Part shown: piece by piece, positions 1 to 64,000 of the stretch | Layout: each line of letters begins with the position of its first letter | How positions within the stretch are numbered: the stretch's first letter is position 1 | Origin: an uncultured delta proteobacterium | Lineage (GTDB): Bacteria > Desulfobacterota > RBG-13-43-22 | Length of the DNA stretch: 64,000 nt | Reading direction: 5' to 3' | NCBI GenBank assembly: GCA_963790475.1 | Contig: CAWBOS010000001.1 | Span: forward strand, 96,001 to 160,000 | Made by a program: the position numbers and the translations under genes | The notes under the pieces: generated by a model | What the model was told of the DNA's origin: nothing | Database searches by the model: none | The model's input: the letters and a program-made list of their open reading frames with translations, nothing else

Positions 1-947
1 GCATCCATCAAATCATAAAGATAATCCACCTTGGAACTAGTCATCTTCATTAACGGTATAGCGACCTGGCTGTCATGAAGCGATGCTGCGGTCAAGACGA
101 CACTCACCGGCAATCCGCAATCATTAACATCGGCATGGAGTTTATACCCGACCCAGGTCTCTTTGTACCCTTTGGAGTTCTTCTTGGTCCCTACGTCGCA
201 GTAAACCGGCAATTCTTTTAAGGCCTCTTCAACTGATTGCTCTCGTTGCCTGGTCAAGCGTTTGTCTTCCTTGGAATCACGGAGTTCTCCCTTGACTGGA
301 CGTCCTCTCTTCTTCGGCGCAGGCTTTTCTTTTACAGGCTTCTTAGTCGGCTTTTCCCGACCTTCTATGGCCGTTGCGTCTCGGGATATATGACCAACCA
401 GTTCCGGCTTTAAACAACGTTCCACCAGGGCTTCGTGAACTTTTTCGCCAAGCCCCCCTTCGGCAAACTCCGCAAAGGCCCTGGAAAAAGTGGCCTCAGA
501 GGGAATGTCGGATACCTTTTCGAACCCGCAGATGCGTCTTACATTAGACGTCGTTTTCAAATGTTCAATGGTTGATCTGGTGAAGGAATGGTTATAGACC
601 GTCTTGGCCACAAAAGCCCGCGCTATCGCTTGGCGCTCAAGGATCTTCCTCCCCATCCACTGATTTAAAGAACTCCGGGGAACATATCTTTCAACCTCAA
701 CCAGTTCCAATATCGTCACCAGCCGTTCCTCTTTTTCAGTCAAAGGCTGTTCCCAACATTCTTCTAAATCGGAAAATAAACCTTGTTGCAATCTACCCCT
801 TAACCATGATACTTTTTTCCAGAGCTTCATCGGTGTCTCCTGTGTTTTTTTGTGTTCTTTCTAAACATCATCTTAACACAGAACCACCGCTGAGGCTCAC
901 TCTTTATGCTTGTCTATTCCCTAAAAATAGACTTTTGCAAGAGGCTC
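1..947 (-). mobile_element. Insertion sequence (IS5/IS1182-like DDE), one end only; runs off the window
   Basis: Carries the transposase below; candidate terminus reads GAGCCTCTTGCAAAAGTC on the minus strand starting at 947. The other end is outside the window. Confidence 0.65.
3..830 (-). CDS. DDE transposase, C-terminus cut by the window edge
   Basis: Manual translation MKLWKKVSWL...PSEATFSRAF...HISRDATAIE...W-GYKLHADV...SLHDSQVAIPL...YDLMD; GGAG RBS upstream; not in the ORF track because it has no stop in the window. Confidence 0.85.
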   Translation of the reverse strand, partial: MKLWKKVSWLRGRLQQGLFSDLEECWEQPLTEKEERLVTILELVEVERYVPRSSLNQWMGRKILERQAIARAFVAKTVYNHSFTRSTIEHLKTTSNVRRICGFEKVSDIPSEATFSRAFAEFAEGGLGEKVHEALVERCLKPELVGHISRDATAIEGREKPTKKPVKEKPAPKKRGRPVKGELRDSKEDKRLTRQREQSVEEALKELPVYCDVGTKKNSKGYKETWVGYKLHADVNDCGLPVSVVLTAASLHDSQVAIPLMKMTSSKVDYLYDLMD

Positions 948-1108
948 ATTTCTTACTATCTTATTCAGGGAAGGTCAAGAAATTTCACCCAGCTCTTCAG
1001 CGATTACCAATTTATGGGTTCCTTTAAAAGGCCCGTTTAACCCCTGTTAATCTTCGATCTTTACGAAGGCATGAAATGGGGCGCAACTTTTTGGGGTGTT
1101 TCCCCTTG

Positions 1109-1234
1109 TCATTCTTCCCACCTCCTTAGGATTAGCCAAGTTCCGACAAAGGTCACCAGTGTCAAACCGATGATTAGGGCTCCCCAAACAAACCACGGAG
1201 CGAATAAAACCATTGGATCAACCTGCGGTTGCAT
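1109..1234 (-). CDS. Small single-pass membrane protein (41 aa)
   Basis: AGGAGG RBS 6 nt before ATG; MQPQVDPMVLFAPWFVWGALIIGLTLVTFVGTWLILRRWEE, a hydrophobic helix followed by RR. Confidence 0.6.
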   Translation of the reverse strand: MQPQVDPMVLFAPWFVWGALIIGLTLVTFVGTWLILRRWEE

Positions 1235-1361
1235 AGGATACCTCCTTTCAAATCTTTAGTAAGAATTTGCTTTTTACTAGGAAGGGTATAGATTTAGAAA
1301 CAGGCAGGATCAAGAATGAAAAAGGGGCGGAAGGGAAGGGGACGGAGGGGGCCCAACCCGG

Positions 1362-1425
1362 TAGACTGAATAGACCTGATAGACCACACCGAACATATGA
1401 CTAATCAGACCACATAGACTAGAGA
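1362..1425 (+). repeat. Degenerate 8-9 nt tandem repeat tract (AGACCARAT-like)
   Basis: agactgaat-agacctgat-agaccacac...; the same unit occurs at about 3134, 7181, 8125, 9341, 10722 and 12910. Confidence 0.7.
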
Positions 1426-1471
1426 GTCAATTCCCCGGAGATTGAGAATATGGATTAGAAATTATATTTAT

Positions 1472-1705
1472 TTAACAGGTTAACACCTTCAAAACATCTA
1501 TCACCCGGTTCTTAACGGATTCCTGAGGATCCAGAACATTCATATTCAGCGGGTCGGTGAAGAGTAAATCAAAATTCTTTTTTTTCAGGAGGGAGAGGGT
1601 AGCTTTCAATGAGATCATCGATTTGATCATTATCCCTCCCTGGATCAGGATGACCATGGCTTTCCAACTGGGGTCAATGTACAAAATCCTTTTGGGCCTT
1701 TCCAT
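1472..1705 (-). CDS. Hypothetical protein, possibly a degenerate receiver-like domain
   Basis: GAGGAG RBS; RILYID and FDLLFTD resemble receiver strands; follows a receiver gene on the same strand. Confidence 0.45.
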   Translation of the reverse strand: MERPKRILYIDPSWKAMVILIQGGIMIKSMISLKATLSLLKKKNFDLLFTDPLNMNVLDPQESVKNRVIDVLKVLTC

Positions 1706-1777
1706 TGTCTTTCTCCTCTAATATAGTTAGAGCACTTTTCTCAAAGCAATAGCCTTTTTGGATAGCTGTCTTTTTTT

Positions 1778-2137
1778 CTAATTGTTGAATTCCGAGACCT
1801 GGTTGATCAGGTCATCCATTAAAAAAGGTTTTCTTAGCACATTAATAGGAAAACTCCTTTTTTCTTCCTCAAGGAGGGAATTAAATTGTTCCAAATTGCC
1901 GCTCATATAGATTGTTTTAACCGAAGGATCCTGCTCCCTTATGTGATTTATCAGCTCAAATCCATTCTCCCCCGGCATTTGAATATCGGTGATCACTACG
2001 TCCGGTCGAAACTGAAAATATTCTGAATATCCCTCCAATCCATTAAAGGCGGAGCTTACTTCATGCCCTTTTCGCTCCAGCATACAACAGATAACAGTTG
2101 TCAGGGATTGGTTATCATCTACGATTAATATTTTCAT
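1778..2137 (-). CDS. Single-domain response regulator (CheY-like receiver)
   Basis: MKILIVDD, DVVITDIQMPGENG, MSG and KPF motifs. Confidence 0.92.
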   Translation of the reverse strand: MKILIVDDNQSLTTVICCMLERKGHEVSSAFNGLEGYSEYFQFRPDVVITDIQMPGENGFELINHIREQDPSVKTIYMSGNLEQFNSLLEEEKRSFPINVLRKPFLMDDLINQVSEFNN

Positions 2138-2228
2138 TTCGGGTTCTCCTTAGTAAAACGTCCCTAAGATTAGGTAGTAAATAATTTTCCCGCTTAATTA
2201 TCGGACAATCCTTTCAATAAATTAATAC

Positions 2229-2244
2229 GCAAAAAGTGTACCAA
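2229..2244 (-). promoter_or_regulatory. sigma54 (-24/-12) promoter
   Basis: Minus strand TTGGTACACTTTTTGC = GG-N10-GC, one mismatch to TGGCAC-N5-TTGC, about 90 nt upstream of the receiver gene. Confidence 0.65.
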
Positions 2245-2259
2245 AATAATAAATTTACA

Positions 2260-2272
2260 CAACTTGTTGATT
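2260..2272 (-). promoter_or_regulatory. IHF binding site
   Basis: AATCAACAAGTTG is an exact match to WATCAANNNNTTR, just upstream of the sigma54 motif. Confidence 0.6.
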
Positions 2273-2429
2273 TATAAGGAAAGTTATTCTCCAGGATTGC
2301 CCCAAGTGCCTAAAAACTGAATGGTTTTTCCTTCATTTTGGTGAGATAAGTGAAGGGTTTTAACATAAGATGAGTAAAAATAAATTTATTTACACAAAAT
2401 AAACATTTATTTCTTGAACAATTTGTTCT

Positions 2430-2861
2430 ATGGTGTTGGGCATGGATTACAATGAAGATTTTACAAAGGCTTTAATCAAATATTTAGAGCCCTTAGGGCG
2501 TGGGGGACAGACCAGACTGAGCCGCAAGACGGGGATTTCGAGCAATGTGATCTGTTCCATTGTCAAAGGAAGGCGAACTGCCAGCGAACGGACAAAGAAT
2601 AATATCGCCAACGCCCTCGGATATACTTACGATGAATTCTTGAACTTTGGCCGCGGTGATATCCCAAAGAACGACAACATTATCCCCATACGCCGCCGCC
2701 GGGACATGGACCCGAATTTTGCCAAGGTCGTAGCCTTGCTTGAGGAGATTTATGATTTAGGCAAAGAATCTCTTATCCTGGACCCGATCATCGTCATGAT
2801 CGAACAATTCCTGGTTTTATTGAAGGAGAACAAGAAGAGAAAAGTATCAGAAGGATTATAG
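2430..2861 (+). CDS. XRE-family helix-turn-helix protein
   Basis: QTRLSRKTGISSNVICSIVKGRR...IANALG HTH pattern; start may be 2442. Confidence 0.75.
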   Translation: MVLGMDYNEDFTKALIKYLEPLGRGGQTRLSRKTGISSNVICSIVKGRRTASERTKNNIANALGYTYDEFLNFGRGDIPKNDNIIPIRRRRDMDPNFAKVVALLEEIYDLGKESLILDPIIVMIEQFLVLLKENKKRKVSEGL

Positions 2862-2862
2862 G

Positions 2863-3167
2863 AGCCGAAACGAGAATAAACGAATGCGTTGAAATAAATA
2901 AAATGCTTTACGGCCTGATGAACAGTTTGAAGAAAAAAATGCGGAACTAAAATCTTTTCACTGACATCTTCTTCTGCTCTTTGTGAAGATCGACTTTGAT
3001 CTCAAGGAAAAGCAAGCCCAATACGGTAGGGGAAAAGGCAGACTAAAGGATTAGATTTTGACTGACTGTTTTTATCAATATTTTAGTTATTACCTTCAGC
3101 CTTCAGCCTTTGGTCTTCAGTTCCCTGTTTTCAACAGACCAGATAGACCAAATGACTAAACAGACTC
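2863..3167 (+). repeat. Copy of the 3' end of the four-helix-bundle gene plus its downstream region
   Basis: Near-identical to about 10452-10755 (gccgaaacgagaataaacgaatg...ggaaaaggcagactaaaggattagattttgactgactg...ttccctgtttt). Confidence 0.9.
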
Positions 3168-3194
3168 GAAAGCCGATTCTGAAAGGAAGGAAAA

Positions 3195-4415
3195 ATGAAG
3201 GTTAAACTGCCTCAGCTTCTCTGGTATGAGAACAATGATCTTGAGATTGATCTCCCCGATTCCTGGGATGTGGAGATATGCCCCATGCAAGGGGCCGAAG
3301 CCCCGGCGCTTTCCCCGGAACAGTTGAAAGACAGGATTTTAGCACCCATCGGCGCCAAACCGTTGCGGGAACTGGCGCGAGGGAAAAAAACAGCCGTGAT
3401 CATCTTCGATGATATGACCCGGCCCACCAATCCCGGTGAGATCGCTCCCTGGGTGATCGAGGAGCTTCTGGCCGGCGGGATCGCTGAGGAGGAGATCACC
3501 TTTGTCTGCGCCCTGGGCACCCACGGGGCCCTGACCCCCATCCAGTTTCGAAAGAAGCTGGGGAACCTGGTGGAAAAATTTCGTGTCTTCAACCACAATA
3601 TTTATGAAAACTGTGTTTCCGTGGGCAAGACCAGTCGGGGCACGACGATGATGATCAACCGGGAGGTGGCCGAGGCCGACCTCAAGATCGCCATCGGCTG
3701 TGTCACTCCCCACCCCCAGGCCGGGTTTTCCGGGGGAGGCAAGCTGATCCTGCCGGGAGTGGCCCATATCGACAGCATTAGCCATTACCACCTCCAGGTG
3801 GAGGCCCTGGACCGGGGTTCAACCGGGATGGGCAAACATCCGGGCAATATCCTCAGGATGGAGATCGACGAGGCCGCCTCCCTGGCCGGGATCGATTTTA
3901 TGATCAACGTCCTGGTGAACGGCCGGGGGAAGGCTGCCGCGGTTTTTGCCGGGGACCTTATGGCCGCCCATGCCCAGGCTGTAGCTATGGCCAAGAGCCA
4001 CTACGCCACCGAGCCCAAACCTGCGAACAAGGACCTGGCCATCAGTAACGCCTTTGTCAAACCCAACGAGTTCACCATCGCCCTTCTGCCCGGGCTCCTA
4101 TCCCTCAAAGAGTACACCGGCACCGTGGTCATCCTGGCCAACTCCCCCGAGGGTCAGGTGATCCACTATCTCCTTGGCCGCTGGGGAAGGGGCTATGGGG
4201 GGCGGCAATATCCGGTAACCGCCGTTCCCGAGAGGATCAGACTCATTGTTATGGCCCCCTGCTTTGACCGGACCTTCGGAGACTGGTTTGCTAATCCCGA
4301 GGCCGTGACCTGGACCAGGAGCTGGCCGGAGACCCTGGCGCTCCTGGAGAAGGATTTTGGGCCAGGCACATCCGCTGCCGTGATTCCCAACGGCACCATG
4401 CAATATTTCAGGTAA
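3195..4415 (+). CDS. larA: LarA-family nickel-pincer racemase/epimerase (DUF2088)
   Basis: DDMTRPT, ALGTHG, PHPQAGFSGGGKLILPGVA motifs. Confidence 0.85.
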   Translation: MKVKLPQLLWYENNDLEIDLPDSWDVEICPMQGAEAPALSPEQLKDRILAPIGAKPLRELARGKKTAVIIFDDMTRPTNPGEIAPWVIEELLAGGIAEEEITFVCALGTHGALTPIQFRKKLGNLVEKFRVFNHNIYENCVSVGKTSRGTTMMINREVAEADLKIAIGCVTPHPQAGFSGGGKLILPGVAHIDSISHYHLQVEALDRGSTGMGKHPGNILRMEIDEAASLAGIDFMINVLVNGRGKAAAVFAGDLMAAHAQAVAMAKSHYATEPKPANKDLAISNAFVKPNEFTIALLPGLLSLKEYTGTVVILANSPEGQVIHYLLGRWGRGYGGRQYPVTAVPERIRLIVMAPCFDRTFGDWFANPEAVTWTRSWPETLALLEKDFGPGTSAAVIPNGTMQYFR

Positions 4416-4515
4416 AATGATTAATGGAGAGGAAAAGTGGCGGTTGTTTTTGAAGGACTCAAGGTCATAGATGTATCGCAAACATCCATCTTTAGGAACT
4501 CCTCAAAACGGGCGT

Positions 4516-4641
4516 CCCAATTCTCGGTTTGGAATCGGAATAGGTAAAGGAAGGATAGAGGTTGTCTCCCAATAGTGGCCAAATTTAAACTTGTAATTTA
4601 AATATGTCCATAGTCACTAACATCTTCTTCTGTTCTTTATG
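4516..4641 (+). repeat. Intergenic repeat duplicated at about 9211-9336
   Basis: Shared ccaatagtggccaaatttaaacttgtaatttaaatatgtccatagtcactaacatcttcttctgttctt. Confidence 0.9.
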
Positions 4642-4716
4642 CGCGGAGTGAATGAATTGGACTACGTTCCCCTTTTGACTTTTCCGATCATCCCGTGGGA
4701 AAAATTGAAACGAAAT

Positions 4717-5592
4717 TTACCTCGCCGGATGTTTTTTCCAGAACTTTCTGAGGTCGCCGGAAACGATCATCCACACAATCGAAGGAAAATGTCTGCTCAT
4801 GAACCAGGTAAATTTGTTCATCGCGCCGGGAACGATTGTAAATTTACTGCCCGCGATCCCTTTTAGAAAGGTCAAAGCGATGGTTTCCGGCTTCATGACC
4901 TTGATGTTTCCCGACAGCGCTTTTGTCTCCGGGGGCTTGATTTTATTCTCTTCCTGCAACTGCGGCGTGTCCGTGTCAGGCGGATATATCACGGAAACAG
5001 TGATGTTGTAAGGAAGAAGGTCCTGGCGCAGGCATTCGGAAAATCCGACAACCGCGTATTTCGCGGGTCCGTACGCGGCATAGCCGAACACTCCCATGTA
5101 GCCGAGAACCGACGAAACGTTGGCGATGCTGCCTTGTTTCCGCTCCATGAAATACGGCAGAAAGGCGCGCACCATGTTGACCGTCCCCATATAGTCCACC
5201 TGTATCATCGAATCCCAGACGGAATCAGGGATTTTGTCGACATACCCGGGCCAGGTGATGCCGGCGCAATTGATCAGGACGTCGATACCGCCGAGGGTGC
5301 CCACGATGCCCGCGGCCGCCTCCTTGCCTGCGGCTCGGTCCGATACGTCAAGTACCACCGGGAAGATTTTCTGGCCCTGATTTTTTGCCGCCGCCCTGAT
5401 TTCAGCGCAGGCCGTTTCGAGCCTGGCCGAATCGCGGGCGACAATGCAGACATGCGCGCCCCATCCCGCACAGACGCATGCCGTAGCCTTGCCGATGCCG
5501 CTCGATCCGCCGGTTATGACGATCCTCTTGTTTGAATACCAATCCAGGGGTTTTTCCGCGGCAGTCGTGACCTCCCGGACGAAAACGGCCAT
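4717..5592 (-). CDS. SDR oxidoreductase, 3-ketodihydrosphingosine reductase (KDSR/Tsc10)-like
   Basis: TGGSSGIG, NCAG, YxxxK (YGPAK) and the KDSR-type YPPDTDTPxLxEENKIKPxET segment; 5 nt downstream of the SPT-like gene. Confidence 0.75.
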   Translation of the reverse strand: MAVFVREVTTAAEKPLDWYSNKRIVITGGSSGIGKATACVCAGWGAHVCIVARDSARLETACAEIRAAAKNQGQKIFPVVLDVSDRAAGKEAAAGIVGTLGGIDVLINCAGITWPGYVDKIPDSVWDSMIQVDYMGTVNMVRAFLPYFMERKQGSIANVSSVLGYMGVFGYAAYGPAKYAVVGFSECLRQDLLPYNITVSVIYPPDTDTPQLQEENKIKPPETKALSGNIKVMKPETIALTFLKGIAGSKFTIVPGAMNKFTWFMSRHFPSIVWMIVSGDLRKFWKKHPAR

Positions 5593-5597
5593 TTTCC

Positions 5598-6800
5598 TTA
5601 CTCCTTTATGACGCCGAGCTTTTTTCCGACGGCATGGAACTTGTCAAGGGCCCGGTCGATCTGGTCTGCAGTATGCGTGGCCATGAGGCTGACGCGGAGA
5701 AGGGAATGGCCGGTCTCGACCGCAGGGCTGATGACGGGATTGACAAAAATGCCTTCTTCCTGGAGCATCATGCACATCCTGAAACAGGTGAGGTCTTCGC
5801 CGATATATACGGGCAGGATCGGCGTCTGAGAGCCACCGAGGTTGTACCCCAGGGAAAGAAGACCGCTCGACATGCGACGGGAATTGTCCCATAGGTGCCG
5901 GATGCGCTCGGGCTCGGACTCAAGAATGCTGAGCGCGGCCATGGCGGCTCCGACGTTCGCCGGCGCGATGCTGGCACTGAAGATGAAGGCGCGAGAATGG
6001 TGCTTGAGATAGTCTATGGTGGCGGTGTCGCCGGCGATGAACCCGCCCACGCTCGCCAGCGACTTGCTGAATGTTCCCATGACGAGATCGACCCTGTCCG
6101 TGACGCCGAAATAAGAACAGGTCCCCCTGCCCTGGTTGCCGAGCACGCCGATGCCGTGCGCTTCGTCGACCATGACTGCCGCGTTGAATTTGTCGGCAAG
6201 GTCCACGATGCCCGGCAGCGGGGCAATGTCGCCTTCCATGCTGAACACACCGTCGACCACGATCAGTTTGCCCTGGTCCGGTTTGCAGGCCGCAAGCGTG
6301 CGTTCAAGGCTGGTCAAATCGTTGTGCTGGTAACGCGAGATCCGGCCATATCCCAGCCGGGCGCCATCGATGATGCTGGCGTGGTCCAACTTGTCAAGAA
6401 TGACGTGCTCGTTCCGGGTGATTATCGCGGAAATGGTGCCGAGGTTCGCCTGCATGCCTGTTGCGTATAACTGCGCCGCGTCCTTGTGGACGAACCGGGC
6501 CAGCCGTTCTTCGCATTCGATGTGGATGTCAAGGGTGCCGTTCAGAAAGCGTGATCCGCCGCAGCCGGTTCCGTACTTCCGGATCGCCGCCATGGCGCCT
6601 TCTTTTACTTTTGGATGGCTGGTCAGGCCGAGATAGCTGTTTGATCCGAACATCAGGACCTTTTTGCCGCCGAGAAGCACTTCCGTATCCTGGTCGGATT
6701 GAATCGGCCTGAAATAGGGATACAGGTTCATTGCCCGTACCTGCTGGGGGTCCTTATAGTCAACCGCTTTTTTCAGCAGGGGATTGCCTGTTCTATTCAT
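5598..6800 (-). CDS. spt: PLP-dependent alpha-oxoamine synthase, probable serine palmitoyltransferase
   Basis: LYPYFRPI, MFGSNSYLGL, GSRFLNGT, DHASIIDG, DEAHG and GTFSKSL (PLP Lys) match bacterial SPTs; adjacent KDSR-like gene. Confidence 0.75.
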   Translation of the reverse strand: MNRTGNPLLKKAVDYKDPQQVRAMNLYPYFRPIQSDQDTEVLLGGKKVLMFGSNSYLGLTSHPKVKEGAMAAIRKYGTGCGGSRFLNGTLDIHIECEERLARFVHKDAAQLYATGMQANLGTISAIITRNEHVILDKLDHASIIDGARLGYGRISRYQHNDLTSLERTLAACKPDQGKLIVVDGVFSMEGDIAPLPGIVDLADKFNAAVMVDEAHGIGVLGNQGRGTCSYFGVTDRVDLVMGTFSKSLASVGGFIAGDTATIDYLKHHSRAFIFSASIAPANVGAAMAALSILESEPERIRHLWDNSRRMSSGLLSLGYNLGGSQTPILPVYIGEDLTCFRMCMMLQEEGIFVNPVISPAVETGHSLLRVSLMATHTADQIDRALDKFHAVGKKLGVIKE

Positions 6801-7267
6801 ATCCGCACCACCTTAGGGTAAAAGCTCATCAAGGGATACCAGTGTAACAAAAAATTATAATTTCCGGGGATAATCATTAAAAACTATTGAAAAAGGCAAT
6901 GAAGCGCTATTTAATAAGAAGTTGCTTTTTGATGGCAAGACTATAAAACAAGGGAAAGAACACCGTCAAGGAGAAAAACAGAGCGGAAGGCAAGTGGACA
7001 AAGGGGGTCTTCGGTAAAGGAACCTGGTCGATCCTTCCGAGGGCATAAATGGGGCGCAATCCTTTTTGGGTGTTTTCCTTTATGATTGACCTTAACTGTT
7101 TGTTATGGTTAATATTATAAAATTTTTATTTTTGGCTTTAATAATTCCGGCAACATCTTCTTCTGTTCTTTATGGTCGGCCAGACAGACCAAACAGACCT
7201 GATACACTCAATAGACCAAATGACCAAACAGACCAGACAGACCGGATAGAAACAGGGAGGGGAGAGT

Positions 7268-7972
7268 TTAGCTTTTTTCTTTGATACGGTCCTTCAAACT
7301 TTGGTTCAGTTTCCACCAGGTTTTTTCTACCTGCTCGCGGGTATGCTCCAAAGATCCGGAATTGTCTACAATCAGGTCACAATATCCTTTTTTCTCCTCC
7401 ACGGACATTTGAGATCGGATGATGTTCCTGGCTAATTCCTCACTGCTGCCATCCCGTTCGATCAGCCGTTTTAACTGAACTTCCTCCGGAACAGAGACCA
7501 GCAACAGATGATCAAACATAGACTGCATATTGGTTTCAATGAGAAGCGAAACCACGACTTCGATGATGAGCGGTTCTTTTTCTTGGGCATATCCTTCGAT
7601 TTGAAGCAAAAATTCTTTCCAGATTCTGAGGTGGGTAAAGCTTTCCAGTTTTCTAAGTTTTTTCATGTCCTGAAAAACGATTTCTTTCAACTTCTTCCGA
7701 TCGAGGGTTTTATCAGCCGCCAAGACCTGTTTTCCAAAAAAGGAAACAATGTCCTGATAAGCCGGCCGCCCGGGTTTCATAACCCCCCGGCTCAAGACAT
7801 CAAAATCAATGATCCTGGCCCCCATTGCTTCCAGCATCCCGGCCACGGTAGACTTTCCGGCAGCAATACCGCCCGTTACCCCAAGGAGGATTAAGGGCGC
7901 GGAAAAGGATTTGAGCCGGGATAGAAGCTCCGTTCTACGAACGGATCTGTCCTCATCTCGTTTTGTGTTCAC
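7268..7972 (-). CDS. coaE: Dephospho-CoA kinase
   Basis: GVTGGIAAGKST P-loop, LDRKKL, RLIERDG, SQM and DNSG motifs. Confidence 0.9.
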   Translation of the reverse strand: MNTKRDEDRSVRRTELLSRLKSFSAPLILLGVTGGIAAGKSTVAGMLEAMGARIIDFDVLSRGVMKPGRPAYQDIVSFFGKQVLAADKTLDRKKLKEIVFQDMKKLRKLESFTHLRIWKEFLLQIEGYAQEKEPLIIEVVVSLLIETNMQSMFDHLLLVSVPEEVQLKRLIERDGSSEELARNIIRSQMSVEEKKGYCDLIVDNSGSLEHTREQVEKTWWKLNQSLKDRIKEKS

Positions 7973-8262
7973 GACGGTTTCCTCATCGGATATAAGAACG
8001 ATGATTTATTAAAATAGTTGGGTCTGCCCCTTCTTGGTTCAATATTATATGAGGCCTACTATATTCCGGGTTTTTGAGCAATTAAAAACATCGGATGAGG
8101 CAGCAGCGAACATTGATTAACGGGGATAGACTAGATAGACTGGATAGCCAGAAAAGGTTGACTTTAACCGTTTGTTATGGTTTAGATAAATCATTCCATG
8201 ATAGCTTTTTGAACCGTCATCTTTGTGGTTAAAATTTGCCGTATCTTAAACAAGAAGGGATT

Positions 8263-8385
8263 GTGACGGGAAAAGAAGATTTGGTTTCTCAGGAAATTAT
8301 TGAGAGCAAAATTTTTCTTATCAGAGGCAAGAAGATCATGCTGGACCGTGATTTGGCTGTTCTCTATGGAGTTGAGACAAACATC
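8263..8385 (+). pseudogene. ORF6N DNA-binding domain, N-terminal fragment
   Basis: IESKIFLIRGKKIMLDRDLAVLYGVET, then similarity stops abruptly. Confidence 0.75.
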
Positions 8386-8410
8386 TTGATTTGGAGGCAG
8401 GAGAATAAGG

Positions 8411-9046
8411 ATGAAAGTCGTCGCATTTAATGGGAGTCCGAGAAAAAACGGAAATACGGCGGGATCGCTGAAAACGGTTATTTCAGAACTTGAAAAACAA
8501 GGTATTGAGACGGAACTGATCCATGTGGGTAAAGAAAAAATACGGGGATGCTTGTCCTGTTTTGCCTGCGTCAAAAACCAAAACGAAAGATGTGCGACGG
8601 AGGATGACCCGGTGAATGACTGGATTCAAAAAATGAAACAGGCAGACGGTATCCTTCTTGGCTCTCCGGTCTATTTTTCCGGAGTCGCCGGAACCATGAA
8701 GTCCTTTCTTGACAGGGCGTTTTTTGTCATTTCCATGAACAAGGGTCTGCTCCGTCATAAAGTGGGGGCATCTGTTGTTGCGGTAAGGCGTTCGGGGGGG
8801 ATCCCCACCTTGGATTCCTTGAATCACTATATTCTCTATTCTGAAATGATCATACCGGGTTCCAATTACTGGACTGTTGCCCATGGGATGAATCCGGGAG
8901 AGATGGAAAAAGACAGCGAGGGCAAACAGATCATGGAGGTTCTTGGCAAAAATATGGCTTGGCTTTTGAAAGTCATGGAGGCAGGGAAAAAAGAAGTCCC
9001 TCCACCGGAACCTGTGGCTAAAATATCTACCAATTTCATTCGGTAG
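8411..9046 (+). CDS. Iron-sulfur flavoprotein / flavodoxin-family FMN reductase
   Basis: NGSPRKNGNT, CxxCxxC-x7-C, GSPVY and MKSFLDR. Confidence 0.9.
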   Translation: MKVVAFNGSPRKNGNTAGSLKTVISELEKQGIETELIHVGKEKIRGCLSCFACVKNQNERCATEDDPVNDWIQKMKQADGILLGSPVYFSGVAGTMKSFLDRAFFVISMNKGLLRHKVGASVVAVRRSGGIPTLDSLNHYILYSEMIIPGSNYWTVAHGMNPGEMEKDSEGKQIMEVLGKNMAWLLKVMEAGKKEVPPPEPVAKISTNFIR

Positions 9047-9070
9047 CGGATTGCCCCCACGACAGACAAA

Positions 9071-9200
9071 GCAGATGATAATGGGGTCATACGAAGATGT
9101 TAGGGAAAGAAGTGATGAACAGTTTAAAGAAAAAAATGCGGGACTAACATCTTTTCACTGATATCTGTATTTGGAGGCATCTTCTCACTAACATCTGCAT
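9071..9200 (+). pseudogene. Internally deleted four-helix-bundle cassette
   Basis: 9097-9147 encodes MLGKEV fused to MNSLKKKMRD*, the first and last residues of the 10156 gene family, with the same inverted flanking motifs. Confidence 0.8.
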
Positions 9201-9468
9201 TGGGGCACCTCCCAATGCTTGGTTTGGAGTCGGAATGGGCAGAGGGAAGATATAGGTTGTTTTCCAATAGTGGCCAAATTTAAACTTGTAATTTAAATAT
9301 GTCCATAGTCACTAACATCTTCTTCTGTTCTTCATGGTCGGCCAGACAGACCAGACAGACCAGAAAGGGTTGAAAGATAAGATCAAAAGTGAATGAATTG
9401 GACAACGCCCCCGTTTCCGGGAAAAATAGAAACGAAAAAGGCCAGGTCATGAGGAGCGAAACCGGGAG

Positions 9469-9867
9469 ATGACAGCGCAGAAAGAAAAATCTCGTGGGGA
9501 AATCGTCCTTTACCAGGCACCGGATGGCAAGGTTGAGCTAACTATCCGACTTGAGCGGGAAAGCCTTTGGTTGAGCCAAAAACAAATGTCGTTGCTTTTT
9601 GATAAAGACACCGACACGATCAGTTTGCATATCCGTAATATATACAAAGAAGGTGAATTGGAAGAATCGGCAACTACCGAGGAATCCTCGGTAGTTCAAA
9701 AGGAGGGTAAAAGACAGGTCCGCCGTAATGTTCGCCTGTATAACCTCGATGCCGTTCTCTCAGTGGGTTACCGGGTCAACTCGAAGCGCGGCACTCAGTT
9801 TCGTATCTGGGCGAACAATGTTTTAAAAGAATATCTGGTAAGAGGTTTTGTCCTTCCATTACGCTGA
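9469..9867 (+). pseudogene. RhuM-family DNA-binding protein, truncated N-terminal part
   Basis: LWLSQKQMSLLF...ISLHIRNIYKEGEL...YNLDAVLSVGYRVNSKRGTQFRIWA; ends after YLVRGF. Confidence 0.8.
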
Positions 9868-9967
9868 TGATTGCTGAAAGCAATCCCAGTGAAATGGAAA
9901 CGGTGAAAAATATCGTTCTGAGCATTCTGAACAGGAGCAGACAATCGTGACGGCGTGCGCCGGCTCA

Positions 9968-10128
9968 CCGGATTTCATGTTCCAGATCACCAAGGATGAA
10001 ATGGAGTCTTTGATATTCCAATTTGGAATATCAAAGACGAGCGGACGTGGAGGCCGTAGATACTTGCCATATGCTTTCACCGAGCAGGGAGTTGCCATGC
10101 TCTCTGATGTTTTGAATAGTGATCGAAA
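9968..10128 (+). pseudogene. ORF6N domain, C-terminal fragment
   Basis: [11 protein letters not shown]...[26 protein letters not shown]. Confidence 0.8.
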
Positions 10129-10155
10129 AGCAGATGATAGTGAGGCCGGAGGAAG

Positions 10156-10536
10156 ATGTTAGGTAAGGAAGTGCGGCATTTCAAGGACTTGATGGTTTGG
10201 CAAAGGAGTCATCAATTATTTCTTGATGTTGTACGGGACATTGAGAGCTTCAAGAAAGATGTGGTTTTAAGAATAATAATTGATCAGATCATTAGAAGTA
10301 TAGGCTCGATAAGTTCAAACATCGCCGAGGGATTTAACTCAAGGACGACAAAGCAGTATTTGAGCTTTCTTGATATTGTCCGAAGGTCCGCAGCGGAAAG
10401 TGAAAACTGGTTTTATAAACTAAGGGATATCGGTCAATTGGAACAAGATAAAGCCGAAACGAGAATAAACGAATGTGTGAAAATAAATAAAATGCTTTAC
10501 GGCCTGATGAACAGTTTGAAGAAAAAAATTCACTAA
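10156..10536 (+). CDS. Four helix bundle protein (23S rRNA IVP / bAvd-like fold)
   Basis: [27 protein letters not shown] and [11 protein letters not shown] motifs. Confidence 0.9.
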
Positions 10537-10773
10537 CATCTGTATTTTTAATTGGAGGACCTAACATCTTCTCACTGACATCTGCATTTTGGGGTCTCAA
10601 AGAGAAGCAGGCCCGATACGGCAGGGGAAAAGGCAGACTAAAGGATTAGATTTTGACTGACTGTTTTTATCAATATTTTAGTTTTTACCTTCAGCCTTCA
10701 GTCTTCAGTTCCCTGTTTTCCACAGACGAAATGACCAAACAGACCATATGACTTAGTAACATCAATATTGATG

Positions 10774-12165
10774 TGTTGCCTAAAGTTGAAAACTGCATAG
10801 TTTAAAATTCAAAAGTGCATAGGGAACAAGTCAATATTTTTAAGTTTTTGGACATCGATCAATTTAGTTTTTGACCAGAATCTGACCTCCGATAGTATCC
10901 TGTTCAGGGGATAGATACGGAGGGTAACCTTTTCCAAAGGGACAGCCCCGTCAATTTTAATCTGTAAACCATTGACAGATATTTTTCTATAAGCATCGAT
11001 GGTTCTATCAACTCTAAGGCAAAAGATATCTTTAGGACTGCGCCAAGGAGGCCTGATCTGGAAAGATCGGAAGAGGGATTTGTTTTCCTTAAGGGCTCTT
11101 TGGAAACGCAGATAAGGGATTTCCTGGGTGGTAGAATGAACCTGGCGGTAATTATAGCGATACAGTTCCCGATTTAAGATTTGTTGGGCTTTTTTAGTGT
11201 CGGTGACTTCTTCGCGAACCAAAGATCTGACCAGGCGATCCTGGAGCCATCCGTAGGGGCGCTCGATCTTGCCTTTGGCTTGGGGAGATAAAGCGTAGGT
11301 GACTTTAACTTGACAATCGTCTAAGACTTGTTTCCATTGGGGGGAGACTTGGTCGGTAAGTTTATAGTGATTACGCCAAAGGGAATCCCGGCCTTGAACA
11401 AAGCGGAAGATAGAATGGGAATCCACGTAATAAGTAAAGGGGCAACCGTATTTGAGGATTACCGACTGAAGGGCCGAGATATGAGCCCAAGAGGTTTCTT
11501 TTTTGATCAGGGCGGCATAAAGGATATAACGGCTGAAATCGTCCAATGAAGTGATGAGGTGCCATTTTTCTTGGGCAGCCGGAGACCAGAGGTGGTAAGA
11601 AGAGTCATGTTGGATAAGTTCTCCAATGTAATTGGTCAAGACTTCTCGGTCATGACTGGCCTTTTTCTGTTTTTTAGGCAGGTAAAAATCATTCTTTTTG
11701 GCCCTATCGATAATGGTAGGAAGGGAGACCTGTTGTTTATATTTTTGGGCTAATAGGTCCCGGATGTAACTGTAGTTATAGGTTCTCAGGGGGACATTGG
11801 GGTTTTGGATGATTTTTTGTTCGGTCTTGAGTTCTTTGATGATGTTTTTTTCGGCTGCCTTAGGAATTTTGGGGTTGGAGATGCGATGGTATTGGATGGT
11901 GAAATTTTGAGGGTCTTCTTTGTATTTTTTAAGTAAATCAAAAAACCTTCTTTCTTTGATGCCGAAAAGTTCCTGGAGATGTTTTCTGTCTACTTGTTGG
12001 TTTGTGTAGCGTTGCATCAATTCTCTTACCTGTTCATCGGTAAATGTTTTGTGGATCTGGACCATACCCTGAAACCTCCGTTTTCTTCAGAGTATGGCTT
12101 TTTAGGTATGCAGTTTTGAACTTTAAATCCACTTAAACCTATGCACTTTTCAACTTTAAATGACA
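10774..12165 (-). mobile_element. IS1202-family (ISNCY/IS481-related) insertion sequence with 17-bp target duplication
   Basis: TGT...ACA ends; imperfect IR tgttgcctaaagttgaaaactgcatag / tgtcatttaaagttgaaaagtgcatag; repeated subterminal motifs; direct repeat taacatcaatattgatg at 10757-10773 and 12166-12182. Confidence 0.88.
10809..12065 (-). CDS. DDE transposase (rve-type, IS1202/IS481-like)
   Basis: GELIQHDSSYHLW, LDDFSR, YVDSHSIF and SPQAKGKIER motifs. Confidence 0.9.
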   Translation of the reverse strand: MVQIHKTFTDEQVRELMQRYTNQQVDRKHLQELFGIKERRFFDLLKKYKEDPQNFTIQYHRISNPKIPKAAEKNIIKELKTEQKIIQNPNVPLRTYNYSYIRDLLAQKYKQQVSLPTIIDRAKKNDFYLPKKQKKASHDREVLTNYIGELIQHDSSYHLWSPAAQEKWHLITSLDDFSRYILYAALIKKETSWAHISALQSVILKYGCPFTYYVDSHSIFRFVQGRDSLWRNHYKLTDQVSPQWKQVLDDCQVKVTYALSPQAKGKIERPYGWLQDRLVRSLVREEVTDTKKAQQILNRELYRYNYRQVHSTTQEIPYLRFQRALKENKSLFRSFQIRPPWRSPKDIFCLRVDRTIDAYRKISVNGLQIKIDGAVPLEKVTLRIYPLNRILSEVRFWSKTKLIDVQKLKNIDLFPMHF

Positions 12166-12192
12166 TAACATCAATATTGATGTTGAATAATT

Positions 12193-12546
12193 ATGGAATT
12201 CAGTGTAGAATTTTATAAAACCAAATCGGGCGGTTGCCCTGTGCAGGAATTTTTAGATGATCTTAAGGAAAAGGACCCTGACGATTTTTCCATAATTCTT
12301 GCTGGGTTAGCCAAACTTCGCCGGAGGGATTATCACTGGCCGCCCTTATCAAAGCCAATAGGAGAAGAACTTTTTGAACTACGCCATGTAGGTAAGCTGA
12401 ACACCCGCGTCATCTATTTTTTTATGAAAGGTCGCAGGATCATTGCCGTCCACGGGATTCGGAATAAGGCAAGAAAGATTTCAGAATCAGATTTTAAGAT
12501 CGCCAAGTCGCGTAAAGAAGACTGGGAGAAGAGAAATTCGCGATGA
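12193..12546 (+). CDS. Type II toxin, RelE/HigB (Gp49-like) family
   Basis: VEFYKTKSGGCPVQEFL, LFELR, RVIYFF and AVHG motifs; toxin-first order with ATGA overlap. Confidence 0.85.
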   Translation: MEFSVEFYKTKSGGCPVQEFLDDLKEKDPDDFSIILAGLAKLRRRDYHWPPLSKPIGEELFELRHVGKLNTRVIYFFMKGRRIIAVHGIRNKARKISESDFKIAKSRKEDWEKRNSR

Positions 12547-12929
12547 AAAGAAAAACTAATTTTGATCGATACCTTGAGGAACAATTAAAAGATAAAGATT
12601 TTGCCGGTCGATTCAGAAAGGCCGGCCAGGCCTGGGATGTGGCCCTGCAATTGACCGCTTTGCGAAAAAAAGTCGGTCTGTCTCAGAAGGAGCTGGCTCA
12701 AAAAGTGGGAACCTCACAGCAGCAAATCAGCAGGCTGGAGTCCACTTCCTACGAGGGGCATTCCTTAAGCATGCTGCGCAGGGTGGTGGAAACCCTGGGA
12801 GCGACAGTCAAGGTGGAAATTGAGTACAAGAAGAGTCCAGAGCTGTTTCCCGTGGCTGAAAAAAAGGCTTCTTATGGAGTCAAGAAACCGGCTCATGGCC
12901 CTGCCAGTCAAGCAGACCAGATAGACTAA
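12543..12929 (+). CDS. XRE-HTH antitoxin (HigA-like)
   Basis: LRKKVGLSQKELAQKVGTSQQQISRLES. Confidence 0.85.
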   Translation: MKRKTNFDRYLEEQLKDKDFAGRFRKAGQAWDVALQLTALRKKVGLSQKELAQKVGTSQQQISRLESTSYEGHSLSMLRRVVETLGATVKVEIEYKKSPELFPVAEKKASYGVKKPAHGPASQADQID

Positions 12930-13011
12930 ATGGACCTGATGGACAAAACAGACCATATGACCAAATAGACCAGATAATAACATTGGAGTTTAATCCCTTG
13001 AACCCTGGAAC

Positions 13012-13141
13012 GGCTCGGCTGAGCCTTTTCGATCAACTCAAGGCCCTGAGCGGACTCGACCTGAGCCGTTTCGAAAAACTCAAGGCCCTGAACATGTCGA
13101 AAGGCTCGCCGATGGTCATGTCGATGGGCTCGCCGCAAGCC
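13012..13141. repeat. Nested palindromic mini-elements, A(B(A'(B')))
   Basis: Removing the inner layers restores two similar 39-bp B units and two GAGCTC-centred A hairpins; flanked by cccttgaaccctg direct repeats. Confidence 0.75.
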
Positions 13142-13351
13142 CTTGAACCCTGTTTTATCAAGCCTGGTCCGTGAAGCAAACCAATAAGACCCTATTTTTT
13201 AATCAAGAAAAGATGGGGTTTTTGTTTTGGAGTGGATGATAAAAGGGAGTAGGGTAATCGGGTAAAATCTAAACCAATCGGCCAAATGGGAGCAAATAAC
13301 TTGATTCAGAAAACTCATCCCTTGTCAAAGAGTGCATCATCGTATTAACGC

Positions 13352-14071
13352 ATGAAGTCTGATCGCATAAAAAACTGGCCGAAAGCAGAGCGGCCACGGG
13401 AAAGGCTGCTGGCCGAAGGGGCCGACAAGCTCACCGAGGCAGAGTTGCTTGCCATTATCTTACGCGTAGGGCAAGGCACGTTCAAGGAAGGTGTGTTGGG
13501 GCAGAATGCCTCCGATTTCGCCCGTACAATTCTGAAGGACTTTCATGGTCTCCGCGGACTGGATCGCGCTCACGTTCAGGATCTGCTGAAAGTGCCCGGC
13601 CTCGGACCCGCAAAAGTCGCTCAAATCAAAGCCGCTTTTGAACTCGGGAAAAAGGTCTGCGCTGGGAAACTGACAGTTCCTTCTTTCGAGTCCTCCCAAG
13701 CAATAGCCAACCACTTTCGCCCCCGTTTCAAGGGAAAACGCCAGGAGATAGTTACTGCCGTCTTTCTGAACGGACAGAACCAGCGTGTTGACGTAAAAGA
13801 CATCACCGAAGGGACCCCGACCCAAGCCACTGTCTATGTCCGCCGGGTCATTGAGGAAGCCCTCCGCCTCTCAGCGGCCGCGGTGGTTCTGGTCCACAAT
13901 CACCCGTCCGGCAATCCTGAACCCTCCGCCGGCGACGATGAAACTACGCGCGATCTGTTGAAGGCGTGCAAACTGGTCCAACTGGTCTTGCTCGATCACG
14001 TGATTGTCGGTGAGATCGAATATTACAGTTACTCTGACTCCGGTCGACTTAAGGAGCTTGAAAACGAGTAG
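13352..14071 (+). CDS. radC: RadC-family JAB/MPN protein
   Basis: ERPRERLL, ELLAIILR, GLGPAK and HNHPSG...S..D...LLDHVIV motifs. Confidence 0.92.
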   Translation: MKSDRIKNWPKAERPRERLLAEGADKLTEAELLAIILRVGQGTFKEGVLGQNASDFARTILKDFHGLRGLDRAHVQDLLKVPGLGPAKVAQIKAAFELGKKVCAGKLTVPSFESSQAIANHFRPRFKGKRQEIVTAVFLNGQNQRVDVKDITEGTPTQATVYVRRVIEEALRLSAAAVVLVHNHPSGNPEPSAGDDETTRDLLKACKLVQLVLLDHVIVGEIEYYSYSDSGRLKELENE

Positions 14072-14081
14072 AGGGAGATTT

Positions 14082-16331
14082 ATGGCTAAAAAGAAACTGG
14101 AACCCCAGCCCTATGTTAAACCGGACCAACTCCAGATCCGTGGTAACGAAATATTCAGCCCTATTCGCCAAAAATACGTGCCGCTAACACCCGAAGAAAG
14201 GGTGAGACAGGAGTTTCTTTTCGTCTTGATCAACGAATACGGTTATTCCCTAGATCAGATTGATGAAGAGACTCCGGTGACCAGCCGTGGTTCCGCACAA
14301 GCCCGCGCCGATTTTCTTATCTGGAGGACGCCCGACGCCAAGAAGCGACAGGAACACGCCTTGATAGTCATCGAATGCAAGGCTGACAACGTAACCATCT
14401 CCTTAAAAGACTATGTTCAGGGCGCTAACTATGCACAGTATGAACACGCACGGTTCTTTGTCACTCATAACCACCGCGAGACCAAATACTGGAAAGTGGA
14501 TGATAACCGGCGGATGCCGAACTATGATGAGATCGAGAACATACCCCATGCTGATGCAACAGACAAGGATATCACGGAATTACTGGCTCGTCTGAAGGTC
14601 TTCAAGGAGGACGAATTCGCCGATCTCCTCCATCAATGCCACAATGTCATCCGTAACCGAGAAAAAAAGGATCCTGCCGCTGCTTTTGACGAAATTGCAA
14701 AGATACTGTTCGTTAAAGTGGATATCGAGCGCCGCCTTCGCAAAGGAAAAGTCCGAAAGAATCTTTTCACTGCTGAATTCCTTGATGATCAGAGGGAATT
14801 ACATGATGATCCGATGAACGTCCTCTTCAAACAGACCAAAGAGGACTACAAAACAGATAAAATTTTCGATCCCGAGGAAACTATTAATCTGAAATTTAAC
14901 ACTGCCCGTGAAATCGTTAAGCTTCTGGAGAGATACAATCTTTCCGATACAAGTGAGGACATAAAAGGGATTGCTTTCGAGCGCTTTCTCGGAAGAACAT
15001 TCCGTGGAGATATTGGGCAATTCTTCACTCCCCGGACCATCGTTGAATTCATGGTTCGCATGTTGGATCCAAAGGAAGGCGATATTATTTGTGATCCTGC
15101 GAGTGGTTCTGGGGGTTTTTTAATCCGGTTTTTTGAAATTGTCCGTCAGCAAATCCTTGCTGATGCTGACCGCCAGTATCAGGAATTCAAGGTAGAAATC
15201 GAAGCAAAGTCAAATCTATCAAAAGAGAAGAAGGCGGAAATTCTTCGTAATAAATACGATGAGATCCAGGAAACATTGGATCCCCAAAGGCGAGGATCTC
15301 GACTTTGGAGCCTGGCCAACCAATATATTTTTGGCACAGATGCCAATGATCGTATGGCACGGACCAGTAAGATGAACATGATCATGCATGGAGATGGCCA
15401 CGGCGGTGTTCATCATCACGACGGGTTCATCAACGTCAACGGCATCTTCGAGGGCCGTTTTAATATCATTCTTACCAATCCTCCTTTTGGTTCCAGCGTC
15501 GAGGAGTCCGACATAATTCTTGAATCTGATACCACTACTGATGAAGAGGCAGAGCGCCTCTATAGTCGTGAGTTTGGTAAATTGTATTCTGAAGCCCAGG
15601 CCAAGGTAAGAGCCTCAAGAGGTAAGCCCATTGCTTCACTTTTCGAACTTTCAAAGGACAACAAAGGAAAAGTTGGCAAGGTCAAAACAGAGATTCTCTT
15701 CATTGAGCGATGTCTCTCATTATTAAAACCGGGAGGGAGGTTGGGAATTGTCCTACCTGAAGGGATATTCAATAACCCTTCGCTTGACTATGTTAGAGAA
15801 TTCTGTGAGGACCGCGCCTATATCAGAGCCGTTGTAAGCCTGCCACAAGAAACCTTTTTCTCAATTGGTGCCAGCGTGAAGGCCTCACTTCTTTTTATGC
15901 AGAAGTTCACCGAAAAAGAGAAGGCCGATCTCGATGCCAAGCAGGCCGAAGCCAACGTCGAGGTGAAGGCGAGGTATGACAACGCCATTACTAACGAGAC
16001 TGCGAGTCTGGAGTCGGCGATAGCGGCAGCCAAGGAAGCACGGGATACAGAAAAGCGAAAGATACTTCAAAAAGAATTGGCTGACTATGAGAAGCGGATG
16101 GCCGGGATCATCCTAAATGAAACCCGCGCCTTACTAAAAGAGAGATTTCCCTATCCTATCTTTCTCTACAAGGCCGAAAAGGTAGGTATTACCGCTACAG
16201 GGGAACAGGACCAAAACGAGCTGGTTCCCAACGATAACCAACCGTCGGGCATTATGAAGACGTGCATAGAGCTTTATCGGGAGTTCCGGCGCAATCCCAA
16301 GCAGTTCTTTTTGACGGAGGCAACAGAGTGA
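14082..16331 (+). CDS. Fused PD-(D/E)XK nuclease (HSDR_N-like) and N6-adenine methyltransferase (type IIB/IIG- or type I M-like)
   Basis: TPEERVRQ, RADFLIW and IECK in the N-terminus; GQFFTPR, DPASGSGGFL and NPPF MTase motifs; start taken at ATG 14082 after GGGAG. Confidence 0.88.
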   Translation: MAKKKLEPQPYVKPDQLQIRGNEIFSPIRQKYVPLTPEERVRQEFLFVLINEYGYSLDQIDEETPVTSRGSAQARADFLIWRTPDAKKRQEHALIVIECKADNVTISLKDYVQGANYAQYEHARFFVTHNHRETKYWKVDDNRRMPNYDEIENIPHADATDKDITELLARLKVFKEDEFADLLHQCHNVIRNREKKDPAAAFDEIAKILFVKVDIERRLRKGKVRKNLFTAEFLDDQRELHDDPMNVLFKQTKEDYKTDKIFDPEETINLKFNTAREIVKLLERYNLSDTSEDIKGIAFERFLGRTFRGDIGQFFTPRTIVEFMVRMLDPKEGDIICDPASGSGGFLIRFFEIVRQQILADADRQYQEFKVEIEAKSNLSKEKKAEILRNKYDEIQETLDPQRRGSRLWSLANQYIFGTDANDRMARTSKMNMIMHGDGHGGVHHHDGFINVNGIFEGRFNIILTNPPFGSSVEESDIILESDTTTDEEAERLYSREFGKLYSEAQAKVRASRGKPIASLFELSKDNKGKVGKVKTEILFIERCLSLLKPGGRLGIVLPEGIFNNPSLDYVREFCEDRAYIRAVVSLPQETFFSIGASVKASLLFMQKFTEKEKADLDAKQAEANVEVKARYDNAITNETASLESAIAAAKEARDTEKRKILQKELADYEKRMAGIILNETRALLKERFPYPIFLYKAEKVGITATGEQDQNELVPNDNQPSGIMKTCIELYREFRRNPKQFFLTEATE

Positions 16332-17710
16332 ATGCGACGCACACACCATCCCGCGCCTTTGCCGTTTGGTGGAAGGAATTCGATCGCTGGAGTGTAAGCT
16401 ATTTTCAATCTGGACGGTGGTATTGGCCACAGAGTCTTTTGAACCGTGTGGACGAATTTACGAAATCAGAAGCAATCCCAATCACGGTTAGTGAAGCTCA
16501 AAAACAGAATATCCCAATTATCTCGAAAATAAATTTCGGCGGCGAACTCTTCCTTCGCAATAGTAAAGATTACCCTAATTACAAAGGCCGTTTATTTCTG
16601 GTAAATCCTAATCGTTTTATCTTTTCCAAGATAAACGCGAAGCGTGGTTGTATTTACTATTCGCCAGAAAACCAGAAACCGTTTGCTGTGAGTTCAGAGT
16701 ATCCAGTTTTAAAGTTAGATACCAAAAAGATTTTAGGCGATTACTTTAATCTGGCTATGCGTGTGGGCCCTGCTCGTGAGGGCTTGGTCGGCTCCGCTGC
16801 TGGTATGGCAAAAGCCCGGACTAATCTTGAAGATTTTAAGAATATTCAAATACCACTTCTTTCGCTGGCCGAGCAAAAGGCCATTGTCTCACGCTGGCGA
16901 AAAGCGCAGGACGAAATCGCCGCCGTCCGTGATCGCGTGAAAAAGCGAAAATCAACGATTGATGTTCGGTTCTTAGGTGACTTGGGCTTGCGGTCGCCCG
17001 CACAAGGTTCTATACCCAAAGCCTTTGCTGTTTGGTGGCAAGATTTTCTCCGTTGGGGGGTCGGTTTCAATTTCCTTTGCCAGAGCGGTGCTGATCTGAC
17101 GCGAGGCAAGTATCCAGTTTTCGAACTAGGTGCGCTCCTCGAATTAATTCAATACGGAACAAGCGAAAAGGCAAACACTAACGCCGATGGCGTAGCAGTT
17201 ATTCGAATGAATAATATTCTTGATGGCGAACTCGATCTCAGAAATCTTAAACATCTACAGCTTTCCAAGAATGAGAGAGAAAGACTGCTTTTGAAGGATG
17301 GAGACATACTTTTCAATCGCACGAACAGCAAAGAACTAGTCGGAAAATGTGCCGTGTTTCATGCTCAGGGGGAATACGTCTTCGCTTCCTACCTTATTCG
17401 TATTCGAGCGGATTCCTCCAAAGCTAATCCCGATTTCTTAGCCTACGTTATTAACTGTCCAATCGGCCGGCAACAAATCAACGCTCTCAGTCGACAGATT
17501 ATCGGGCAGGCCAACGTCAATAGTGTTGAACTTCGCGGCCTGCAAATTCCACTCCCACCGCTAAGCGTGCAAAAACAAATCATGGAACGGGTGGCGGCGG
17601 GGCGTGCCGAAATCGCCCGCGAGCGAGAAGCCGCTGACCACCTCGACCAAGAAATCAAAGCTGAAATCGAAGCCCTGATTTTAGGCACGAAGAAAGTGAG
17701 TGATTTATGA
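16328..17710 (+). CDS. hsdS: Restriction-modification specificity (HsdS-like) subunit
   Basis: Two TRD-like halves, each preceded by AFAVWW...RW; IPLLSLAEQKAIV and IPLPPLSVQKQI conserved helices; GTGA overlap with the MTase stop. Confidence 0.85.
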   Translation: MNATHTPSRAFAVWWKEFDRWSVSYFQSGRWYWPQSLLNRVDEFTKSEAIPITVSEAQKQNIPIISKINFGGELFLRNSKDYPNYKGRLFLVNPNRFIFSKINAKRGCIYYSPENQKPFAVSSEYPVLKLDTKKILGDYFNLAMRVGPAREGLVGSAAGMAKARTNLEDFKNIQIPLLSLAEQKAIVSRWRKAQDEIAAVRDRVKKRKSTIDVRFLGDLGLRSPAQGSIPKAFAVWWQDFLRWGVGFNFLCQSGADLTRGKYPVFELGALLELIQYGTSEKANTNADGVAVIRMNNILDGELDLRNLKHLQLSKNERERLLLKDGDILFNRTNSKELVGKCAVFHAQGEYVFASYLIRIRADSSKANPDFLAYVINCPIGRQQINALSRQIIGQANVNSVELRGLQIPLPPLSVQKQIMERVAAGRAEIAREREAADHLDQEIKAEIEALILGTKKVSDL

Positions 17711-19263
17711 GCCGCGGAAGACAAAAGGTGTCATTTGAGGGTCTCTTGCAGGAGAACGTCCTTGGAACTTTTGCTGTGATACGCGGCTTTGCTGAACTAC
17801 GCGACCTCATCGATGTTTCCATAGCAATGCCTTACCAGGGCGCCATGAACGGTCAGGGCACCGGCTATCAGAGACAATTTGATGAGCAACACGTTGAAGA
17901 CCTTAAACGGTTCTTAAGCAAGGGCCGCTACCGTTTCTTCCCCGAGATAGTCCTCAGCCTCAGAAGTAAAGGGGCGACTGATCCCATAGTCTCGTATACC
18001 AAGAAGAGATCATCATTAAATGACAAAACCTACGGGATCTCCGTGGGGCTCAAGGCACTACGCAAGGATGGCTTCACAAGGATTCACAGGATTGACGGTA
18101 ACCACCGTTTGGAGGCAGCCAAACGGCTGTTAGAAGAGCAGAAGAGGTCTGCTTCTTTCAAAGATTTCACCAAAGCCCCTTTCTGCTTTGTCATCTTGAA
18201 CTCGGATAGGCAGGAGGATGACGAGTTGGCCGAAGCCATGCTTTTTAATCTGATTAACAGTAAGGCTCTGCCTATCGCTTCAGAACATAGCCTTTCGGTT
18301 CTGATGCGCGATGACGGCGCTGCCACCGAACGATTCGTTGAGGACCCTCAAGTGTATCTGACGCGTTGGATACACGACAAAGTCAAAGACTGGCCTGAGG
18401 CCTTTTATACCGCAATGGGGGAAACGCCCCTGTCTCGTATACATTCTACAGCAGGGGTGCTGCTTCGCCCCGGTGGAATATCAAACGAAACCCAGCAAAG
18501 CATGGAGACCGAAGCGGGGCACCTTTTCAGCCCCCTTTACGACTTGGTCGTAAGGCTCCGCGATGAACATTTGAAATTTGTTCACTCTTATGCATATCTA
18601 CCTGTCGCAGCCGAAGTTTATGTACGCCACTCCAAAGTCGATTCTGCAAAAGGGGCCAACACAGAAGCGGAGCGACTCCGTCGTGCGGAACGCTGGCTCC
18701 GTGACTTTGCCCGCTGGTTTGATACTGTCGGAGGTACGGACATGCCTTTGCCAGCCGATCCCTCCATTCTCTGGACTATTTTCAAGCGTGATTTTGACAA
18801 ACGAGCAGGGAAGGTCTTCGTTGCTATGTCATTTAGGCGCGAACGGGATTTTCAGGATGTAGGAATGGCAATTGATGAGGCGCTAGACCAGTTCAATACG
18901 GAGCACCCAAACACACCTCTCGCACCAAGGCGCGCGGACAAACAAAAAGGCGCGAGCTATGAAATTCCGGCCTGGATATTCTCAGAAATCGATCAGAGTC
19001 GATTGGTCATTGCAGACCTGACTGATGAGAGGCCGAACGTCTACTGTGAAGTGGGTTATGCTAAATCGAAAGGAATTCCTTTTATCCTGACCTTCCATAA
19101 AAGAAACCCTGATGACAAACCACCATGGGACCGAGAATCATCACCCGGCAATAAGGTTCATTTTGATCTAACACCCTATCGTTATATTGCATATGAGACT
19201 GCATTCGAACTGCGAGATAAGCTAAAACAGGAACTTAACGCTTTTGTTGAGCGAGCATTATAA
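17707..19263 (+). CDS. DGQHR/DndB-like domain fused to a nucleoside 2-deoxyribosyltransferase/TIR-like domain
   Basis: N-terminus GYQR, FFPEIVL, IDGNHR, FNLINSKALP; C-terminus VFVAMSF, LVIADLT, PNVYCEVGYA, HFDL; ATGA overlap with hsdS. Confidence 0.75.
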   Translation: MSRGRQKVSFEGLLQENVLGTFAVIRGFAELRDLIDVSIAMPYQGAMNGQGTGYQRQFDEQHVEDLKRFLSKGRYRFFPEIVLSLRSKGATDPIVSYTKKRSSLNDKTYGISVGLKALRKDGFTRIHRIDGNHRLEAAKRLLEEQKRSASFKDFTKAPFCFVILNSDRQEDDELAEAMLFNLINSKALPIASEHSLSVLMRDDGAATERFVEDPQVYLTRWIHDKVKDWPEAFYTAMGETPLSRIHSTAGVLLRPGGISNETQQSMETEAGHLFSPLYDLVVRLRDEHLKFVHSYAYLPVAAEVYVRHSKVDSAKGANTEAERLRRAERWLRDFARWFDTVGGTDMPLPADPSILWTIFKRDFDKRAGKVFVAMSFRRERDFQDVGMAIDEALDQFNTEHPNTPLAPRRADKQKGASYEIPAWIFSEIDQSRLVIADLTDERPNVYCEVGYAKSKGIPFILTFHKRNPDDKPPWDRESSPGNKVHFDLTPYRYIAYETAFELRDKLKQELNAFVERAL

Positions 19264-19399
19264 GTCGCCTAAATATTAATGTTGGCCTTTGATGAGAATA
19301 AACATCCCCTTCAAAAAGATAGGAGTAAGTTTCTTTAGAATAACTACAACTAACAATCCAATTTTCGATTTTACATAAATATTTTACGGGGGAAAATTG

Positions 19400-20425
19400 A
19401 TGGGCAAGTCTGAACCAATTTTTTGGGGTATTCATGCCGGTCGAGCCGGCGAAGCAGACAACCTTTTTTTGAAAAAAGATGTCATAGCTGTTGGCTGGCA
19501 TAAGATAAAAAACATGGGAAAAATACCACCTGACAGGGAAGCCTTTAAAACTAAAATCGTTGAGGCTTATCCTGAGACAAAACCAGGTGCAATTCCAATA
19601 TTTGCAGGTATGTTATTAAGGTTTGTTCATGAGATAAAAGAGGGAGATGTTGTTATTTATCCTTCCAAACGTGATCGGCAAATTCATATCGGAATTGTAA
19701 ATGGTCCTTATAAATACGATCCAAAAGATGAACCGACCTTTCCTCATCATAGACCAATTAAATGGTTGAAAACAGTATCTCGGACCAAATTTTCTCAGGG
19801 GGCGCTTTATGAAATCGGGTCAGCCATAAGCCTTTTCCAGGTAAAGACTTATTCAGAGGAATTTAAAGGAGCTTTAGAAGGAAAACCGGCTATTATTTCT
19901 CCCCCCACTAAAGATGAGGCCGTGGCTATTATTGCCAAAGAAATTGAGCAAAATACCAGGGATTTTATTTTGAAACAACTTGCTCAGGAATTAAAAGGCC
20001 ATTCTCTAGCGGAATTTATAGCCCATTTACTCGGAACAATGGGATACCGATCTCGCTTATCGCCCCCCGGCCCAGACCATGGTATTGATATAGTAGCTCA
20101 CAAGGACGAATTAGGCTTTGAACCACCAATCATAAAAGTTCAAGTGAAAAGTAGTGAGGGAAGCGTTGGGGAGCCAGTTGCCTCAGCTCTATATGGCAAC
20201 GTGGGAGAAAAAGAATTTGGGTTACTGGTTGCTTTGGGAACCTTTACCGCGCAAGCTCGGAACTTCGCCCAGAGTAAAAGCAATTTGCGTTTAATCGACG
20301 GGGAAGAACTAGTTTCTCTTATTCTCCAACACTATGATCAATTTGACTCAAGATATAAAGGGCTTTTGCCTTTAAAACGTGTACATGTGCCTGAGCCCTT
20401 AGATGAAGAAGGGAATAACGGGTAA
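19400..20425 (+). CDS. Mrr-family (type IV-like) restriction endonuclease
   Basis: GPDHGIDIVA...IKVQVKS and LRLIDGEEL (Mrr_cat); N-terminal WGIHAG/VGW domain. Confidence 0.85.
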   Translation: MGKSEPIFWGIHAGRAGEADNLFLKKDVIAVGWHKIKNMGKIPPDREAFKTKIVEAYPETKPGAIPIFAGMLLRFVHEIKEGDVVIYPSKRDRQIHIGIVNGPYKYDPKDEPTFPHHRPIKWLKTVSRTKFSQGALYEIGSAISLFQVKTYSEEFKGALEGKPAIISPPTKDEAVAIIAKEIEQNTRDFILKQLAQELKGHSLAEFIAHLLGTMGYRSRLSPPGPDHGIDIVAHKDELGFEPPIIKVQVKSSEGSVGEPVASALYGNVGEKEFGLLVALGTFTAQARNFAQSKSNLRLIDGEELVSLILQHYDQFDSRYKGLLPLKRVHVPEPLDEEGNNG

Positions 20426-20456
20426 AAGTGTGTTCAAGGCGTCCTATAAAATATAA

Positions 20457-21460
20457 CTGGGGTATTCACTTGACTAAGGTTACCCCAACATATAGTAATG
20501 GGGCGTGGAATCGTACCCCAAAAGTTTGACTGAATTTTAGTCTTGGTTTTCTTCGGAACAAGATTGTCGAGACTACCTTTATCGTTTGAGATGGCCGGAA
20601 GGCTTTATCTGTCCACGATGTGGGAACCCGGAAGCCTGGCCAATTGGTACTATGTTGTTCGAGTGTTCCGGTTGCCACTATCAGTTGTCGGTTGTAGCGG
20701 GAACAATTTTTCAAGATACCCACAAGCCGTTGATGGTGTGGTTTAGGGCGATATGGTGGGTAACTGGACAAAAAAATGGAGCCAGCGCTCTGGGCCTTAA
20801 ACGCATCCTTGGTCTGGGAAGCTATCGCACGGCCTGGACCTGGTTGCACAAACTGCGTCGGGCCATGGTCCGTCCTGACCGGGACTGCTTGTCTGGTATT
20901 ATTGAAGTAGATGAAACCGTTATTGGCGGAGAGAAACCTGGTAAACGAGGTCGTGGGGCGGCCGGTAAGGTACTCGTAGGTATCGCAGTCGAAGACAAGG
21001 GAGATGACGGCGTTGGGCGAATTCGTCTTGGTATTCTTCCGGATGCCTCTGCAAACAGTCTCAACGCCTTTATTAAGGAAAGAGTCACGGGAGGAAGTAC
21101 CATTCGAACCGACGATTGGCTTGGCTACAGCAAATTGGATTCTGTTGGTTATCGGCACGTCACTATTAAAAATACTGAATTGAAGCTTGCTCACTTGGTA
21201 GTATCTCTTCTGAAACGTTGGCTTCTGGGTACCCATCAAGGTGCAGTCAGTCATGAGCATTTAGCCTACTATTTGGATGAGTATGTTTTTAGATTCAATC
21301 GCCGAACTTCGACTCACCGCGGCAAATTATTTATGCGCCTCCTGGAAAATGCTGTACAAATCGGACCGGTCACCCAATGTCAGATCATTCAGCATGTTAG
21401 AGGACGCAAACCCAAAGAACACAACATATAGGGAATACCTTAGTCAAGTGAATACCCCAG
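20457..21460 (+). mobile_element. IS1595-family insertion sequence
   Basis: Perfect 24-bp IR ctggggtattcacttgactaaggt; 8-bp TSD aaatataa at 20449-20456 and 21461-21468. Confidence 0.93.
20505..21431 (+). pseudogene. IS1595 transposase with an early in-frame TAG
   Basis: MESYPKSLTEF*SWFSSEQDCRDYLYRLRWPEGFICPRC (TAG at 20538-20540); IEVDE, TDDW and YLDEYVFRFNRR motifs. Confidence 0.85.
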
Positions 21461-21550
21461 AAATATAATACGTGGAACCGTTGAAATAGTTGAATTGGTA
21501 TTTTATGGCCCCCGAATAGACCCCCAAAAGATCTAACAATATAAAATATT

Positions 21551-22633
21551 ATGATGGGAGAATTGGGAATGGCATCAAAACCAGTTTTTATAAGTCACGC
21601 AGTACTTAACAAGGGGCTTGCTGACAAGTTGGTTGACCTGATTGAAACTGGGATAGGTATTTCTGCTTCTGATATATTTTGTTCCTCTTTGGAAGGGCTT
21701 GGGATAGATAGTGGAACAAATTTTATTGATTTCATACATAAGCAAATAAGTAAACCCAAAGTGGTAATATTACTTTTAACTCCCGAATATTTTAACAGCA
21801 ATTTCTGCCTATGCGAATTAGGAGCATCTTGGATTCTTTCACACAGAATTATTCCCTTACTTGTTTCACCATTGGAATATTCTGATGTTAAGGCAGTTCT
21901 TACTGGAATACAACTTCTTAACATAGATCGTAAATCTGACCTAAATCAAATGCTCGACGAACTGACTTCTGTTCTTCAGAAAGAGGGAAAACCTTTTGCT
22001 CGTTGGGAGGTCAAACGTGACAAATTCCTTGAAGAGATGTCTGGTTATCTAGCGACTTACAAGCCATCTAAAAAAATATCACAAAATGAATTTGAAAATA
22101 TTAAAAAAAAATATAATGAGGCAGTTGAAGAAATAAAATTAATGCAAAAAGAAATCGAGAAAAAGAATGATTTAATTGAAAAATTAAAACGAGCCAAGGA
22201 TTCCAATGCGGTAAAACAGATAGTCTTTGAAAATGTCAAATTTGAGGACTATTTTGATGAGCTTTTAGAAAAAGGACAAAAATCTATTATGAATTTATCC
22301 TATATCGTCAAGGAAGCCTTATATTATCATTATCGAGGTGAAAGATTACCAATACCAAGGTTTGGTGAAGATGATATAAGAGACCAAATTAAATATGCTA
22401 TCGAATTAGATTTTCTAAAAGAATATGAAGATGGGATCGATTTGGTTTACGATGACCCAAAAATTTCCAATGCAATAACTGCTCTCGATGAAATTCAACA
22501 ATTTTTGTCGAAGGTTGAGGAAGACGGAGAACTGGAAAAAGATGGAAAAGAATTTTTAGAATATTATGTCGACAGGTATCAACATAAACCCACATTAGCT
22601 TCAAGGCGTTTTTGGCAAACACACTTTAATTGA
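21551..22633 (+). CDS. TIR-domain protein with coiled-coil and helical C-terminus
   Basis: VFISHA, IFCSS and FCLCELGA (putative catalytic Glu), IIPL; AT-rich; start may be 21569. Confidence 0.8.
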   Translation: MMGELGMASKPVFISHAVLNKGLADKLVDLIETGIGISASDIFCSSLEGLGIDSGTNFIDFIHKQISKPKVVILLLTPEYFNSNFCLCELGASWILSHRIIPLLVSPLEYSDVKAVLTGIQLLNIDRKSDLNQMLDELTSVLQKEGKPFARWEVKRDKFLEEMSGYLATYKPSKKISQNEFENIKKKYNEAVEEIKLMQKEIEKKNDLIEKLKRAKDSNAVKQIVFENVKFEDYFDELLEKGQKSIMNLSYIVKEALYYHYRGERLPIPRFGEDDIRDQIKYAIELDFLKEYEDGIDLVYDDPKISNAITALDEIQQFLSKVEEDGELEKDGKEFLEYYVDRYQHKPTLASRRFWQTHFN

Positions 22634-22744
22634 TCGTCAACAAAATTCATTGTAATAAAGTGAGTTGTATGTTGTTTGAGTTGTGGTCGGACCACGCGAA
22701 CGGATTGAAGTCTCCAAGAAAAGAATAAAAGATAGGGGGGTAAA

Positions 22745-22800
22745 AGCACCATACTTAAATTTTAACCAGAAAAACATTAAATTAGGTATAGTGTGCCCCG
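22745..22800. repeat. Short palindromic REP-like element; inverted copy at about 43095-43148
   Basis: gcaccatacttaaattt...aaattaggtatagtgtgc; reverse complement matches atacctgtttaatgtttttgggttaaaatctaagtagggtgtc. Confidence 0.6.
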
Positions 22801-23016
22801 TTTAAGTCAGAGAAATCAGGGAAAGTGATAAGGGGTATCGGCTTCTGGAGAAATCTGCTCCCTATAATGTTCTTTTGGGCGCAAAAAGACGATATAGTCC
22901 TTGAAATACCAGCTTAGGGCACAGCCAGGCCAAAGTCATGAAATGCAAAATAAGAAGAACTGCCGAAACAGATGTCGCCGCATGGGTAAACAGGGAACTG
23001 TTTATGGCTCGGGGTG

Positions 23017-23341
23017 AAATTGGGGTCGGGCCACGGGAATTATTTGATTTGACAACGGAGACTGTCAATTCTGATCCCTGAAGCGGGCCTATATTGTGTT
23101 TTTTGGGGCAAAAAGGACGTTATTCGAAAAACAAATGGGAAGGGCAAAGCGACATTGCATTCCGGGCTGCATCGAGAATGTGAAAGCACTTTTGGGCTTC
23201 AGAGCCATGGGGAAGAAAGTCATAGAAGGCGGAGGAGGGTATCATCTTCGGGAGGGAGATGCACCCTATAAAGCTCTTTTTGGGCCTCAAAAAGAAGATA
23301 TAGGCCCTGAAAACACTTTCTTCTGGGAACTTTTATTCTGA
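23017..23341 (+). mobile_element. Internally deleted (MITE-like) derivative of the RAYT element
   Basis: Left end aaattggggtcgggccacg, then MGRAKRHCIPGC fused in frame to IENVKALLGFRA...ENTFFW, which matches 29621-29780. Confidence 0.8.
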
Positions 23342-23404
23342 GCAAAAAAGGTTAAACAGAAACTGGATAACACCCAGGGATCATCGGCTCTATCCTTCAG
23401 GCAT

Positions 23405-23698
23405 TTAAAAATTTTCGGGTAAGTGGCCTCCTCGGGTCCTCTTAAAACGATAATAAACCTTTTCATATTCCTCTAATCTCTGTTGCCAGCTTGACAATTC
23501 CTGAATCTCCTTTCGCCATTTTTGAAAGTCTTTATTCGGTTCGACCAAAGGGTTTTCTTCTAAGTATTGGACAAAGGCCTCGGTGGTCATCCCATATTTT
23601 TCTTCTCTCCGGCGAAGGGTTTTTTGTAGCTTCCTACAGACTCTTCGACAGAGGCTGACCTCCCTGCTGAGTGAGATCTCATATTCATCAGTATGCAA
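23405..23698 (-). CDS. Hypothetical protein (helical, 97 aa)
   Basis: GGGAG RBS with TTG start; EEKYGMTTEAF segment; no family recognised. Confidence 0.55.
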   Translation of the reverse strand: MHTDEYEISLSREVSLCRRVCRKLQKTLRRREEKYGMTTEAFVQYLEENPLVEPNKDFQKWRKEIQELSSWQQRLEEYEKVYYRFKRTRGGHLPENF

Positions 23699-23932
23699 AG
23701 GTGGTCTCCCTTACCATTTGTAAGTTCAAAGATTGGACAAAAAGAAAGTTTATGAAATTATAACTTATTTAATTTAAATTTAACGCAGAGTTGGCAAAAA
23801 AGCAAAAAGGAATTTTTATTTCTTTCCTCTAAGAGGACGGGAAGAAAGACTTATCGTGGCTCAACCGGAAAGGGGGACGTTGTTTCTGAATTGACTCTTG
23901 GTGTAACGAATTCTCTGAGGGCTTTCAGGCTA

Positions 23933-24141
23933 ATCTCTCGCCCGCTCCTTTCGGTCGCTTGAGTTCACAGAGAACTCAGATAAAGAATATTTTATAAAAT
24001 TGCCGAGAGGACGATTTTTTAAAACCCTCGCGCCTCCGGCGGGGATTCCTTTGCGTAGCAACGAGATTTTTGTAATTGCCGTCCCCTCAACGGCAATTAC
24101 AAATTATTTTTCTCTGCGAACTCTGGGCGCTCTGTGAGAGA
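23933..24141. repeat. Non-coding inverted-repeat element with internal hairpins
   Basis: gagttcacagagaa (23961-74) pairs with ttctctgcgaactc (24110-23); perfect 14-bp stem tttgtaattgccgt/acggcaattacaaa (24069-24103). Confidence 0.65.
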
Positions 24142-24215
24142 TCGTCTTTGAGGTGGGACAAGGGTGTGTTGAAGAAGCCTGTCGATATTATTTTGAGACT
24201 GTTAATAATCTCTTT

Positions 24216-25556
24216 TCATTTCGAAGAGCCCGCGGTGCAGGGATTGGCCCCTTCCTGGCGAGACACGACAACCGGTGAGAGGGGTTTAGCGAAAAAGACG
24301 GTCACCATGGCCAATAGGCTGGCGGCGGCAAAGATGGTAAAGGCAATCCCGTAGTCATGGGTGGCATCGAAAATAACGCCGGCGATCAGCGGACCGAAGG
24401 CCGAGCCGACGCCCGAAAACAACCCGGTTAAACCGAAGATAGTGCCGAAAGAGACCGTTCCGAAGCACTCGCCGATGAGCAGGGACTGCATCATGACCAC
24501 CCCACCCATAGTCAAACCGAAAGCAAAGGTCCCCAGGTAAAGGACTGCTACCTGACGGAAATGGGATAAAGAAAGAACGGCCACCCCTTGGATAAGAAAG
24601 CAGAACATGGCCATAAATCTTTTGTCGGAACGGTCGGCCAGAGGTCCCAAGAACAGGCGTCCGATGATGCTGGCCCCGGTCGTAATGCTCACAGCCAAGG
24701 CGGCTCCCGCGGCTCCCAGGGTTTCACTGAGAAAAGATACCTGATGAACCAGAAAGGCATTCTGACCGGTCAAAGCCAAAAGAAAGGAAACCACAATAGC
24801 CCAAAAGGCCGAGGTCCGCATGGCTTCGGCCCTGCTCCAGACCCTCATTTGAGCGGCATAGCTTCTTCGAGTAGGCGGGATCATTTTGGCGGGAGTCACG
24901 GACGGCTCTCCGTCCGGTAGTTGGCCCACATCCGAAGGACGCTGTTTAATGAGGAAAACCGCGGTCGGCACGACGATCAACCAAAATACGATCCCCAGGA
25001 TCGGCAACGTTGTCCGGAGACCGAAGTGGGATGAAAGGTAAACGGAAAAAGGGACCAGCACCATTCCTCCCAGGCTCAGTCCGGTCATGGTCAGTCCCAT
25101 GGCCAACCCCCGCCGGCGGAAAAACCAACTGGAGATCAAGGTGCTGACCGGGACCAAGGATGTGCCGCTCCAGCCCACGGCCATAAAGAAGTAAACAACA
25201 AAAAACTGCCAAAGATTTGTAACCCGGCTCAGTAGAAAGAACCCGATGGCCATGGTTGTCGAACCGAAGATCAGGACCGGTTTTGATCCGTATCGATCGA
25301 TGAGTCTGCCGGTAACCATTCCCATGATGCCGGCAACGGCGAAATACATGGAGACCGCCAAGGAAATGATTCCCTTGGACCAGCCGTATTGCGCCCGCAA
25401 GGGGTCCAGAATGGCGCCGTGCCCGTAGAAGCCGATGCCCGAAGAGACGAAGAGGATGGCCGTGCTTCCCAGGACGATCCACCAACCGTAAAAGCCTCTT
25501 TGAGGATGTGTCGGTTTTAAGTTGTTGGGTTCAATTTTGATAGAATTTGGTTCCAA
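24216..25556 (-). CDS. MFS transporter (OFA/MCT-like)
   Basis: FYGWWIV start, GRLIDRYGSK motif A, WFFRRRGLAMG, about 12 hydrophobic segments. Confidence 0.9.
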   Translation of the reverse strand: MEPNSIKIEPNNLKPTHPQRGFYGWWIVLGSTAILFVSSGIGFYGHGAILDPLRAQYGWSKGIISLAVSMYFAVAGIMGMVTGRLIDRYGSKPVLIFGSTTMAIGFFLLSRVTNLWQFFVVYFFMAVGWSGTSLVPVSTLISSWFFRRRGLAMGLTMTGLSLGGMVLVPFSVYLSSHFGLRTTLPILGIVFWLIVVPTAVFLIKQRPSDVGQLPDGEPSVTPAKMIPPTRRSYAAQMRVWSRAEAMRTSAFWAIVVSFLLALTGQNAFLVHQVSFLSETLGAAGAALAVSITTGASIIGRLFLGPLADRSDKRFMAMFCFLIQGVAVLSLSHFRQVAVLYLGTFAFGLTMGGVVMMQSLLIGECFGTVSFGTIFGLTGLFSGVGSAFGPLIAGVIFDATHDYGIAFTIFAAASLLAMVTVFFAKPLSPVVVSRQEGANPCTAGSSK

Positions 25557-25720
25557 CTCAAATTTTTTAAGTAATCTTTTTGAATCCTAAATCCCACTCA
25601 CTATACAAAAAATGGCCTTACAAAACAACAGCAAACCACCGCTATTTTCGCAAAGGATGAATTATGGAAGAAACGGGTTCCAGACTTTATAAGGGACGTT
25701 CGTGCAGAACGTGCATTATC

Positions 25721-25796
25721 AAATTGGGGTCGGGCTACGGGAACAATTTGATTTGACAAGGGATGCTGTCAATTCTGATCGCTGAAGCGGGCCTAC
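25721..25796 (+). repeat. Copy of the RAYT-element left end
   Basis: aaattggggtcgggctacgggaacaatttgatttgacaagggatgctgtcaattctgat matches the copies at 23017 and 26452. Confidence 0.8.
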
Positions 25797-26451
25797 GTAA
25801 AGGGGGATGTTGTTCATTTCATTCAGAAACTTAACAAGTAAACAGGGAGCTTCTTAAATTAGTTGAACGGTATTTTATGGCTGGAATAGAATACAATAGA
25901 TCCCAAAAACGCCGAACTGTCGCCCAGATTAGCGAGCGAACACCAAATGAAAAAATTTACCTTACAGGGAAGATTCCCCGCACCTTGCGCGCGGGGAGCT
26001 TCAATTAGAAATCCTTATTTTCGTCCAGAGAATACCCCCTTTTTATTTCCAGGGTTCTTTTATTTTCTTCTTTCAGCTTAAAAAGGTCAAGAAATTTCAA
26101 AGTCCCGGGCCAGGCCGGCTGCCGATTTGCCCATCTCAGAGGTGCGGAAGGTCTGAATAATCGGCCACTGCCTGATTAAGTGTCCCATACTTACGAAAAA
26201 CTGCCTGTTTACCATTCTTAAAATTGTGTATAATGGGATCCATTCCATGACCTCATAAGCGAGTTAACCCGTCTTCCAACAATGCCACTTTGCCTGTTCT
26301 CTATAATAACTTGGTCGGCGGCCGGACGAAGGAGGATGACCGAATGGAACTGTCGCTCAAAACCTATACGGCATACAGCATCGGCTGCGCTGTTGTATGG
26401 GCTGTCATTTTGGCTGTTGTTTCATCTGAAGCCAGCAAAGACAATGCGCTG

Positions 26452-26589
26452 AAATGGGGTCGGGCCACGGAAACAATTTGGTTTGACAGGGGATGCTGTC
26501 AATTCTGACCCCTAAAATCGGCCTATATTGTGTTTTTTGGGGGCAAAGAGGACGTTATCCGAAAAACAAATGGCAAGGGCAAAGCGACA
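26452..26589 (+). repeat. RAYT-element left end including the first codons (MARAKR)
   Basis: Colinear with 23017-23154; ATG at 26570. Confidence 0.8.
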
Positions 26590-26627
26590 AGACCTGGTCC
26601 CCTTGACATTACTAAAGGAGGCGAGGC

Positions 26628-27086
26628 ATGTTTAAGGTCAGATTTGTTCTGTTGGGTCTGCTAACAGGCGCAGTCGTTGCCGGTTGTGCATCTTTGGGGT
26701 CGACTGGTGGAAATAGCCAAGGATTGGTAGGGGCGTGGATTGTGACAGCCAGCCGCCCGCCTGGTGTGGGAAAGAACCTTCTTACCTTTTCGTCGGATGG
26801 CACTTTCTTTCGAAGCGGGGATACACATCCGGTTCTCAGTGGCGGGCATGGGGCCTGGAAGCGGGTCGGCGATAGGGAGTTTGATGCCACTTATATCGCG
26901 TTTCGATTCGATCAAAACGGAAAGTGGATCGGAAGCACCAAGACGCGAATACACATTATCTCTGGCCCTGGAGACAACGAATTTACGGGCGTGGCCAAGG
27001 TCAGCACACGGGACTTGAAGGATGATGAGATTGGGACGTCCGAAGTGCGTCTTGAGGGAAAACGTATCCAGGCTGAGCCGTTCTGA
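26628..27086 (+). CDS. Putative lipoprotein, beta-strand rich
   Basis: AAGGAGG RBS; signal peptide with lipobox VAGC. Confidence 0.7.
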   Translation: MFKVRFVLLGLLTGAVVAGCASLGSTGGNSQGLVGAWIVTASRPPGVGKNLLTFSSDGTFFRSGDTHPVLSGGHGAWKRVGDREFDATYIAFRFDQNGKWIGSTKTRIHIISGPGDNEFTGVAKVSTRDLKDDEIGTSEVRLEGKRIQAEPF

Positions 27087-27153
27087 CATCACGCCTTACA
27101 GCGTGGTGTTGGCTAAGATGATTCGCAGCCTTTTAAGATCAGGGTCGAATTTC

Positions 27154-27290
27154 AAACCATGACAATTTTAATTCATATAATCCGGTGTGTTGTTGCATTA
27201 GTAAATTGCGAACCCTATAGACTTCCAAATCACCGAACCGTCTGGCCACATGACTTACGGGCCAAAGAAGGTTTTTCGATTCTTACCTAA
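27154..27290 (+). repeat. Mosaic intergenic repeat, copy 1
   Basis: aaaccatgacaattt...aatccgg...accgaaccgtc.ggccaca...ttcgattc; also at 32976, 37629, 44104 and 58335. Confidence 0.85.
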
Positions 27291-27305
27291 AAGGAGGGAA
27301 TTTCG

Positions 27306-28526
27306 ATGAAAAGGTATGGGGATTTTATCACTTCGGACGAAGATCTGGCCCTTTTGACATCCATTCGAAAATATATCGATAAAGAGGTGATGCCGATTCG
27401 CCTGAAACTGGATGAAGACTATGCTGCGTTTGAAAAGGCCTATGAAGGTCTGGTCAAGCTTGGAGTCCAGAAGCGGGGTTTCTCGCCCGAATATGGCGGC
27501 TTGGGGATCCGGTCGGCAACCACGATCTGCGCCATCACCGAAGAGATATCCCGGGGAGACAGCGGGCTGTCCCTTCACGCTCTCATTATCCCCTGGTGCC
27601 TGGCTGCAGCCATGGGTGCCCGTAATAAGCCCCTCATGGACCAGTTCATTCCCATGTTCTGTGGAGATACTCCTCGATGCGGATGTTTGGCCATTACCGA
27701 ACCGGCCGGAGGCTGCAATATTGAAGATGCGGCCGAGAAGGGGCTGACCATTCGGACCAGGGCCAGGCTGGATGGAGACGAATGGGTGATCAGCGGTGAA
27801 AAAATGTGGCCCAGCGGAGCCGGTGTGGCCGACCTCTACTGCGTGGTCTGCACAACGGATCCCAAACAGAAAGAACAGGGGATGGCTCTGATCTATGTCC
27901 CCAAAGACACCCCTGGCCTTTCCTTCGGGAAACCGGAACAAAAAATGGGAATGAAGGTAACGGACTTCAATGGCGCGATCTACTTTGACGACGTGAGGGT
28001 GCCTAAAGAATATCGAGCCGGTGGACCCGGGATAGACTGGCAGCTTTTCAGGAACAATGTTTCCTGGGGCCGACTCTCGAGCGCCCCCATGACCCTGGGA
28101 AATGCCCAGGCCGTTTTAGATATCGTCATCGAACATACCCGGACAAGGACCTATGGAGGGAAACCCGTTCGGAACCATTCGCTGCAGGCAGCTTTGATCG
28201 CGGACATGGCCATCGGCATAGAATCGGCCCGCGCCTTTTACCTATCCGTGGCGGCCATGTTCAACAATCGGAAGAAATATGGAAATCCTAATGAGGATTA
28301 CCTGATGGCCCGGACCAGTGCGGCCAAGGTCTATGCCTGCGATGTAACTGAGATGGTCTGTAACCGGGCAATGGAACTCATGGGTTCTTATGGCTATGCC
28401 CGCGAATACCATGTGGAGAAGTACCTCAGGGACTCCAAGATCATCCAGATATGGTTGGGGGGCGGACAACTGGGAAGGTTGGATGTGGTTCAAAGCTATT
28501 ACCCATACATTGAGGGCCAAAAGTAA
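27306..28526 (+). CDS. Acyl-CoA dehydrogenase
   Basis: AITEPAGG, GEKMW, KMG, MGSYGY and EKYLRD motifs. Confidence 0.92.
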   Translation: MKRYGDFITSDEDLALLTSIRKYIDKEVMPIRLKLDEDYAAFEKAYEGLVKLGVQKRGFSPEYGGLGIRSATTICAITEEISRGDSGLSLHALIIPWCLAAAMGARNKPLMDQFIPMFCGDTPRCGCLAITEPAGGCNIEDAAEKGLTIRTRARLDGDEWVISGEKMWPSGAGVADLYCVVCTTDPKQKEQGMALIYVPKDTPGLSFGKPEQKMGMKVTDFNGAIYFDDVRVPKEYRAGGPGIDWQLFRNNVSWGRLSSAPMTLGNAQAVLDIVIEHTRTRTYGGKPVRNHSLQAALIADMAIGIESARAFYLSVAAMFNNRKKYGNPNEDYLMARTSAAKVYACDVTEMVCNRAMELMGSYGYAREYHVEKYLRDSKIIQIWLGGGQLGRLDVVQSYYPYIEGQK

Positions 28527-28636
28527 GGATTGGGGCAAATCTACTTTTGACCTTTACCCTCTGTTCCATCTTTTCCCAGGACGTCCGGTTTACCGCCCCG
28601 GCTACCCGGTTGATATAGATAATTTTCTTTATCAGG

Positions 28637-29023
28637 TCATGGAGCGGTTTTTGGAATATTCAAGGACATCAGGCACATTCCCCACCGACCATCGACTTTG
28701 GTCACGATCCAAAGTGCCTCGTGCGTCATATATTTGGTGCCGTCGGCTTTATAACGGCTGTAAGCCAGCTTGAAGTGAACTTTGTTTTCCCACACCTGCA
28801 CCGGCTCGATATAGTCAAAGGCGCTATGGTGCCAGCCCTCGGTTTCTACCAGTGTCTGGGTAGGAGATTCGAAATCAGAGGCCTTGGCGACAGGCCGCAC
28901 ACGGGTGTTAATAATCCAACTGAAGGGGAAATGCAGGTATTTGCGGATAGCTTCCTTATCCTGCGCGTTAAAGGCGGCAAAATAATCTTCCATGGCCTTT
29001 TTGGCCTCTTCAACTGCGGACAT
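28637..29023 (-). CDS. NTF2/SnoaL-like protein
   Basis: YFAAFNAQD...ALWIVTKVDGRWG; GGAGG RBS before ATG 29023. Confidence 0.7.
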   Translation of the reverse strand: MSAVEEAKKAMEDYFAAFNAQDKEAIRKYLHFPFSWIINTRVRPVAKASDFESPTQTLVETEGWHHSAFDYIEPVQVWENKVHFKLAYSRYKADGTKYMTHEALWIVTKVDGRWGMCLMSLNIPKTAP

Positions 29024-29154
29024 GATAATCCTCCCTATAAAATTTTTGTCTTGAAGCGCGCTGAGAATAATGGCCAACGTATTTCTTTTTCATAAGGAGT
29101 ATAGGAAGATCGATATTGGCTGTCAATATAGTTTTGATCCGACCTTCTGCAATA

Positions 29155-29792
29155 GAAATTATACGGTCACCTCCAACCACATTCACCTGCTCGTTGCTGA
29201 TGATGGAGGCAGAGATGTCATTCCCAATTCAATACAACTGGTGGCTGGACGAACGGGCCAAGAGTTTAATCAGAGAAAGAATCGAAAAGGGGCCTATTGG
29301 GAAGATCGCTATCATGCCACGGCAGTAGAAAGCGGCAATCATCTGGCAAGATGCATGGTGTATATCGACACGAATATGGTACGTGCCGGTGTGGTCAGCC
29401 ATCCATCATCGTGGCCTTTTTGCGGATATAATGAAATTCAAGCGCCTCGAAGAAAAAATGTGCTGATTGACTATGAAAGGGTGCAAGAGTTGCTTGGAGC
29501 TGGATCCTATGAGCAGCTAAGGCTCATTCACAAAGGATGGATTGAGGAATACTTGGGAAAGGGAGACAAAACCCGTCAAGACGAATGGACGAAAAGTATT
29601 GCCGTGGGAAGCAGGACTTTCATCGAGAATGTGAAAGCACTCTTGGGCTTCAGGGCCGCGGGGAGGGGGATCATAGAAGGCGGAGGAGGGTATCATCTTC
29701 GAGAGGGAGATGCATCCTATAAGGCTCTTTTTGGGCCTCAAAAAGACGATATAGGCCCTGAAAACACCTTTTTCTGGGACATTAATTATTAA
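29155..29792 (+). pseudogene. REP-associated HUH tyrosine transposase (RAYT/Y1_Tnp), N-terminus missing
   Basis: SNHIHLL (HUH), WEDRYHA, YIDTNMVRAG and W..CGY; right-end motif cgtggcccgacccaat at 29808-29823. Confidence 0.85.
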
Positions 29793-29945
29793 TAATCCAC
29801 AAGTTGTCGTGGCCCGACCCAATGCCAGCAATGCCACTTTTTCACCTATTGATTGGGGACCTTATTACCAATTGGTGGAGGCCGGAATGGCGTGTCTTGA
29901 ATGTCCCCAATAACGAAAACCTTAACGGTCCGTTTAGGAGAATTT

Positions 29946-31130
29946 ATGCAAAAGTTTTTGATCTTTTTTTTAATCTTCATAGGTTTGGTGATAGTCCTGG
30001 TGGCGGGAATTACTATTTTTGGTAAGAATAGATTTATAAAATTAGTTTTACTGAAGATATCAAAGCCCGGTTCCGGCTTTGAATTATCCTACCGGATTCC
30101 GGCACCCGATTATGCCCGACCGGAAAACTGGGCGGCACTGCCTGATAGAAAAGACCTGGCCGATTTAGTCCCGAAAGGGGTTGCGCCGGGAGACGGGCAA
30201 GCGAAGGCCCCTGTTGACGTATTTTTTATTCACCCGACCGGGTATCTGCATGGCGACAGCTGGAACTCGCCTATGGATCCGAACAGCATTACCGAAGAAA
30301 ACACCCAATGGATGATGGCCAATCATGCCAGCGTTTTCAACGGATGCGGCAGGGTTTACGCGCCCAGGTACCGGGAAGCCGTTCTTTATTCCTTTATAAG
30401 TGATGACCAACAGCAGGCCGCAAAGGCCATTGATTTTGCCTATCGGGATGTGGAGGCGGCCTTCGATTATTTCCTGGAGCATTTCAGCCGGGGACGCCCC
30501 TTTATTATCGCCAGCCATAGCCAGGGTACCTGGCATGCCCTCAAACTCCTCGCGAATCGCATTGACCGAACCGATCTAGTGCAGCGGTTGATTGCCGCCT
30601 ATATCATCGGCGGCCAGGTGACCGTTGAAGATATTGAACGGATGACCGATATTAAGGCCTGTAAAAACTCTACCGACCTCCACTGTGTGGTCCATTGGAA
30701 GACGTTCGCTGAGGGTGGCAAGGAAGATCGAATAAAACCGAACGAAACGTTTCTGTGCACCAATCCCTTATCCTGGAAGGTCGACAATGAGAGGGTACCG
30801 GCTGACTTCAATCGTGGAGCGGTTTTGCCGACCGGTAAATTTAATTTGAAACTTTGGGGAAAGGATAAGGCTAAAGGAACCGTATTCGGACCGCTGGAAA
30901 GCCCGATACCGAAACACACCTGGGCCCAGTGCCAATCCGGACTGCTTTATGTGGCAAAGCAAACAGACAAGGGGTTTTCAAAGTATCGGGCAATGAAAAA
31001 CTACCACGGATTGGACTATGCGCTTTTTTATATGGATATTCGGGAAAATGCCATTCAACGGGTCGATACCTATCTGAAGATGCACGGCTTAACCTGTAAT
31101 AAACACAGCTTGCCCGACGGCAAACATTGA
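29946..31130 (+). CDS. DUF3089-family alpha/beta hydrolase with N-terminal membrane anchor
   Basis: VDVFFIHPT, VYAPRYR, PFIIASHSQG and YHGLDY. Confidence 0.85.
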   Translation: MQKFLIFFLIFIGLVIVLVAGITIFGKNRFIKLVLLKISKPGSGFELSYRIPAPDYARPENWAALPDRKDLADLVPKGVAPGDGQAKAPVDVFFIHPTGYLHGDSWNSPMDPNSITEENTQWMMANHASVFNGCGRVYAPRYREAVLYSFISDDQQQAAKAIDFAYRDVEAAFDYFLEHFSRGRPFIIASHSQGTWHALKLLANRIDRTDLVQRLIAAYIIGGQVTVEDIERMTDIKACKNSTDLHCVVHWKTFAEGGKEDRIKPNETFLCTNPLSWKVDNERVPADFNRGAVLPTGKFNLKLWGKDKAKGTVFGPLESPIPKHTWAQCQSGLLYVAKQTDKGFSKYRAMKNYHGLDYALFYMDIRENAIQRVDTYLKMHGLTCNKHSLPDGKH

Positions 31131-31190
31131 CAAAGAAATTTTCTCTTCATATACTCCAGCAATACCTGATGCAATAGAAATGAGGCAAGT

Positions 31191-31778
31191 ATGAAGAAAC
31201 CGATCAAAATAATACTGCGCCTTCTGGTTGTAATTGTACTGGGCAGCACCATCGGCATTGGATCCGCTATACTGGCTATGAAAGTCGTTTATAGTGCCGG
31301 AGCTGTTACGAATGGCCCGTGGCGAACCAATCTGACTATGGGCAGCCGGCAGGCGAATATGTATACGCGCGCTGCTATTGCCCTCTCCGCCCTTTTCGCC
31401 CTTAACCAGTCCGAGACGATCTATTATTCAGCCATGGGTGATGACAGCAGGCAAAGGTTCAGCGGCGATAATGTTTACCGCATCGAAGGTAAAGCGCCGG
31501 AAGCCCGGTGGTGGAGCATAACAGCTTACGGCGCTAATAATTTTCTCATCCCTAACGAAATGAACCGTTATTCATACAGTGGCAACAGCGTCACGTTTGA
31601 CCGGAATGGCACATTCATCATATATGTATCGAAAATCCGGAAGCCGGGCAACTGGCTGCCGCTGGGAGACAGGAAGAGATTTTCCCTGACCCTCCGGTTG
31701 TATAACCCTGGGGAGTCGATACGAAAGAGTCCCGCAACGGTGGCATTGCCCCACATCATCAAGGAGGAAGGCCAGTGA
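31191..31778 (+). CDS. DUF1214-domain protein
   Basis: ARWWSITAY, GNWLP and LTLRLYNP motifs. Confidence 0.8.
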   Translation: MKKPIKIILRLLVVIVLGSTIGIGSAILAMKVVYSAGAVTNGPWRTNLTMGSRQANMYTRAAIALSALFALNQSETIYYSAMGDDSRQRFSGDNVYRIEGKAPEARWWSITAYGANNFLIPNEMNRYSYSGNSVTFDRNGTFIIYVSKIRKPGNWLPLGDRKRFSLTLRLYNPGESIRKSPATVALPHIIKEEGQ

Positions 31779-32335
31779 AAAAATGGCTTTTATGGACTTC
31801 CCTGGGCACACTGGTTGTCGCAATAGCTGTACACGTCATCACCGTTATTGCTGTCCCTAGAATCATCATGAAAGTCGCCTTCGCCAGGCCCCCTACCAAC
31901 CAACTGGTGAAAGGCTCAAAGATTACCGCACGTAGCAGGACGGCGGTCAGGCCCAGCCCTGACCTCGTCTATTCCAGAGTCTCCTATGATGTGAGCAAAG
32001 GACCCATTCGGTTAACGGCGAAGGTGCCGACCGACACTTACTGGTCCGTATCCGGCTTTCAGGATAATACAGACAATTTTTTCGTTGTTAATGACAGGCA
32101 GGTCAAGTCCAACCCCGTAGAAATCATTCTTGTCAGGCAGGGCAGGCAGGTTTCTGAAGCGGGCAATGCGCATATAGTGGTTTCACCAACCGACAGGGGC
32201 ATACTGTTCGTCCGACATCTGCTCGTGAGCGATGATAAATACGCCGAACTCAAAATGATCCAGAACGAGTCTTATCTACAAATCGGTGATGCCCCGGGCT
32301 CGCCAACTGTACCGACTAAAGAAAGAGAAAATTAG
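31775..32335 (+). CDS. DUF1254-domain protein
   Basis: RPSPDLVYS, YWSVS and NFFVVND; GTGA overlap with the DUF1214 gene. Confidence 0.75.
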   Translation: MKKWLLWTSLGTLVVAIAVHVITVIAVPRIIMKVAFARPPTNQLVKGSKITARSRTAVRPSPDLVYSRVSYDVSKGPIRLTAKVPTDTYWSVSGFQDNTDNFFVVNDRQVKSNPVEIILVRQGRQVSEAGNAHIVVSPTDRGILFVRHLLVSDDKYAELKMIQNESYLQIGDAPGSPTVPTKEREN

Positions 32336-32418
32336 AACTCCCATGTTACCCATAACGTGGACAATCATAATTGAATATTTCAAATCGGTAATCGTTAGTC
32401 GACGGGAAATATAAACCA

Positions 32419-32952
32419 TTGGCAAACAAACCAGGGACCCCCATCCTAAATCTCTTGAACTTCTGGAATCGGGGTCACCCATTAAGGGATTCCTCTATAG
32501 CGGTGCCCCAGCTCATCAAAGACGGACAGGCCCCAAAGTTAAAGTGGGCTGGACAGTGGAACTCAAGATATGGGTGGGATTTTTTACTGTATGTGGAGAA
32601 ACTCGACAAAGATTCCGCACAGATCGTCCAATCCTGGGGGGAGTATAACACTTCAAAAATGAGTTGCCATTGTGAACCGGATTGGGCAAGGGTGCAAAAG
32701 GCCAAAGCAACTTATCGTGAAGGGAAGGCGACAATTGAATTTATTACACCCAATCTTCAAAGTCGCATCTTTAAAAGGAAAATGCACACGTTGTCCGGGG
32801 AAAACGAAGGATGGGTCAGTAACAACCCCAAAGGCCATGGATATTACGACTTTTCTTATACAGTCAAAAAGAACGAGCCTAATATCATGAAAGGACATTT
32901 CATAAGCGGGAAAAACAGTCATCTATTTATTGAAACGAAAAGGATTGATTAG
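32419..32952 (+). pseudogene. Chimeric or hypothetical ORF containing a short atuA-like fragment
   Basis: DSSIAVPQLIKDGQ (about 32487-32531) matches 60567-60611 at the nucleotide level; the remainder is unrecognised. Confidence 0.4.
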
Positions 32953-32975
32953 TACGGGGGTTGGGATCAATGCTT

Positions 32976-33085
32976 AAACCATGACAATTTGAATTATTTA
33001 ATCCGGGGCGTTCTTGAATCGGCCCATTGCTAACCCTGTAGACCCTCGAAGCACCGAACCATCAGGCCACACAACCGACGGGCCC
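32976..33085 (+). repeat. Mosaic intergenic repeat, copy 2, followed by a ggggtcgggccacg motif
   Basis: Aligns by eye to the 27154 and 37629 copies. Confidence 0.85.
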
Positions 33086-33243
33086 TTTTGAAAGGGGGTC
33101 GGGCCACGAGAACAAAATGAACTTACCTGGGATATTGAAAAATTTTCCCCTTTAAATAAGCCTGTAATGAGCTTTTTGAGACAAAAAAAGACAGTTTTCT
33201 CCCGGCCAAAGGAAGAGAAGTCATGGTTGGCGACAAACAGAAA

Positions 33244-34773
33244 TTAAAACCTGTTCTTTTCGGCTGCCGCCCTTTTCCTGGCGATCTGGCCGAAGGCCCA
33301 GGCCTCGGGATAATTGCTTCCCCCTTGATAGAGGAAACCAAAGAATGATCCCAGTTCCCCGGCGGCGTACAGTCCGGGAATTGGCCTGCCGTCGAAATCC
33401 AATACCTGACAGTCACCGTTATGCTTGGGGCCTCCCTGGGTATTTACCAGCGTAAGCCCCAGTTCAACGGCATAATAGGGAGGCGTCTCCAGGGGGGCCA
33501 AAGAGTTTTCTTTTCGGCCGAATTGCGGATCGCGGTTGTCCCGACAGGCGCGATTGAAATCGCGGATCGTTTCTTCCAAGGCACCCGCGTCCGCCCCGAT
33601 CAGGCCGGCTAGGTCGGCTATCTTGTCCGTCTGGAATATCCAGCCTTTGTCGATCTCGGCCAGATTGTCGCTGCTCCAGTCGTAAATCCCGTGGACCAGG
33701 CTGTAACCGACCGGTCCTTCCCATACCTTCTGAATCTGTTCCCGCGTACTGGCAACGGGCCCCCGGCGCCGATAGGCCTCATCAAAGATCATGAAGGCGG
33801 GCAGATTGCGGTATTCCGCGCGTTCGTGGTCAAAGGACAGGATCTCCAAAGGCGCCTTGCGATGAACGAGGTTGGTGTTCTCGGCCATGAATCTTTTCCC
33901 GTATCGGTTAACGAACATGAAGCTGCCCTCCGGCATCGTTATGCCCAAACCGGCTCCCACCGCTGTCCCGAAGGCCTGGCTTGGCTTTTTGGCGCATAGG
34001 GCGCCCCACTCTATCGAGGCCATGTGCCAGAGGGCGGCCCCGGCCTCGGAAGCCAGCTTAATCCCGTCACCGGTGTTTCCCGGTGTCCCCCAGGGGAAAA
34101 TGTAATTCGTCGCCCCGGGAAAATTGAAGTCGGCCAGCATGGACGGATTGTATTCGTATCCGCCACAGGCCAGAATAACTCCCTTGCGGGCCATTATGGT
34201 TATATCCCGTCCATTTTGTCGGGCTTTCAGGCCTCTGACTTCATGGCTTCGCTTGTCCTGGATCAGCTCCCGGGCCTCGGTATTCATCAGAACTTGGATC
34301 TTCTTCTTTTGCACCAGGTTATCCAGAAACTGAAACCCTTTCTGCCCGGTCGGGCTGAAGCGGATGAGCTGAAGTTTTCTGCTCAGAAAGGCGGGAAAAT
34401 AGGTAGGCAACATGGCCCGGATTTTGAACTCCGCTCCCAGTTCGGCCAACAAACGGGGGATCCCCACCATAGCCTCGGCAAAGACACGGATCATCGCCTC
34501 ATCCACTGTGCCGAAAGAAAGGGCGCGGTAATAATTCACGGCCTCCTCGAGGTCATCCGGGATCAGCATGGCCCCGGCACAGACCCCGCTGTTTCCTCCC
34601 GGATATCCTAATTTTTCCATGATCAGCACCTGCGCCCCGGCCTGGTGGGCAGCCAGAGCGGCATTGGCCCCGGCCGCTCCGTACCCGACAATCAGTACAT
34701 CCGTTTTATGGTCGACCGCCCCGGTCAGGGGACCCGTATTCTCCAGGTATTTGTTGTTTCCTTTTTCCGGCAT
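33244..34773 (-). CDS. FAD-dependent oxidoreductase (flavocytochrome c / fumarate reductase flavoprotein-like)
   Basis: DVLIVGYGAAG, VILACGG, NTGDG, TQGG and GLYAAGE. Confidence 0.88.
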   Translation of the reverse strand: MPEKGNNKYLENTGPLTGAVDHKTDVLIVGYGAAGANAALAAHQAGAQVLIMEKLGYPGGNSGVCAGAMLIPDDLEEAVNYYRALSFGTVDEAMIRVFAEAMVGIPRLLAELGAEFKIRAMLPTYFPAFLSRKLQLIRFSPTGQKGFQFLDNLVQKKKIQVLMNTEARELIQDKRSHEVRGLKARQNGRDITIMARKGVILACGGYEYNPSMLADFNFPGATNYIFPWGTPGNTGDGIKLASEAGAALWHMASIEWGALCAKKPSQAFGTAVGAGLGITMPEGSFMFVNRYGKRFMAENTNLVHRKAPLEILSFDHERAEYRNLPAFMIFDEAYRRRGPVASTREQIQKVWEGPVGYSLVHGIYDWSSDNLAEIDKGWIFQTDKIADLAGLIGADAGALEETIRDFNRACRDNRDPQFGRKENSLAPLETPPYYAVELGLTLVNTQGGPKHNGDCQVLDFDGRPIPGLYAAGELGSFFGFLYQGGSNYPEAWAFGQIARKRAAAEKNRF

Positions 34774-35190
34774 TCTCTCCTCCTTGGGAAAATAGCTTCA
34801 TCGCGGCTGATCCCATTTTTCTCCGACTCACAAAATTCCGGGGAGCCGGATCAGCAGCCGGATGGTCAATTTATGAAAACTCCTTGATAAGAATTTCCTT
34901 TCTGATGAAGAGAATATAAGGGAAAGAAAAGAGATGGTCAAACAGAAAAAAATGTGGTTTGATAGGCGCGGGGTAACGGAGTCGGGCACAAAAACTAATT
35001 GTCCTGGGAGGGATTAAAGCTATCTGTGCCCTCTATGAATAATATAAAAAGAGAAAAGTAAAAAGGTAAAGGCGGGTTTCCGGCCCGGGGGAGAAATCAG
35101 GGAAGAAGACCATGAGTATCAGATAAGGAATCAGCAGTTATCAGGCCCGACCCTGGAACCGACTGGTTACCATCATAACCTGGAGATCCT

Positions 35191-36681
35191 ATGACTAAAA
35201 ATATCAGCGAACAATTGCAGCCTATTTTCAACGCGAGATCGGTGGCCGTGATCGGGGCTTCGAGTGCTCCCTTCAAGTGGGGTGCGCAAACGGTTCATCG
35301 GCTGATCAACTTTGGCTTCCATGGAGCCGTTTATCCCATCCATCCTAAGGAGAAGGACATTCAGGGACTCAGGGCCTACCCTTCGGTGCTGGACGTAAAG
35401 GAGTGCATCGATCTGGCGGTGATAACCGTGCCGGCGGAACGGGTCCCCCGGTCGATAAAAGAGTGTGTAAAAAAGGGGATCAGGGGCGCCATCATTATTT
35501 CGGCGGATTTCGCGGAAACCGGTGCGCGCGGTCGCGCTCTCCAGGAGGAAACCACGGAAATCGCACGGCAAGGAGGTCTCCGATTCGTGGGACCGAATTG
35601 TTTCGGACTTTTTAATTCCTCCAATGGTTTAAATACCCTTCCGACGGTTCCGGCCAAGGGAGAGATCGGTTTTATCTCTCAGAGCGGTTCCCTGGTGCAC
35701 ATGGTCGCCAGCGTCGCCTCAGCCAAAGGGTATGGGTTTAGTAAGCTGGTCAGCGCGGGGAATCAGGCCGACCTGGACGTCGCCGATTACCTGGAGTTTA
35801 TGGGGGAAGACCCGGAAACAAAATCCATCGTTATCTACCTGGAGGGTTTCAAAGACGGACGGAAATTCCTGAAGGTCGCCAGAGAAATCGCCGCTAAAAA
35901 GCCGGTCGTTATTTACAAGGCCGGGCGCCATCCCGGCAGCAATCGCGTATCCATGTCTCATACCGCCAATATGACCGGAGAGGACCGGGTCTTCGAAGCC
36001 ATGTGCCGCCAGGCCGGACTCATCAGGGCCAACACGCTGCAGGCCACTATGGATATGGCGGCCATATTGACCAAACAGCCCTCCCCCCATGGAAACCGGA
36101 TCGGGATTCAGGGGACCGGCGGCCAGTGCATGATTTTGACGGATACCTGCCTTTCTCTGGGCCTGGAAGTTCCGGAACTATCCGATGAAGAGGCGGAACA
36201 GGTGATATCCGGAATCGATTTTCCGGCCCATGCTCCGTTTCCCAGAAATCCGATTGACTTTGCCGGCAGTCATACGGCCCTGATGGATGCGACCGTCATT
36301 AATAACCTGGCCCGGCTGGACAAGATCGACGCCATCATTTCCTATCGGCCGGTCACCTTTCACCGTGAGTCAAGTGATTCTCCGGAACAGGTCGAGGAGA
36401 TGGACCGGAAAGTCGGAGAGTTATTGGCTGAAGCCCCCTGGAAATATGGGAAACCCCTGATTCTCATCGGCTTTGATCAGGCCATTAAAAACGAGGTGTT
36501 GCGGGGAAGTGAAATAATCGATCAGGCCTTAAAAGAGGCGGGCATATTGAGTTTCCTGACTCTGGAAGATGCGGCCGGGGCCATGCAGGCCCTGGTGAGC
36601 TATGCAAACATTAAAAGTAGAAATCGGGGACCAGACCAAGGGATTAAATTTTCAAAGAATTATACAAGAAGTGATGGGTAA
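35191..36681 (+). CDS. ADP-forming acyl-CoA synthetase alpha-subunit-like protein
   Basis: SVAVIGAS, GPNCFG, ISQSG, GNQAD, SHTA (phospho-His) and NPID. Confidence 0.88.
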   Translation: MTKNISEQLQPIFNARSVAVIGASSAPFKWGAQTVHRLINFGFHGAVYPIHPKEKDIQGLRAYPSVLDVKECIDLAVITVPAERVPRSIKECVKKGIRGAIIISADFAETGARGRALQEETTEIARQGGLRFVGPNCFGLFNSSNGLNTLPTVPAKGEIGFISQSGSLVHMVASVASAKGYGFSKLVSAGNQADLDVADYLEFMGEDPETKSIVIYLEGFKDGRKFLKVAREIAAKKPVVIYKAGRHPGSNRVSMSHTANMTGEDRVFEAMCRQAGLIRANTLQATMDMAAILTKQPSPHGNRIGIQGTGGQCMILTDTCLSLGLEVPELSDEEAEQVISGIDFPAHAPFPRNPIDFAGSHTALMDATVINNLARLDKIDAIISYRPVTFHRESSDSPEQVEEMDRKVGELLAEAPWKYGKPLILIGFDQAIKNEVLRGSEIIDQALKEAGILSFLTLEDAAGAMQALVSYANIKSRNRGPDQGIKFSKNYTRSDG

Positions 36682-36971
36682 AAGAGACCTTAAGCCGGCT
36701 TTTTATCCCCAAAAAGAAGCCTTTAAGAGGAATACCGATTCTGTGCAGAGGTAGGGGGTCAGGTTCAGAATCTTGCATACTCTAACGTATTAAAGGGGAA
36801 CACCGGGGTAGCAGGTTGATCTTTAAAAGACTGGGCATCCGACCTGGATTCCGGCAGAACTCTATAGAGGGACCCGGCAGCATGTTATAGGGACCAGAAA
36901 GCAACATTCCGCATCTTATGTGGATCCATCTAATTAATGTCGGCTGCCAAAAGAAGGGGAGATAGAACATC

Positions 36972-37565
36972 ATGTCCATCATTTCTGCATGCATTCTCCT
37001 GTTTATGGTGATGGATCCATTCGGGAACACACCTTTCTTCCTGAGTGTTCTCAAAACCGTCCCAAAGGAAAGGCGAAAAAGAGTAATCACCAGAGAACTC
37101 CTGATCGCCTTGCTCATTCTGATGGCGTTCTTTTTTTTAGGCCCATATTTTCTGGGGGTACTGCAGATCTCCGAGTCTTCCCTACGTATTTCAGGTGGTA
37201 TTGTTCTGTTCTTGATCGCAATCAAGATGATATTTGGCGGAACACAAGAAATGTTCAAGGGCACTCCGGAGGGGGAACCCTTGATCGTGCCACTGGCAGT
37301 TCCTGCCATAGCCGGTCCCTCAACGGTGGCTACTATTCTTCTCCTCGTGGCGCAAGAACCGAGCCGTTGGCCGGAGTGGTTGCTATCTCTGTGCCTGGCG
37401 TGGTTGAGCACTGCGTTAATTCTGCTGTCTTCGACAGAACTCGCCAGACTCTTGGGTGAAAGAGGCCTGACTGCGATCGAACGGCTGATGGGACTCCTCC
37501 TGACGGCAATTTCCGTCGAAATGTTTCTGCAAGGAATTCGTCCATTTCTCGGTTCGCATGTTTAA
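36972..37565 (+). CDS. MarC-family membrane protein
   Basis: MDPFGN, VPLAVPAIAGP and ERLMGLLL. Confidence 0.92.
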   Translation: MSIISACILLFMVMDPFGNTPFFLSVLKTVPKERRKRVITRELLIALLILMAFFFLGPYFLGVLQISESSLRISGGIVLFLIAIKMIFGGTQEMFKGTPEGEPLIVPLAVPAIAGPSTVATILLLVAQEPSRWPEWLLSLCLAWLSTALILLSSTELARLLGERGLTAIERLMGLLLTAISVEMFLQGIRPFLGSHV

Positions 37566-37628
37566 GTGAACATGCCAACCAAGAGTTGCCCAAGTGGAGA
37601 AGGCCATGGGGTCTCGGGGGCAAATTTT

Positions 37629-37840
37629 AAACCATGACAATTTGAATCATATAATCCGGGGCGTTGTTGAATTGGTATATTGCGAACCCTTAAGACCCCC
37701 AGAGCACCGAACCGTCCGGCCACGCCACCAACGATTCAAAGAATGGTTTTCGATTCCTGCCTGAATGAAGAAGACGCCCTCCGTCCCTTTGGCTTTGCCT
37801 TATTTTTCCCCTTGATTCTGTCTTTTTCTTGATTTAAACT
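37629..37840 (+). repeat. Mosaic intergenic repeat, copy 3, with promoter module
   Basis: Repeat body, then TTGATT-17-TAAACT (37812-37840). Confidence 0.8.
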
Positions 37841-37881
37841 CCTATCATCAATCTTATCAATTCTTATCTACAGTATATTGG

Positions 37882-38148
37882 ATGTTCGGACCCCAAAAAA
37901 ACATCACCGTTAAAATAAAACTCTATGGGGGTCTGGACCGACTCGCTAAAACAGATCACTACGACCCGGAGGCGGGAATTGAGATCCAAATAAAGCAGGG
38001 TGCCCGGCTGAAAAAAGTATTTGAAAAAATCGGTCTGAGCCGGCGCGAATCTGTTGTTTGTTTTGTCAACGGCAAAAACGTCGGTTTTGACGAAAAGCTT
38101 ATGAACAATGATGTTATTTTTTTCATGCGACCCGCATCCGGCGGTTAA
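37882..38148 (+). CDS. MoaD/ThiS-family sulfur carrier
   Basis: Ubiquitin-like size, C-terminal GG, upstream of the AOR gene. Confidence 0.85.
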   Translation: MFGPQKNITVKIKLYGGLDRLAKTDHYDPEAGIEIQIKQGARLKKVFEKIGLSRRESVVCFVNGKNVGFDEKLMNNDVIFFMRPASGG

Positions 38149-38331
38149 CCAGTTTCCATCCGGTAATGGCCTTCTTACCAATAAGCTGTGCTCTCCGCGG
38201 GGAGGAGCAAAAGCGTTGCATACATACGGCAGTCTGTGAGCATTTTGAGCCGACCCCCAATCCGCTGAGGGCGGACCATGGTTATTTAGATACATTTTTG
38301 AGGTTCTCATAACCACTTAGGAGGTGTGACG

Positions 38332-40296
38332 ATGTCTGGAGGCTATGTAGGCAAGTATGCTGTTGTTGATTTGTCATCCGGAGCGACGGATATCGTCAAG
38401 TTGTCTGACGATTTTTATCAAAGGTTTCTGACAGGATATGGTCTGGGGGCGGCGGTTATCACCGAACGTCAGAAAGCCGGTATCGATCCGCTTTCACCGG
38501 ATGCTCACCTGGGTTTTTGCTCGGGTCTTTTAACCGGGACAGGGGCGCCTTTTTCAGGCCGGTTCATGGTGGTCGGCAAATCGCCCCTGACCGGCGGCTG
38601 GGGGGATGCGAACTGCGGCGGTCACCTGTCGCGCGAGATCAAGCGGGCCGGTTTTGATGCTGTTTTTTTCACCGGCTGCGCCGATAAACCGGTCTGGGTC
38701 AACATCAATGATCAGGGTGTAGTGATCAAAGACGCGGCAGACCTATGGGGCAAAGACACCGTTGAAACCGAAGAAAAAATTATAAGGCAACTTGGGGATA
38801 AAAAGGTTCGGGTGGCGGCAATCGGGGTGGCCGGAGAGAAGCTTTCCTTAATTTCCGGCGTGGTGACCGAGGGCGGCAGAATTGCCGCCCGCTCAGGCCT
38901 GGGGGCGGTCATGGGCAGCAAAAAGCTGAAAGCGGTCGCTTTCAGTGGCAGCAAAGAGATCCCGGTGGCCCGACCCCAGAGCGTCAAGGACCTGACGTCG
39001 CGATACCTGTCGGATTTTAAGAGAAAGCCGCGACTGATGGACAAAATAAGCATCCGGTTCCTTGATGGTGTCAGCAAAATAATTTCCAAAACCGGTATCC
39101 GCTTTCCGGCCGAACCCGGCACGGTCAGGGAACTCTGGAGCCGCTGGGGCACCTGCGGTCTGACGGTCTATTCGGCCCTGATCGGGGATATGCCTATTCG
39201 CAACTGGGACGGTGCCGGATATGTCGACTACACTTTTGAGATGGCCGACCGGGTATCGGGCGAAAAGGTCATCAAGCAGCAAAAGCGAAAATATGCCTGC
39301 CAGAGCTGTCCGATGGGTTGCGGCGGCCTTATCGATATCGAGGCCGGCCGCTACCAGGGGACCACCGGCCACAAACCGGAATACGAAACAATGGCTGCTT
39401 TCGGGGGGCTGATCATGCACCATGATCTTGCGGCCATAATCGAGCTGAACGAGATGTGCAACCGCGCCGGCATCGACACGATTTCCGTGGGGGGAACGGT
39501 TGCCTTTGCGATCGAATGCTTTGAAAAAGGGCTCATCGACTCAAAGGCGGCCGGCGGACTCGATCTGGGCTGGGGCAAAACCGAAGCGATTGTAAAGCTG
39601 ACCGAGATGATTATCAACCGTGAAGGTTTGGGTGATCTATTGGCCGACGGCGTCAAAGCAGCTTCCGCGAAAATAGGAAACGGTTCGGAGGCCTTTGCCA
39701 TGCACGCCGGGGGTCAGGAGCTTCCCATGCACGATTCCCGGCTCGACCCCGGATATGCCATTGCCTACCAGTGCGAACCGACCCCCGGGCGCCACACCAT
39801 CGCCAGCTACCAGGATGCCGACCTACGGAGCGGAAAGAAACTATTTCCGGAGGTCCAACGCATGTTCAAGAGCGCCGACAACAAAGAAAGCAAAAAGATT
39901 GCGCTGCACACGGCCGCCAGCATATACGCGCAGCTGATCAACTGCAGCGGATTGTGCCTTTTAGGCGTAGACAGCCTGGATTACCCCATGGTCGAATATC
40001 TCAACGCCGTCACCGGTTGGGATCTTCCGGCGGATGAATATTTCAAGACCGGCCGCAGGATTCAGGCTCTGCGCAAGGCATTCAACCTGCGCGAAGGATT
40101 GCGACCAGGGGATGCAAAATTACACCCGCGCGCCCTGGGCAGTCCGCCACAAACCGCCGGGCCGCTCAAAGGCAAGACCATTGATCTCGATTCGCTGCAA
40201 GCCGTCTATTACCGGATTCTGGGATTTGATCCGGCCACCGGTGGTCCCACTCCGGAAACCCTGCAGGAGCTGGAAATAGATCACCTTTTTGCCTGA
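38332..40296 (+). CDS. aor: Aldehyde ferredoxin oxidoreductase (tungsten AOR family)
   Basis: KSPLTG, GLGAVMGSKKLKA, CxxCxxxC, PEYET, GIDTIS and HDSR. Confidence 0.92.
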   Translation: MSGGYVGKYAVVDLSSGATDIVKLSDDFYQRFLTGYGLGAAVITERQKAGIDPLSPDAHLGFCSGLLTGTGAPFSGRFMVVGKSPLTGGWGDANCGGHLSREIKRAGFDAVFFTGCADKPVWVNINDQGVVIKDAADLWGKDTVETEEKIIRQLGDKKVRVAAIGVAGEKLSLISGVVTEGGRIAARSGLGAVMGSKKLKAVAFSGSKEIPVARPQSVKDLTSRYLSDFKRKPRLMDKISIRFLDGVSKIISKTGIRFPAEPGTVRELWSRWGTCGLTVYSALIGDMPIRNWDGAGYVDYTFEMADRVSGEKVIKQQKRKYACQSCPMGCGGLIDIEAGRYQGTTGHKPEYETMAAFGGLIMHHDLAAIIELNEMCNRAGIDTISVGGTVAFAIECFEKGLIDSKAAGGLDLGWGKTEAIVKLTEMIINREGLGDLLADGVKAASAKIGNGSEAFAMHAGGQELPMHDSRLDPGYAIAYQCEPTPGRHTIASYQDADLRSGKKLFPEVQRMFKSADNKESKKIALHTAASIYAQLINCSGLCLLGVDSLDYPMVEYLNAVTGWDLPADEYFKTGRRIQALRKAFNLREGLRPGDAKLHPRALGSPPQTAGPLKGKTIDLDSLQAVYYRILGFDPATGGPTPETLQELEIDHLFA

Positions 40297-40581
40297 AAAC
40301 AGGCAGTCTTCAGGGCAGGCCAGAGTCAAGAGGAAAAGGTTCTCCGAAGCAAAAAGGAGAAATTTTTTCTCACATACTTTAAACCCGATAGAACTATCCC
40401 AAGGTCTCCAACGCCATTACCCTTGTTGAAATTTCAAAGGTTGATGTGTCAGCGATAACTTCACTGTACCGGCATGAGGACATAGGGGTTTTCTGAAGGA
40501 AACGGGCCTATGCAGATCCGGAGTTAACCTGCCGGATAAAGCACGACGGTGGATTCGGATATAAAAACCTCGAAAGACAGG

Positions 40582-41007
40582 ATGATGATGCGGTTGAGCA
40601 AGCTGATCCTTTGCATGGCTTTTGTGGTGGTCGTGACCGTCGGCTGTGCAGACACTTCGACAGAAGTAAGAAAAATGGCCGCAGATCTCTATGCCAGGAG
40701 CAGCATACCGCAGCCAAAGCCCCCTTACGGGTTCAAATCTGACGGCTGTTCCTGCTTTCCCGATGGGGATTGGGTTGAGTGCTGCGTCGTACACGATCTG
40801 GACTACTGGATAGGCGGCACAAGCGAGGAAAGAGGGAATGCGGATGCAACACTTAAGAAGTGCGTCGCAGATAAAGGCCATCCAATTACCGCTGGCCTTA
40901 TGTACTACGGCGTCCGCATGGGTGGCGTCTGGTGGTTGCCAACCCCTTTTAGGTGGGGTTTCGGCTGGCCCTACCCGCAATCCGGCCCTCCGAGAAAGCC
41001 ATATTGA
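40582..41007 (+). CDS. Putative lipoprotein with phospholipase A2-like motif
   Basis: Lipobox TVGC; SDGCS...CCVVHDLDY...AD..L..C. Confidence 0.6.
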   Translation: MMMRLSKLILCMAFVVVVTVGCADTSTEVRKMAADLYARSSIPQPKPPYGFKSDGCSCFPDGDWVECCVVHDLDYWIGGTSEERGNADATLKKCVADKGHPITAGLMYYGVRMGGVWWLPTPFRWGFGWPYPQSGPPRKPY

Positions 41008-41330
41008 ACCAAATTCCTCTCCATTAAGGTAAAACATGACAAACCATGAGAAAGATCGAGATGCTTTTGATAAGTTAGCGGATGCCTGGAGAAGCCTTCC
41101 GGAGGACCGGCGAAAGCGGATATTTATAGCTCTTCCTGTCTGTGAGCCAAGTCGATTTTCGGATGTCCCTCCTGACCCTGAGGAGTTGAACTTTATCTAA
41201 GAAATCCTTTTTTTAGCACGGCAGTGCATTGACATATGGGAGAAGGGTCAAGTTTACGTTTGACTTTTATTGTGGGGTCTCGAGGTCAGCCATTAAAAGG
41301 CCACGACAAAGTGGGGGAGGTCGGGTCTAG

Positions 41331-41470
41331 TTTCTTGACATTGTGCAAAAACCAGGGACAGCGCCCGTTTCTTCACCTCCCTTTCTTTTAATGGAGAAGA
41401 AGACGCCATTCGTCTCCTTATCTTTCGATTTGCTTTTCTCCTTGCCCCGGTCCTTTTGTTGCCTTATACT
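41331..41470 (+). promoter_or_regulatory. Repeated promoter module (near-identical to 48213-48351)
   Basis: Shared ccagggacag...atggagaagaagacgccattcgtctcctt; TTGCCC-17-TATACT at 41442-41470. Confidence 0.75.
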
Positions 41471-41554
41471 TTTCCCATTCAAAACCTAGACTTCTCGGAT
41501 TTTCGGGAGACAGGTGTTTCAAAATTTTTAGTATTAACTGGAGAGGAAAAACCA

Positions 41555-42772
41555 ATGCCTTATGCGGATCTGGACTACAAATTGACCGAAGAACAAAAGG
41601 CCATGAGGGATATGGTCAGGCGTTTTGGCGCTGAAGTTGTAAGGCCTGCGGGTATTGAGCTGGACAACCTGGCCGATCCGGCGGAGGTCATTGCCAAGAA
41701 TTCCAGGCTCTGGGATGTTTTTAAGAAGTTCCGGAAACTGGGACTGCACAAAAGAGGCTTTTCCAAATACTTCGGCGGTATGCTTGAAGATTTGGATCCC
41801 CTGTCCGGATACCTGATAACCGAGGAGTTGGGTTACGCCGATGCCGGTTTGACCATCAGCCTGGGTGTCTCCGGAATGCCCTTTTCTTTCTGCCAATTGT
41901 CCCCTAATCCAAAGCTTCAGTCCCTGGCCCGTGCCTACGTTGAAGATGAGGAAGCAAACCTGATTGGCTGCTGGGGCATAACCGAACCGGATCATGGTTC
42001 GGATTGGAGCCTTGGCGGTGAAGATCCCCAATGCGCTCCTTCCTTACGGGGAGTACTCAAAGGGGACAGATATATTATTAATGGGCAAAAATCGGCCTGG
42101 GTCTCGAACGGCACTATCGCCACTCATTCCACGCTCCACGTTGGTCTGGATCGTTCCAGGGGCATGATGGGGCAGGGGATAGCTATTTGTCCTCTTGACC
42201 TGCCGGGTATTTCCCGCGGCAAACCGCTGAATAAGATCGGCCAACGGCCTTTGAATCAGGGAGAAATATTCTTTGAGGAGGTTGAGTTGCCCCAGGAGTA
42301 TATGATTATCCCGGATTATGCCAAGTTTATTGAGGCGGGGGGCAGGGGTGGACAGCCCCCCATGAGCGGTATGGCCGTGATGTTCGGCGGGCTGGCCAAA
42401 GCTGCCTTAGACGAGGCCCTGCGCTATGCCCGGGAACGCGTCCAGGGGGGTGTGCCCATCTTTGAGCATAAAAATATAAAGCTGAAGCTATTCGAAATGA
42501 TGATGCAGGTTGAGGCCGCTCGTTCTTTTGCCCGCCGGATGTATCTTTATAATGCGGAAAGCGGGGCACCATCCATGCTGCATTCCATGATGGGTAAGTG
42601 GCTGTCGACGGAAACCGCTTTTAAGGTGTCCAGTGAGGCTATTCAAATCTTCGGAGGGAACGGGTTGTCCAAAGAGTATGCCATTGAAAAGATCTTTCGT
42701 GACGCCCGGGCCGGCATGATTGAAGATGGTGTGAATGAGGCCCTGGCTTTGGCCGTTGCCGATCAAATGTAA
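41555..42772 (+). CDS. Acyl-CoA dehydrogenase
   Basis: ITEPDHGSD, NGQK, KIGQR, FGGNG and EKIFRD; RBS before ATG 41555. Confidence 0.92.
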   Translation: MPYADLDYKLTEEQKAMRDMVRRFGAEVVRPAGIELDNLADPAEVIAKNSRLWDVFKKFRKLGLHKRGFSKYFGGMLEDLDPLSGYLITEELGYADAGLTISLGVSGMPFSFCQLSPNPKLQSLARAYVEDEEANLIGCWGITEPDHGSDWSLGGEDPQCAPSLRGVLKGDRYIINGQKSAWVSNGTIATHSTLHVGLDRSRGMMGQGIAICPLDLPGISRGKPLNKIGQRPLNQGEIFFEEVELPQEYMIIPDYAKFIEAGGRGGQPPMSGMAVMFGGLAKAALDEALRYARERVQGGVPIFEHKNIKLKLFEMMMQVEAARSFARRMYLYNAESGAPSMLHSMMGKWLSTETAFKVSSEAIQIFGGNGLSKEYAIEKIFRDARAGMIEDGVNEALALAVADQM

Positions 42773-42828
42773 GGGAGATTATCCGGCAGGGAAATAAAAT
42801 GAAATTGTAATGAAATTGAATGAATGAA

Positions 42829-43068
42829 ATTGGAGTCGGGCCACAGGAACTATTTATATCGCCTTTCGATTCGATCAAAACGGAAAGTGGATCGGAAGCA
42901 CCAAGACCCGGATACACATTATCTCCGGCCCTGGAGACAATGAATTTAGGGGCGTGGCCAAAGTCAGCACACGCGACTTGAAGGATGATGAGATTGGGAC
43001 GTCCGAAGTGCGTCTTGAGGGAAAACGTATCCAGGTTGAGCCATTCTGACATCACGCTTTACGGCGTG
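42829..43068 (+). pseudogene. RAYT left-end motif fused to the 3' part of the 26628 lipoprotein gene
   Basis: attggagtcgggccac followed by about 215 nt nearly identical to 26891-27106. Confidence 0.88.
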
Positions 43069-43434
43069 ACCTTGGGTCAACCTGAGGTGTAGCGTTGCCC
43101 CATACCTGTTTAATGTTTTTGGGTTAAAATCTAAGTAGGGTGTCCCCCGATTTCACATGGCCCCGGGGTCTGGAGATTTACTTGACGAATGGATAAAAAA
43201 GTCAATGATTCGGAAACCGACTACAATGCTTTCCTGGTTTCGGGACACTCTTCAGTGCAAAAAATTGGGAAGATTTTAACAAAAAATAGTAAAAGGATTA
43301 AAATAGGGATCAAAACATTTAAACTGAGAGTCGAATTACTTAAAAAGGGAATCAAAGGAAATATAAAGGATACCTAAAGCATAAAAAAGGCAGGTTCCGA
43401 GATTGAGACCTGCCCTTTCCTTTCCGTTCATAGA

Positions 43435-43680
43435 TTAGCCTTTAACGATCAAAAATTGTTCGATCTCCTGGCGAACATCTTCAGGGATAAATCTCAAGGC
43501 TAAGGGAATCCTTGAAAAATCTTCGATCTTTAGCGGGTCATTGACCGATATTACTATTTTCTTGTTTCCAATGACCTGGCAAAAGGTTTGAAGTTGTTCC
43601 TTTAATTCCTCAGCAACTTCTTCAATTTGAAGACCTTCGTGAAGTTCAACCTTAATGGTAATTTGATATTTCCCTGACAT
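43435..43680 (-). CDS. Hypothetical protein
   Basis: AAGG RBS, 81-aa ORF, no family recognised. Confidence 0.45.
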   Translation of the reverse strand: MSGKYQITIKVELHEGLQIEEVAEELKEQLQTFCQVIGNKKIVISVNDPLKIEDFSRIPLALRFIPEDVRQEIEQFLIVKG

Positions 43681-43820
43681 AAGGGCACCTTTCTTTTCAA
43701 AGGCTTCTCATTAAGATTGAAATCATTGAAATTATTGCTCCGGCCAAACAAAGAAGGTCAATCCATAGTTGGAATCGTTTCTTGTTTTATCCAGGTCTTT
43801 CGGTTTAAGCTCATGATTCA

Positions 43821-44067
43821 TTAGCCCTCACTGTCTTCGAAGAATCGCCCGGAATAGGTGAAGGCCTGAGGGGAAAGGGTCAAGCTAAGCCCATTAACTT
43901 TTATATCAATATCCATGCCAAAAGGGGTGTCCTCTTGGCGCATGATCCCATGAACTCCCTTAGCAGCCTGATCCCTTTTGTCGTCTGACTGGAAAGGCTC
44001 CCGGATTAAGGGTTCAAGACCGCCTTCCATTTGGACAAGGAATTTACCGAAAATTTTAGGGGACATT
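43821..44067 (-). CDS. Hypothetical protein or fragment
   Basis: ORF only; start uncertain. Confidence 0.3.
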
Positions 44068-44103
44068 GTTCTGAATTGACTAAAGGGAAGCGGCGTCAAA
44101 TCT

Positions 44104-44317
44104 TAAACGGCAATTTGAATTATTTAATCCGGGGCCTTGTTGAATCGGTATATCGCGGACCCTGTAGACCACCAAAGCACCGAACCGTCAGGCCACATGA
44201 CTGACGGGCCTAAGAAGGTCTTTCGATTCCTGCCTGAAGGGAAAAAGGATCACTATCTACTCCCTTGCCTTCACCCCTGCTTTTCCCCTTGACCGAGCCT
44301 TTTCCTTTCCCTATACT
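44104..44317 (+). repeat. Mosaic intergenic repeat, copy 4, with promoter module
   Basis: Repeat body, then TTGACC-17-TATACT (44289-44317). Confidence 0.85.
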
Positions 44318-44398
44318 CTTTCTATCAAAAAGGGAGTTCTAATCAAAAAAAGCTGTCCCCCTCGGTTTTACACTCCTCAACGGGAAAAAAGGCGATCA

Positions 44399-44890
44399 AT
44401 GGTCTACGTTCTGATGGGAGTTTCGGGGAGCGGAAAAACCACGGTAGGAAAGCTGCTTGCCGAAAAGCTCGGCATTCCTTTTATCGACGCCGACGATTTC
44501 CATCCGACCTCGAATATCGAAAAAATGAGGAACAAGATCCCGCTCAACGATGATGACCGCGCTCCCTGGCTCGCCGCGATCGCCGGGAAAATGCGCGAGG
44601 CAAACGCAGCGCGGGGCGCGGTCGTGGCCTGCTCGGCGCTCAAGGAAAAATACCGGAAATTGCTTAGGGGCGGCAGCCCGGCAATACGTTTCATTTTCCT
44701 AACGGGCGACAGGGAGTTGATCGGCCGTCGCCTTCTGCAGCGGCGCGGCCATTATATGCCGCCAGATCTCCTTGACAGTCAGTTTGCCGCGCTGGAAGCG
44801 CCCGAAGATGGCCTCGCTGTTTCCGCGGATAAGTCGCCTCCTGAAATATGCGATGAAATCATCAAGCGGCTGGATAGGCAAAAAGATTAA
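44399..44890 (+). CDS. gntK: Gluconokinase
   Basis: MGVSGSGKTT, DADDFHP, PLNDDDRAPWL, CSALK..YR and SQFAALE. Confidence 0.9.
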   Translation: MVYVLMGVSGSGKTTVGKLLAEKLGIPFIDADDFHPTSNIEKMRNKIPLNDDDRAPWLAAIAGKMREANAARGAVVACSALKEKYRKLLRGGSPAIRFIFLTGDRELIGRRLLQRRGHYMPPDLLDSQFAALEAPEDGLAVSADKSPPEICDEIIKRLDRQKD

Positions 44891-45078
44891 ACTCTCAAAG
44901 AATTATACAAGAAGGGATGGGGGAAAGAGGCCATAAAAGTGAACAATATGACACAAGAAACCATTTGGTCAATAGGTCTTTTTTAAGAACGGAGATTGAC
45001 TTTTTTTGAATGGAGTAGCCCTGCCGGCGGGGTTTTAGGCGTTATTGTCGATTCCGGGTGACGATTATGGAGGTATTT

Positions 45079-47871
45079 ATGGGAGAAGAAAATAACATTC
45101 ATGAAATTTCGTCTAAGATCCTCATCGTTGAAGACAGCCCCGTCCAGGTTGAAAAACTGAAGTATAGCCTTGAGAAACATGGTTTTCAGGTTATGGCAGC
45201 CAATAACGGGGTACAGGCTCTGGAGGAGCTTAAGAAGGGATACCGGCCCTTCATAATCGTCAGTGATATTATCATGCCCGAAATGGATGGTTATGAATTC
45301 TGCAAAAAAGTCAGAGAAAATAAAGACCTTGAACATATTCCTGTTATACTTCTAACCATCCTTTCCGAAATGAAGGATATTATCAGGGGGTTGGAGTGTG
45401 GCGCAAACGGCTTCATCATAAAACCCTTCGATGAAAAAAATTTAATATCCCGGATCGAGCAGATGCGGTTAAATGTCGGCTTTCGAGAAAAGACCGATTC
45501 CGATTCCACCATCCGCACATTTTTTTCAGGAGAGAGCTACCAGATCACCGCCGATAAACGGCAGATACTTGAGTTTCTTTTATCCGTTTACGAAGACCTC
45601 TATCGAAACAATAGGGAACTGGTGCGGTTGGACCGTGAGCTGTTGCTGTTGAATGAACATTTGGAAGAGAGGATAGAAGAAAGAACGGCCGCCCTGACAC
45701 AAGAGATCTCTGAGCGCAAACGGGCGGAGGAAGCACTCCGGGAGAGTGAGGAACGATATCGGGAGCTTTTTGAACACATTTCTTCCTGCGTCGCGATTTA
45801 TGAGACCGTGGATGATGGAGCAGATTTCGTCTTCAAAGATTTCAACGATGCCGGGGAGCGAACTGAGAATATCGTCAGAACCCAAGTTATCGGCAAGCGG
45901 GTTACAGAAGTATTTCCAGGAGTCACTGATTTAGGGCTCTTGAATGTCTTACGTAGGGTGTGGCAAACGGGTGAACCGGCACATCATCCGGTGTCATTCT
46001 ACCAGGACCAACGGATTCAGGGATGGCGGGAGAATTATGTCTACCGGCTTCCTTCAGGAGAAATTGTTGTTGTTTATGATGACATTACCCTCCGTAAACA
46101 GGCAGAAGAGGCGCTGCTGGATAGTGAGCGAAAGTACCACCTACTTGTTGATTCAAGCATTGATGCTGTTCTGCTGACTTCTCCTGATGGAGGTATTATC
46201 TCCGCTAATCCGGCCGCCTGTCAAATTTTTGGGTATACGGAAGACGAGATCCGGAAATTGGGACGGGGGGGTATTGTGGATAACTCCGATCCTAATTTGC
46301 CTGCTGCTTTGGAGGAACGCGCCAAAACAGGAAAATTCCGTGGGGAACTGACCTTTGTCCGCAAGGATGATACAAAATTTCCAGGAGATGTATCCACTGC
46401 CATTTTTACAGATAAAGAAGGCCGGATCAGAACAAGCATGGTCATTCGTGACATCACCGGTCAAAAACACATATCGGAGGCGTTGAGAAGAAGTGAGGAG
46501 AGATACCGGACCATTATTGAAAACATTGAAGACGGTTATTATGAGGTGGATCTGGCAGGTAGGTTAACTTTTTTCAATGATGCCATGGCGCGGATCAATG
46601 GATATTCAAGAGAAGAAACGATGGGTATGTCCTTCCGTGATCATAGCGATGCCGAAAACGCCGAAATATTATATAAAGACTTTAACCGAGTTTATCAGAC
46701 CGGAGAGTCTTCCAAAGGAAGCCATTACGAAGTAATTTCCAAAAATGGAGAAAAGAAGAATTTAGAAACCTCCATCTCATTGATAAGAGATTCATCAAAT
46801 AAGCCCATGGGGTTCAGGGGCATTGCCAGGGATGTCACGGAACTCAGGCAGGCCCAGAATGCATTACAAACCAGTGAAGAAAGGTTTCGAATCGCCGCTG
46901 AAAGTTCCAACGATTTTATTTATGAATGGGATCTCAATACGGGTCAAATTGATTGGTTTGGCGACGCCACGGAGAGACTTAATCACCTTTTAAGTGAAAT
47001 TCCTGTTACAGCAACCGACTTTAATAAAATTATTTATCTTGATGATTATACTCTTTTCTTGGAACCCATCCGACGACATCTGAAGCGTGGGGTGCCTTAC
47101 AATGAAGAATTCCGGATCATTGGAAAAGAAGGGAGAATTATTTATGTGAAGGTGGCCGGAATGGGTTTGCGGAACCAAGAAGGGAGAGTCTATAAATGGA
47201 TAGGGGCCATTAGCGATATTTCGGAACGGAAAAAAACAGAGGAAGAACTTAGAAAAAGTTTCGAAAAGCTGCGTATGGCCATGAATGGAATAATCCAAGC
47301 CATGGCCTTGACCGTTGAGACCAGGGACCCTTATACGGCCGGGCACCAGCAGCGGGTGGCCGATCTGGCTCGGGCAATGGCTCAGGAGATGGACCTTGCA
47401 GAAGACCAAGTAGATGCTTTGCGCATGGCCGGTACGGTCCACGACCTGGGCAAAATCGGGATTCCAGCTGAAATCCTCAGCAAGCCTGTTGAGTTAAGTG
47501 ATATTGAATTAAAGTTAATTATGAATCATCCGCAGATTAGTTATAACATTCTCAAAGATATTGATTTTCCCTGGCCGGTGGCTCAGATTGTTTTACAACA
47601 CCATGAAAGGATCAATGGTTCAGGGTATCCTTTGGGGCTGTCCGGGGATGATATTCTTTTGGAGGCCAGGATTCTGACCGTAGCCGATGTGGTAGAAGCC
47701 ATAGCCTCCCACCGGCCCTATCGACCGGCTCATGGGATTGACATAGCCCTTGAAGAAATAGCAATTAACAAGGGGATTTTATATGACCAGAACGCAGTTA
47801 ATGCCTGTTTGAGACTTTTCAATGAGAAGGGATATAAATTTAAAGAACAGGTGACTTGGGCTTCCATTTGA
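45079..47871 (+). CDS. Receiver + multiple PAS + HD-GYP c-di-GMP phosphodiesterase
   Basis: N-terminal receiver (DIIMPEMDG), PAS/PAC repeats, HDLGKIG and HHERINGSGYP. Confidence 0.92.
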   Translation: MGEENNIHEISSKILIVEDSPVQVEKLKYSLEKHGFQVMAANNGVQALEELKKGYRPFIIVSDIIMPEMDGYEFCKKVRENKDLEHIPVILLTILSEMKDIIRGLECGANGFIIKPFDEKNLISRIEQMRLNVGFREKTDSDSTIRTFFSGESYQITADKRQILEFLLSVYEDLYRNNRELVRLDRELLLLNEHLEERIEERTAALTQEISERKRAEEALRESEERYRELFEHISSCVAIYETVDDGADFVFKDFNDAGERTENIVRTQVIGKRVTEVFPGVTDLGLLNVLRRVWQTGEPAHHPVSFYQDQRIQGWRENYVYRLPSGEIVVVYDDITLRKQAEEALLDSERKYHLLVDSSIDAVLLTSPDGGIISANPAACQIFGYTEDEIRKLGRGGIVDNSDPNLPAALEERAKTGKFRGELTFVRKDDTKFPGDVSTAIFTDKEGRIRTSMVIRDITGQKHISEALRRSEERYRTIIENIEDGYYEVDLAGRLTFFNDAMARINGYSREETMGMSFRDHSDAENAEILYKDFNRVYQTGESSKGSHYEVISKNGEKKNLETSISLIRDSSNKPMGFRGIARDVTELRQAQNALQTSEERFRIAAESSNDFIYEWDLNTGQIDWFGDATERLNHLLSEIPVTATDFNKIIYLDDYTLFLEPIRRHLKRGVPYNEEFRIIGKEGRIIYVKVAGMGLRNQEGRVYKWIGAISDISERKKTEEELRKSFEKLRMAMNGIIQAMALTVETRDPYTAGHQQRVADLARAMAQEMDLAEDQVDALRMAGTVHDLGKIGIPAEILSKPVELSDIELKLIMNHPQISYNILKDIDFPWPVAQIVLQHHERINGSGYPLGLSGDDILLEARILTVADVVEAIASHRPYRPAHGIDIALEEIAINKGILYDQNAVNACLRLFNEKGYKFKEQVTWASI

Positions 47872-48212
47872 GTATTGGCCATTCTGTCCCTCTATCAATC
47901 CCCTTATCATTGATTAAATTGGGGTCGGGCCTAATGCCGAATGGATTTAAATGGGCCAGGTGGAGAAATCTTTGGAGAGTCCAGATTCCGGAATACCTGA
48001 CGGCTTCCCTACAGAACATTCTAATCCTGATTCATCATGTCAAAGAACAAAGGCCGGCAGGGGCCAATAGGAGCTTGAAACTAAATCCGAAAAGGTTATT
48101 AATCCGTCTGGCCAATTGTTTTTGGGGAGAATTTCCTTTTAGCTACCTTCCCAAGTCAGTTTTTGCTAACCCTTATGATTCTTAAATTAGATTTTGAGCA
48201 ACAGACCCCTGT

Positions 48213-48351
48213 TTTCTTGACATTCTAAAACCAGGGACAGGGCCCGTTTTTTCACCTCCCTTTCTTTATTAATGGAGAAGAAGACGCCATTCGTCTCCTT
48301 AACCTTCGATTTGCTTTTCTCCTTGCCCCGGTCTTTTTCTTGCCATATACT
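48213..48351 (+). promoter_or_regulatory. Repeated promoter module
   Basis: TTGCCC-17-TATACT at 48323-48351; duplicate of 41331-41470. Confidence 0.75.
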
Positions 48352-48471
48352 CTTATACAGTTGTCCCTTATTAAGGCATTTTACAACAAACCATCCTAAT
48401 CGACTCGTAACTCAGCGGCTGAATTTTGTGTCCTCAATTATCTTCATTTCCTATTAAAGGAGACACCACCA

Positions 48472-48969
48472 ATGAAAGAAAAACATCTGGCAGCTGTTTG
48501 CGGGCTCTATTGCGGCGCCTGCATCATTTATCGGGCGCGTAAAGACGGAAACCATCAGGCTATCGAGCAGATAGCACGGAGGATGTCATCATCCTTCAAT
48601 GTAAAGCCAGAGGACCTTGGGTGCGACGGCTGCCTTGCCGGAGGCCGCCTGACACCCTATTGCCAACAGTGTGCCATCAGGGTTTGTCCTGATAAAAAGC
48701 CGGGAGTGACCCGCTGTTCCGACTGCCCCGATTTTCCTTGTTCTCTTATTACCGATTTCAATAACGACGGCATGCGTCACCATGCCGAGGTATTGGACAA
48801 TTTACGCAAGATCGCTGAATCCGGCGTTGAAAACTGGCTTGGTTCCGAGCAGGAAAGGTGGAGCTGCCCCCATTGCGGCTCTCCTACGGATTGGTATGCA
48901 AAGAGCTGCTTTCACTGCGGGGGAGTTCAGCCCCACCGCCTGCCGTTGCTTCCCAGGGACAAGAAGTAA
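48472..48969 (+). CDS. DUF3795-family cysteine-rich protein
   Basis: CGLYCGAC, CDGC, CAIRVC and CSDCPDFPC. Confidence 0.85.
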   Translation: MKEKHLAAVCGLYCGACIIYRARKDGNHQAIEQIARRMSSSFNVKPEDLGCDGCLAGGRLTPYCQQCAIRVCPDKKPGVTRCSDCPDFPCSLITDFNNDGMRHHAEVLDNLRKIAESGVENWLGSEQERWSCPHCGSPTDWYAKSCFHCGGVQPHRLPLLPRDKK

Positions 48970-49064
48970 TGAATATCAGTAGAATGCTCAAAAAAAAATG
49001 GTTAAAGGCCAACAGATAGAAAGTTGAAGCTATGTCGAAACCAGAAGAGTCGGTCGTGCGCGAA

Positions 49065-49220
49065 ATGGTAATAATCGGATCGTTTAATTTCACCAGGGCG
49101 GCAGAGGAACGGAATGCTGAAAACCTCTTGATCATTAAATCAAAAGACTTAGCCAAGCCATATATCGAAAACTGGAACCGGCATAAGGGTCATTCTGAGC
49201 CTTATCCGGCCAGGTATTAA
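49065..49220 (+). pseudogene. Phospholipase D-family endonuclease, C-terminal fragment
   Basis: IIGSFNFTRAAEERNAENLLII; HKD motif absent. Confidence 0.7.
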
Positions 49221-49230
49221 GGGGGGAACT

Positions 49231-49497
49231 ATGGCTTTATGTAGATGCTTAGAAAATCATGCTTGGCCCAATGGACGGGTCAGGAAGTATATTGGTTATC
49301 TGAAGCCGATTGGATACCCAAAGACTTCTTTAATCTGTGGCCTATGTGATTATCCCGGAGTGATATGGATCGAGAAAGAGGAAGAGTCAGCTTATCGAAG
49401 CGGCCAGAGGATCTTTACTGGCCCTCATGCTTTTACAAGGATGAAAGCTGACAATAACGGAATCTACTCTAAACCGAATTATTTAAAGAATAGATAA
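49231..49497 (+). CDS. Hypothetical Cys-containing protein
   Basis: GGGGG RBS; CRC...CGLC. Confidence 0.5.
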   Translation: MALCRCLENHAWPNGRVRKYIGYLKPIGYPKTSLICGLCDYPGVIWIEKEEESAYRSGQRIFTGPHAFTRMKADNNGIYSKPNYLKNR

Positions 49498-49738
49498 TTT
49501 AATATAGCCAAAAAACTAGATCCGAAAGAAGTGATTGACTTCAAAAAACTCTTGATGAGTAACGTTTTACTATTTCATTCGGACAACCTCGATGGAAAAT
49601 CGAGCACGCACCAAAGTCACAGGAGGTAGATTGCTCATTGAGGTTATCAAGATCGAAAGTTGAAATGATAATCATTATTCAACAAGTGAAAAATGCTCAA
49701 ATGTTGCTTTATTTCAAATTCAATAAGAAAGGGAATTA

Positions 49739-50053
49739 ATGCCCCTACCAGAATTTACCAAGAAATTGATAAATGCAAAACTCTCCCAATACTGTATTAA
49801 TCGTATCCCCGAGCATGCCCGTGACAAGGTAAAGTTGATCTTTAATATTAAAGGGAACATAGTTACCCTCATCCTATCGAGACCATATTTTAAGGATCGT
49901 TCCAAATGGGCAGAGAGATCAGTAGCTCAAATTCGTTTTGATAATGACAATAAGAAATGGATGTTATACTTTGTTGACAAGAATGATAAGTGGCATGCAT
50001 ACGACTTGATTCAACCGAGCACCGATTTTGATGATCTTCAAAGGAGGATTTGA
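49739..50053 (+). CDS. DUF3024-like protein, possibly C-terminally truncated
   Basis: IPEHARDKV...VAQIRF...WMLY...KWHAY. Confidence 0.65.
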   Translation: MPLPEFTKKLINAKLSQYCINRIPEHARDKVKLIFNIKGNIVTLILSRPYFKDRSKWAERSVAQIRFDNDNKKWMLYFVDKNDKWHAYDLIQPSTDFDDLQRRI

Positions 50054-50244
50054 TTGGAGTCAAAGAGAAGAGGGAGGATGCTTTTGTGTTAATCAAAGCG
50101 ATCCCGGAGGTATACTTGCCTGATATAGTGGAATATTTCCGAATCCTGACCGGGCTTTAAGGAAATTGATAAACCGAATTGATTTGGGAAGTTCTTTCCA
50201 TTGGGGCGTAGGACCATGAACGATAATATGAAAGGAGGATGAAT

Positions 50245-50814
50245 ATGAAGATACTCGGTATAATGGGTAGTCCCCGCATCGGGGGTAACAGCGATATTCT
50301 TTTGGATCAGGCCCTGGCAGGTGCTGTAAGCGCTGGGGCTGAGGTGGAAAAAATTATCCTCAATCAAAAGAAAATTTCAGGCTGCCAGGACTGCAAGAAG
50401 TGTAACGAAACAGGTCTCTGCGCCCTTAAGGACGACATGCCGGAAATCCAAAAAAAAATCCTGGAGGCGGATGCCGTCATTCACAGTGTGCCCGTTTATT
50501 TCTGGTCCATGACCGCTCAAATGAAGGCCTACCTGGATAGATGGTGTGCCTTTTTCGATGCCGATTGGAGATGGCATAAGTCGTACTATCCGCAAATGAA
50601 GGGGAAAGGCATCGGATTGATCACGGTTTGCGGAGAAGCTGACGTACACACGGCTGATCCCATCGTCAATTGTTTTAAGCCCACTGCAGACTTCTCCAAA
50701 CTCCGCTGGATCGGGACCGTTATGGCCTCAGCCAGGGAAAAAGGGGAGATCGCCAAGAACAAAACAGCCAAGCAGGAGGCGTATGAGCTCGGCCGCAAGG
50801 CAGCTACTCCCTGA
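50245..50814 (+). CDS. Iron-sulfur flavoprotein / flavodoxin-family protein
   Basis: GSPRIGGNS, CxxCxxC-x5-C, PVYF and MKAYLDR. Confidence 0.9.
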   Translation: MKILGIMGSPRIGGNSDILLDQALAGAVSAGAEVEKIILNQKKISGCQDCKKCNETGLCALKDDMPEIQKKILEADAVIHSVPVYFWSMTAQMKAYLDRWCAFFDADWRWHKSYYPQMKGKGIGLITVCGEADVHTADPIVNCFKPTADFSKLRWIGTVMASAREKGEIAKNKTAKQEAYELGRKAATP

Positions 50815-51293
50815 TCATCGCGGAAGTGTACTGCAATGAGGAATTGAAGAAGGGAATTTGATGGACGACCAGCAGATGACTTATTTTGACCAAGGGGCAA
50901 GTGAGCAGGGGAACCGCCTCTGACCAAAGAAGAAGCCTATATCCAACTGGGCTATAGTGCTTCCCTTTTCAAGGCCATTTTGGATTATGCGAAATAGGAA
51001 GAAGGATGCTAAGGTTTGTTAAGCATGGCGGTACAAAGAAATCACCCCCGGGTACTAAGAGGTTAGCCGGGAGTTCAAAAAAAGGATGCGTTCACTGATG
51101 CTTTGGGGAAAGAAGGAATGGCCTTATGAGTACGAATACTGGAAGAGGCATCGGGGTCTAAAGGGATAGGTGACAGAGATGTATCTGATATTTCTTCCTC
51201 AAACCTCTATTCAAAAATGTTGGAGGTCAATCGCATCATTTAATAGTCTAATTTTTTAATGGGGCGGAAAAAGCTTAGAAAAGGAGAGAAATC

Positions 51294-52133
51294 ATGGGGA
51301 AATTAGAAGGGAAAGTGACCATTGTGACTGGAGCGAGCTGAGGTATCGGTAAAGCCATATCCAAGCTCTTCGCAGCCGAAGGGGCTAAGGTCGTTTGTGC
51401 TGCTCGCACCCTGGACGAAGGGGAGCATGTTTTCGAGGGTTCTCTCAACACGACGGTTTTAGAAATCCAGCAGGCTGGAGGCACTGCTTTAGCCGTACAG
51501 ACCAATACAGCCTCCGAGAATAGCTGTATCAAACTCGTTCAGACTGCCAAGGAAACCTTCGGTCCTGTCGATGTCTTGGTTAATGATGCGGCCCTTACTT
51601 ATTTTATCCCCATTAAAGACATGGGGGTACATCAATGGGATCGTTCCTGGGCGGTCGGTCCACGGGCTGTTTTTATCCTGTCTAAAACGGTGCTGCCGGA
51701 TATGATCGAACGCCGTAGCGGAGCCATCATCAACATTTCTTCCGGTGCAGCGATTGGACCAGGGCGTGGACCTTATCAACCAACTACCCGAAGCAGTACC
51801 AAGTACGGGGCTGAAAAAGCAGCCATAGAGCGTTTCTCTCAAGGACTGGCTGAAGAGGTTTACCCCTATGGTATAACCGTGGCGGCTTTGTCTCCTTCGC
51901 AGGTTGTGGTCACCCCAGGCACGGTCTATTTCAAATTAACCGCTCCTGAAAATCCGGACAGCGAGCCCCCGGAGATCATGGCCAGAGCAACCGTCCTTCT
52001 TGCCACCGAGCCGCTCGACAAAGTTACCGGTCTGGTCACTTATAGCCAGGCCATTCTCAAGGAGTATGGCTGGATCAGCAATGGTAAGGGCATTGGCATC
52101 GACCGACCAGGTAGCGGATACAGCCAGCGGTAG
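51294..52133 (+). pseudogene. SDR oxidoreductase with an in-frame TGA in the NAD(P)-binding motif
   Basis: MGKLEGKVTIVTGAS*GIG (TGA at 51339-51341), in frame with ORF 51576; YGAEK catalytic motif. Confidence 0.85.
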
Positions 52134-52362
52134 CCGAGGGACAAACAGTTAGGGCCTGTATACCAGATAACCCGTTAATCTGAATCATGTAGATATTTTT
52201 AACTAAAGAGAAGGGAATGGAGGGCTTGAACGCGCTCAAATATGATCTCTTTTATAGGGGATTATTAGCCCAAAGGGGACTTCCTTACAACTAAAAATCT
52301 ATCATAGTCTCTATCAAAAAGAATTTTTAAACCAACCTGGCACTGCCGGAGAGGAGGAATGC

Positions 52363-52812
52363 ATGGGCAAGATGGAATCCATTATTAAATCAGAGGTTCA
52401 GCGTTTGGCAAAGAAAGAGATCCATAAGGCGTCGGCTCCTTTGGCTCAAGATATTCGGTCGTTGAAAAACAAGGTCTCCCAACTTCGTAAGATTGTTTTA
52501 CGGCTCGAACGATCTACAGCTCATCAGAAAAACGTAAAGGGGATAAAAGAGGAAACACTGGAAGCATCACCGGAAGAAGTAAAAGCCTCTCGGTTTTCTC
52601 CCCGGTTGATTCGAAGCCTCCGTAGGCACTTGGGCATTTCCCAGAAGGAGTTAGCCATTCTCGCCGGCGTTTCGGTTGGGGCTGCGCACCTGTGGGAGAC
52701 AGGGAAGTTTAGGCCGAAGGACGAGAAGAAAAGGGTGCTGGTAGCTTTGAGGAAGCTTAGTCGTCGGGAGGTCAGAAGGCTTCTTGAAGATAAAACCGCC
52801 GGGGTACCTTGA
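52363..52812 (+). CDS. Coiled-coil + XRE-HTH protein
   Basis: LRRHLGISQKELAILAGVSVGAAHLWETG. Confidence 0.85.
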   Translation: MGKMESIIKSEVQRLAKKEIHKASAPLAQDIRSLKNKVSQLRKIVLRLERSTAHQKNVKGIKEETLEASPEEVKASRFSPRLIRSLRRHLGISQKELAILAGVSVGAAHLWETGKFRPKDEKKRVLVALRKLSRREVRRLLEDKTAGVP

Positions 52813-52827
52813 CGACTGTATGATAAT

Positions 52828-52901
52828 AGCCGGATGACGTGAGACTGTGTCGCCCGGCTCTGCGAGGGCCTGGGGGTGAGATTCCCCCGGGCTACTCGAC
52901 T
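52828..52901 (+). ncRNA. Group II intron domain V-VI remnant
   Basis: agccggatgacgtgagactgtgtcgcccggctct (AGC triad, GAGA tetraloop), then a D6 hairpin ending ctactcgac. Confidence 0.8.
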
Positions 52902-53023
52902 CATTCTTTTTCTATTTACTTTTCCCATTAAAAGACTACGATATAATCACAAATTAAAAAGTTGGGCAAAGTTGCTCTGCGGTAAAACCTCCTGAGGACC
53001 TAAAACGAACGGACTCTACCGAC

Positions 53024-53764
53024 GTGGAACGGGAGATGTCCATCCATCCTGATGACAAAGAACTGGTGAAATCTCATCTTGAAATAGTCCCCCAAGAAGC
53101 TAAACTCCACAACTTGGAATTCCGGATTATCACCAAGGAAGGTGGACACTGTTGGATATTACATTCTTGCCTCCCGGTCCACAATGATCAAGACCAATAC
53201 ATCGGTCGGTCTGGGACGAACCGGGAAATAACCAAAGGAAAGCAGGCCGAGGAGGCGCTGCAACTGGCACACGATGAACTGGAACAGCGTGTGGCTGCAA
53301 GGACGGAGGAGTTGCGGCAGGCCAATAAGGATCTACAGGCAGAAATCACCGAGCGCAAACGAACCGAAGAGGCACTCCTGGAATCCGAAACCCGTCTTCG
53401 GTGGTTGAACGAACATATTCTGAACATGGTCATGGTCCTGTCTCATGATGTCAGGGGGCCATTGATCTCCATCGTCGCCATCTTGCAACTTTTGTTTCGA
53501 GGCTCCTACGGAAAGCTGGATCAAAATCTGGCCAACACCGTCAAGGACCTTTTGTCCCGTTGCCTCCGCCTGCTGGGGACTGCGGAAGATTACATAGGGA
53601 AAGCCTCCATTGTCGACGGCTCAGTAAAAATGGAACGGGAGGTGCTGGACCTGCGACAGGATATCATCGATACCGTGCTGGACGAACTGGCTGACGATAT
53701 CACTAAGAATGAGATTGTGATCGACAATATGGCCCTACATTTCTTTGCGTATTTCGAATGGTAA
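53024..53764 (+). pseudogene. PAS-HisKA sensor kinase fragment
   Basis: HPDD...PAC and SHDVRGPL; no HATPase domain and no N-terminus. Confidence 0.75.
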
Positions 53765-54040
53765 TCGTTGTTTCGTGTCACTGTGGGTTTAAATAGTTGG
53801 TGTACCCCACAAAGGAGAGCCAAGGTAAATGTTCTTGTTAACAACCGAACCGCGGAGAATGCCCCGCTGATCACCCAGATGATTGCCGAGAAATTCCTTC
53901 ACCAGGTTCCCCGGTCCCCGATCCGCCCAATGAAAAAAGGTTGAGGAAATCCGAATTAAATAACTTTCATTAGCGCCAACAATTCAATTATCGTCTAATA
54001 CCAACCAGTAATAAGGCTAGCAAGGGAAGCCAAGAAAATA

Positions 54041-54074
54041 AAAAAAAGCCCCCGAGAATAAAGGGGGCTTTTTT
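54041..54074. terminator. Intrinsic terminator downstream of groEL (bidirectional type)
   Basis: aaaaaagccccc-gagaataaa-gggggctttttt. Confidence 0.8.
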
Positions 54075-54096
54075 GCTTACCATAAAGGTTGACGAT

Positions 54097-55753
<1,657 letters not shown>

Positions 55754-55765
55754 TTACTTCCTCCT

Positions 55766-56122
55766 TTATTCTATTACGCCTAAGATGTCTTCTTCTCGCA
55801 TCATTAAAAATTCTTCGCCTTCAATCTTTATTTCGGTCCCGGAATATTTTCCGAATAAAATTTTGTCCCCCACCTTGACATCCAGTGTCAATTTAGTCCC
55901 ATTTTCCAAGATCTTACCTGGCCCTACGGCAATAACCTTGCCTTCTTGGGGTTTTTCCTTGGCGGTATCCGGGATAATAATTCCTCCTTTGGTCTTTTCT
56001 TCTTCCTCAAGCCTTTGGGGTTTTTCCTTGGCGGTATCCGGGATAATAATTCCTCCTTTGGTCTTTTCTTCTTCCTCAAGCCGCTGTACAATGACCCGAT
56101 CATGTAATGGCCTAATTTTCAT
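55766..56122 (-). CDS. groES: Co-chaperonin GroES with a 23-aa tandem duplication
   Basis: [19 protein letters not shown] (twice) and GDKILF. Confidence 0.9.
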
Positions 56123-56158
56123 AATGTTCTCTCCTTCTTTAAAGAAATTCTTCGATTT

Positions 56159-56185
56159 TTAGCACTCTATTTAGATGAGTGCTAT
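56159..56185. promoter_or_regulatory. CIRCE element (HrcA operator)
   Basis: TTAGCACTC-N9-GAGTGCTAT, one mismatch to consensus, upstream of groES. Confidence 0.9.
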
Positions 56186-56760
56186 TTTTAATATAAGCAT
56201 AAAATTTTAGAATACAAGTAAAAAATTCAAACCTTTGGAATATCCCCCTTTAGAATATAATTAATCATCTATTGGTATCTTTCTCCATCCCTTCGGGTGC
56301 ACAGGGCATAAGAATGTCCGCTTTGGCCGTATTGAGGCGCACTAAGCCATAACTGCCTTTGGCCGGGACAAACTCTTCTTGGTTAAGGGGTGTGCAGAAG
56401 AAAACTTTACAATTCATCCCGCTTCTTTAAGAAAAAAAACTGATTCTATAACGGGAGTGACGCAGCCTAAGCAGAAGGGTGAGGTCCGGTTTTTCCTTGA
56501 CCGATTCTTTGATTTGTCTGATAATTTTGCCAAAAATAATTCAAGGGGGTAAAAATCATGAAAAGAATCCATATTCCGGTCCTAGCCCTCTTACTATTGG
56601 GGGTGGCCTTTTTTCCGATGCGTTGACCTGGTTCTGCGGAAACTATAGGGGAGAGCCTAGACAGCGGGTTAAGCTTACTTTTGAAAAAGTACATGAAGTC
56701 TGGGAATTGGATAAGGAAGAGACCAGCGGCGGCAGTTGCGGTTAAAAGTTTTGAGTGCCC

Positions 56761-56803
56761 GGCTCAAAGCTCACGGCTCATAGCTGATAGCTCATAGCTG
56801 ATA
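56761..56803 (+). repeat. 7-nt tandem repeat tract
   Basis: gctcaaa-gctcacg-gctcata-gctgata-gctcata-gctgata. Confidence 0.75.
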
Positions 56804-56939
56804 GGAAATAACTTATAGAGACCCTATTGAGGTCGAAAGAAGGGTCTTTCGTTTCCTTCCGGAGACGAAGCCGACCCGGATAAGGAATTCATTGGCTGGT
56901 ATGAGCCTTCTATATTTTAAATGAAATGGAGGTTGAAGC

Positions 56940-57223
56940 ATGAAGGGGAAGGTTAAGCGGAATGCTCCCGAAATTGTTCTAAAAGAAGGTAAACCCTCAG
57001 CCGTAATTCTTGACATTGATGAATATCGAGAAATGTTGGAACGTCTAGAGGATCTCGAAGACTTAAACATGCTCAAGGAAATAAGAAAGACAGAAAAATA
57101 ACAGGTTCAAGTAACGATTGGCGTATAAGAATTGGCGACTATCGTATCATTTACGAGATCGACGATAAATTAAAGACAGCGAGGATTATGAAAGTCCATC
57201 GCCGGGATGTTTATCAAAGATAA
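56940..57223 (+). pseudogene. Phd/YefM-like antitoxin and RelE toxin pair with central deletion
   Basis: 56940-57101 GKPSAVILDIDEY...EDLED; 57092-57223 RKITGSSNDWRIRIGDYRIIYEIDD...HRRDVY with no start codon. Confidence 0.75.
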
Positions 57224-57443
57224 TAAATAGCGTTCCGTTCTTTGAAGAGGCCGATTGTTACAATCTTAGGAGGATCGAGGGTCAGGTTCAGAATCTTGCC
57301 CATGCCTTGCAAATTCTAGCTGAAATCTCAAAGCTAATGGAGAAGGGGTCAAGGCCAGGTGTGACTTTTATCATGGGGTCACGGGGTCACCCTGATCCTA
57401 CCCCAGTCTAACGCACAGTCACGAATTAGCGGGATTGTAAAAC

Positions 57444-58268
57444 ATGAAAATATTCATCGTTGCGGACATCGAAGGCGCCGTCGGAGTCAGTAAGCGGAGC
57501 CAGTGCTATTTCATGAAGCCGGATTTTCAATACGGCAGGCGATGCCTGACCGACGATGTGAACGCCGTCGTGAAGGGCGCGATCGAAGCCGGGGCGGACC
57601 GCATCGTTGTACGGGACACACATGAGACAGGGCAGAATATCATCAGGGAGAACCTACATCCCGGAGTCGAATACATCGGTGGGCAGCTGGCTCAGCCGTT
57701 CCCGATCCTTGGCGACCCCAGCGGCGCGGATCTGGTTTTTCTCGTGGCCTCCCACGCGCGTTCAGGCAGTTCCGGCGGTTTTTTCGCGCATACTTTTTTC
57801 GGTGGTTTCAGCGAGGTGCGGATAAACGGGAATCCCGTTGGCGAGGCTTTCATTTATGCCGCCACCCTTTCCGAGTGGGGCATCCCGATAGCTTTCAACT
57901 CCGGAGACAGGCAGGCGATCCGTGAGTCCTTGTCAATAGTGCCGTGGCTCAAAACCGTGGAGGTGCCGAAGGAGGAGGAGTATTATTCCGTTCAAGAAGC
58001 GGAGGAAAGAATCTCGGGACTGCGGGAGCAGCTCCGCGCCGGCGCCTTCGAAGCGGTGAAGGGTATCGGAGAAATGAAGTGCCTGGAATTACAACCGGAT
58101 TCATTTTGGGAAGTGGATATTAAAAAGACTGATTTAGCAGAGAAAATAAATGTGGCGGGGGCATCACTGGCCGGCGGGACCCTGAGCTGGTCTGCCCGAA
58201 CATATCTGGAGGGATTCGATACGTTTTTCAAGCTGGTTGAGGCGGCCTTCCTGGCCTACAGTTCATAG
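57444..58268 (+). CDS. M55-family D-aminopeptidase (DppA-like)
   Basis: ADIEG, RDTH, HAR, AHT and SGD motifs. Confidence 0.88.
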   Translation: MKIFIVADIEGAVGVSKRSQCYFMKPDFQYGRRCLTDDVNAVVKGAIEAGADRIVVRDTHETGQNIIRENLHPGVEYIGGQLAQPFPILGDPSGADLVFLVASHARSGSSGGFFAHTFFGGFSEVRINGNPVGEAFIYAATLSEWGIPIAFNSGDRQAIRESLSIVPWLKTVEVPKEEEYYSVQEAEERISGLREQLRAGAFEAVKGIGEMKCLELQPDSFWEVDIKKTDLAEKINVAGASLAGGTLSWSARTYLEGFDTFFKLVEAAFLAYSS

Positions 58269-58334
58269 ATTGAATCTTGGGAGAAGGGTCAAGTCTATGG
58301 TTGACTTTTCTTACCGGGTCTCATGGACAAATCT

Positions 58335-58520
58335 TAAGCCATGGCAATTTGAATCATTTAATCCGGGGCGTTGTTGAATCGGCATATTGCGAACCCTGTG
58401 GACCAGCAAAGTCTCGAACCGTCAGGCCACATGACCGACGGGCTAAAGCAGGCCTTTCGATTCCTGCCTAAATGGAGAAAGGATCACCATCTTCTCCATT
58501 TCCTTCCGCACTATTTTTCT
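58335..58520 (+). repeat. Mosaic intergenic repeat, copy 5
   Basis: Aligns to the 44104 copy, including ggatcac.atct. Confidence 0.85.
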
Positions 58521-58703
58521 TCGTGGCCCTCCCTTTTTTTAATAAGCTTACTGTCAATAAGTAATTTTTTATTAAACTGAGTGCCACGACTCAGGGGGTT
58601 GTGTTAAATCTCCTTGACAGGCAAAACTATTTTTCATATCGTCAAATCACGTAAAAAGGAACTTCTTCTCAACTTTATTGGCTTTTTGCCGGGAGGTATT
58701 TAG

Positions 58704-59750
58704 ATGCGCGGATGGATTTTATTGGGCAGACAAGCTTTGGTTGGGGCTTTGGTTGCGGTGTTCGGATTGGCTTCAATGGATGTGCAGGGTCAGGAGTTGG
58801 TGGCCGACTTCAAAGCGGGACCGCCAACCGGGGTGTATGCCTTCGCGAGCAGCACGCCCAAGCTACTTCCGGATCTGGTCAAGCCCGGTGCAAGTGGCGG
58901 AGCGGTGAACATCGTCGGCCATCTATTCCTGCCACAGGGCAGCGGTAAGGTGCCTGTGGTGTTGCTGATGCATGGCTCGGGTGGCATTTACAATGCGATG
59001 CTCGGTTACTGGCCGAAGCTGCTCAATGCGCAGGGTATAGCGGTCTTTTCACTGGATCGTTTCGGACCGTGGGGCGTGAAAAGCACAACGGACGACCAGT
59101 CGCAGGTACCGTTCGCAGCGGATGTGGCCGACGCCTTTGCCGCCTTGCGTCTGCTTGCCTCCCATCCGCGCATCGACGCCCAGCGCATTGCAATCATGGG
59201 ATTCTCGCGCGGCGGCATTGCGTCCTGGCGCACGGCGGTAGAGCGCATCATTGCCGCACAGCAGTTGCCGGATGGGCTACGCTTCGCGGCGCATATCCAG
59301 TTGTATTCGGCGGGTTGCTCCGGCATTTTCCGGCTGATCGTCAAACCGGGGATTTTTTCCAAGGCCCCCGAACTGTGGATTCATGGCGATGCGGACGACT
59401 ATACACCCATCGGCGCCTGTCGAGACTATTCAAAGCGCATCAGTGAAGCGGGTACCCCGGTCGAATTCATGAGCTTGCCGGGCGTATATCATAAGTTCGA
59501 TGACGACGATCAGCGCCGCATTACCGTGCGGTCCGCACCGCACACCATGGATAATTGCCCGCTGGAGATGGATATCGATACGCTGGCGACCTATGACCAC
59601 AACACCGGCCAGCGATTGTCAGGAATTTCTTACCTGCAGGCCGTCAAAAGCTGCAGCACGCTTGGCGCTACCGTGCAGGGCAACAGTTCTGCGCGGGATA
59701 AGGCGGGGCAGGCGACCGTGGCCTTTCTACGTAAAGTGTTCGGACTCTAA
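58704..59750 (+). CDS. Exported dienelactone-hydrolase-family alpha/beta hydrolase
   Basis: Signal peptide, HGSGG, GFSRGG, HGDADD and YHKFD. Confidence 0.85.
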   Translation: MRGWILLGRQALVGALVAVFGLASMDVQGQELVADFKAGPPTGVYAFASSTPKLLPDLVKPGASGGAVNIVGHLFLPQGSGKVPVVLLMHGSGGIYNAMLGYWPKLLNAQGIAVFSLDRFGPWGVKSTTDDQSQVPFAADVADAFAALRLLASHPRIDAQRIAIMGFSRGGIASWRTAVERIIAAQQLPDGLRFAAHIQLYSAGCSGIFRLIVKPGIFSKAPELWIHGDADDYTPIGACRDYSKRISEAGTPVEFMSLPGVYHKFDDDDQRRITVRSAPHTMDNCPLEMDIDTLATYDHNTGQRLSGISYLQAVKSCSTLGATVQGNSSARDKAGQATVAFLRKVFGL

Positions 59751-59863
59751 CGGCTTCGTGGTGAATCGAGAGGGTTGTAAAATTTCTCATAAGCCAAAAG
59801 GGCGCATTTATTTGGGATCAGGGGTCGGACCACCTGAACTGAAAATTTCATCATTATTTCTCC

Positions 59864-59892
59864 TTGCTCCGGTCCTTTTCTTGACTTATACT
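59864..59892 (+). promoter_or_regulatory. Repeated promoter module
   Basis: TTGCTC-17-TATACT with spacer cggtccttttcttgact, related to the copies at 41442 and 48323. Confidence 0.65.
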
Positions 59893-59970
59893 CTTCCCAT
59901 CAAAAATGAAATTCCGGCCAAAAGATTCTTATTTATCACTCCTTGACGGATTCTTCCAGGGAGGTCAACC

Positions 59971-60437
59971 ATGACCAGTAGCGCCTAAAGAACTCAATCG
60001 CAGGAAATTGGTGGTTTATACGCACCCCAATATTCCTCCGGGTAGTGACGTGCCGAAGCTCGGCTGGCCGGCGCCTCTGGTAGAGTTTGTTTTTGATACA
60101 ACCAGAGCGGTGACCAACCTGGTTTTGAATGGTACTGGCCGAAACTTCCCCGCTGTTGAGAGAGATTGCTCCAAAAGGAGTCATTGCCTATCTCAAGGGA
60201 TTCTATTATGACACCGCTCTCTCGGTGACACCCTATGCGCTTCCGTGTCTTCGGACCCTGGCTGACTCCTCACACATCGTGTTTGGCAGCGATTATCCTT
60301 TTACCCCGGAGCCGGAGTTGTCGATGGGAAAGACGGCGGAAAACCTTCATCGGTATGGGTGCTTTGACAAAGAAGAGCTCATGGCGGTGGAGAGAACCAA
60401 TGCCTTAAAACTTTTTTCCCGGCTCCGCGAGAATTAG
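59971..60437 (+). pseudogene. Amidohydrolase (ACMSD/decarboxylase-like) remnant with deletions
   Basis: ELNRRKLVVYTHP...DTTRAVTNLVLNG in one frame; FYYDTA...VFGSDYPF...NA..LF in another. Confidence 0.75.
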
Positions 60438-60517
60438 GGTCTGCTGCCGATTAGCCGAATGGGGCCCGGACCAGGGGAAGTAAACTTCACCAAGGTTTAA
60501 ATAATAGGAAGGAAACC

Positions 60518-62311
60518 ATGAAAAGGAAAAAGGCCATACGTATCGGGGGCGCCTCGGCGTTTTTGGGGGATTCCTCCATAGCGGTGCCCCAGCTCATCCA
60601 AGGTGGACAGGTTGATTATATTATCATGGATTATTTGGCCGAAGTGACCATGTCCTATCTGGCCCGGTCGAAGGCCAAACGCTCCCACATGGGCTACGCC
60701 CCTTATTTCGTGGAGGTCACCATGTCCCAAAATATCCGGGAGATCGCCGGAAGGGGAATTAAAATCGTGACTAATGCCGGAGGTATAAATCCCCAGGCCT
60801 GTCGCGACGCCGTTTTGAAGATAGCCGATCATCAGGGGGTCAAGGTCAACATTGCGGTGGTCGAAGGGGACGATCTGATGCCCCGCCACGCGGAACTGGC
60901 GGCCCGTAATATCACCGAAATGAACACCGGGGAACCCTGGCCGGAAAAGATGATGAATATGAACGCCTACCTGGGCGCCCAACCGATCAAAGAAGCCCTG
61001 GATATGGGTGCCGATATCGTGATTACCGGCCGGGTGGTGGACAGCGCCCTGACCCTGGGACCTCTGATGCATGAATTCGGGTGGCCTGAGACCGACTATG
61101 ATCTGCTGGCCGCCGGAAGCCTGGCCGGGCACATCATTGAATGCGGGGCCCAGGCTTCCGGCGGGTTATTCACCGATTGGCAGGAAGTTCCCGACTGGGC
61201 CAATATCGGATACCCGGTAATCGAATGTTACCAAGACGGCCGTTTCGTGGTAACCAAACCGGTTGATACCGGGGGGCTGGTGGTCCCCGCCGCCGTCTCG
61301 GAACAAATGCTTTACGAGATCGGCGATCCCCAGATCTACCTTTTACCGGATGTGACCGGCGATTTTTCGCAAGTCCGGATGAACCAGATAGGGGAAAACC
61401 AGGTGGAAGTCTCCGGGGCCGTCGGCCGGCCTCCGACATCGACCTATAAGGTGTATGGGGCCTTTCATGACGGCTACCGCTGCATTGCCGTATTGCCGGT
61501 GATCGGCATGCAGGCCGTTCAAAAGGCCGAACGTCAGGCCAGGGCCCTTATTGAAAGGACCGAAGCCATTTTCCAAAAACAGAGTTTCGGTAAATACCGG
61601 GCCACGCTGATCGAATGCCTGGGGGCCGAATCCGCCTATGGTCCGCATGCCCGGACCAGAGATACCCGGGAAACCGCCTGTAAAATTTCTTTGGAACATG
61701 ACCTCCGGGAGCCTCTGGAAATCTTTGCCAACGAGGTCTTCGCCCCCACCACATCCATGGCGCCGGGCACCACCGGCTGGTTTGCCGGTAAACCAGCCGT
61801 ATCCCCGGTGATCAAGCTCTTTTCCTTTCTAATTCCCAAAGGGGAAGTCCCTTTTCAGGTCACGGTGGGGGAACAGAAACGGTCTTTCAGGCCGGAACCA
61901 GGGAACACCTTTGATCCGGGCTCGATTGTCCGACCCCGGGTGGAAGACGCCGGACAGGCTCCGGGGGATCTCCTTACCGTTCCTCTGATTCGACTGGCCT
62001 GGGGACGCAGCGGCGATAAGGGGAATTCATGCAATATCGGCATCATCGCCCGGAAGCCGGAATTTCTGCCTTTCATTCGTAAGGCGCTCACCCCCTCGGC
62101 CGTTCATCAATTTATGAACCATGTGTTCGACGGGGCCAAAAATCCGAGAGTGGAGCGATTTGATCTGCCGGGCGTCCGGGCCTTGAACTTCGTACTGCAT
62201 GAATCTCTGGGGGGCGGGCAAGCGGCCTCGTTGCGCCTCGATCCGCTGGCCAAGGGAATGGCCCAGCAACTTCTGGAATTCCCGATCCCCATTCCGGCTT
62301 CGCTGCTTTAA
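60518..62311 (+). CDS. Acyclic terpene utilisation AtuA-family protein
   Basis: DYLAEVTM, NAGGINP, NAYLGA, GHIIECGAQASGG and RSGDKGN. Confidence 0.9.
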   Translation: MKRKKAIRIGGASAFLGDSSIAVPQLIQGGQVDYIIMDYLAEVTMSYLARSKAKRSHMGYAPYFVEVTMSQNIREIAGRGIKIVTNAGGINPQACRDAVLKIADHQGVKVNIAVVEGDDLMPRHAELAARNITEMNTGEPWPEKMMNMNAYLGAQPIKEALDMGADIVITGRVVDSALTLGPLMHEFGWPETDYDLLAAGSLAGHIIECGAQASGGLFTDWQEVPDWANIGYPVIECYQDGRFVVTKPVDTGGLVVPAAVSEQMLYEIGDPQIYLLPDVTGDFSQVRMNQIGENQVEVSGAVGRPPTSTYKVYGAFHDGYRCIAVLPVIGMQAVQKAERQARALIERTEAIFQKQSFGKYRATLIECLGAESAYGPHARTRDTRETACKISLEHDLREPLEIFANEVFAPTTSMAPGTTGWFAGKPAVSPVIKLFSFLIPKGEVPFQVTVGEQKRSFRPEPGNTFDPGSIVRPRVEDAGQAPGDLLTVPLIRLAWGRSGDKGNSCNIGIIARKPEFLPFIRKALTPSAVHQFMNHVFDGAKNPRVERFDLPGVRALNFVLHESLGGGQAASLRLDPLAKGMAQQLLEFPIPIPASLL

Positions 62312-62396
62312 GGACCGATTTTTCCCCGGCCGGGGTTATAGTTTTCAATGATAGTCTATTAGAACCCAAGGTGAATTTCCAGGGACGGATGCCCGG

Positions 62397-62690
62397 TCAG
62401 TCCCAATACCCAACTTGTTTGAAGCGGAGGGTCATATTCCCGCATTGGGGACAAAGATAGTTGGTATCCGGTAGAACGAAAACTCCCTTGGGGTAGGCGT
62501 TCCAGGAGAAGACCTTTTTAGCGTCCTTCGAGCTCTTGCCGGAATTTGGCATTTTCTCCTGGAGTGAAGGATCATTGTAGAAGACGACTTTTCCGCTGCA
62601 GGCTTTACACTGGGGATCATTTTCCAGCCAGTTGAGAATTTCCATGTCGCCACCCTGGTAAGCCAGATCGTAGTCGGCGTACTCGACCTC
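62397..62690 (-). pseudogene. C-terminal fragment of a Zn-ribbon-like hypothetical protein
   Basis: CKAC and CPQCG, ending GYWD; the 5' part overlaps the cyclase remnant. Confidence 0.4.
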
Positions 62691-62699
62691 ACCACGCCC

Positions 62700-63945
62700 A
62701 TGAATTTCATCACCACCCACTTTTTAACGCTGGCGCAAGGAGGTAAGCCGGTATTCACTCTTTTCGGACTCCAGCGTTCATCACCGGTGATGGTGATGGT
62801 CCTGGCTCCTCTCGTGGTTATCATTTCCATCATACTCCGACCCATATCAAAATGTATCCGTATGTGGGGGCAAGGACAAGAACCCTCCCTTCAACTTCTA
62901 AGCAGGGCCCGCCAACGTCTCCTGAATGTGCCCTTTCTTATCATTCCTACCCATCTGCTTTTGTGGATTACCCTGCCCGGATTCTTCTTCGGATATGGCA
63001 CCCTCACCGAAAACATAGATGCTCACTCAGCCCTGGTGCTCTGGATAAGAACCGCCATGGTCGGCTTCATCGCCACTGCCTTCGCTTTCTTTTCCACCGA
63101 ATCCCAGGCGCGAAAGTTGCTCATCCCCTATTTTTTCCGCAAGGCCGGCTCGTTGAAATCAAGGGAGCTGCCCGATTGCTCATTAGCAGGAGAATCCGGG
63201 CCGTGTATCGCCTCTCAGGGGGGTGCGGGTGGTCAGCAATGACGAAATCGGGGCACTGGGGGATTCCACAAATACTATGATCGAGGGGCTGGCCGAAAGG
63301 GAAGTAATACGTTCGATGTTCGGCAGGTATGTGTCGCCCGAAATCCGGGACGAAATTCTGAGCGGGCGCATCCCGCTCGAAGGAGAATTGAGGGAAGCCA
63401 CGGTGCTGTTCGCGGATCTGAGGGATTTCACTCCCTTGGTCGAGTCGATGCCGCCGAAGGAGGCGGTGAAGATAATCAACGGGTATTTCCAGGCCATGGA
63501 CGAGGCCATACGTCAACACAATGGACTAATTCTGCAATACATCGGGGATGCGATCCTGGCGGTTTTCGGAGTACCCCTCCCGCGCGCGGATCACCCCGCC
63601 TCAGCGTCACGCGCGGCCCTGGCAATGTGCAGGGAACTCGAAAAATTCAACGCTATGATCGCCCTGGAGGGAAGAAAACCTATCCGTCACGGGATGGGTG
63701 TGAACACCGGCATGGTACTGGCCGCCAATATCGGAAGCCACGATCGGGTGACTTATTCCCTAATCGGGGATGCGGTGAACGTCGCCTCCCGAATTCAGGA
63801 TCTCACCAAAGATTTTGACTACGACATTATTCTGAGCGAGACCACCCGGCAAAGTCTGGGCCAAGAATTCATCCTCAAGAAATTGCCGCCAGCAAGAGTG
63901 AAAGGCAAACAGAACCCGTTAAACCTCTACGCCTTACTTGGCTAA
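62700..63945 (+). pseudogene. Membrane HAMP / class III adenylate-guanylate cyclase, frameshifted and deleted upstream of an intact cyclase domain (63223-63945)
   Basis: LFADLRDFT, YIGDA, IGDAVNVASR and VKGK; frame switch at the T-run near 63131 and a jump near 63220. Confidence 0.8.
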
Positions 63946-64000
63946 GCTTGCATATTTCAAACAGTCATCGCTAACTTTCCGGTCTATCTTCTTATTACAT

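Follow-up and report, generated by a model that had tools for sequence, protein, structure and literature searches.

A mosaic intergenic repeat with features of reusable promoter-leader modules in an accessory gene array of an uncultured delta proteobacterium

Results

Gene content and composition of the zone

The zone studied occupies positions 26452..63945 of the window, i.e., the whole 64,000-nt stretch of DNA analyzed, on contig C1 of a 6.34-Mb source genome (labeled G000). The G000 assembly is flagged as 9.68% contaminated, and the assignment of C1 to it is provisional; by tetranucleotides, C1 is not an outlier (rank 7 of 24). The genes form functionally unrelated units of one to three genes, as described in the first-pass annotation, and this arrangement is mosaic and non-syntenic in relatives. 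Approximately 29 ORFs or remnants lie on the + strand and 6–7 on the − strand, in agreement with the imbalance reported there (about 26 and 7). Such a bias is not unusual, since 7 of the 62 100-kb bins of G000 show a + share of at least 0.78. It may simply be a leading-strand bias, the explanation that would speak against a cassette array, given that GC skew tracks the coding strand (r = 0.74). The units at 44399, 57444, and 58704, noted earlier as GC-rich, indeed stand at the 95th, 93rd, and 99th percentiles of 4343 G000 ORFs, respectively, and the GC heterogeneity of the whole zone lies at just the 71st–86th percentile.

Copies and position of the AB core

A direct repeat family of five copies is found in the window at 27162, 32983, 37636, 44109, and 58343, all on the + strand as originally reported, with 60–83% identity to the reference copy over 195 nt. 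Alignment of the five copies gives a shared core of ~140–150 nt (AB) that holds long invariant stretches. The repeat is modular: behind AB there is often a second module, C, which resembles a sigma-70 promoter.

The first copy (27142..27291, +; nhmmer AB E = 4e-39) has no C and adjoins the RBS and ATG of an acyl-CoA dehydrogenase (ACAD) gene (27306). In the second (32964..33093, +), B is truncated by a REP-like/D2 element (33091-33186), and no co-oriented gene lies behind it, the next ORF being a − strand FAD oxidoreductase. The third (37616..37766, +) is followed by a C promoter (37770-37851), a ThiS-like gene (37882), and an aldehyde:ferredoxin oxidoreductase (AOR) gene (38326), and the fourth (44094..44238, +; w44104) by a C promoter (44245-44332) and a shikimate-kinase-like gene (44399). 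The fifth (58324..58473, +; w58335) comes after a lead-in element (D8, 58269-58329) and before a degenerate C (58479-58561), behind which lies an alpha/beta hydrolase gene (58704).

A blastn search of the whole 6.34-Mb genome with the five copies gave nine merged places, all on C1 and all +, so that the AB core is confined to this contig rather than spread evenly over the genome. These nine clear copies span 51–187 kb of C1 (136 kb) in one orientation. With nhmmer, all nine matches of profile A are on C1 (+); profile B gave eight on C1 (+) and one on C12 (+), and profile AB nine on C1 plus two weak matches on C12. The repeat is thus local in its AB core but not in its 3′ third, module C. The uniform orientation is only mildly surprising, since ~78% of the genes are + and the chance of nine + copies out of nine for a gene-linked element is ~0.11 (0.78^9). 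The AB copies are merely 70–85% similar pairwise (w44104 and w58335, 85% over ~150 nt), suggesting that their spread is old and that no recent event has been caught.

AB is noncoding and occupies the space from a gene's stop to the gene that follows. It begins 0–56 nt past the stop codon of the upstream + gene in seven of the nine copies, and the upstream ORF overlaps its start by ~20 nt in the remaining two. Eight of the nine lie upstream of a gene and point at it; two of these, w27154 and C1_50996, have a B that terminates in the RBS and ATG of a long ORF. The genes behind AB belong to different Pfam families and are mostly catabolic or signaling. AB is present at just 5 of the ~30 junctions of the zone. 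No conserved structure was detected in its fold (RNAalifold −1.13 kcal/mol; fold z −0.37 and +0.87), Rfam gave zero matches, and neither hairpins nor terminal inverted repeats were found by folding and an inverted-repeat scan. A sigma-70-like match occurs within A in one of the four window copies scanned (copy at 37616; TTTAAA-18-TATAAT).

Module C as a predicted promoter

In module C, a T-rich tract lies upstream of a −35 box, which a conserved 17-nt spacer separates from a −10 box; the start region is likewise conserved. The module of w44104 is a predicted promoter (TTGACC-17-TATACT, 44289-44317) matching 10 of 12 consensus positions. Conservation extends from ~45 nt upstream of the first base of the −10 box to ~25 nt past it, with ~30 of 69 columns reaching 80% frequency. 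Similarity over ~70 nt including the spacer exceeds what the −35/−10 consensus needs. Genome-wide, 81 copies are found on seven contigs and both strands, and 71 of them face a co-oriented downstream ORF. All 13 genus genomes searched hold C-type matches, mostly at query positions 163-241.

Six C-type modules lie in the zone, each upstream of a unit. Two of the D5 family are without AB, at 41399..41484 (+), upstream of a second acyl-CoA dehydrogenase (ORF from 41456), and at 48280..48355 (+), upstream of a DUF3795 gene (48472). Another (59857..59908, +) is preceded by a REP-like motif (59822) and followed by an amidohydrolase fragment and AtuA. No inverted ends or hairpins were found in C, nor any terminator-like site at the scanned AB and C copies.

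Lead-in, REP-like, and RAYT-like elements

The related lead-in motifs noted earlier form a three-copy family, D8 (41228..41288, 57329-57389, and 58269-58329, +), with a T run and a weak hairpin (−2.4 kcal/mol, z = −0.14). The interspersed RAYT-end motifs are likewise present: a REP-like 12-mer occurs eight times in the window with at most one mismatch (0.27 expected), and 7 of its 13 exact copies in the genome are on C1. This 12-mer, GGGTCGGGCCAC, begins the REP-like or MITE-like D2 element at 26452..26547 (+). Elements of this family (23018, 25722, 26452, and 33091) have short inverted ends, and query 1-138 gives many matches in genus relatives. Of the nine AB copies, one alone adjoins a REP-like element, by which it is truncated.

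A degraded RAYT/IS200-like ORF lies within the zone at 29070..29792 (+). Its Y1_Tnp match (E = 1.3e-4) falls just short of the Pfam cut-off and is the sole one on C1 in the genome-wide search (23.8 bits, E = 1.9e-4). The match covers model positions 45–120 alone; the HUH motif lies in the N-terminal portion, which is unmatched. The 3′ end of this ORF is repeat D4, and the REP-like 12-mer in inverse orientation lies just past its stop (29809-29820). Another repeat, D13 (36633..36693 and 44876-44936, +), overlaps the ACS and SK-like ORFs at their ends. The G008:C30 array described below contains four D13-related copies, each beginning with a REP-like motif.

Comparison with genus relatives

We compared the zone with 13 genus genomes, focusing on arrays in G004:C46, G010:C29, and G008:C30, where co-oriented genes are spaced by B and C modules. 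The genus is described as Desulfobacteraceae-like, and the host as sulfate-reducer-like. Gene order is not conserved: single-gene units recur elsewhere in the genus, differently ordered and in different surroundings, and those belonging to the G010 and G008 arrays fall on six different G000 contigs. Across species, array units are 88–95% identical as against 75–87% for the backbone, the baseline for the latter being one 388-kb contig and one 16-kb stretch. HSPs of the G004 array have a median of 91.5% (at least 88% in 9 of 13), whereas the 105 backbone HSPs have a median of 81.2% (at least 88% in 6). The 16-kb stretch is 75–87% identical in all 13 relatives, apart from a single 710-nt piece that reaches 88%. 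The higher identity of the array units could be due in part to purifying selection acting more strongly on these enzymes.

The ACAD unit (27306..29160), with ACAD on the + strand and a 146-aa gene on the − strand, is 94–95% identical to copies in G004 and G010 that lie in other contexts. The − strand gene has its own predicted promoter (TTGACA-17-TATACT). The AOR unit (B, C, ThiS-like, and AOR; 37697..40310, +) matches G004:C46 from the A/B boundary to 14 nt past the stop, at 84% in the leader and 94% in the genes. The AtuA unit (60504..62348, +) is 93% identical to G010:C29 from ~14 nt before the ATG to ~40 nt past the stop, with different neighbors. HSPs between species end at ORF ends, which is also expected from generic illegitimate recombination and selection.

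Relatives with the same genes have almost no A core, and A1 upstream of AOR and ACAD is different in G004 and G010. The B of the G000 ACAD unit is 82–86% identical to the B of two local paralogues and 69–75% to the B of the G004 and G010 ACAD units, though the genes are 94–95% identical, in a comparison based on 59–75-nt stretches, so short that differences of a few percent lie within noise. Both the ACAD and the AOR leader are closer to local paralogues than to the leaders of their orthologues, suggesting that the module was swapped independently of the gene. Homology breakpoints at the repeat, which the first-pass annotation proposed to look for, do occur in some cases in or at the edge of it (the A/B boundary and within B). 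They do not establish AB as a capture site. Leaders either accompany genes that exist elsewhere or are exchanged in front of them.

Search for a capture machine

The absence of an integrase from the zone extends to the whole contig, where none of the 17 PF00589 matches of the genome lies. No resolvase, IS91, TnpB, or rve gene was found on C1, and the six recombinase or transposase families searched there gave only the degraded RAYT-like ORF. The reported lack of attC also stands: no recurrent attC-like palindrome at junctions is found among the 25 listed of 27 inverted-repeat pairs, where attC was judged by palindromes and folding and a weak attC at junctions without AB is compatible with the result. 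No short core motif common to unit ends was found, and the GGGGTC seen repeatedly at module starts shows no enrichment (44 occurrences against 41.3 expected). Joints in read-derived contigs, the sole read data, are accounted for by other AB copies.

Discussion

Reusable modules and rival explanations

We propose that the mosaic repeat represents reusable upstream expression modules, akin to mobile promoters and PeSL cassettes (see below), in a recombination-prone accessory region, not a recombination site, and that it spread locally by homologous recombination, a reading that we hold with evenly balanced confidence. C would be a sigma-70-type promoter used by many single-gene transcription units throughout the genome and genus. 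AB would be an upstream or leader segment of ~150 nt, abutting the RBS and start codon in two copies and elsewhere standing just before C, that multiplied within one accessory-gene-rich stretch of C1 only. The modules may be spread and homogenized locally by RecA-type homologous recombination, or by gene conversion, among related upstream regions, in effect a swapping of promoters or leaders. Since many units are flanked by the same patches of homology, whole units might also be more easily deleted, swapped, or inserted, including DNA from related species. The outcome would be a cassette-like co-oriented array without a dedicated recombinase. Both the promoter role of C and recombination between modules are predictions from sequence.

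The region could instead be an ordinary flexible genomic island, in which AB and C are paralogous upstream regions (old segmental duplications with a strong promoter consensus) playing no part in gene flux, and units turn over by illegitimate recombination and selection. The age of the AB copies, their scarcity at the zone junctions, interspecies HSPs that stop at ORF ends without a common junction motif, the unexceptional GC heterogeneity, and the bins of equal strand bias all agree with this account. It does not readily explain why the G000 leaders are more alike than those of orthologues across species, which requires exchange between copies, nor the recurrence of co-oriented B/C arrays in three other species, nor the conservation of C beyond its boxes, and we regard it as possible but rather unlikely. 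AB might also be a shared cis-regulatory region, held similar by selection for one regulator (protein or small RNA) that co-regulates unrelated catabolic and signaling genes on C1. Its position upstream of genes in eight of nine copies, two abutting the RBS, its long invariant stretches, and the mostly catabolic or signaling genes behind it fit such a regulon. A similarity of 140–150 nt is, however, far larger than an operator and has no conserved structure, the copy at 32964 is truncated with no co-oriented gene behind it, and the A core is nearly absent where relatives have these genes; a regulon is thus improbable.

The first-pass annotation, whose interpretation is partly supported overall, proposed that foreign genes are captured beside the repeat by an undescribed route, possibly HUH/RAYT-mediated; a dedicated system of host Xer-type or other site-specific recombination may be considered with it. 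A co-oriented array with unrelated cargo, units common to several species above backbone identity, the start of A right past upstream stop codons, where attC-like sites would be, the concentration of exact REP-like 12-mers on C1, and the RAYT-like remnant inside the zone speak for such a system. Yet AB is at only 5 of ~30 junctions, and in relatives the M55 peptidase and alpha/beta hydrolase units are without it, which argues against capture at the repeat. The HUH/RAYT route fares no better: an intact HUH gene is missing from C1, hairpins and inverted termini are missing from AB, and the sole AB copy touching a REP-like element is truncated by it. Together with the missing integrase, resolvase, IS91, TnpB, and rve genes, core motif, and GGGGTC enrichment, this makes a capture system highly improbable.

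Returning to the module reading, an extended form of it appears doubtful, namely that the genus-wide B/C modules (AB in this species) are portable homology handles, through which RecA-type recombination would excise, insert, and swap single-gene units, some of them arriving from other species, and build integrase-free, co-oriented cassette arrays in the chromosome, a cellular counterpart of the shuffling by phage PeSL cassettes. Were this so, it would account for the way in which sulfate reducers with large genomes build up and trade their many paralogous catabolic genes as ready-to-express units of one gene each, with no need for integrons or transposons, and the loosely defined "mobile promoter" phenomenon would gain a definite locus for testing, with comparable arrays in four species or more. 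Otherwise the region is a flexible island of the usual kind whose local promoter consensus is strong, and the practical lesson would be that intergenic repeats on one strand of such arrays should be read as expression signals rather than as sites of recombination.

Comparison with known systems

In an integron, an IntI-type tyrosine recombinase lies beside the array, and the cassettes are mostly promoterless and read from a common Pc promoter; attC sites are imperfect palindromes of 57–141 nt at the cassette 3′ end that fold as single strands. Clusters of attC lacking an integrase are called CALINs. The present array resembles these in its co-oriented unrelated one-to-three-gene units, in a repeat that starts right past the upstream stop, and, as in CALINs, in having no integrase nearby. 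It is nevertheless not an integron: there is no IntI on C1, the repeat neither forms an imperfect palindrome nor folds, many units have their own promoter (six C modules), and most junctions lack the repeat.

Short intergenic repeats, the REP-like 12-mer with its inverse partner at the RAYT-like remnant, and the inverted ends of D2 recall REP/REPIN-RAYT systems and MITEs. Unlike these, AB and C are devoid of inverted termini and of hairpins, the REP-like motif is rare, with 13 exact copies genome-wide, and no intact cognate HUH transposase accompanies them, the Y1_Tnp match on C1 being partial (23.8 bits).

Promoter-early stem-loop (PeSL) cassettes of T4-type phages (PMC2839356; see also PMC4122927) are small, carry a strong sigma-70-like promoter, and are concentrated in hyperplastic regions of nonessential genes. 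Recombination between them is held to insert, delete, and replace gene modules, with mini-circles (PMC2839356). The likeness lies in the sigma-70-like predicted promoter of C (10/12 in w44104; 71/81 facing a co-oriented ORF). The breakpoints at the A/B boundary and in B and the leader swap, as read from sequence comparison, may reflect recombination between modules. PeSL cassettes differ in belonging to phages, whereas the present modules lie in a bacterial chromosome, are longer, and have diverged more; there is also no consistent terminator stem-loop, the D8 hairpin being weak and at three sites only.

Putative mobile promoters (PMPs) are highly similar noncoding sequences upstream of unrelated genes, some common to several taxa, with no element-encoded enzyme and a mobilization route that is not known (Matus-Garcia, Nijveen and van Passel 2012; PMC3575422). 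They are defined by pairwise identity of at least 80% over at least 50 nt, within −150 to −50, before non-paralogous adjacent genes (PMC3575422). AB reaches this identity (w44104/w58335), and its downstream genes are of different Pfam families. As for position, C at 44245-44332 (−154 to −67 of the 44399 start) fits the range, whereas AB lies at −305 to −161 before 44399, at −164 to −15 before ACAD, and further upstream in most copies. In contrast to PMPs, the modules here are mosaic (A1, A2, B, and C), one family, always in the same orientation, is restricted to a 136-kb part of one contig, and the modules punctuate arrays whose gene units pass between species.

A repeat family confined to contig C1

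The first-pass annotation had read 26452..63945 as an integron-like zone of gene accretion built around a repeat. The repeat search of the window recovers this repeat as a direct family of five copies (at 27162, 32983, 37636, 44109, and 58343), and alignment of the five gives a conserved core of approximately 140–150 nt. We call the core AB, in which A and B are the 5' and 3' halves, and treat a sigma-70-like promoter module behind it, C, separately. In a BLAST search of the whole source genome (G000), the five copies merge to nine places, all on the + strand of contig C1, within a range of 51–187 kb. With profiles, A has nine matches in the genome, all on C1 (+), B has eight on C1 (+) and one on C12, and AB has nine on C1 plus two weak ones on C12. 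Eight of the AB copies are 70–85% alike; the ninth, at C1 position 50996, reaches 44–60%. An exact 19-mer of A gives only three unrelated single matches in 185,579 species genomes (own genome left out), one each in Lentimicrobiaceae, Acholeplasma, and Sulfotelmatobacter.

The other features that had drawn attention to the zone are likewise present. The lead-in motif corresponds to the repeat family D8 with three copies, the GC percentiles of the ORFs bear out the GC-rich units (blocks of one to three genes), and the ORF map contains approximately 29 ORFs or remnants on the + strand versus 6–7 on the − strand. In GC content the units span percentiles 1 to 99, and the GC heterogeneity of the zone lies at only the 71st–86th percentile of 30-ORF windows. 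The + share per 20-kb bin is 64–92% over C1 40–200 kb, and a share of at least 0.78 is found in 7 of the 62 100-kb bins genome-wide. Since GC skew follows the coding strand (r = 0.74), leading-strand bias is inseparable from the array architecture.

A further direct repeat should be noted (222 nt, 93% identical; 26891–27112 and 42854–43075); it precedes AB copy 1 by 30 nt and AB copy 4 by approximately 1 kb. These two AB copies are only 79% alike, indicating that neighbouring repeat segments differ in history.

Positions of AB and the genes behind it

In seven of the nine copies, A begins 0–56 nt past the stop codon of the upstream + gene, and in the other two, the start of AB is overlapped by approximately 20 nt of the upstream ORF. 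At two copies, the end of B is formed by the RBS and ATG of long ORFs, namely the acyl-CoA dehydrogenase (ACAD) gene at 27306 and a class-V aminotransferase gene outside the window. The C module follows B in six or seven copies, and a sigma-70-like match within A is found in only one of the four copies scanned, so that AB itself may act as a promoter, a UTR, or an operator. As had been claimed for the units, the genes behind the AB copies are unrelated according to Pfam: an aminotransferase, ACAD, a ThiS-like protein with aldehyde:ferredoxin oxidoreductase (AOR), a shikimate-kinase-like protein, an alpha/beta hydrolase, a family III CoA-transferase, a GGDEF protein, and one unknown. For the shikimate-kinase-like gene that follows AB copy 4 (44399–44890), GC content is at the 95th percentile and the listed matches to the 13 genus relatives include no nucleotide match at E ≤ 1e-10, which makes it a candidate recent acquisition.

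C is a widespread promoter-like module

The 3' part of the repeat is C (TTGACC-17-TATACT at 44289–44317). A profile search with one iteration finds 81 copies of C on seven contigs and both strands (19 on C1), of which 71 face a co-oriented ORF, and each of the 13 other genus genomes has C-type matches. The 3' part thus belongs to a genome- and genus-wide promoter class, and AB alone is local. In the window, C lies on the − strand at 1270–1352 and 6924–7010, and further copies are found at 37770–37851, 41399–41484, 44245–44332, 48280–48355, 58479–58561, and 59857–59908. Copies of the D5 repeat type at 41388, 48269, and 59810 consist of C and a piece of B without the AB core. C is conserved across approximately 70 nt, a stretch that takes in the 17-nt spacer and the first bases to be transcribed and goes far beyond the needs of a −35/−10 consensus; common descent or a factor contacting the spacer may be the cause.

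Probable exchange of leaders independently of genes

The ends of between-species homology should be noted. In the AOR unit, homology with the relative G004 begins at the A/B boundary. In the ACAD unit, it begins inside B, and the 5' half of A is replaced in G004 and G010. The M55 unit of G011 ends at 58280, just short of D8/AB, and in G004 the hydrolase unit reaches only 21 nt ahead of its start codon. The AB-C between the M55 and hydrolase genes thus belongs to neither unit. The B leader of the G000 ACAD gene is 82–86% identical to two local paralogues versus 69–75% to the leaders of the G004 and G010 ACAD genes, though the genes themselves are 94–95% identical; between G004 and G010, the leaders agree at 90%. 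The leader of AOR follows the same pattern (83% versus 74%), and the margin in leader identity is modest because the compared stretches are short. These comparisons suggest that the module moves independently of the gene behind it.

Similar arrays in relatives

Runs of co-oriented single genes parted by B and C modules are also found in G004 (contig C46, approximately 225–257 kb), G010 (C29), and G008 (C30). Gene order is not conserved: the AOR, ACAD, C1-59-kb, and DUF3089 units are reordered in G004 with other genes between them, and the array units of G010 and G008 map onto six different G000 contigs. HSPs in the G004 array have a median identity of 91.5% (n = 13, at least 88% in 9), compared with 81.2% for syntenic backbone HSPs (n = 105, at least 88% in 6; Mann-Whitney p = 5e-5, with HSPs that are not fully independent). 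A 16-kb backbone stretch shows 75–87% identity in all 13 relatives, apart from one 710-nt piece at 88%. Units of the zone show 88–95% identity to copies in relatives that vary from unit to unit; for example, such copies of the ACAD unit occur in G004, G010, and G009, of a second ACAD in G011 and G012, of AtuA in G010 and G002, of SDR in G005 and G011, and of M55 in G011. Homology between species stops within tens of nt of the ORF ends. For AtuA, it runs from approximately 14 nt before the ATG to approximately 40 nt after the stop codon, the neighbours differ, and no shared junction motif is found at the unit ends.

The G004 array is a 32-kb accessory stretch (C46:225173–257665) between two backbone genes, which in G000 are only 3.8 kb apart (C10:1684974–1688752). 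The site marks an insertion hotspot that would allow comparison across the genus.

Possible origins of the array

By the features tested, the zone is neither an integron nor a CALIN. The absence of an integrase, already remarked from sequence alone, is confirmed: none of the 17 tyrosine recombinase matches in the genome lies on C1. No attC-like palindrome recurs at the junctions among the 25 inverted-repeat pairs listed (of 27), and GGGGTC, tried as a junction site, is not enriched (44 found versus 41.3 expected). On C1 there are also none of the 3 IS91-type and none of the 8 rve matches of the genome, and resolvase and TnpB have no match in the whole genome. The suggested HUH/RAYT route finds no support beyond proximity. 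One of 20 Y1_Tnp matches in the genome is on C1, and it is partial (23.8 bits); the RAYT-like ORF at 29070–29792 matches only model positions 45–120, and behind it lies an inversely oriented REP-like 12-mer. Exact copies of this 12-mer number 13 in the genome, including 7 on C1, and the one AB copy that it adjoins is cut short by it. A plasmid or ICE was rejected: the 73 ORFs of C1 1–96 kb include only metabolic genes and none for replication, transfer, or transposition (Pfam, which at C1 160–256 kb covered 8 ORFs near AB copies). That C1 is a mis-binned foreign contig is not supported either, since by tetranucleotide distance it ranks seventh among 24 chunks and its repeat families are also present on other G000 contigs. 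The window spans C1 96001–160000. The assembly (6.34 Mb, 20 contigs, approximately 49% GC) is rated 100% complete with 9.68% contamination; for one gene, the best named relative is an uncultured Desulfobacteraceae bin.

AB itself contains stops in every frame. A structured RNA or riboswitch was rejected on the basis of Rfam, RNAalifold, and comparison with shuffles: the whole window has no Rfam match at the gathering threshold, E-value mode over 43900–44500 gives chance matches alone (E ≥ 0.46), the consensus fold weakens from −10.3 kcal/mol for five copies to −1.1 kcal/mol for nine with almost no covariation, and single copies fold no better than shuffles. A tRNA or tmRNA att remnant was rejected, as ARAGORN finds no gene in the window. 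A leader peptide was considered for a short ORF in B (27250–27312) ending in ATGA that overlaps the ACAD start codon, and was dropped because its own start codon is not kept in the window copy w37629, in G010, or in the copy at C1 position 176214. Of the 20 sequencing runs listed, a single one contains half or more of the sampled words; four were compared, all as short contigs, and no exchange event is seen in them. The listed joints that skip between AB copies either match the sequence of other AB copies or stem from relatives; paralogous AB copies explain them, and they bear on neither excision nor circles. RNA run contigs include parts of ACAD, ACS, and AOR only (90–98% likeness).

The data fit reusable promoter-leader modules within a hyperplastic accessory region. 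Homologous recombination would spread and homogenise the modules, which plausibly act as homology patches for the exchange of units. In concept the modules correspond to putative mobile promoters (PMC3575422), and in their proposed working they match the PeSL cassettes of T4-type phages (PMC2839356). On intergenic repeats or cassettes in Desulfobacteraceae, a literature search gave nothing relevant among the top 10 of 233 entries. The observation made in the first-pass annotation stands, and its interpretation only in part.

Other repeats and a broken gene in the window

Two related REPIN/MITE-like families, D2 (23018–23154, 25722–25817, 26452–26589, and 33091–33186) and D13 (36633–36693 and 44876–44936), carry a REP-like motif at their start and lie at gene 3' ends, where D13 reaches into the final codons of two ORFs. 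The G008 array on C30 has four related copies 1.1–2.6 kb apart. Outside the zone, the window's opening 11 kb contains more direct repeats, 89–96% identical (D6, D7, D9–D11, D16, and D17), such as 2863–3152 with 10452–10739, 4515–4646 with 9210–9341, and neighbours.

The GroEL/Cpn60 gene at 54097–55750 (−) is split into ORFs of 321 and 216 aa and is thus probably a pseudogene. Intact paralogues on C10 and C6 show 85–88% identity, and copies in relatives are 92–95% identical. Just upstream of this minus-strand gene lies a perfect tandem duplication of 68 nt (55946–56082), the two copies being 100% identical and 69 nt apart.
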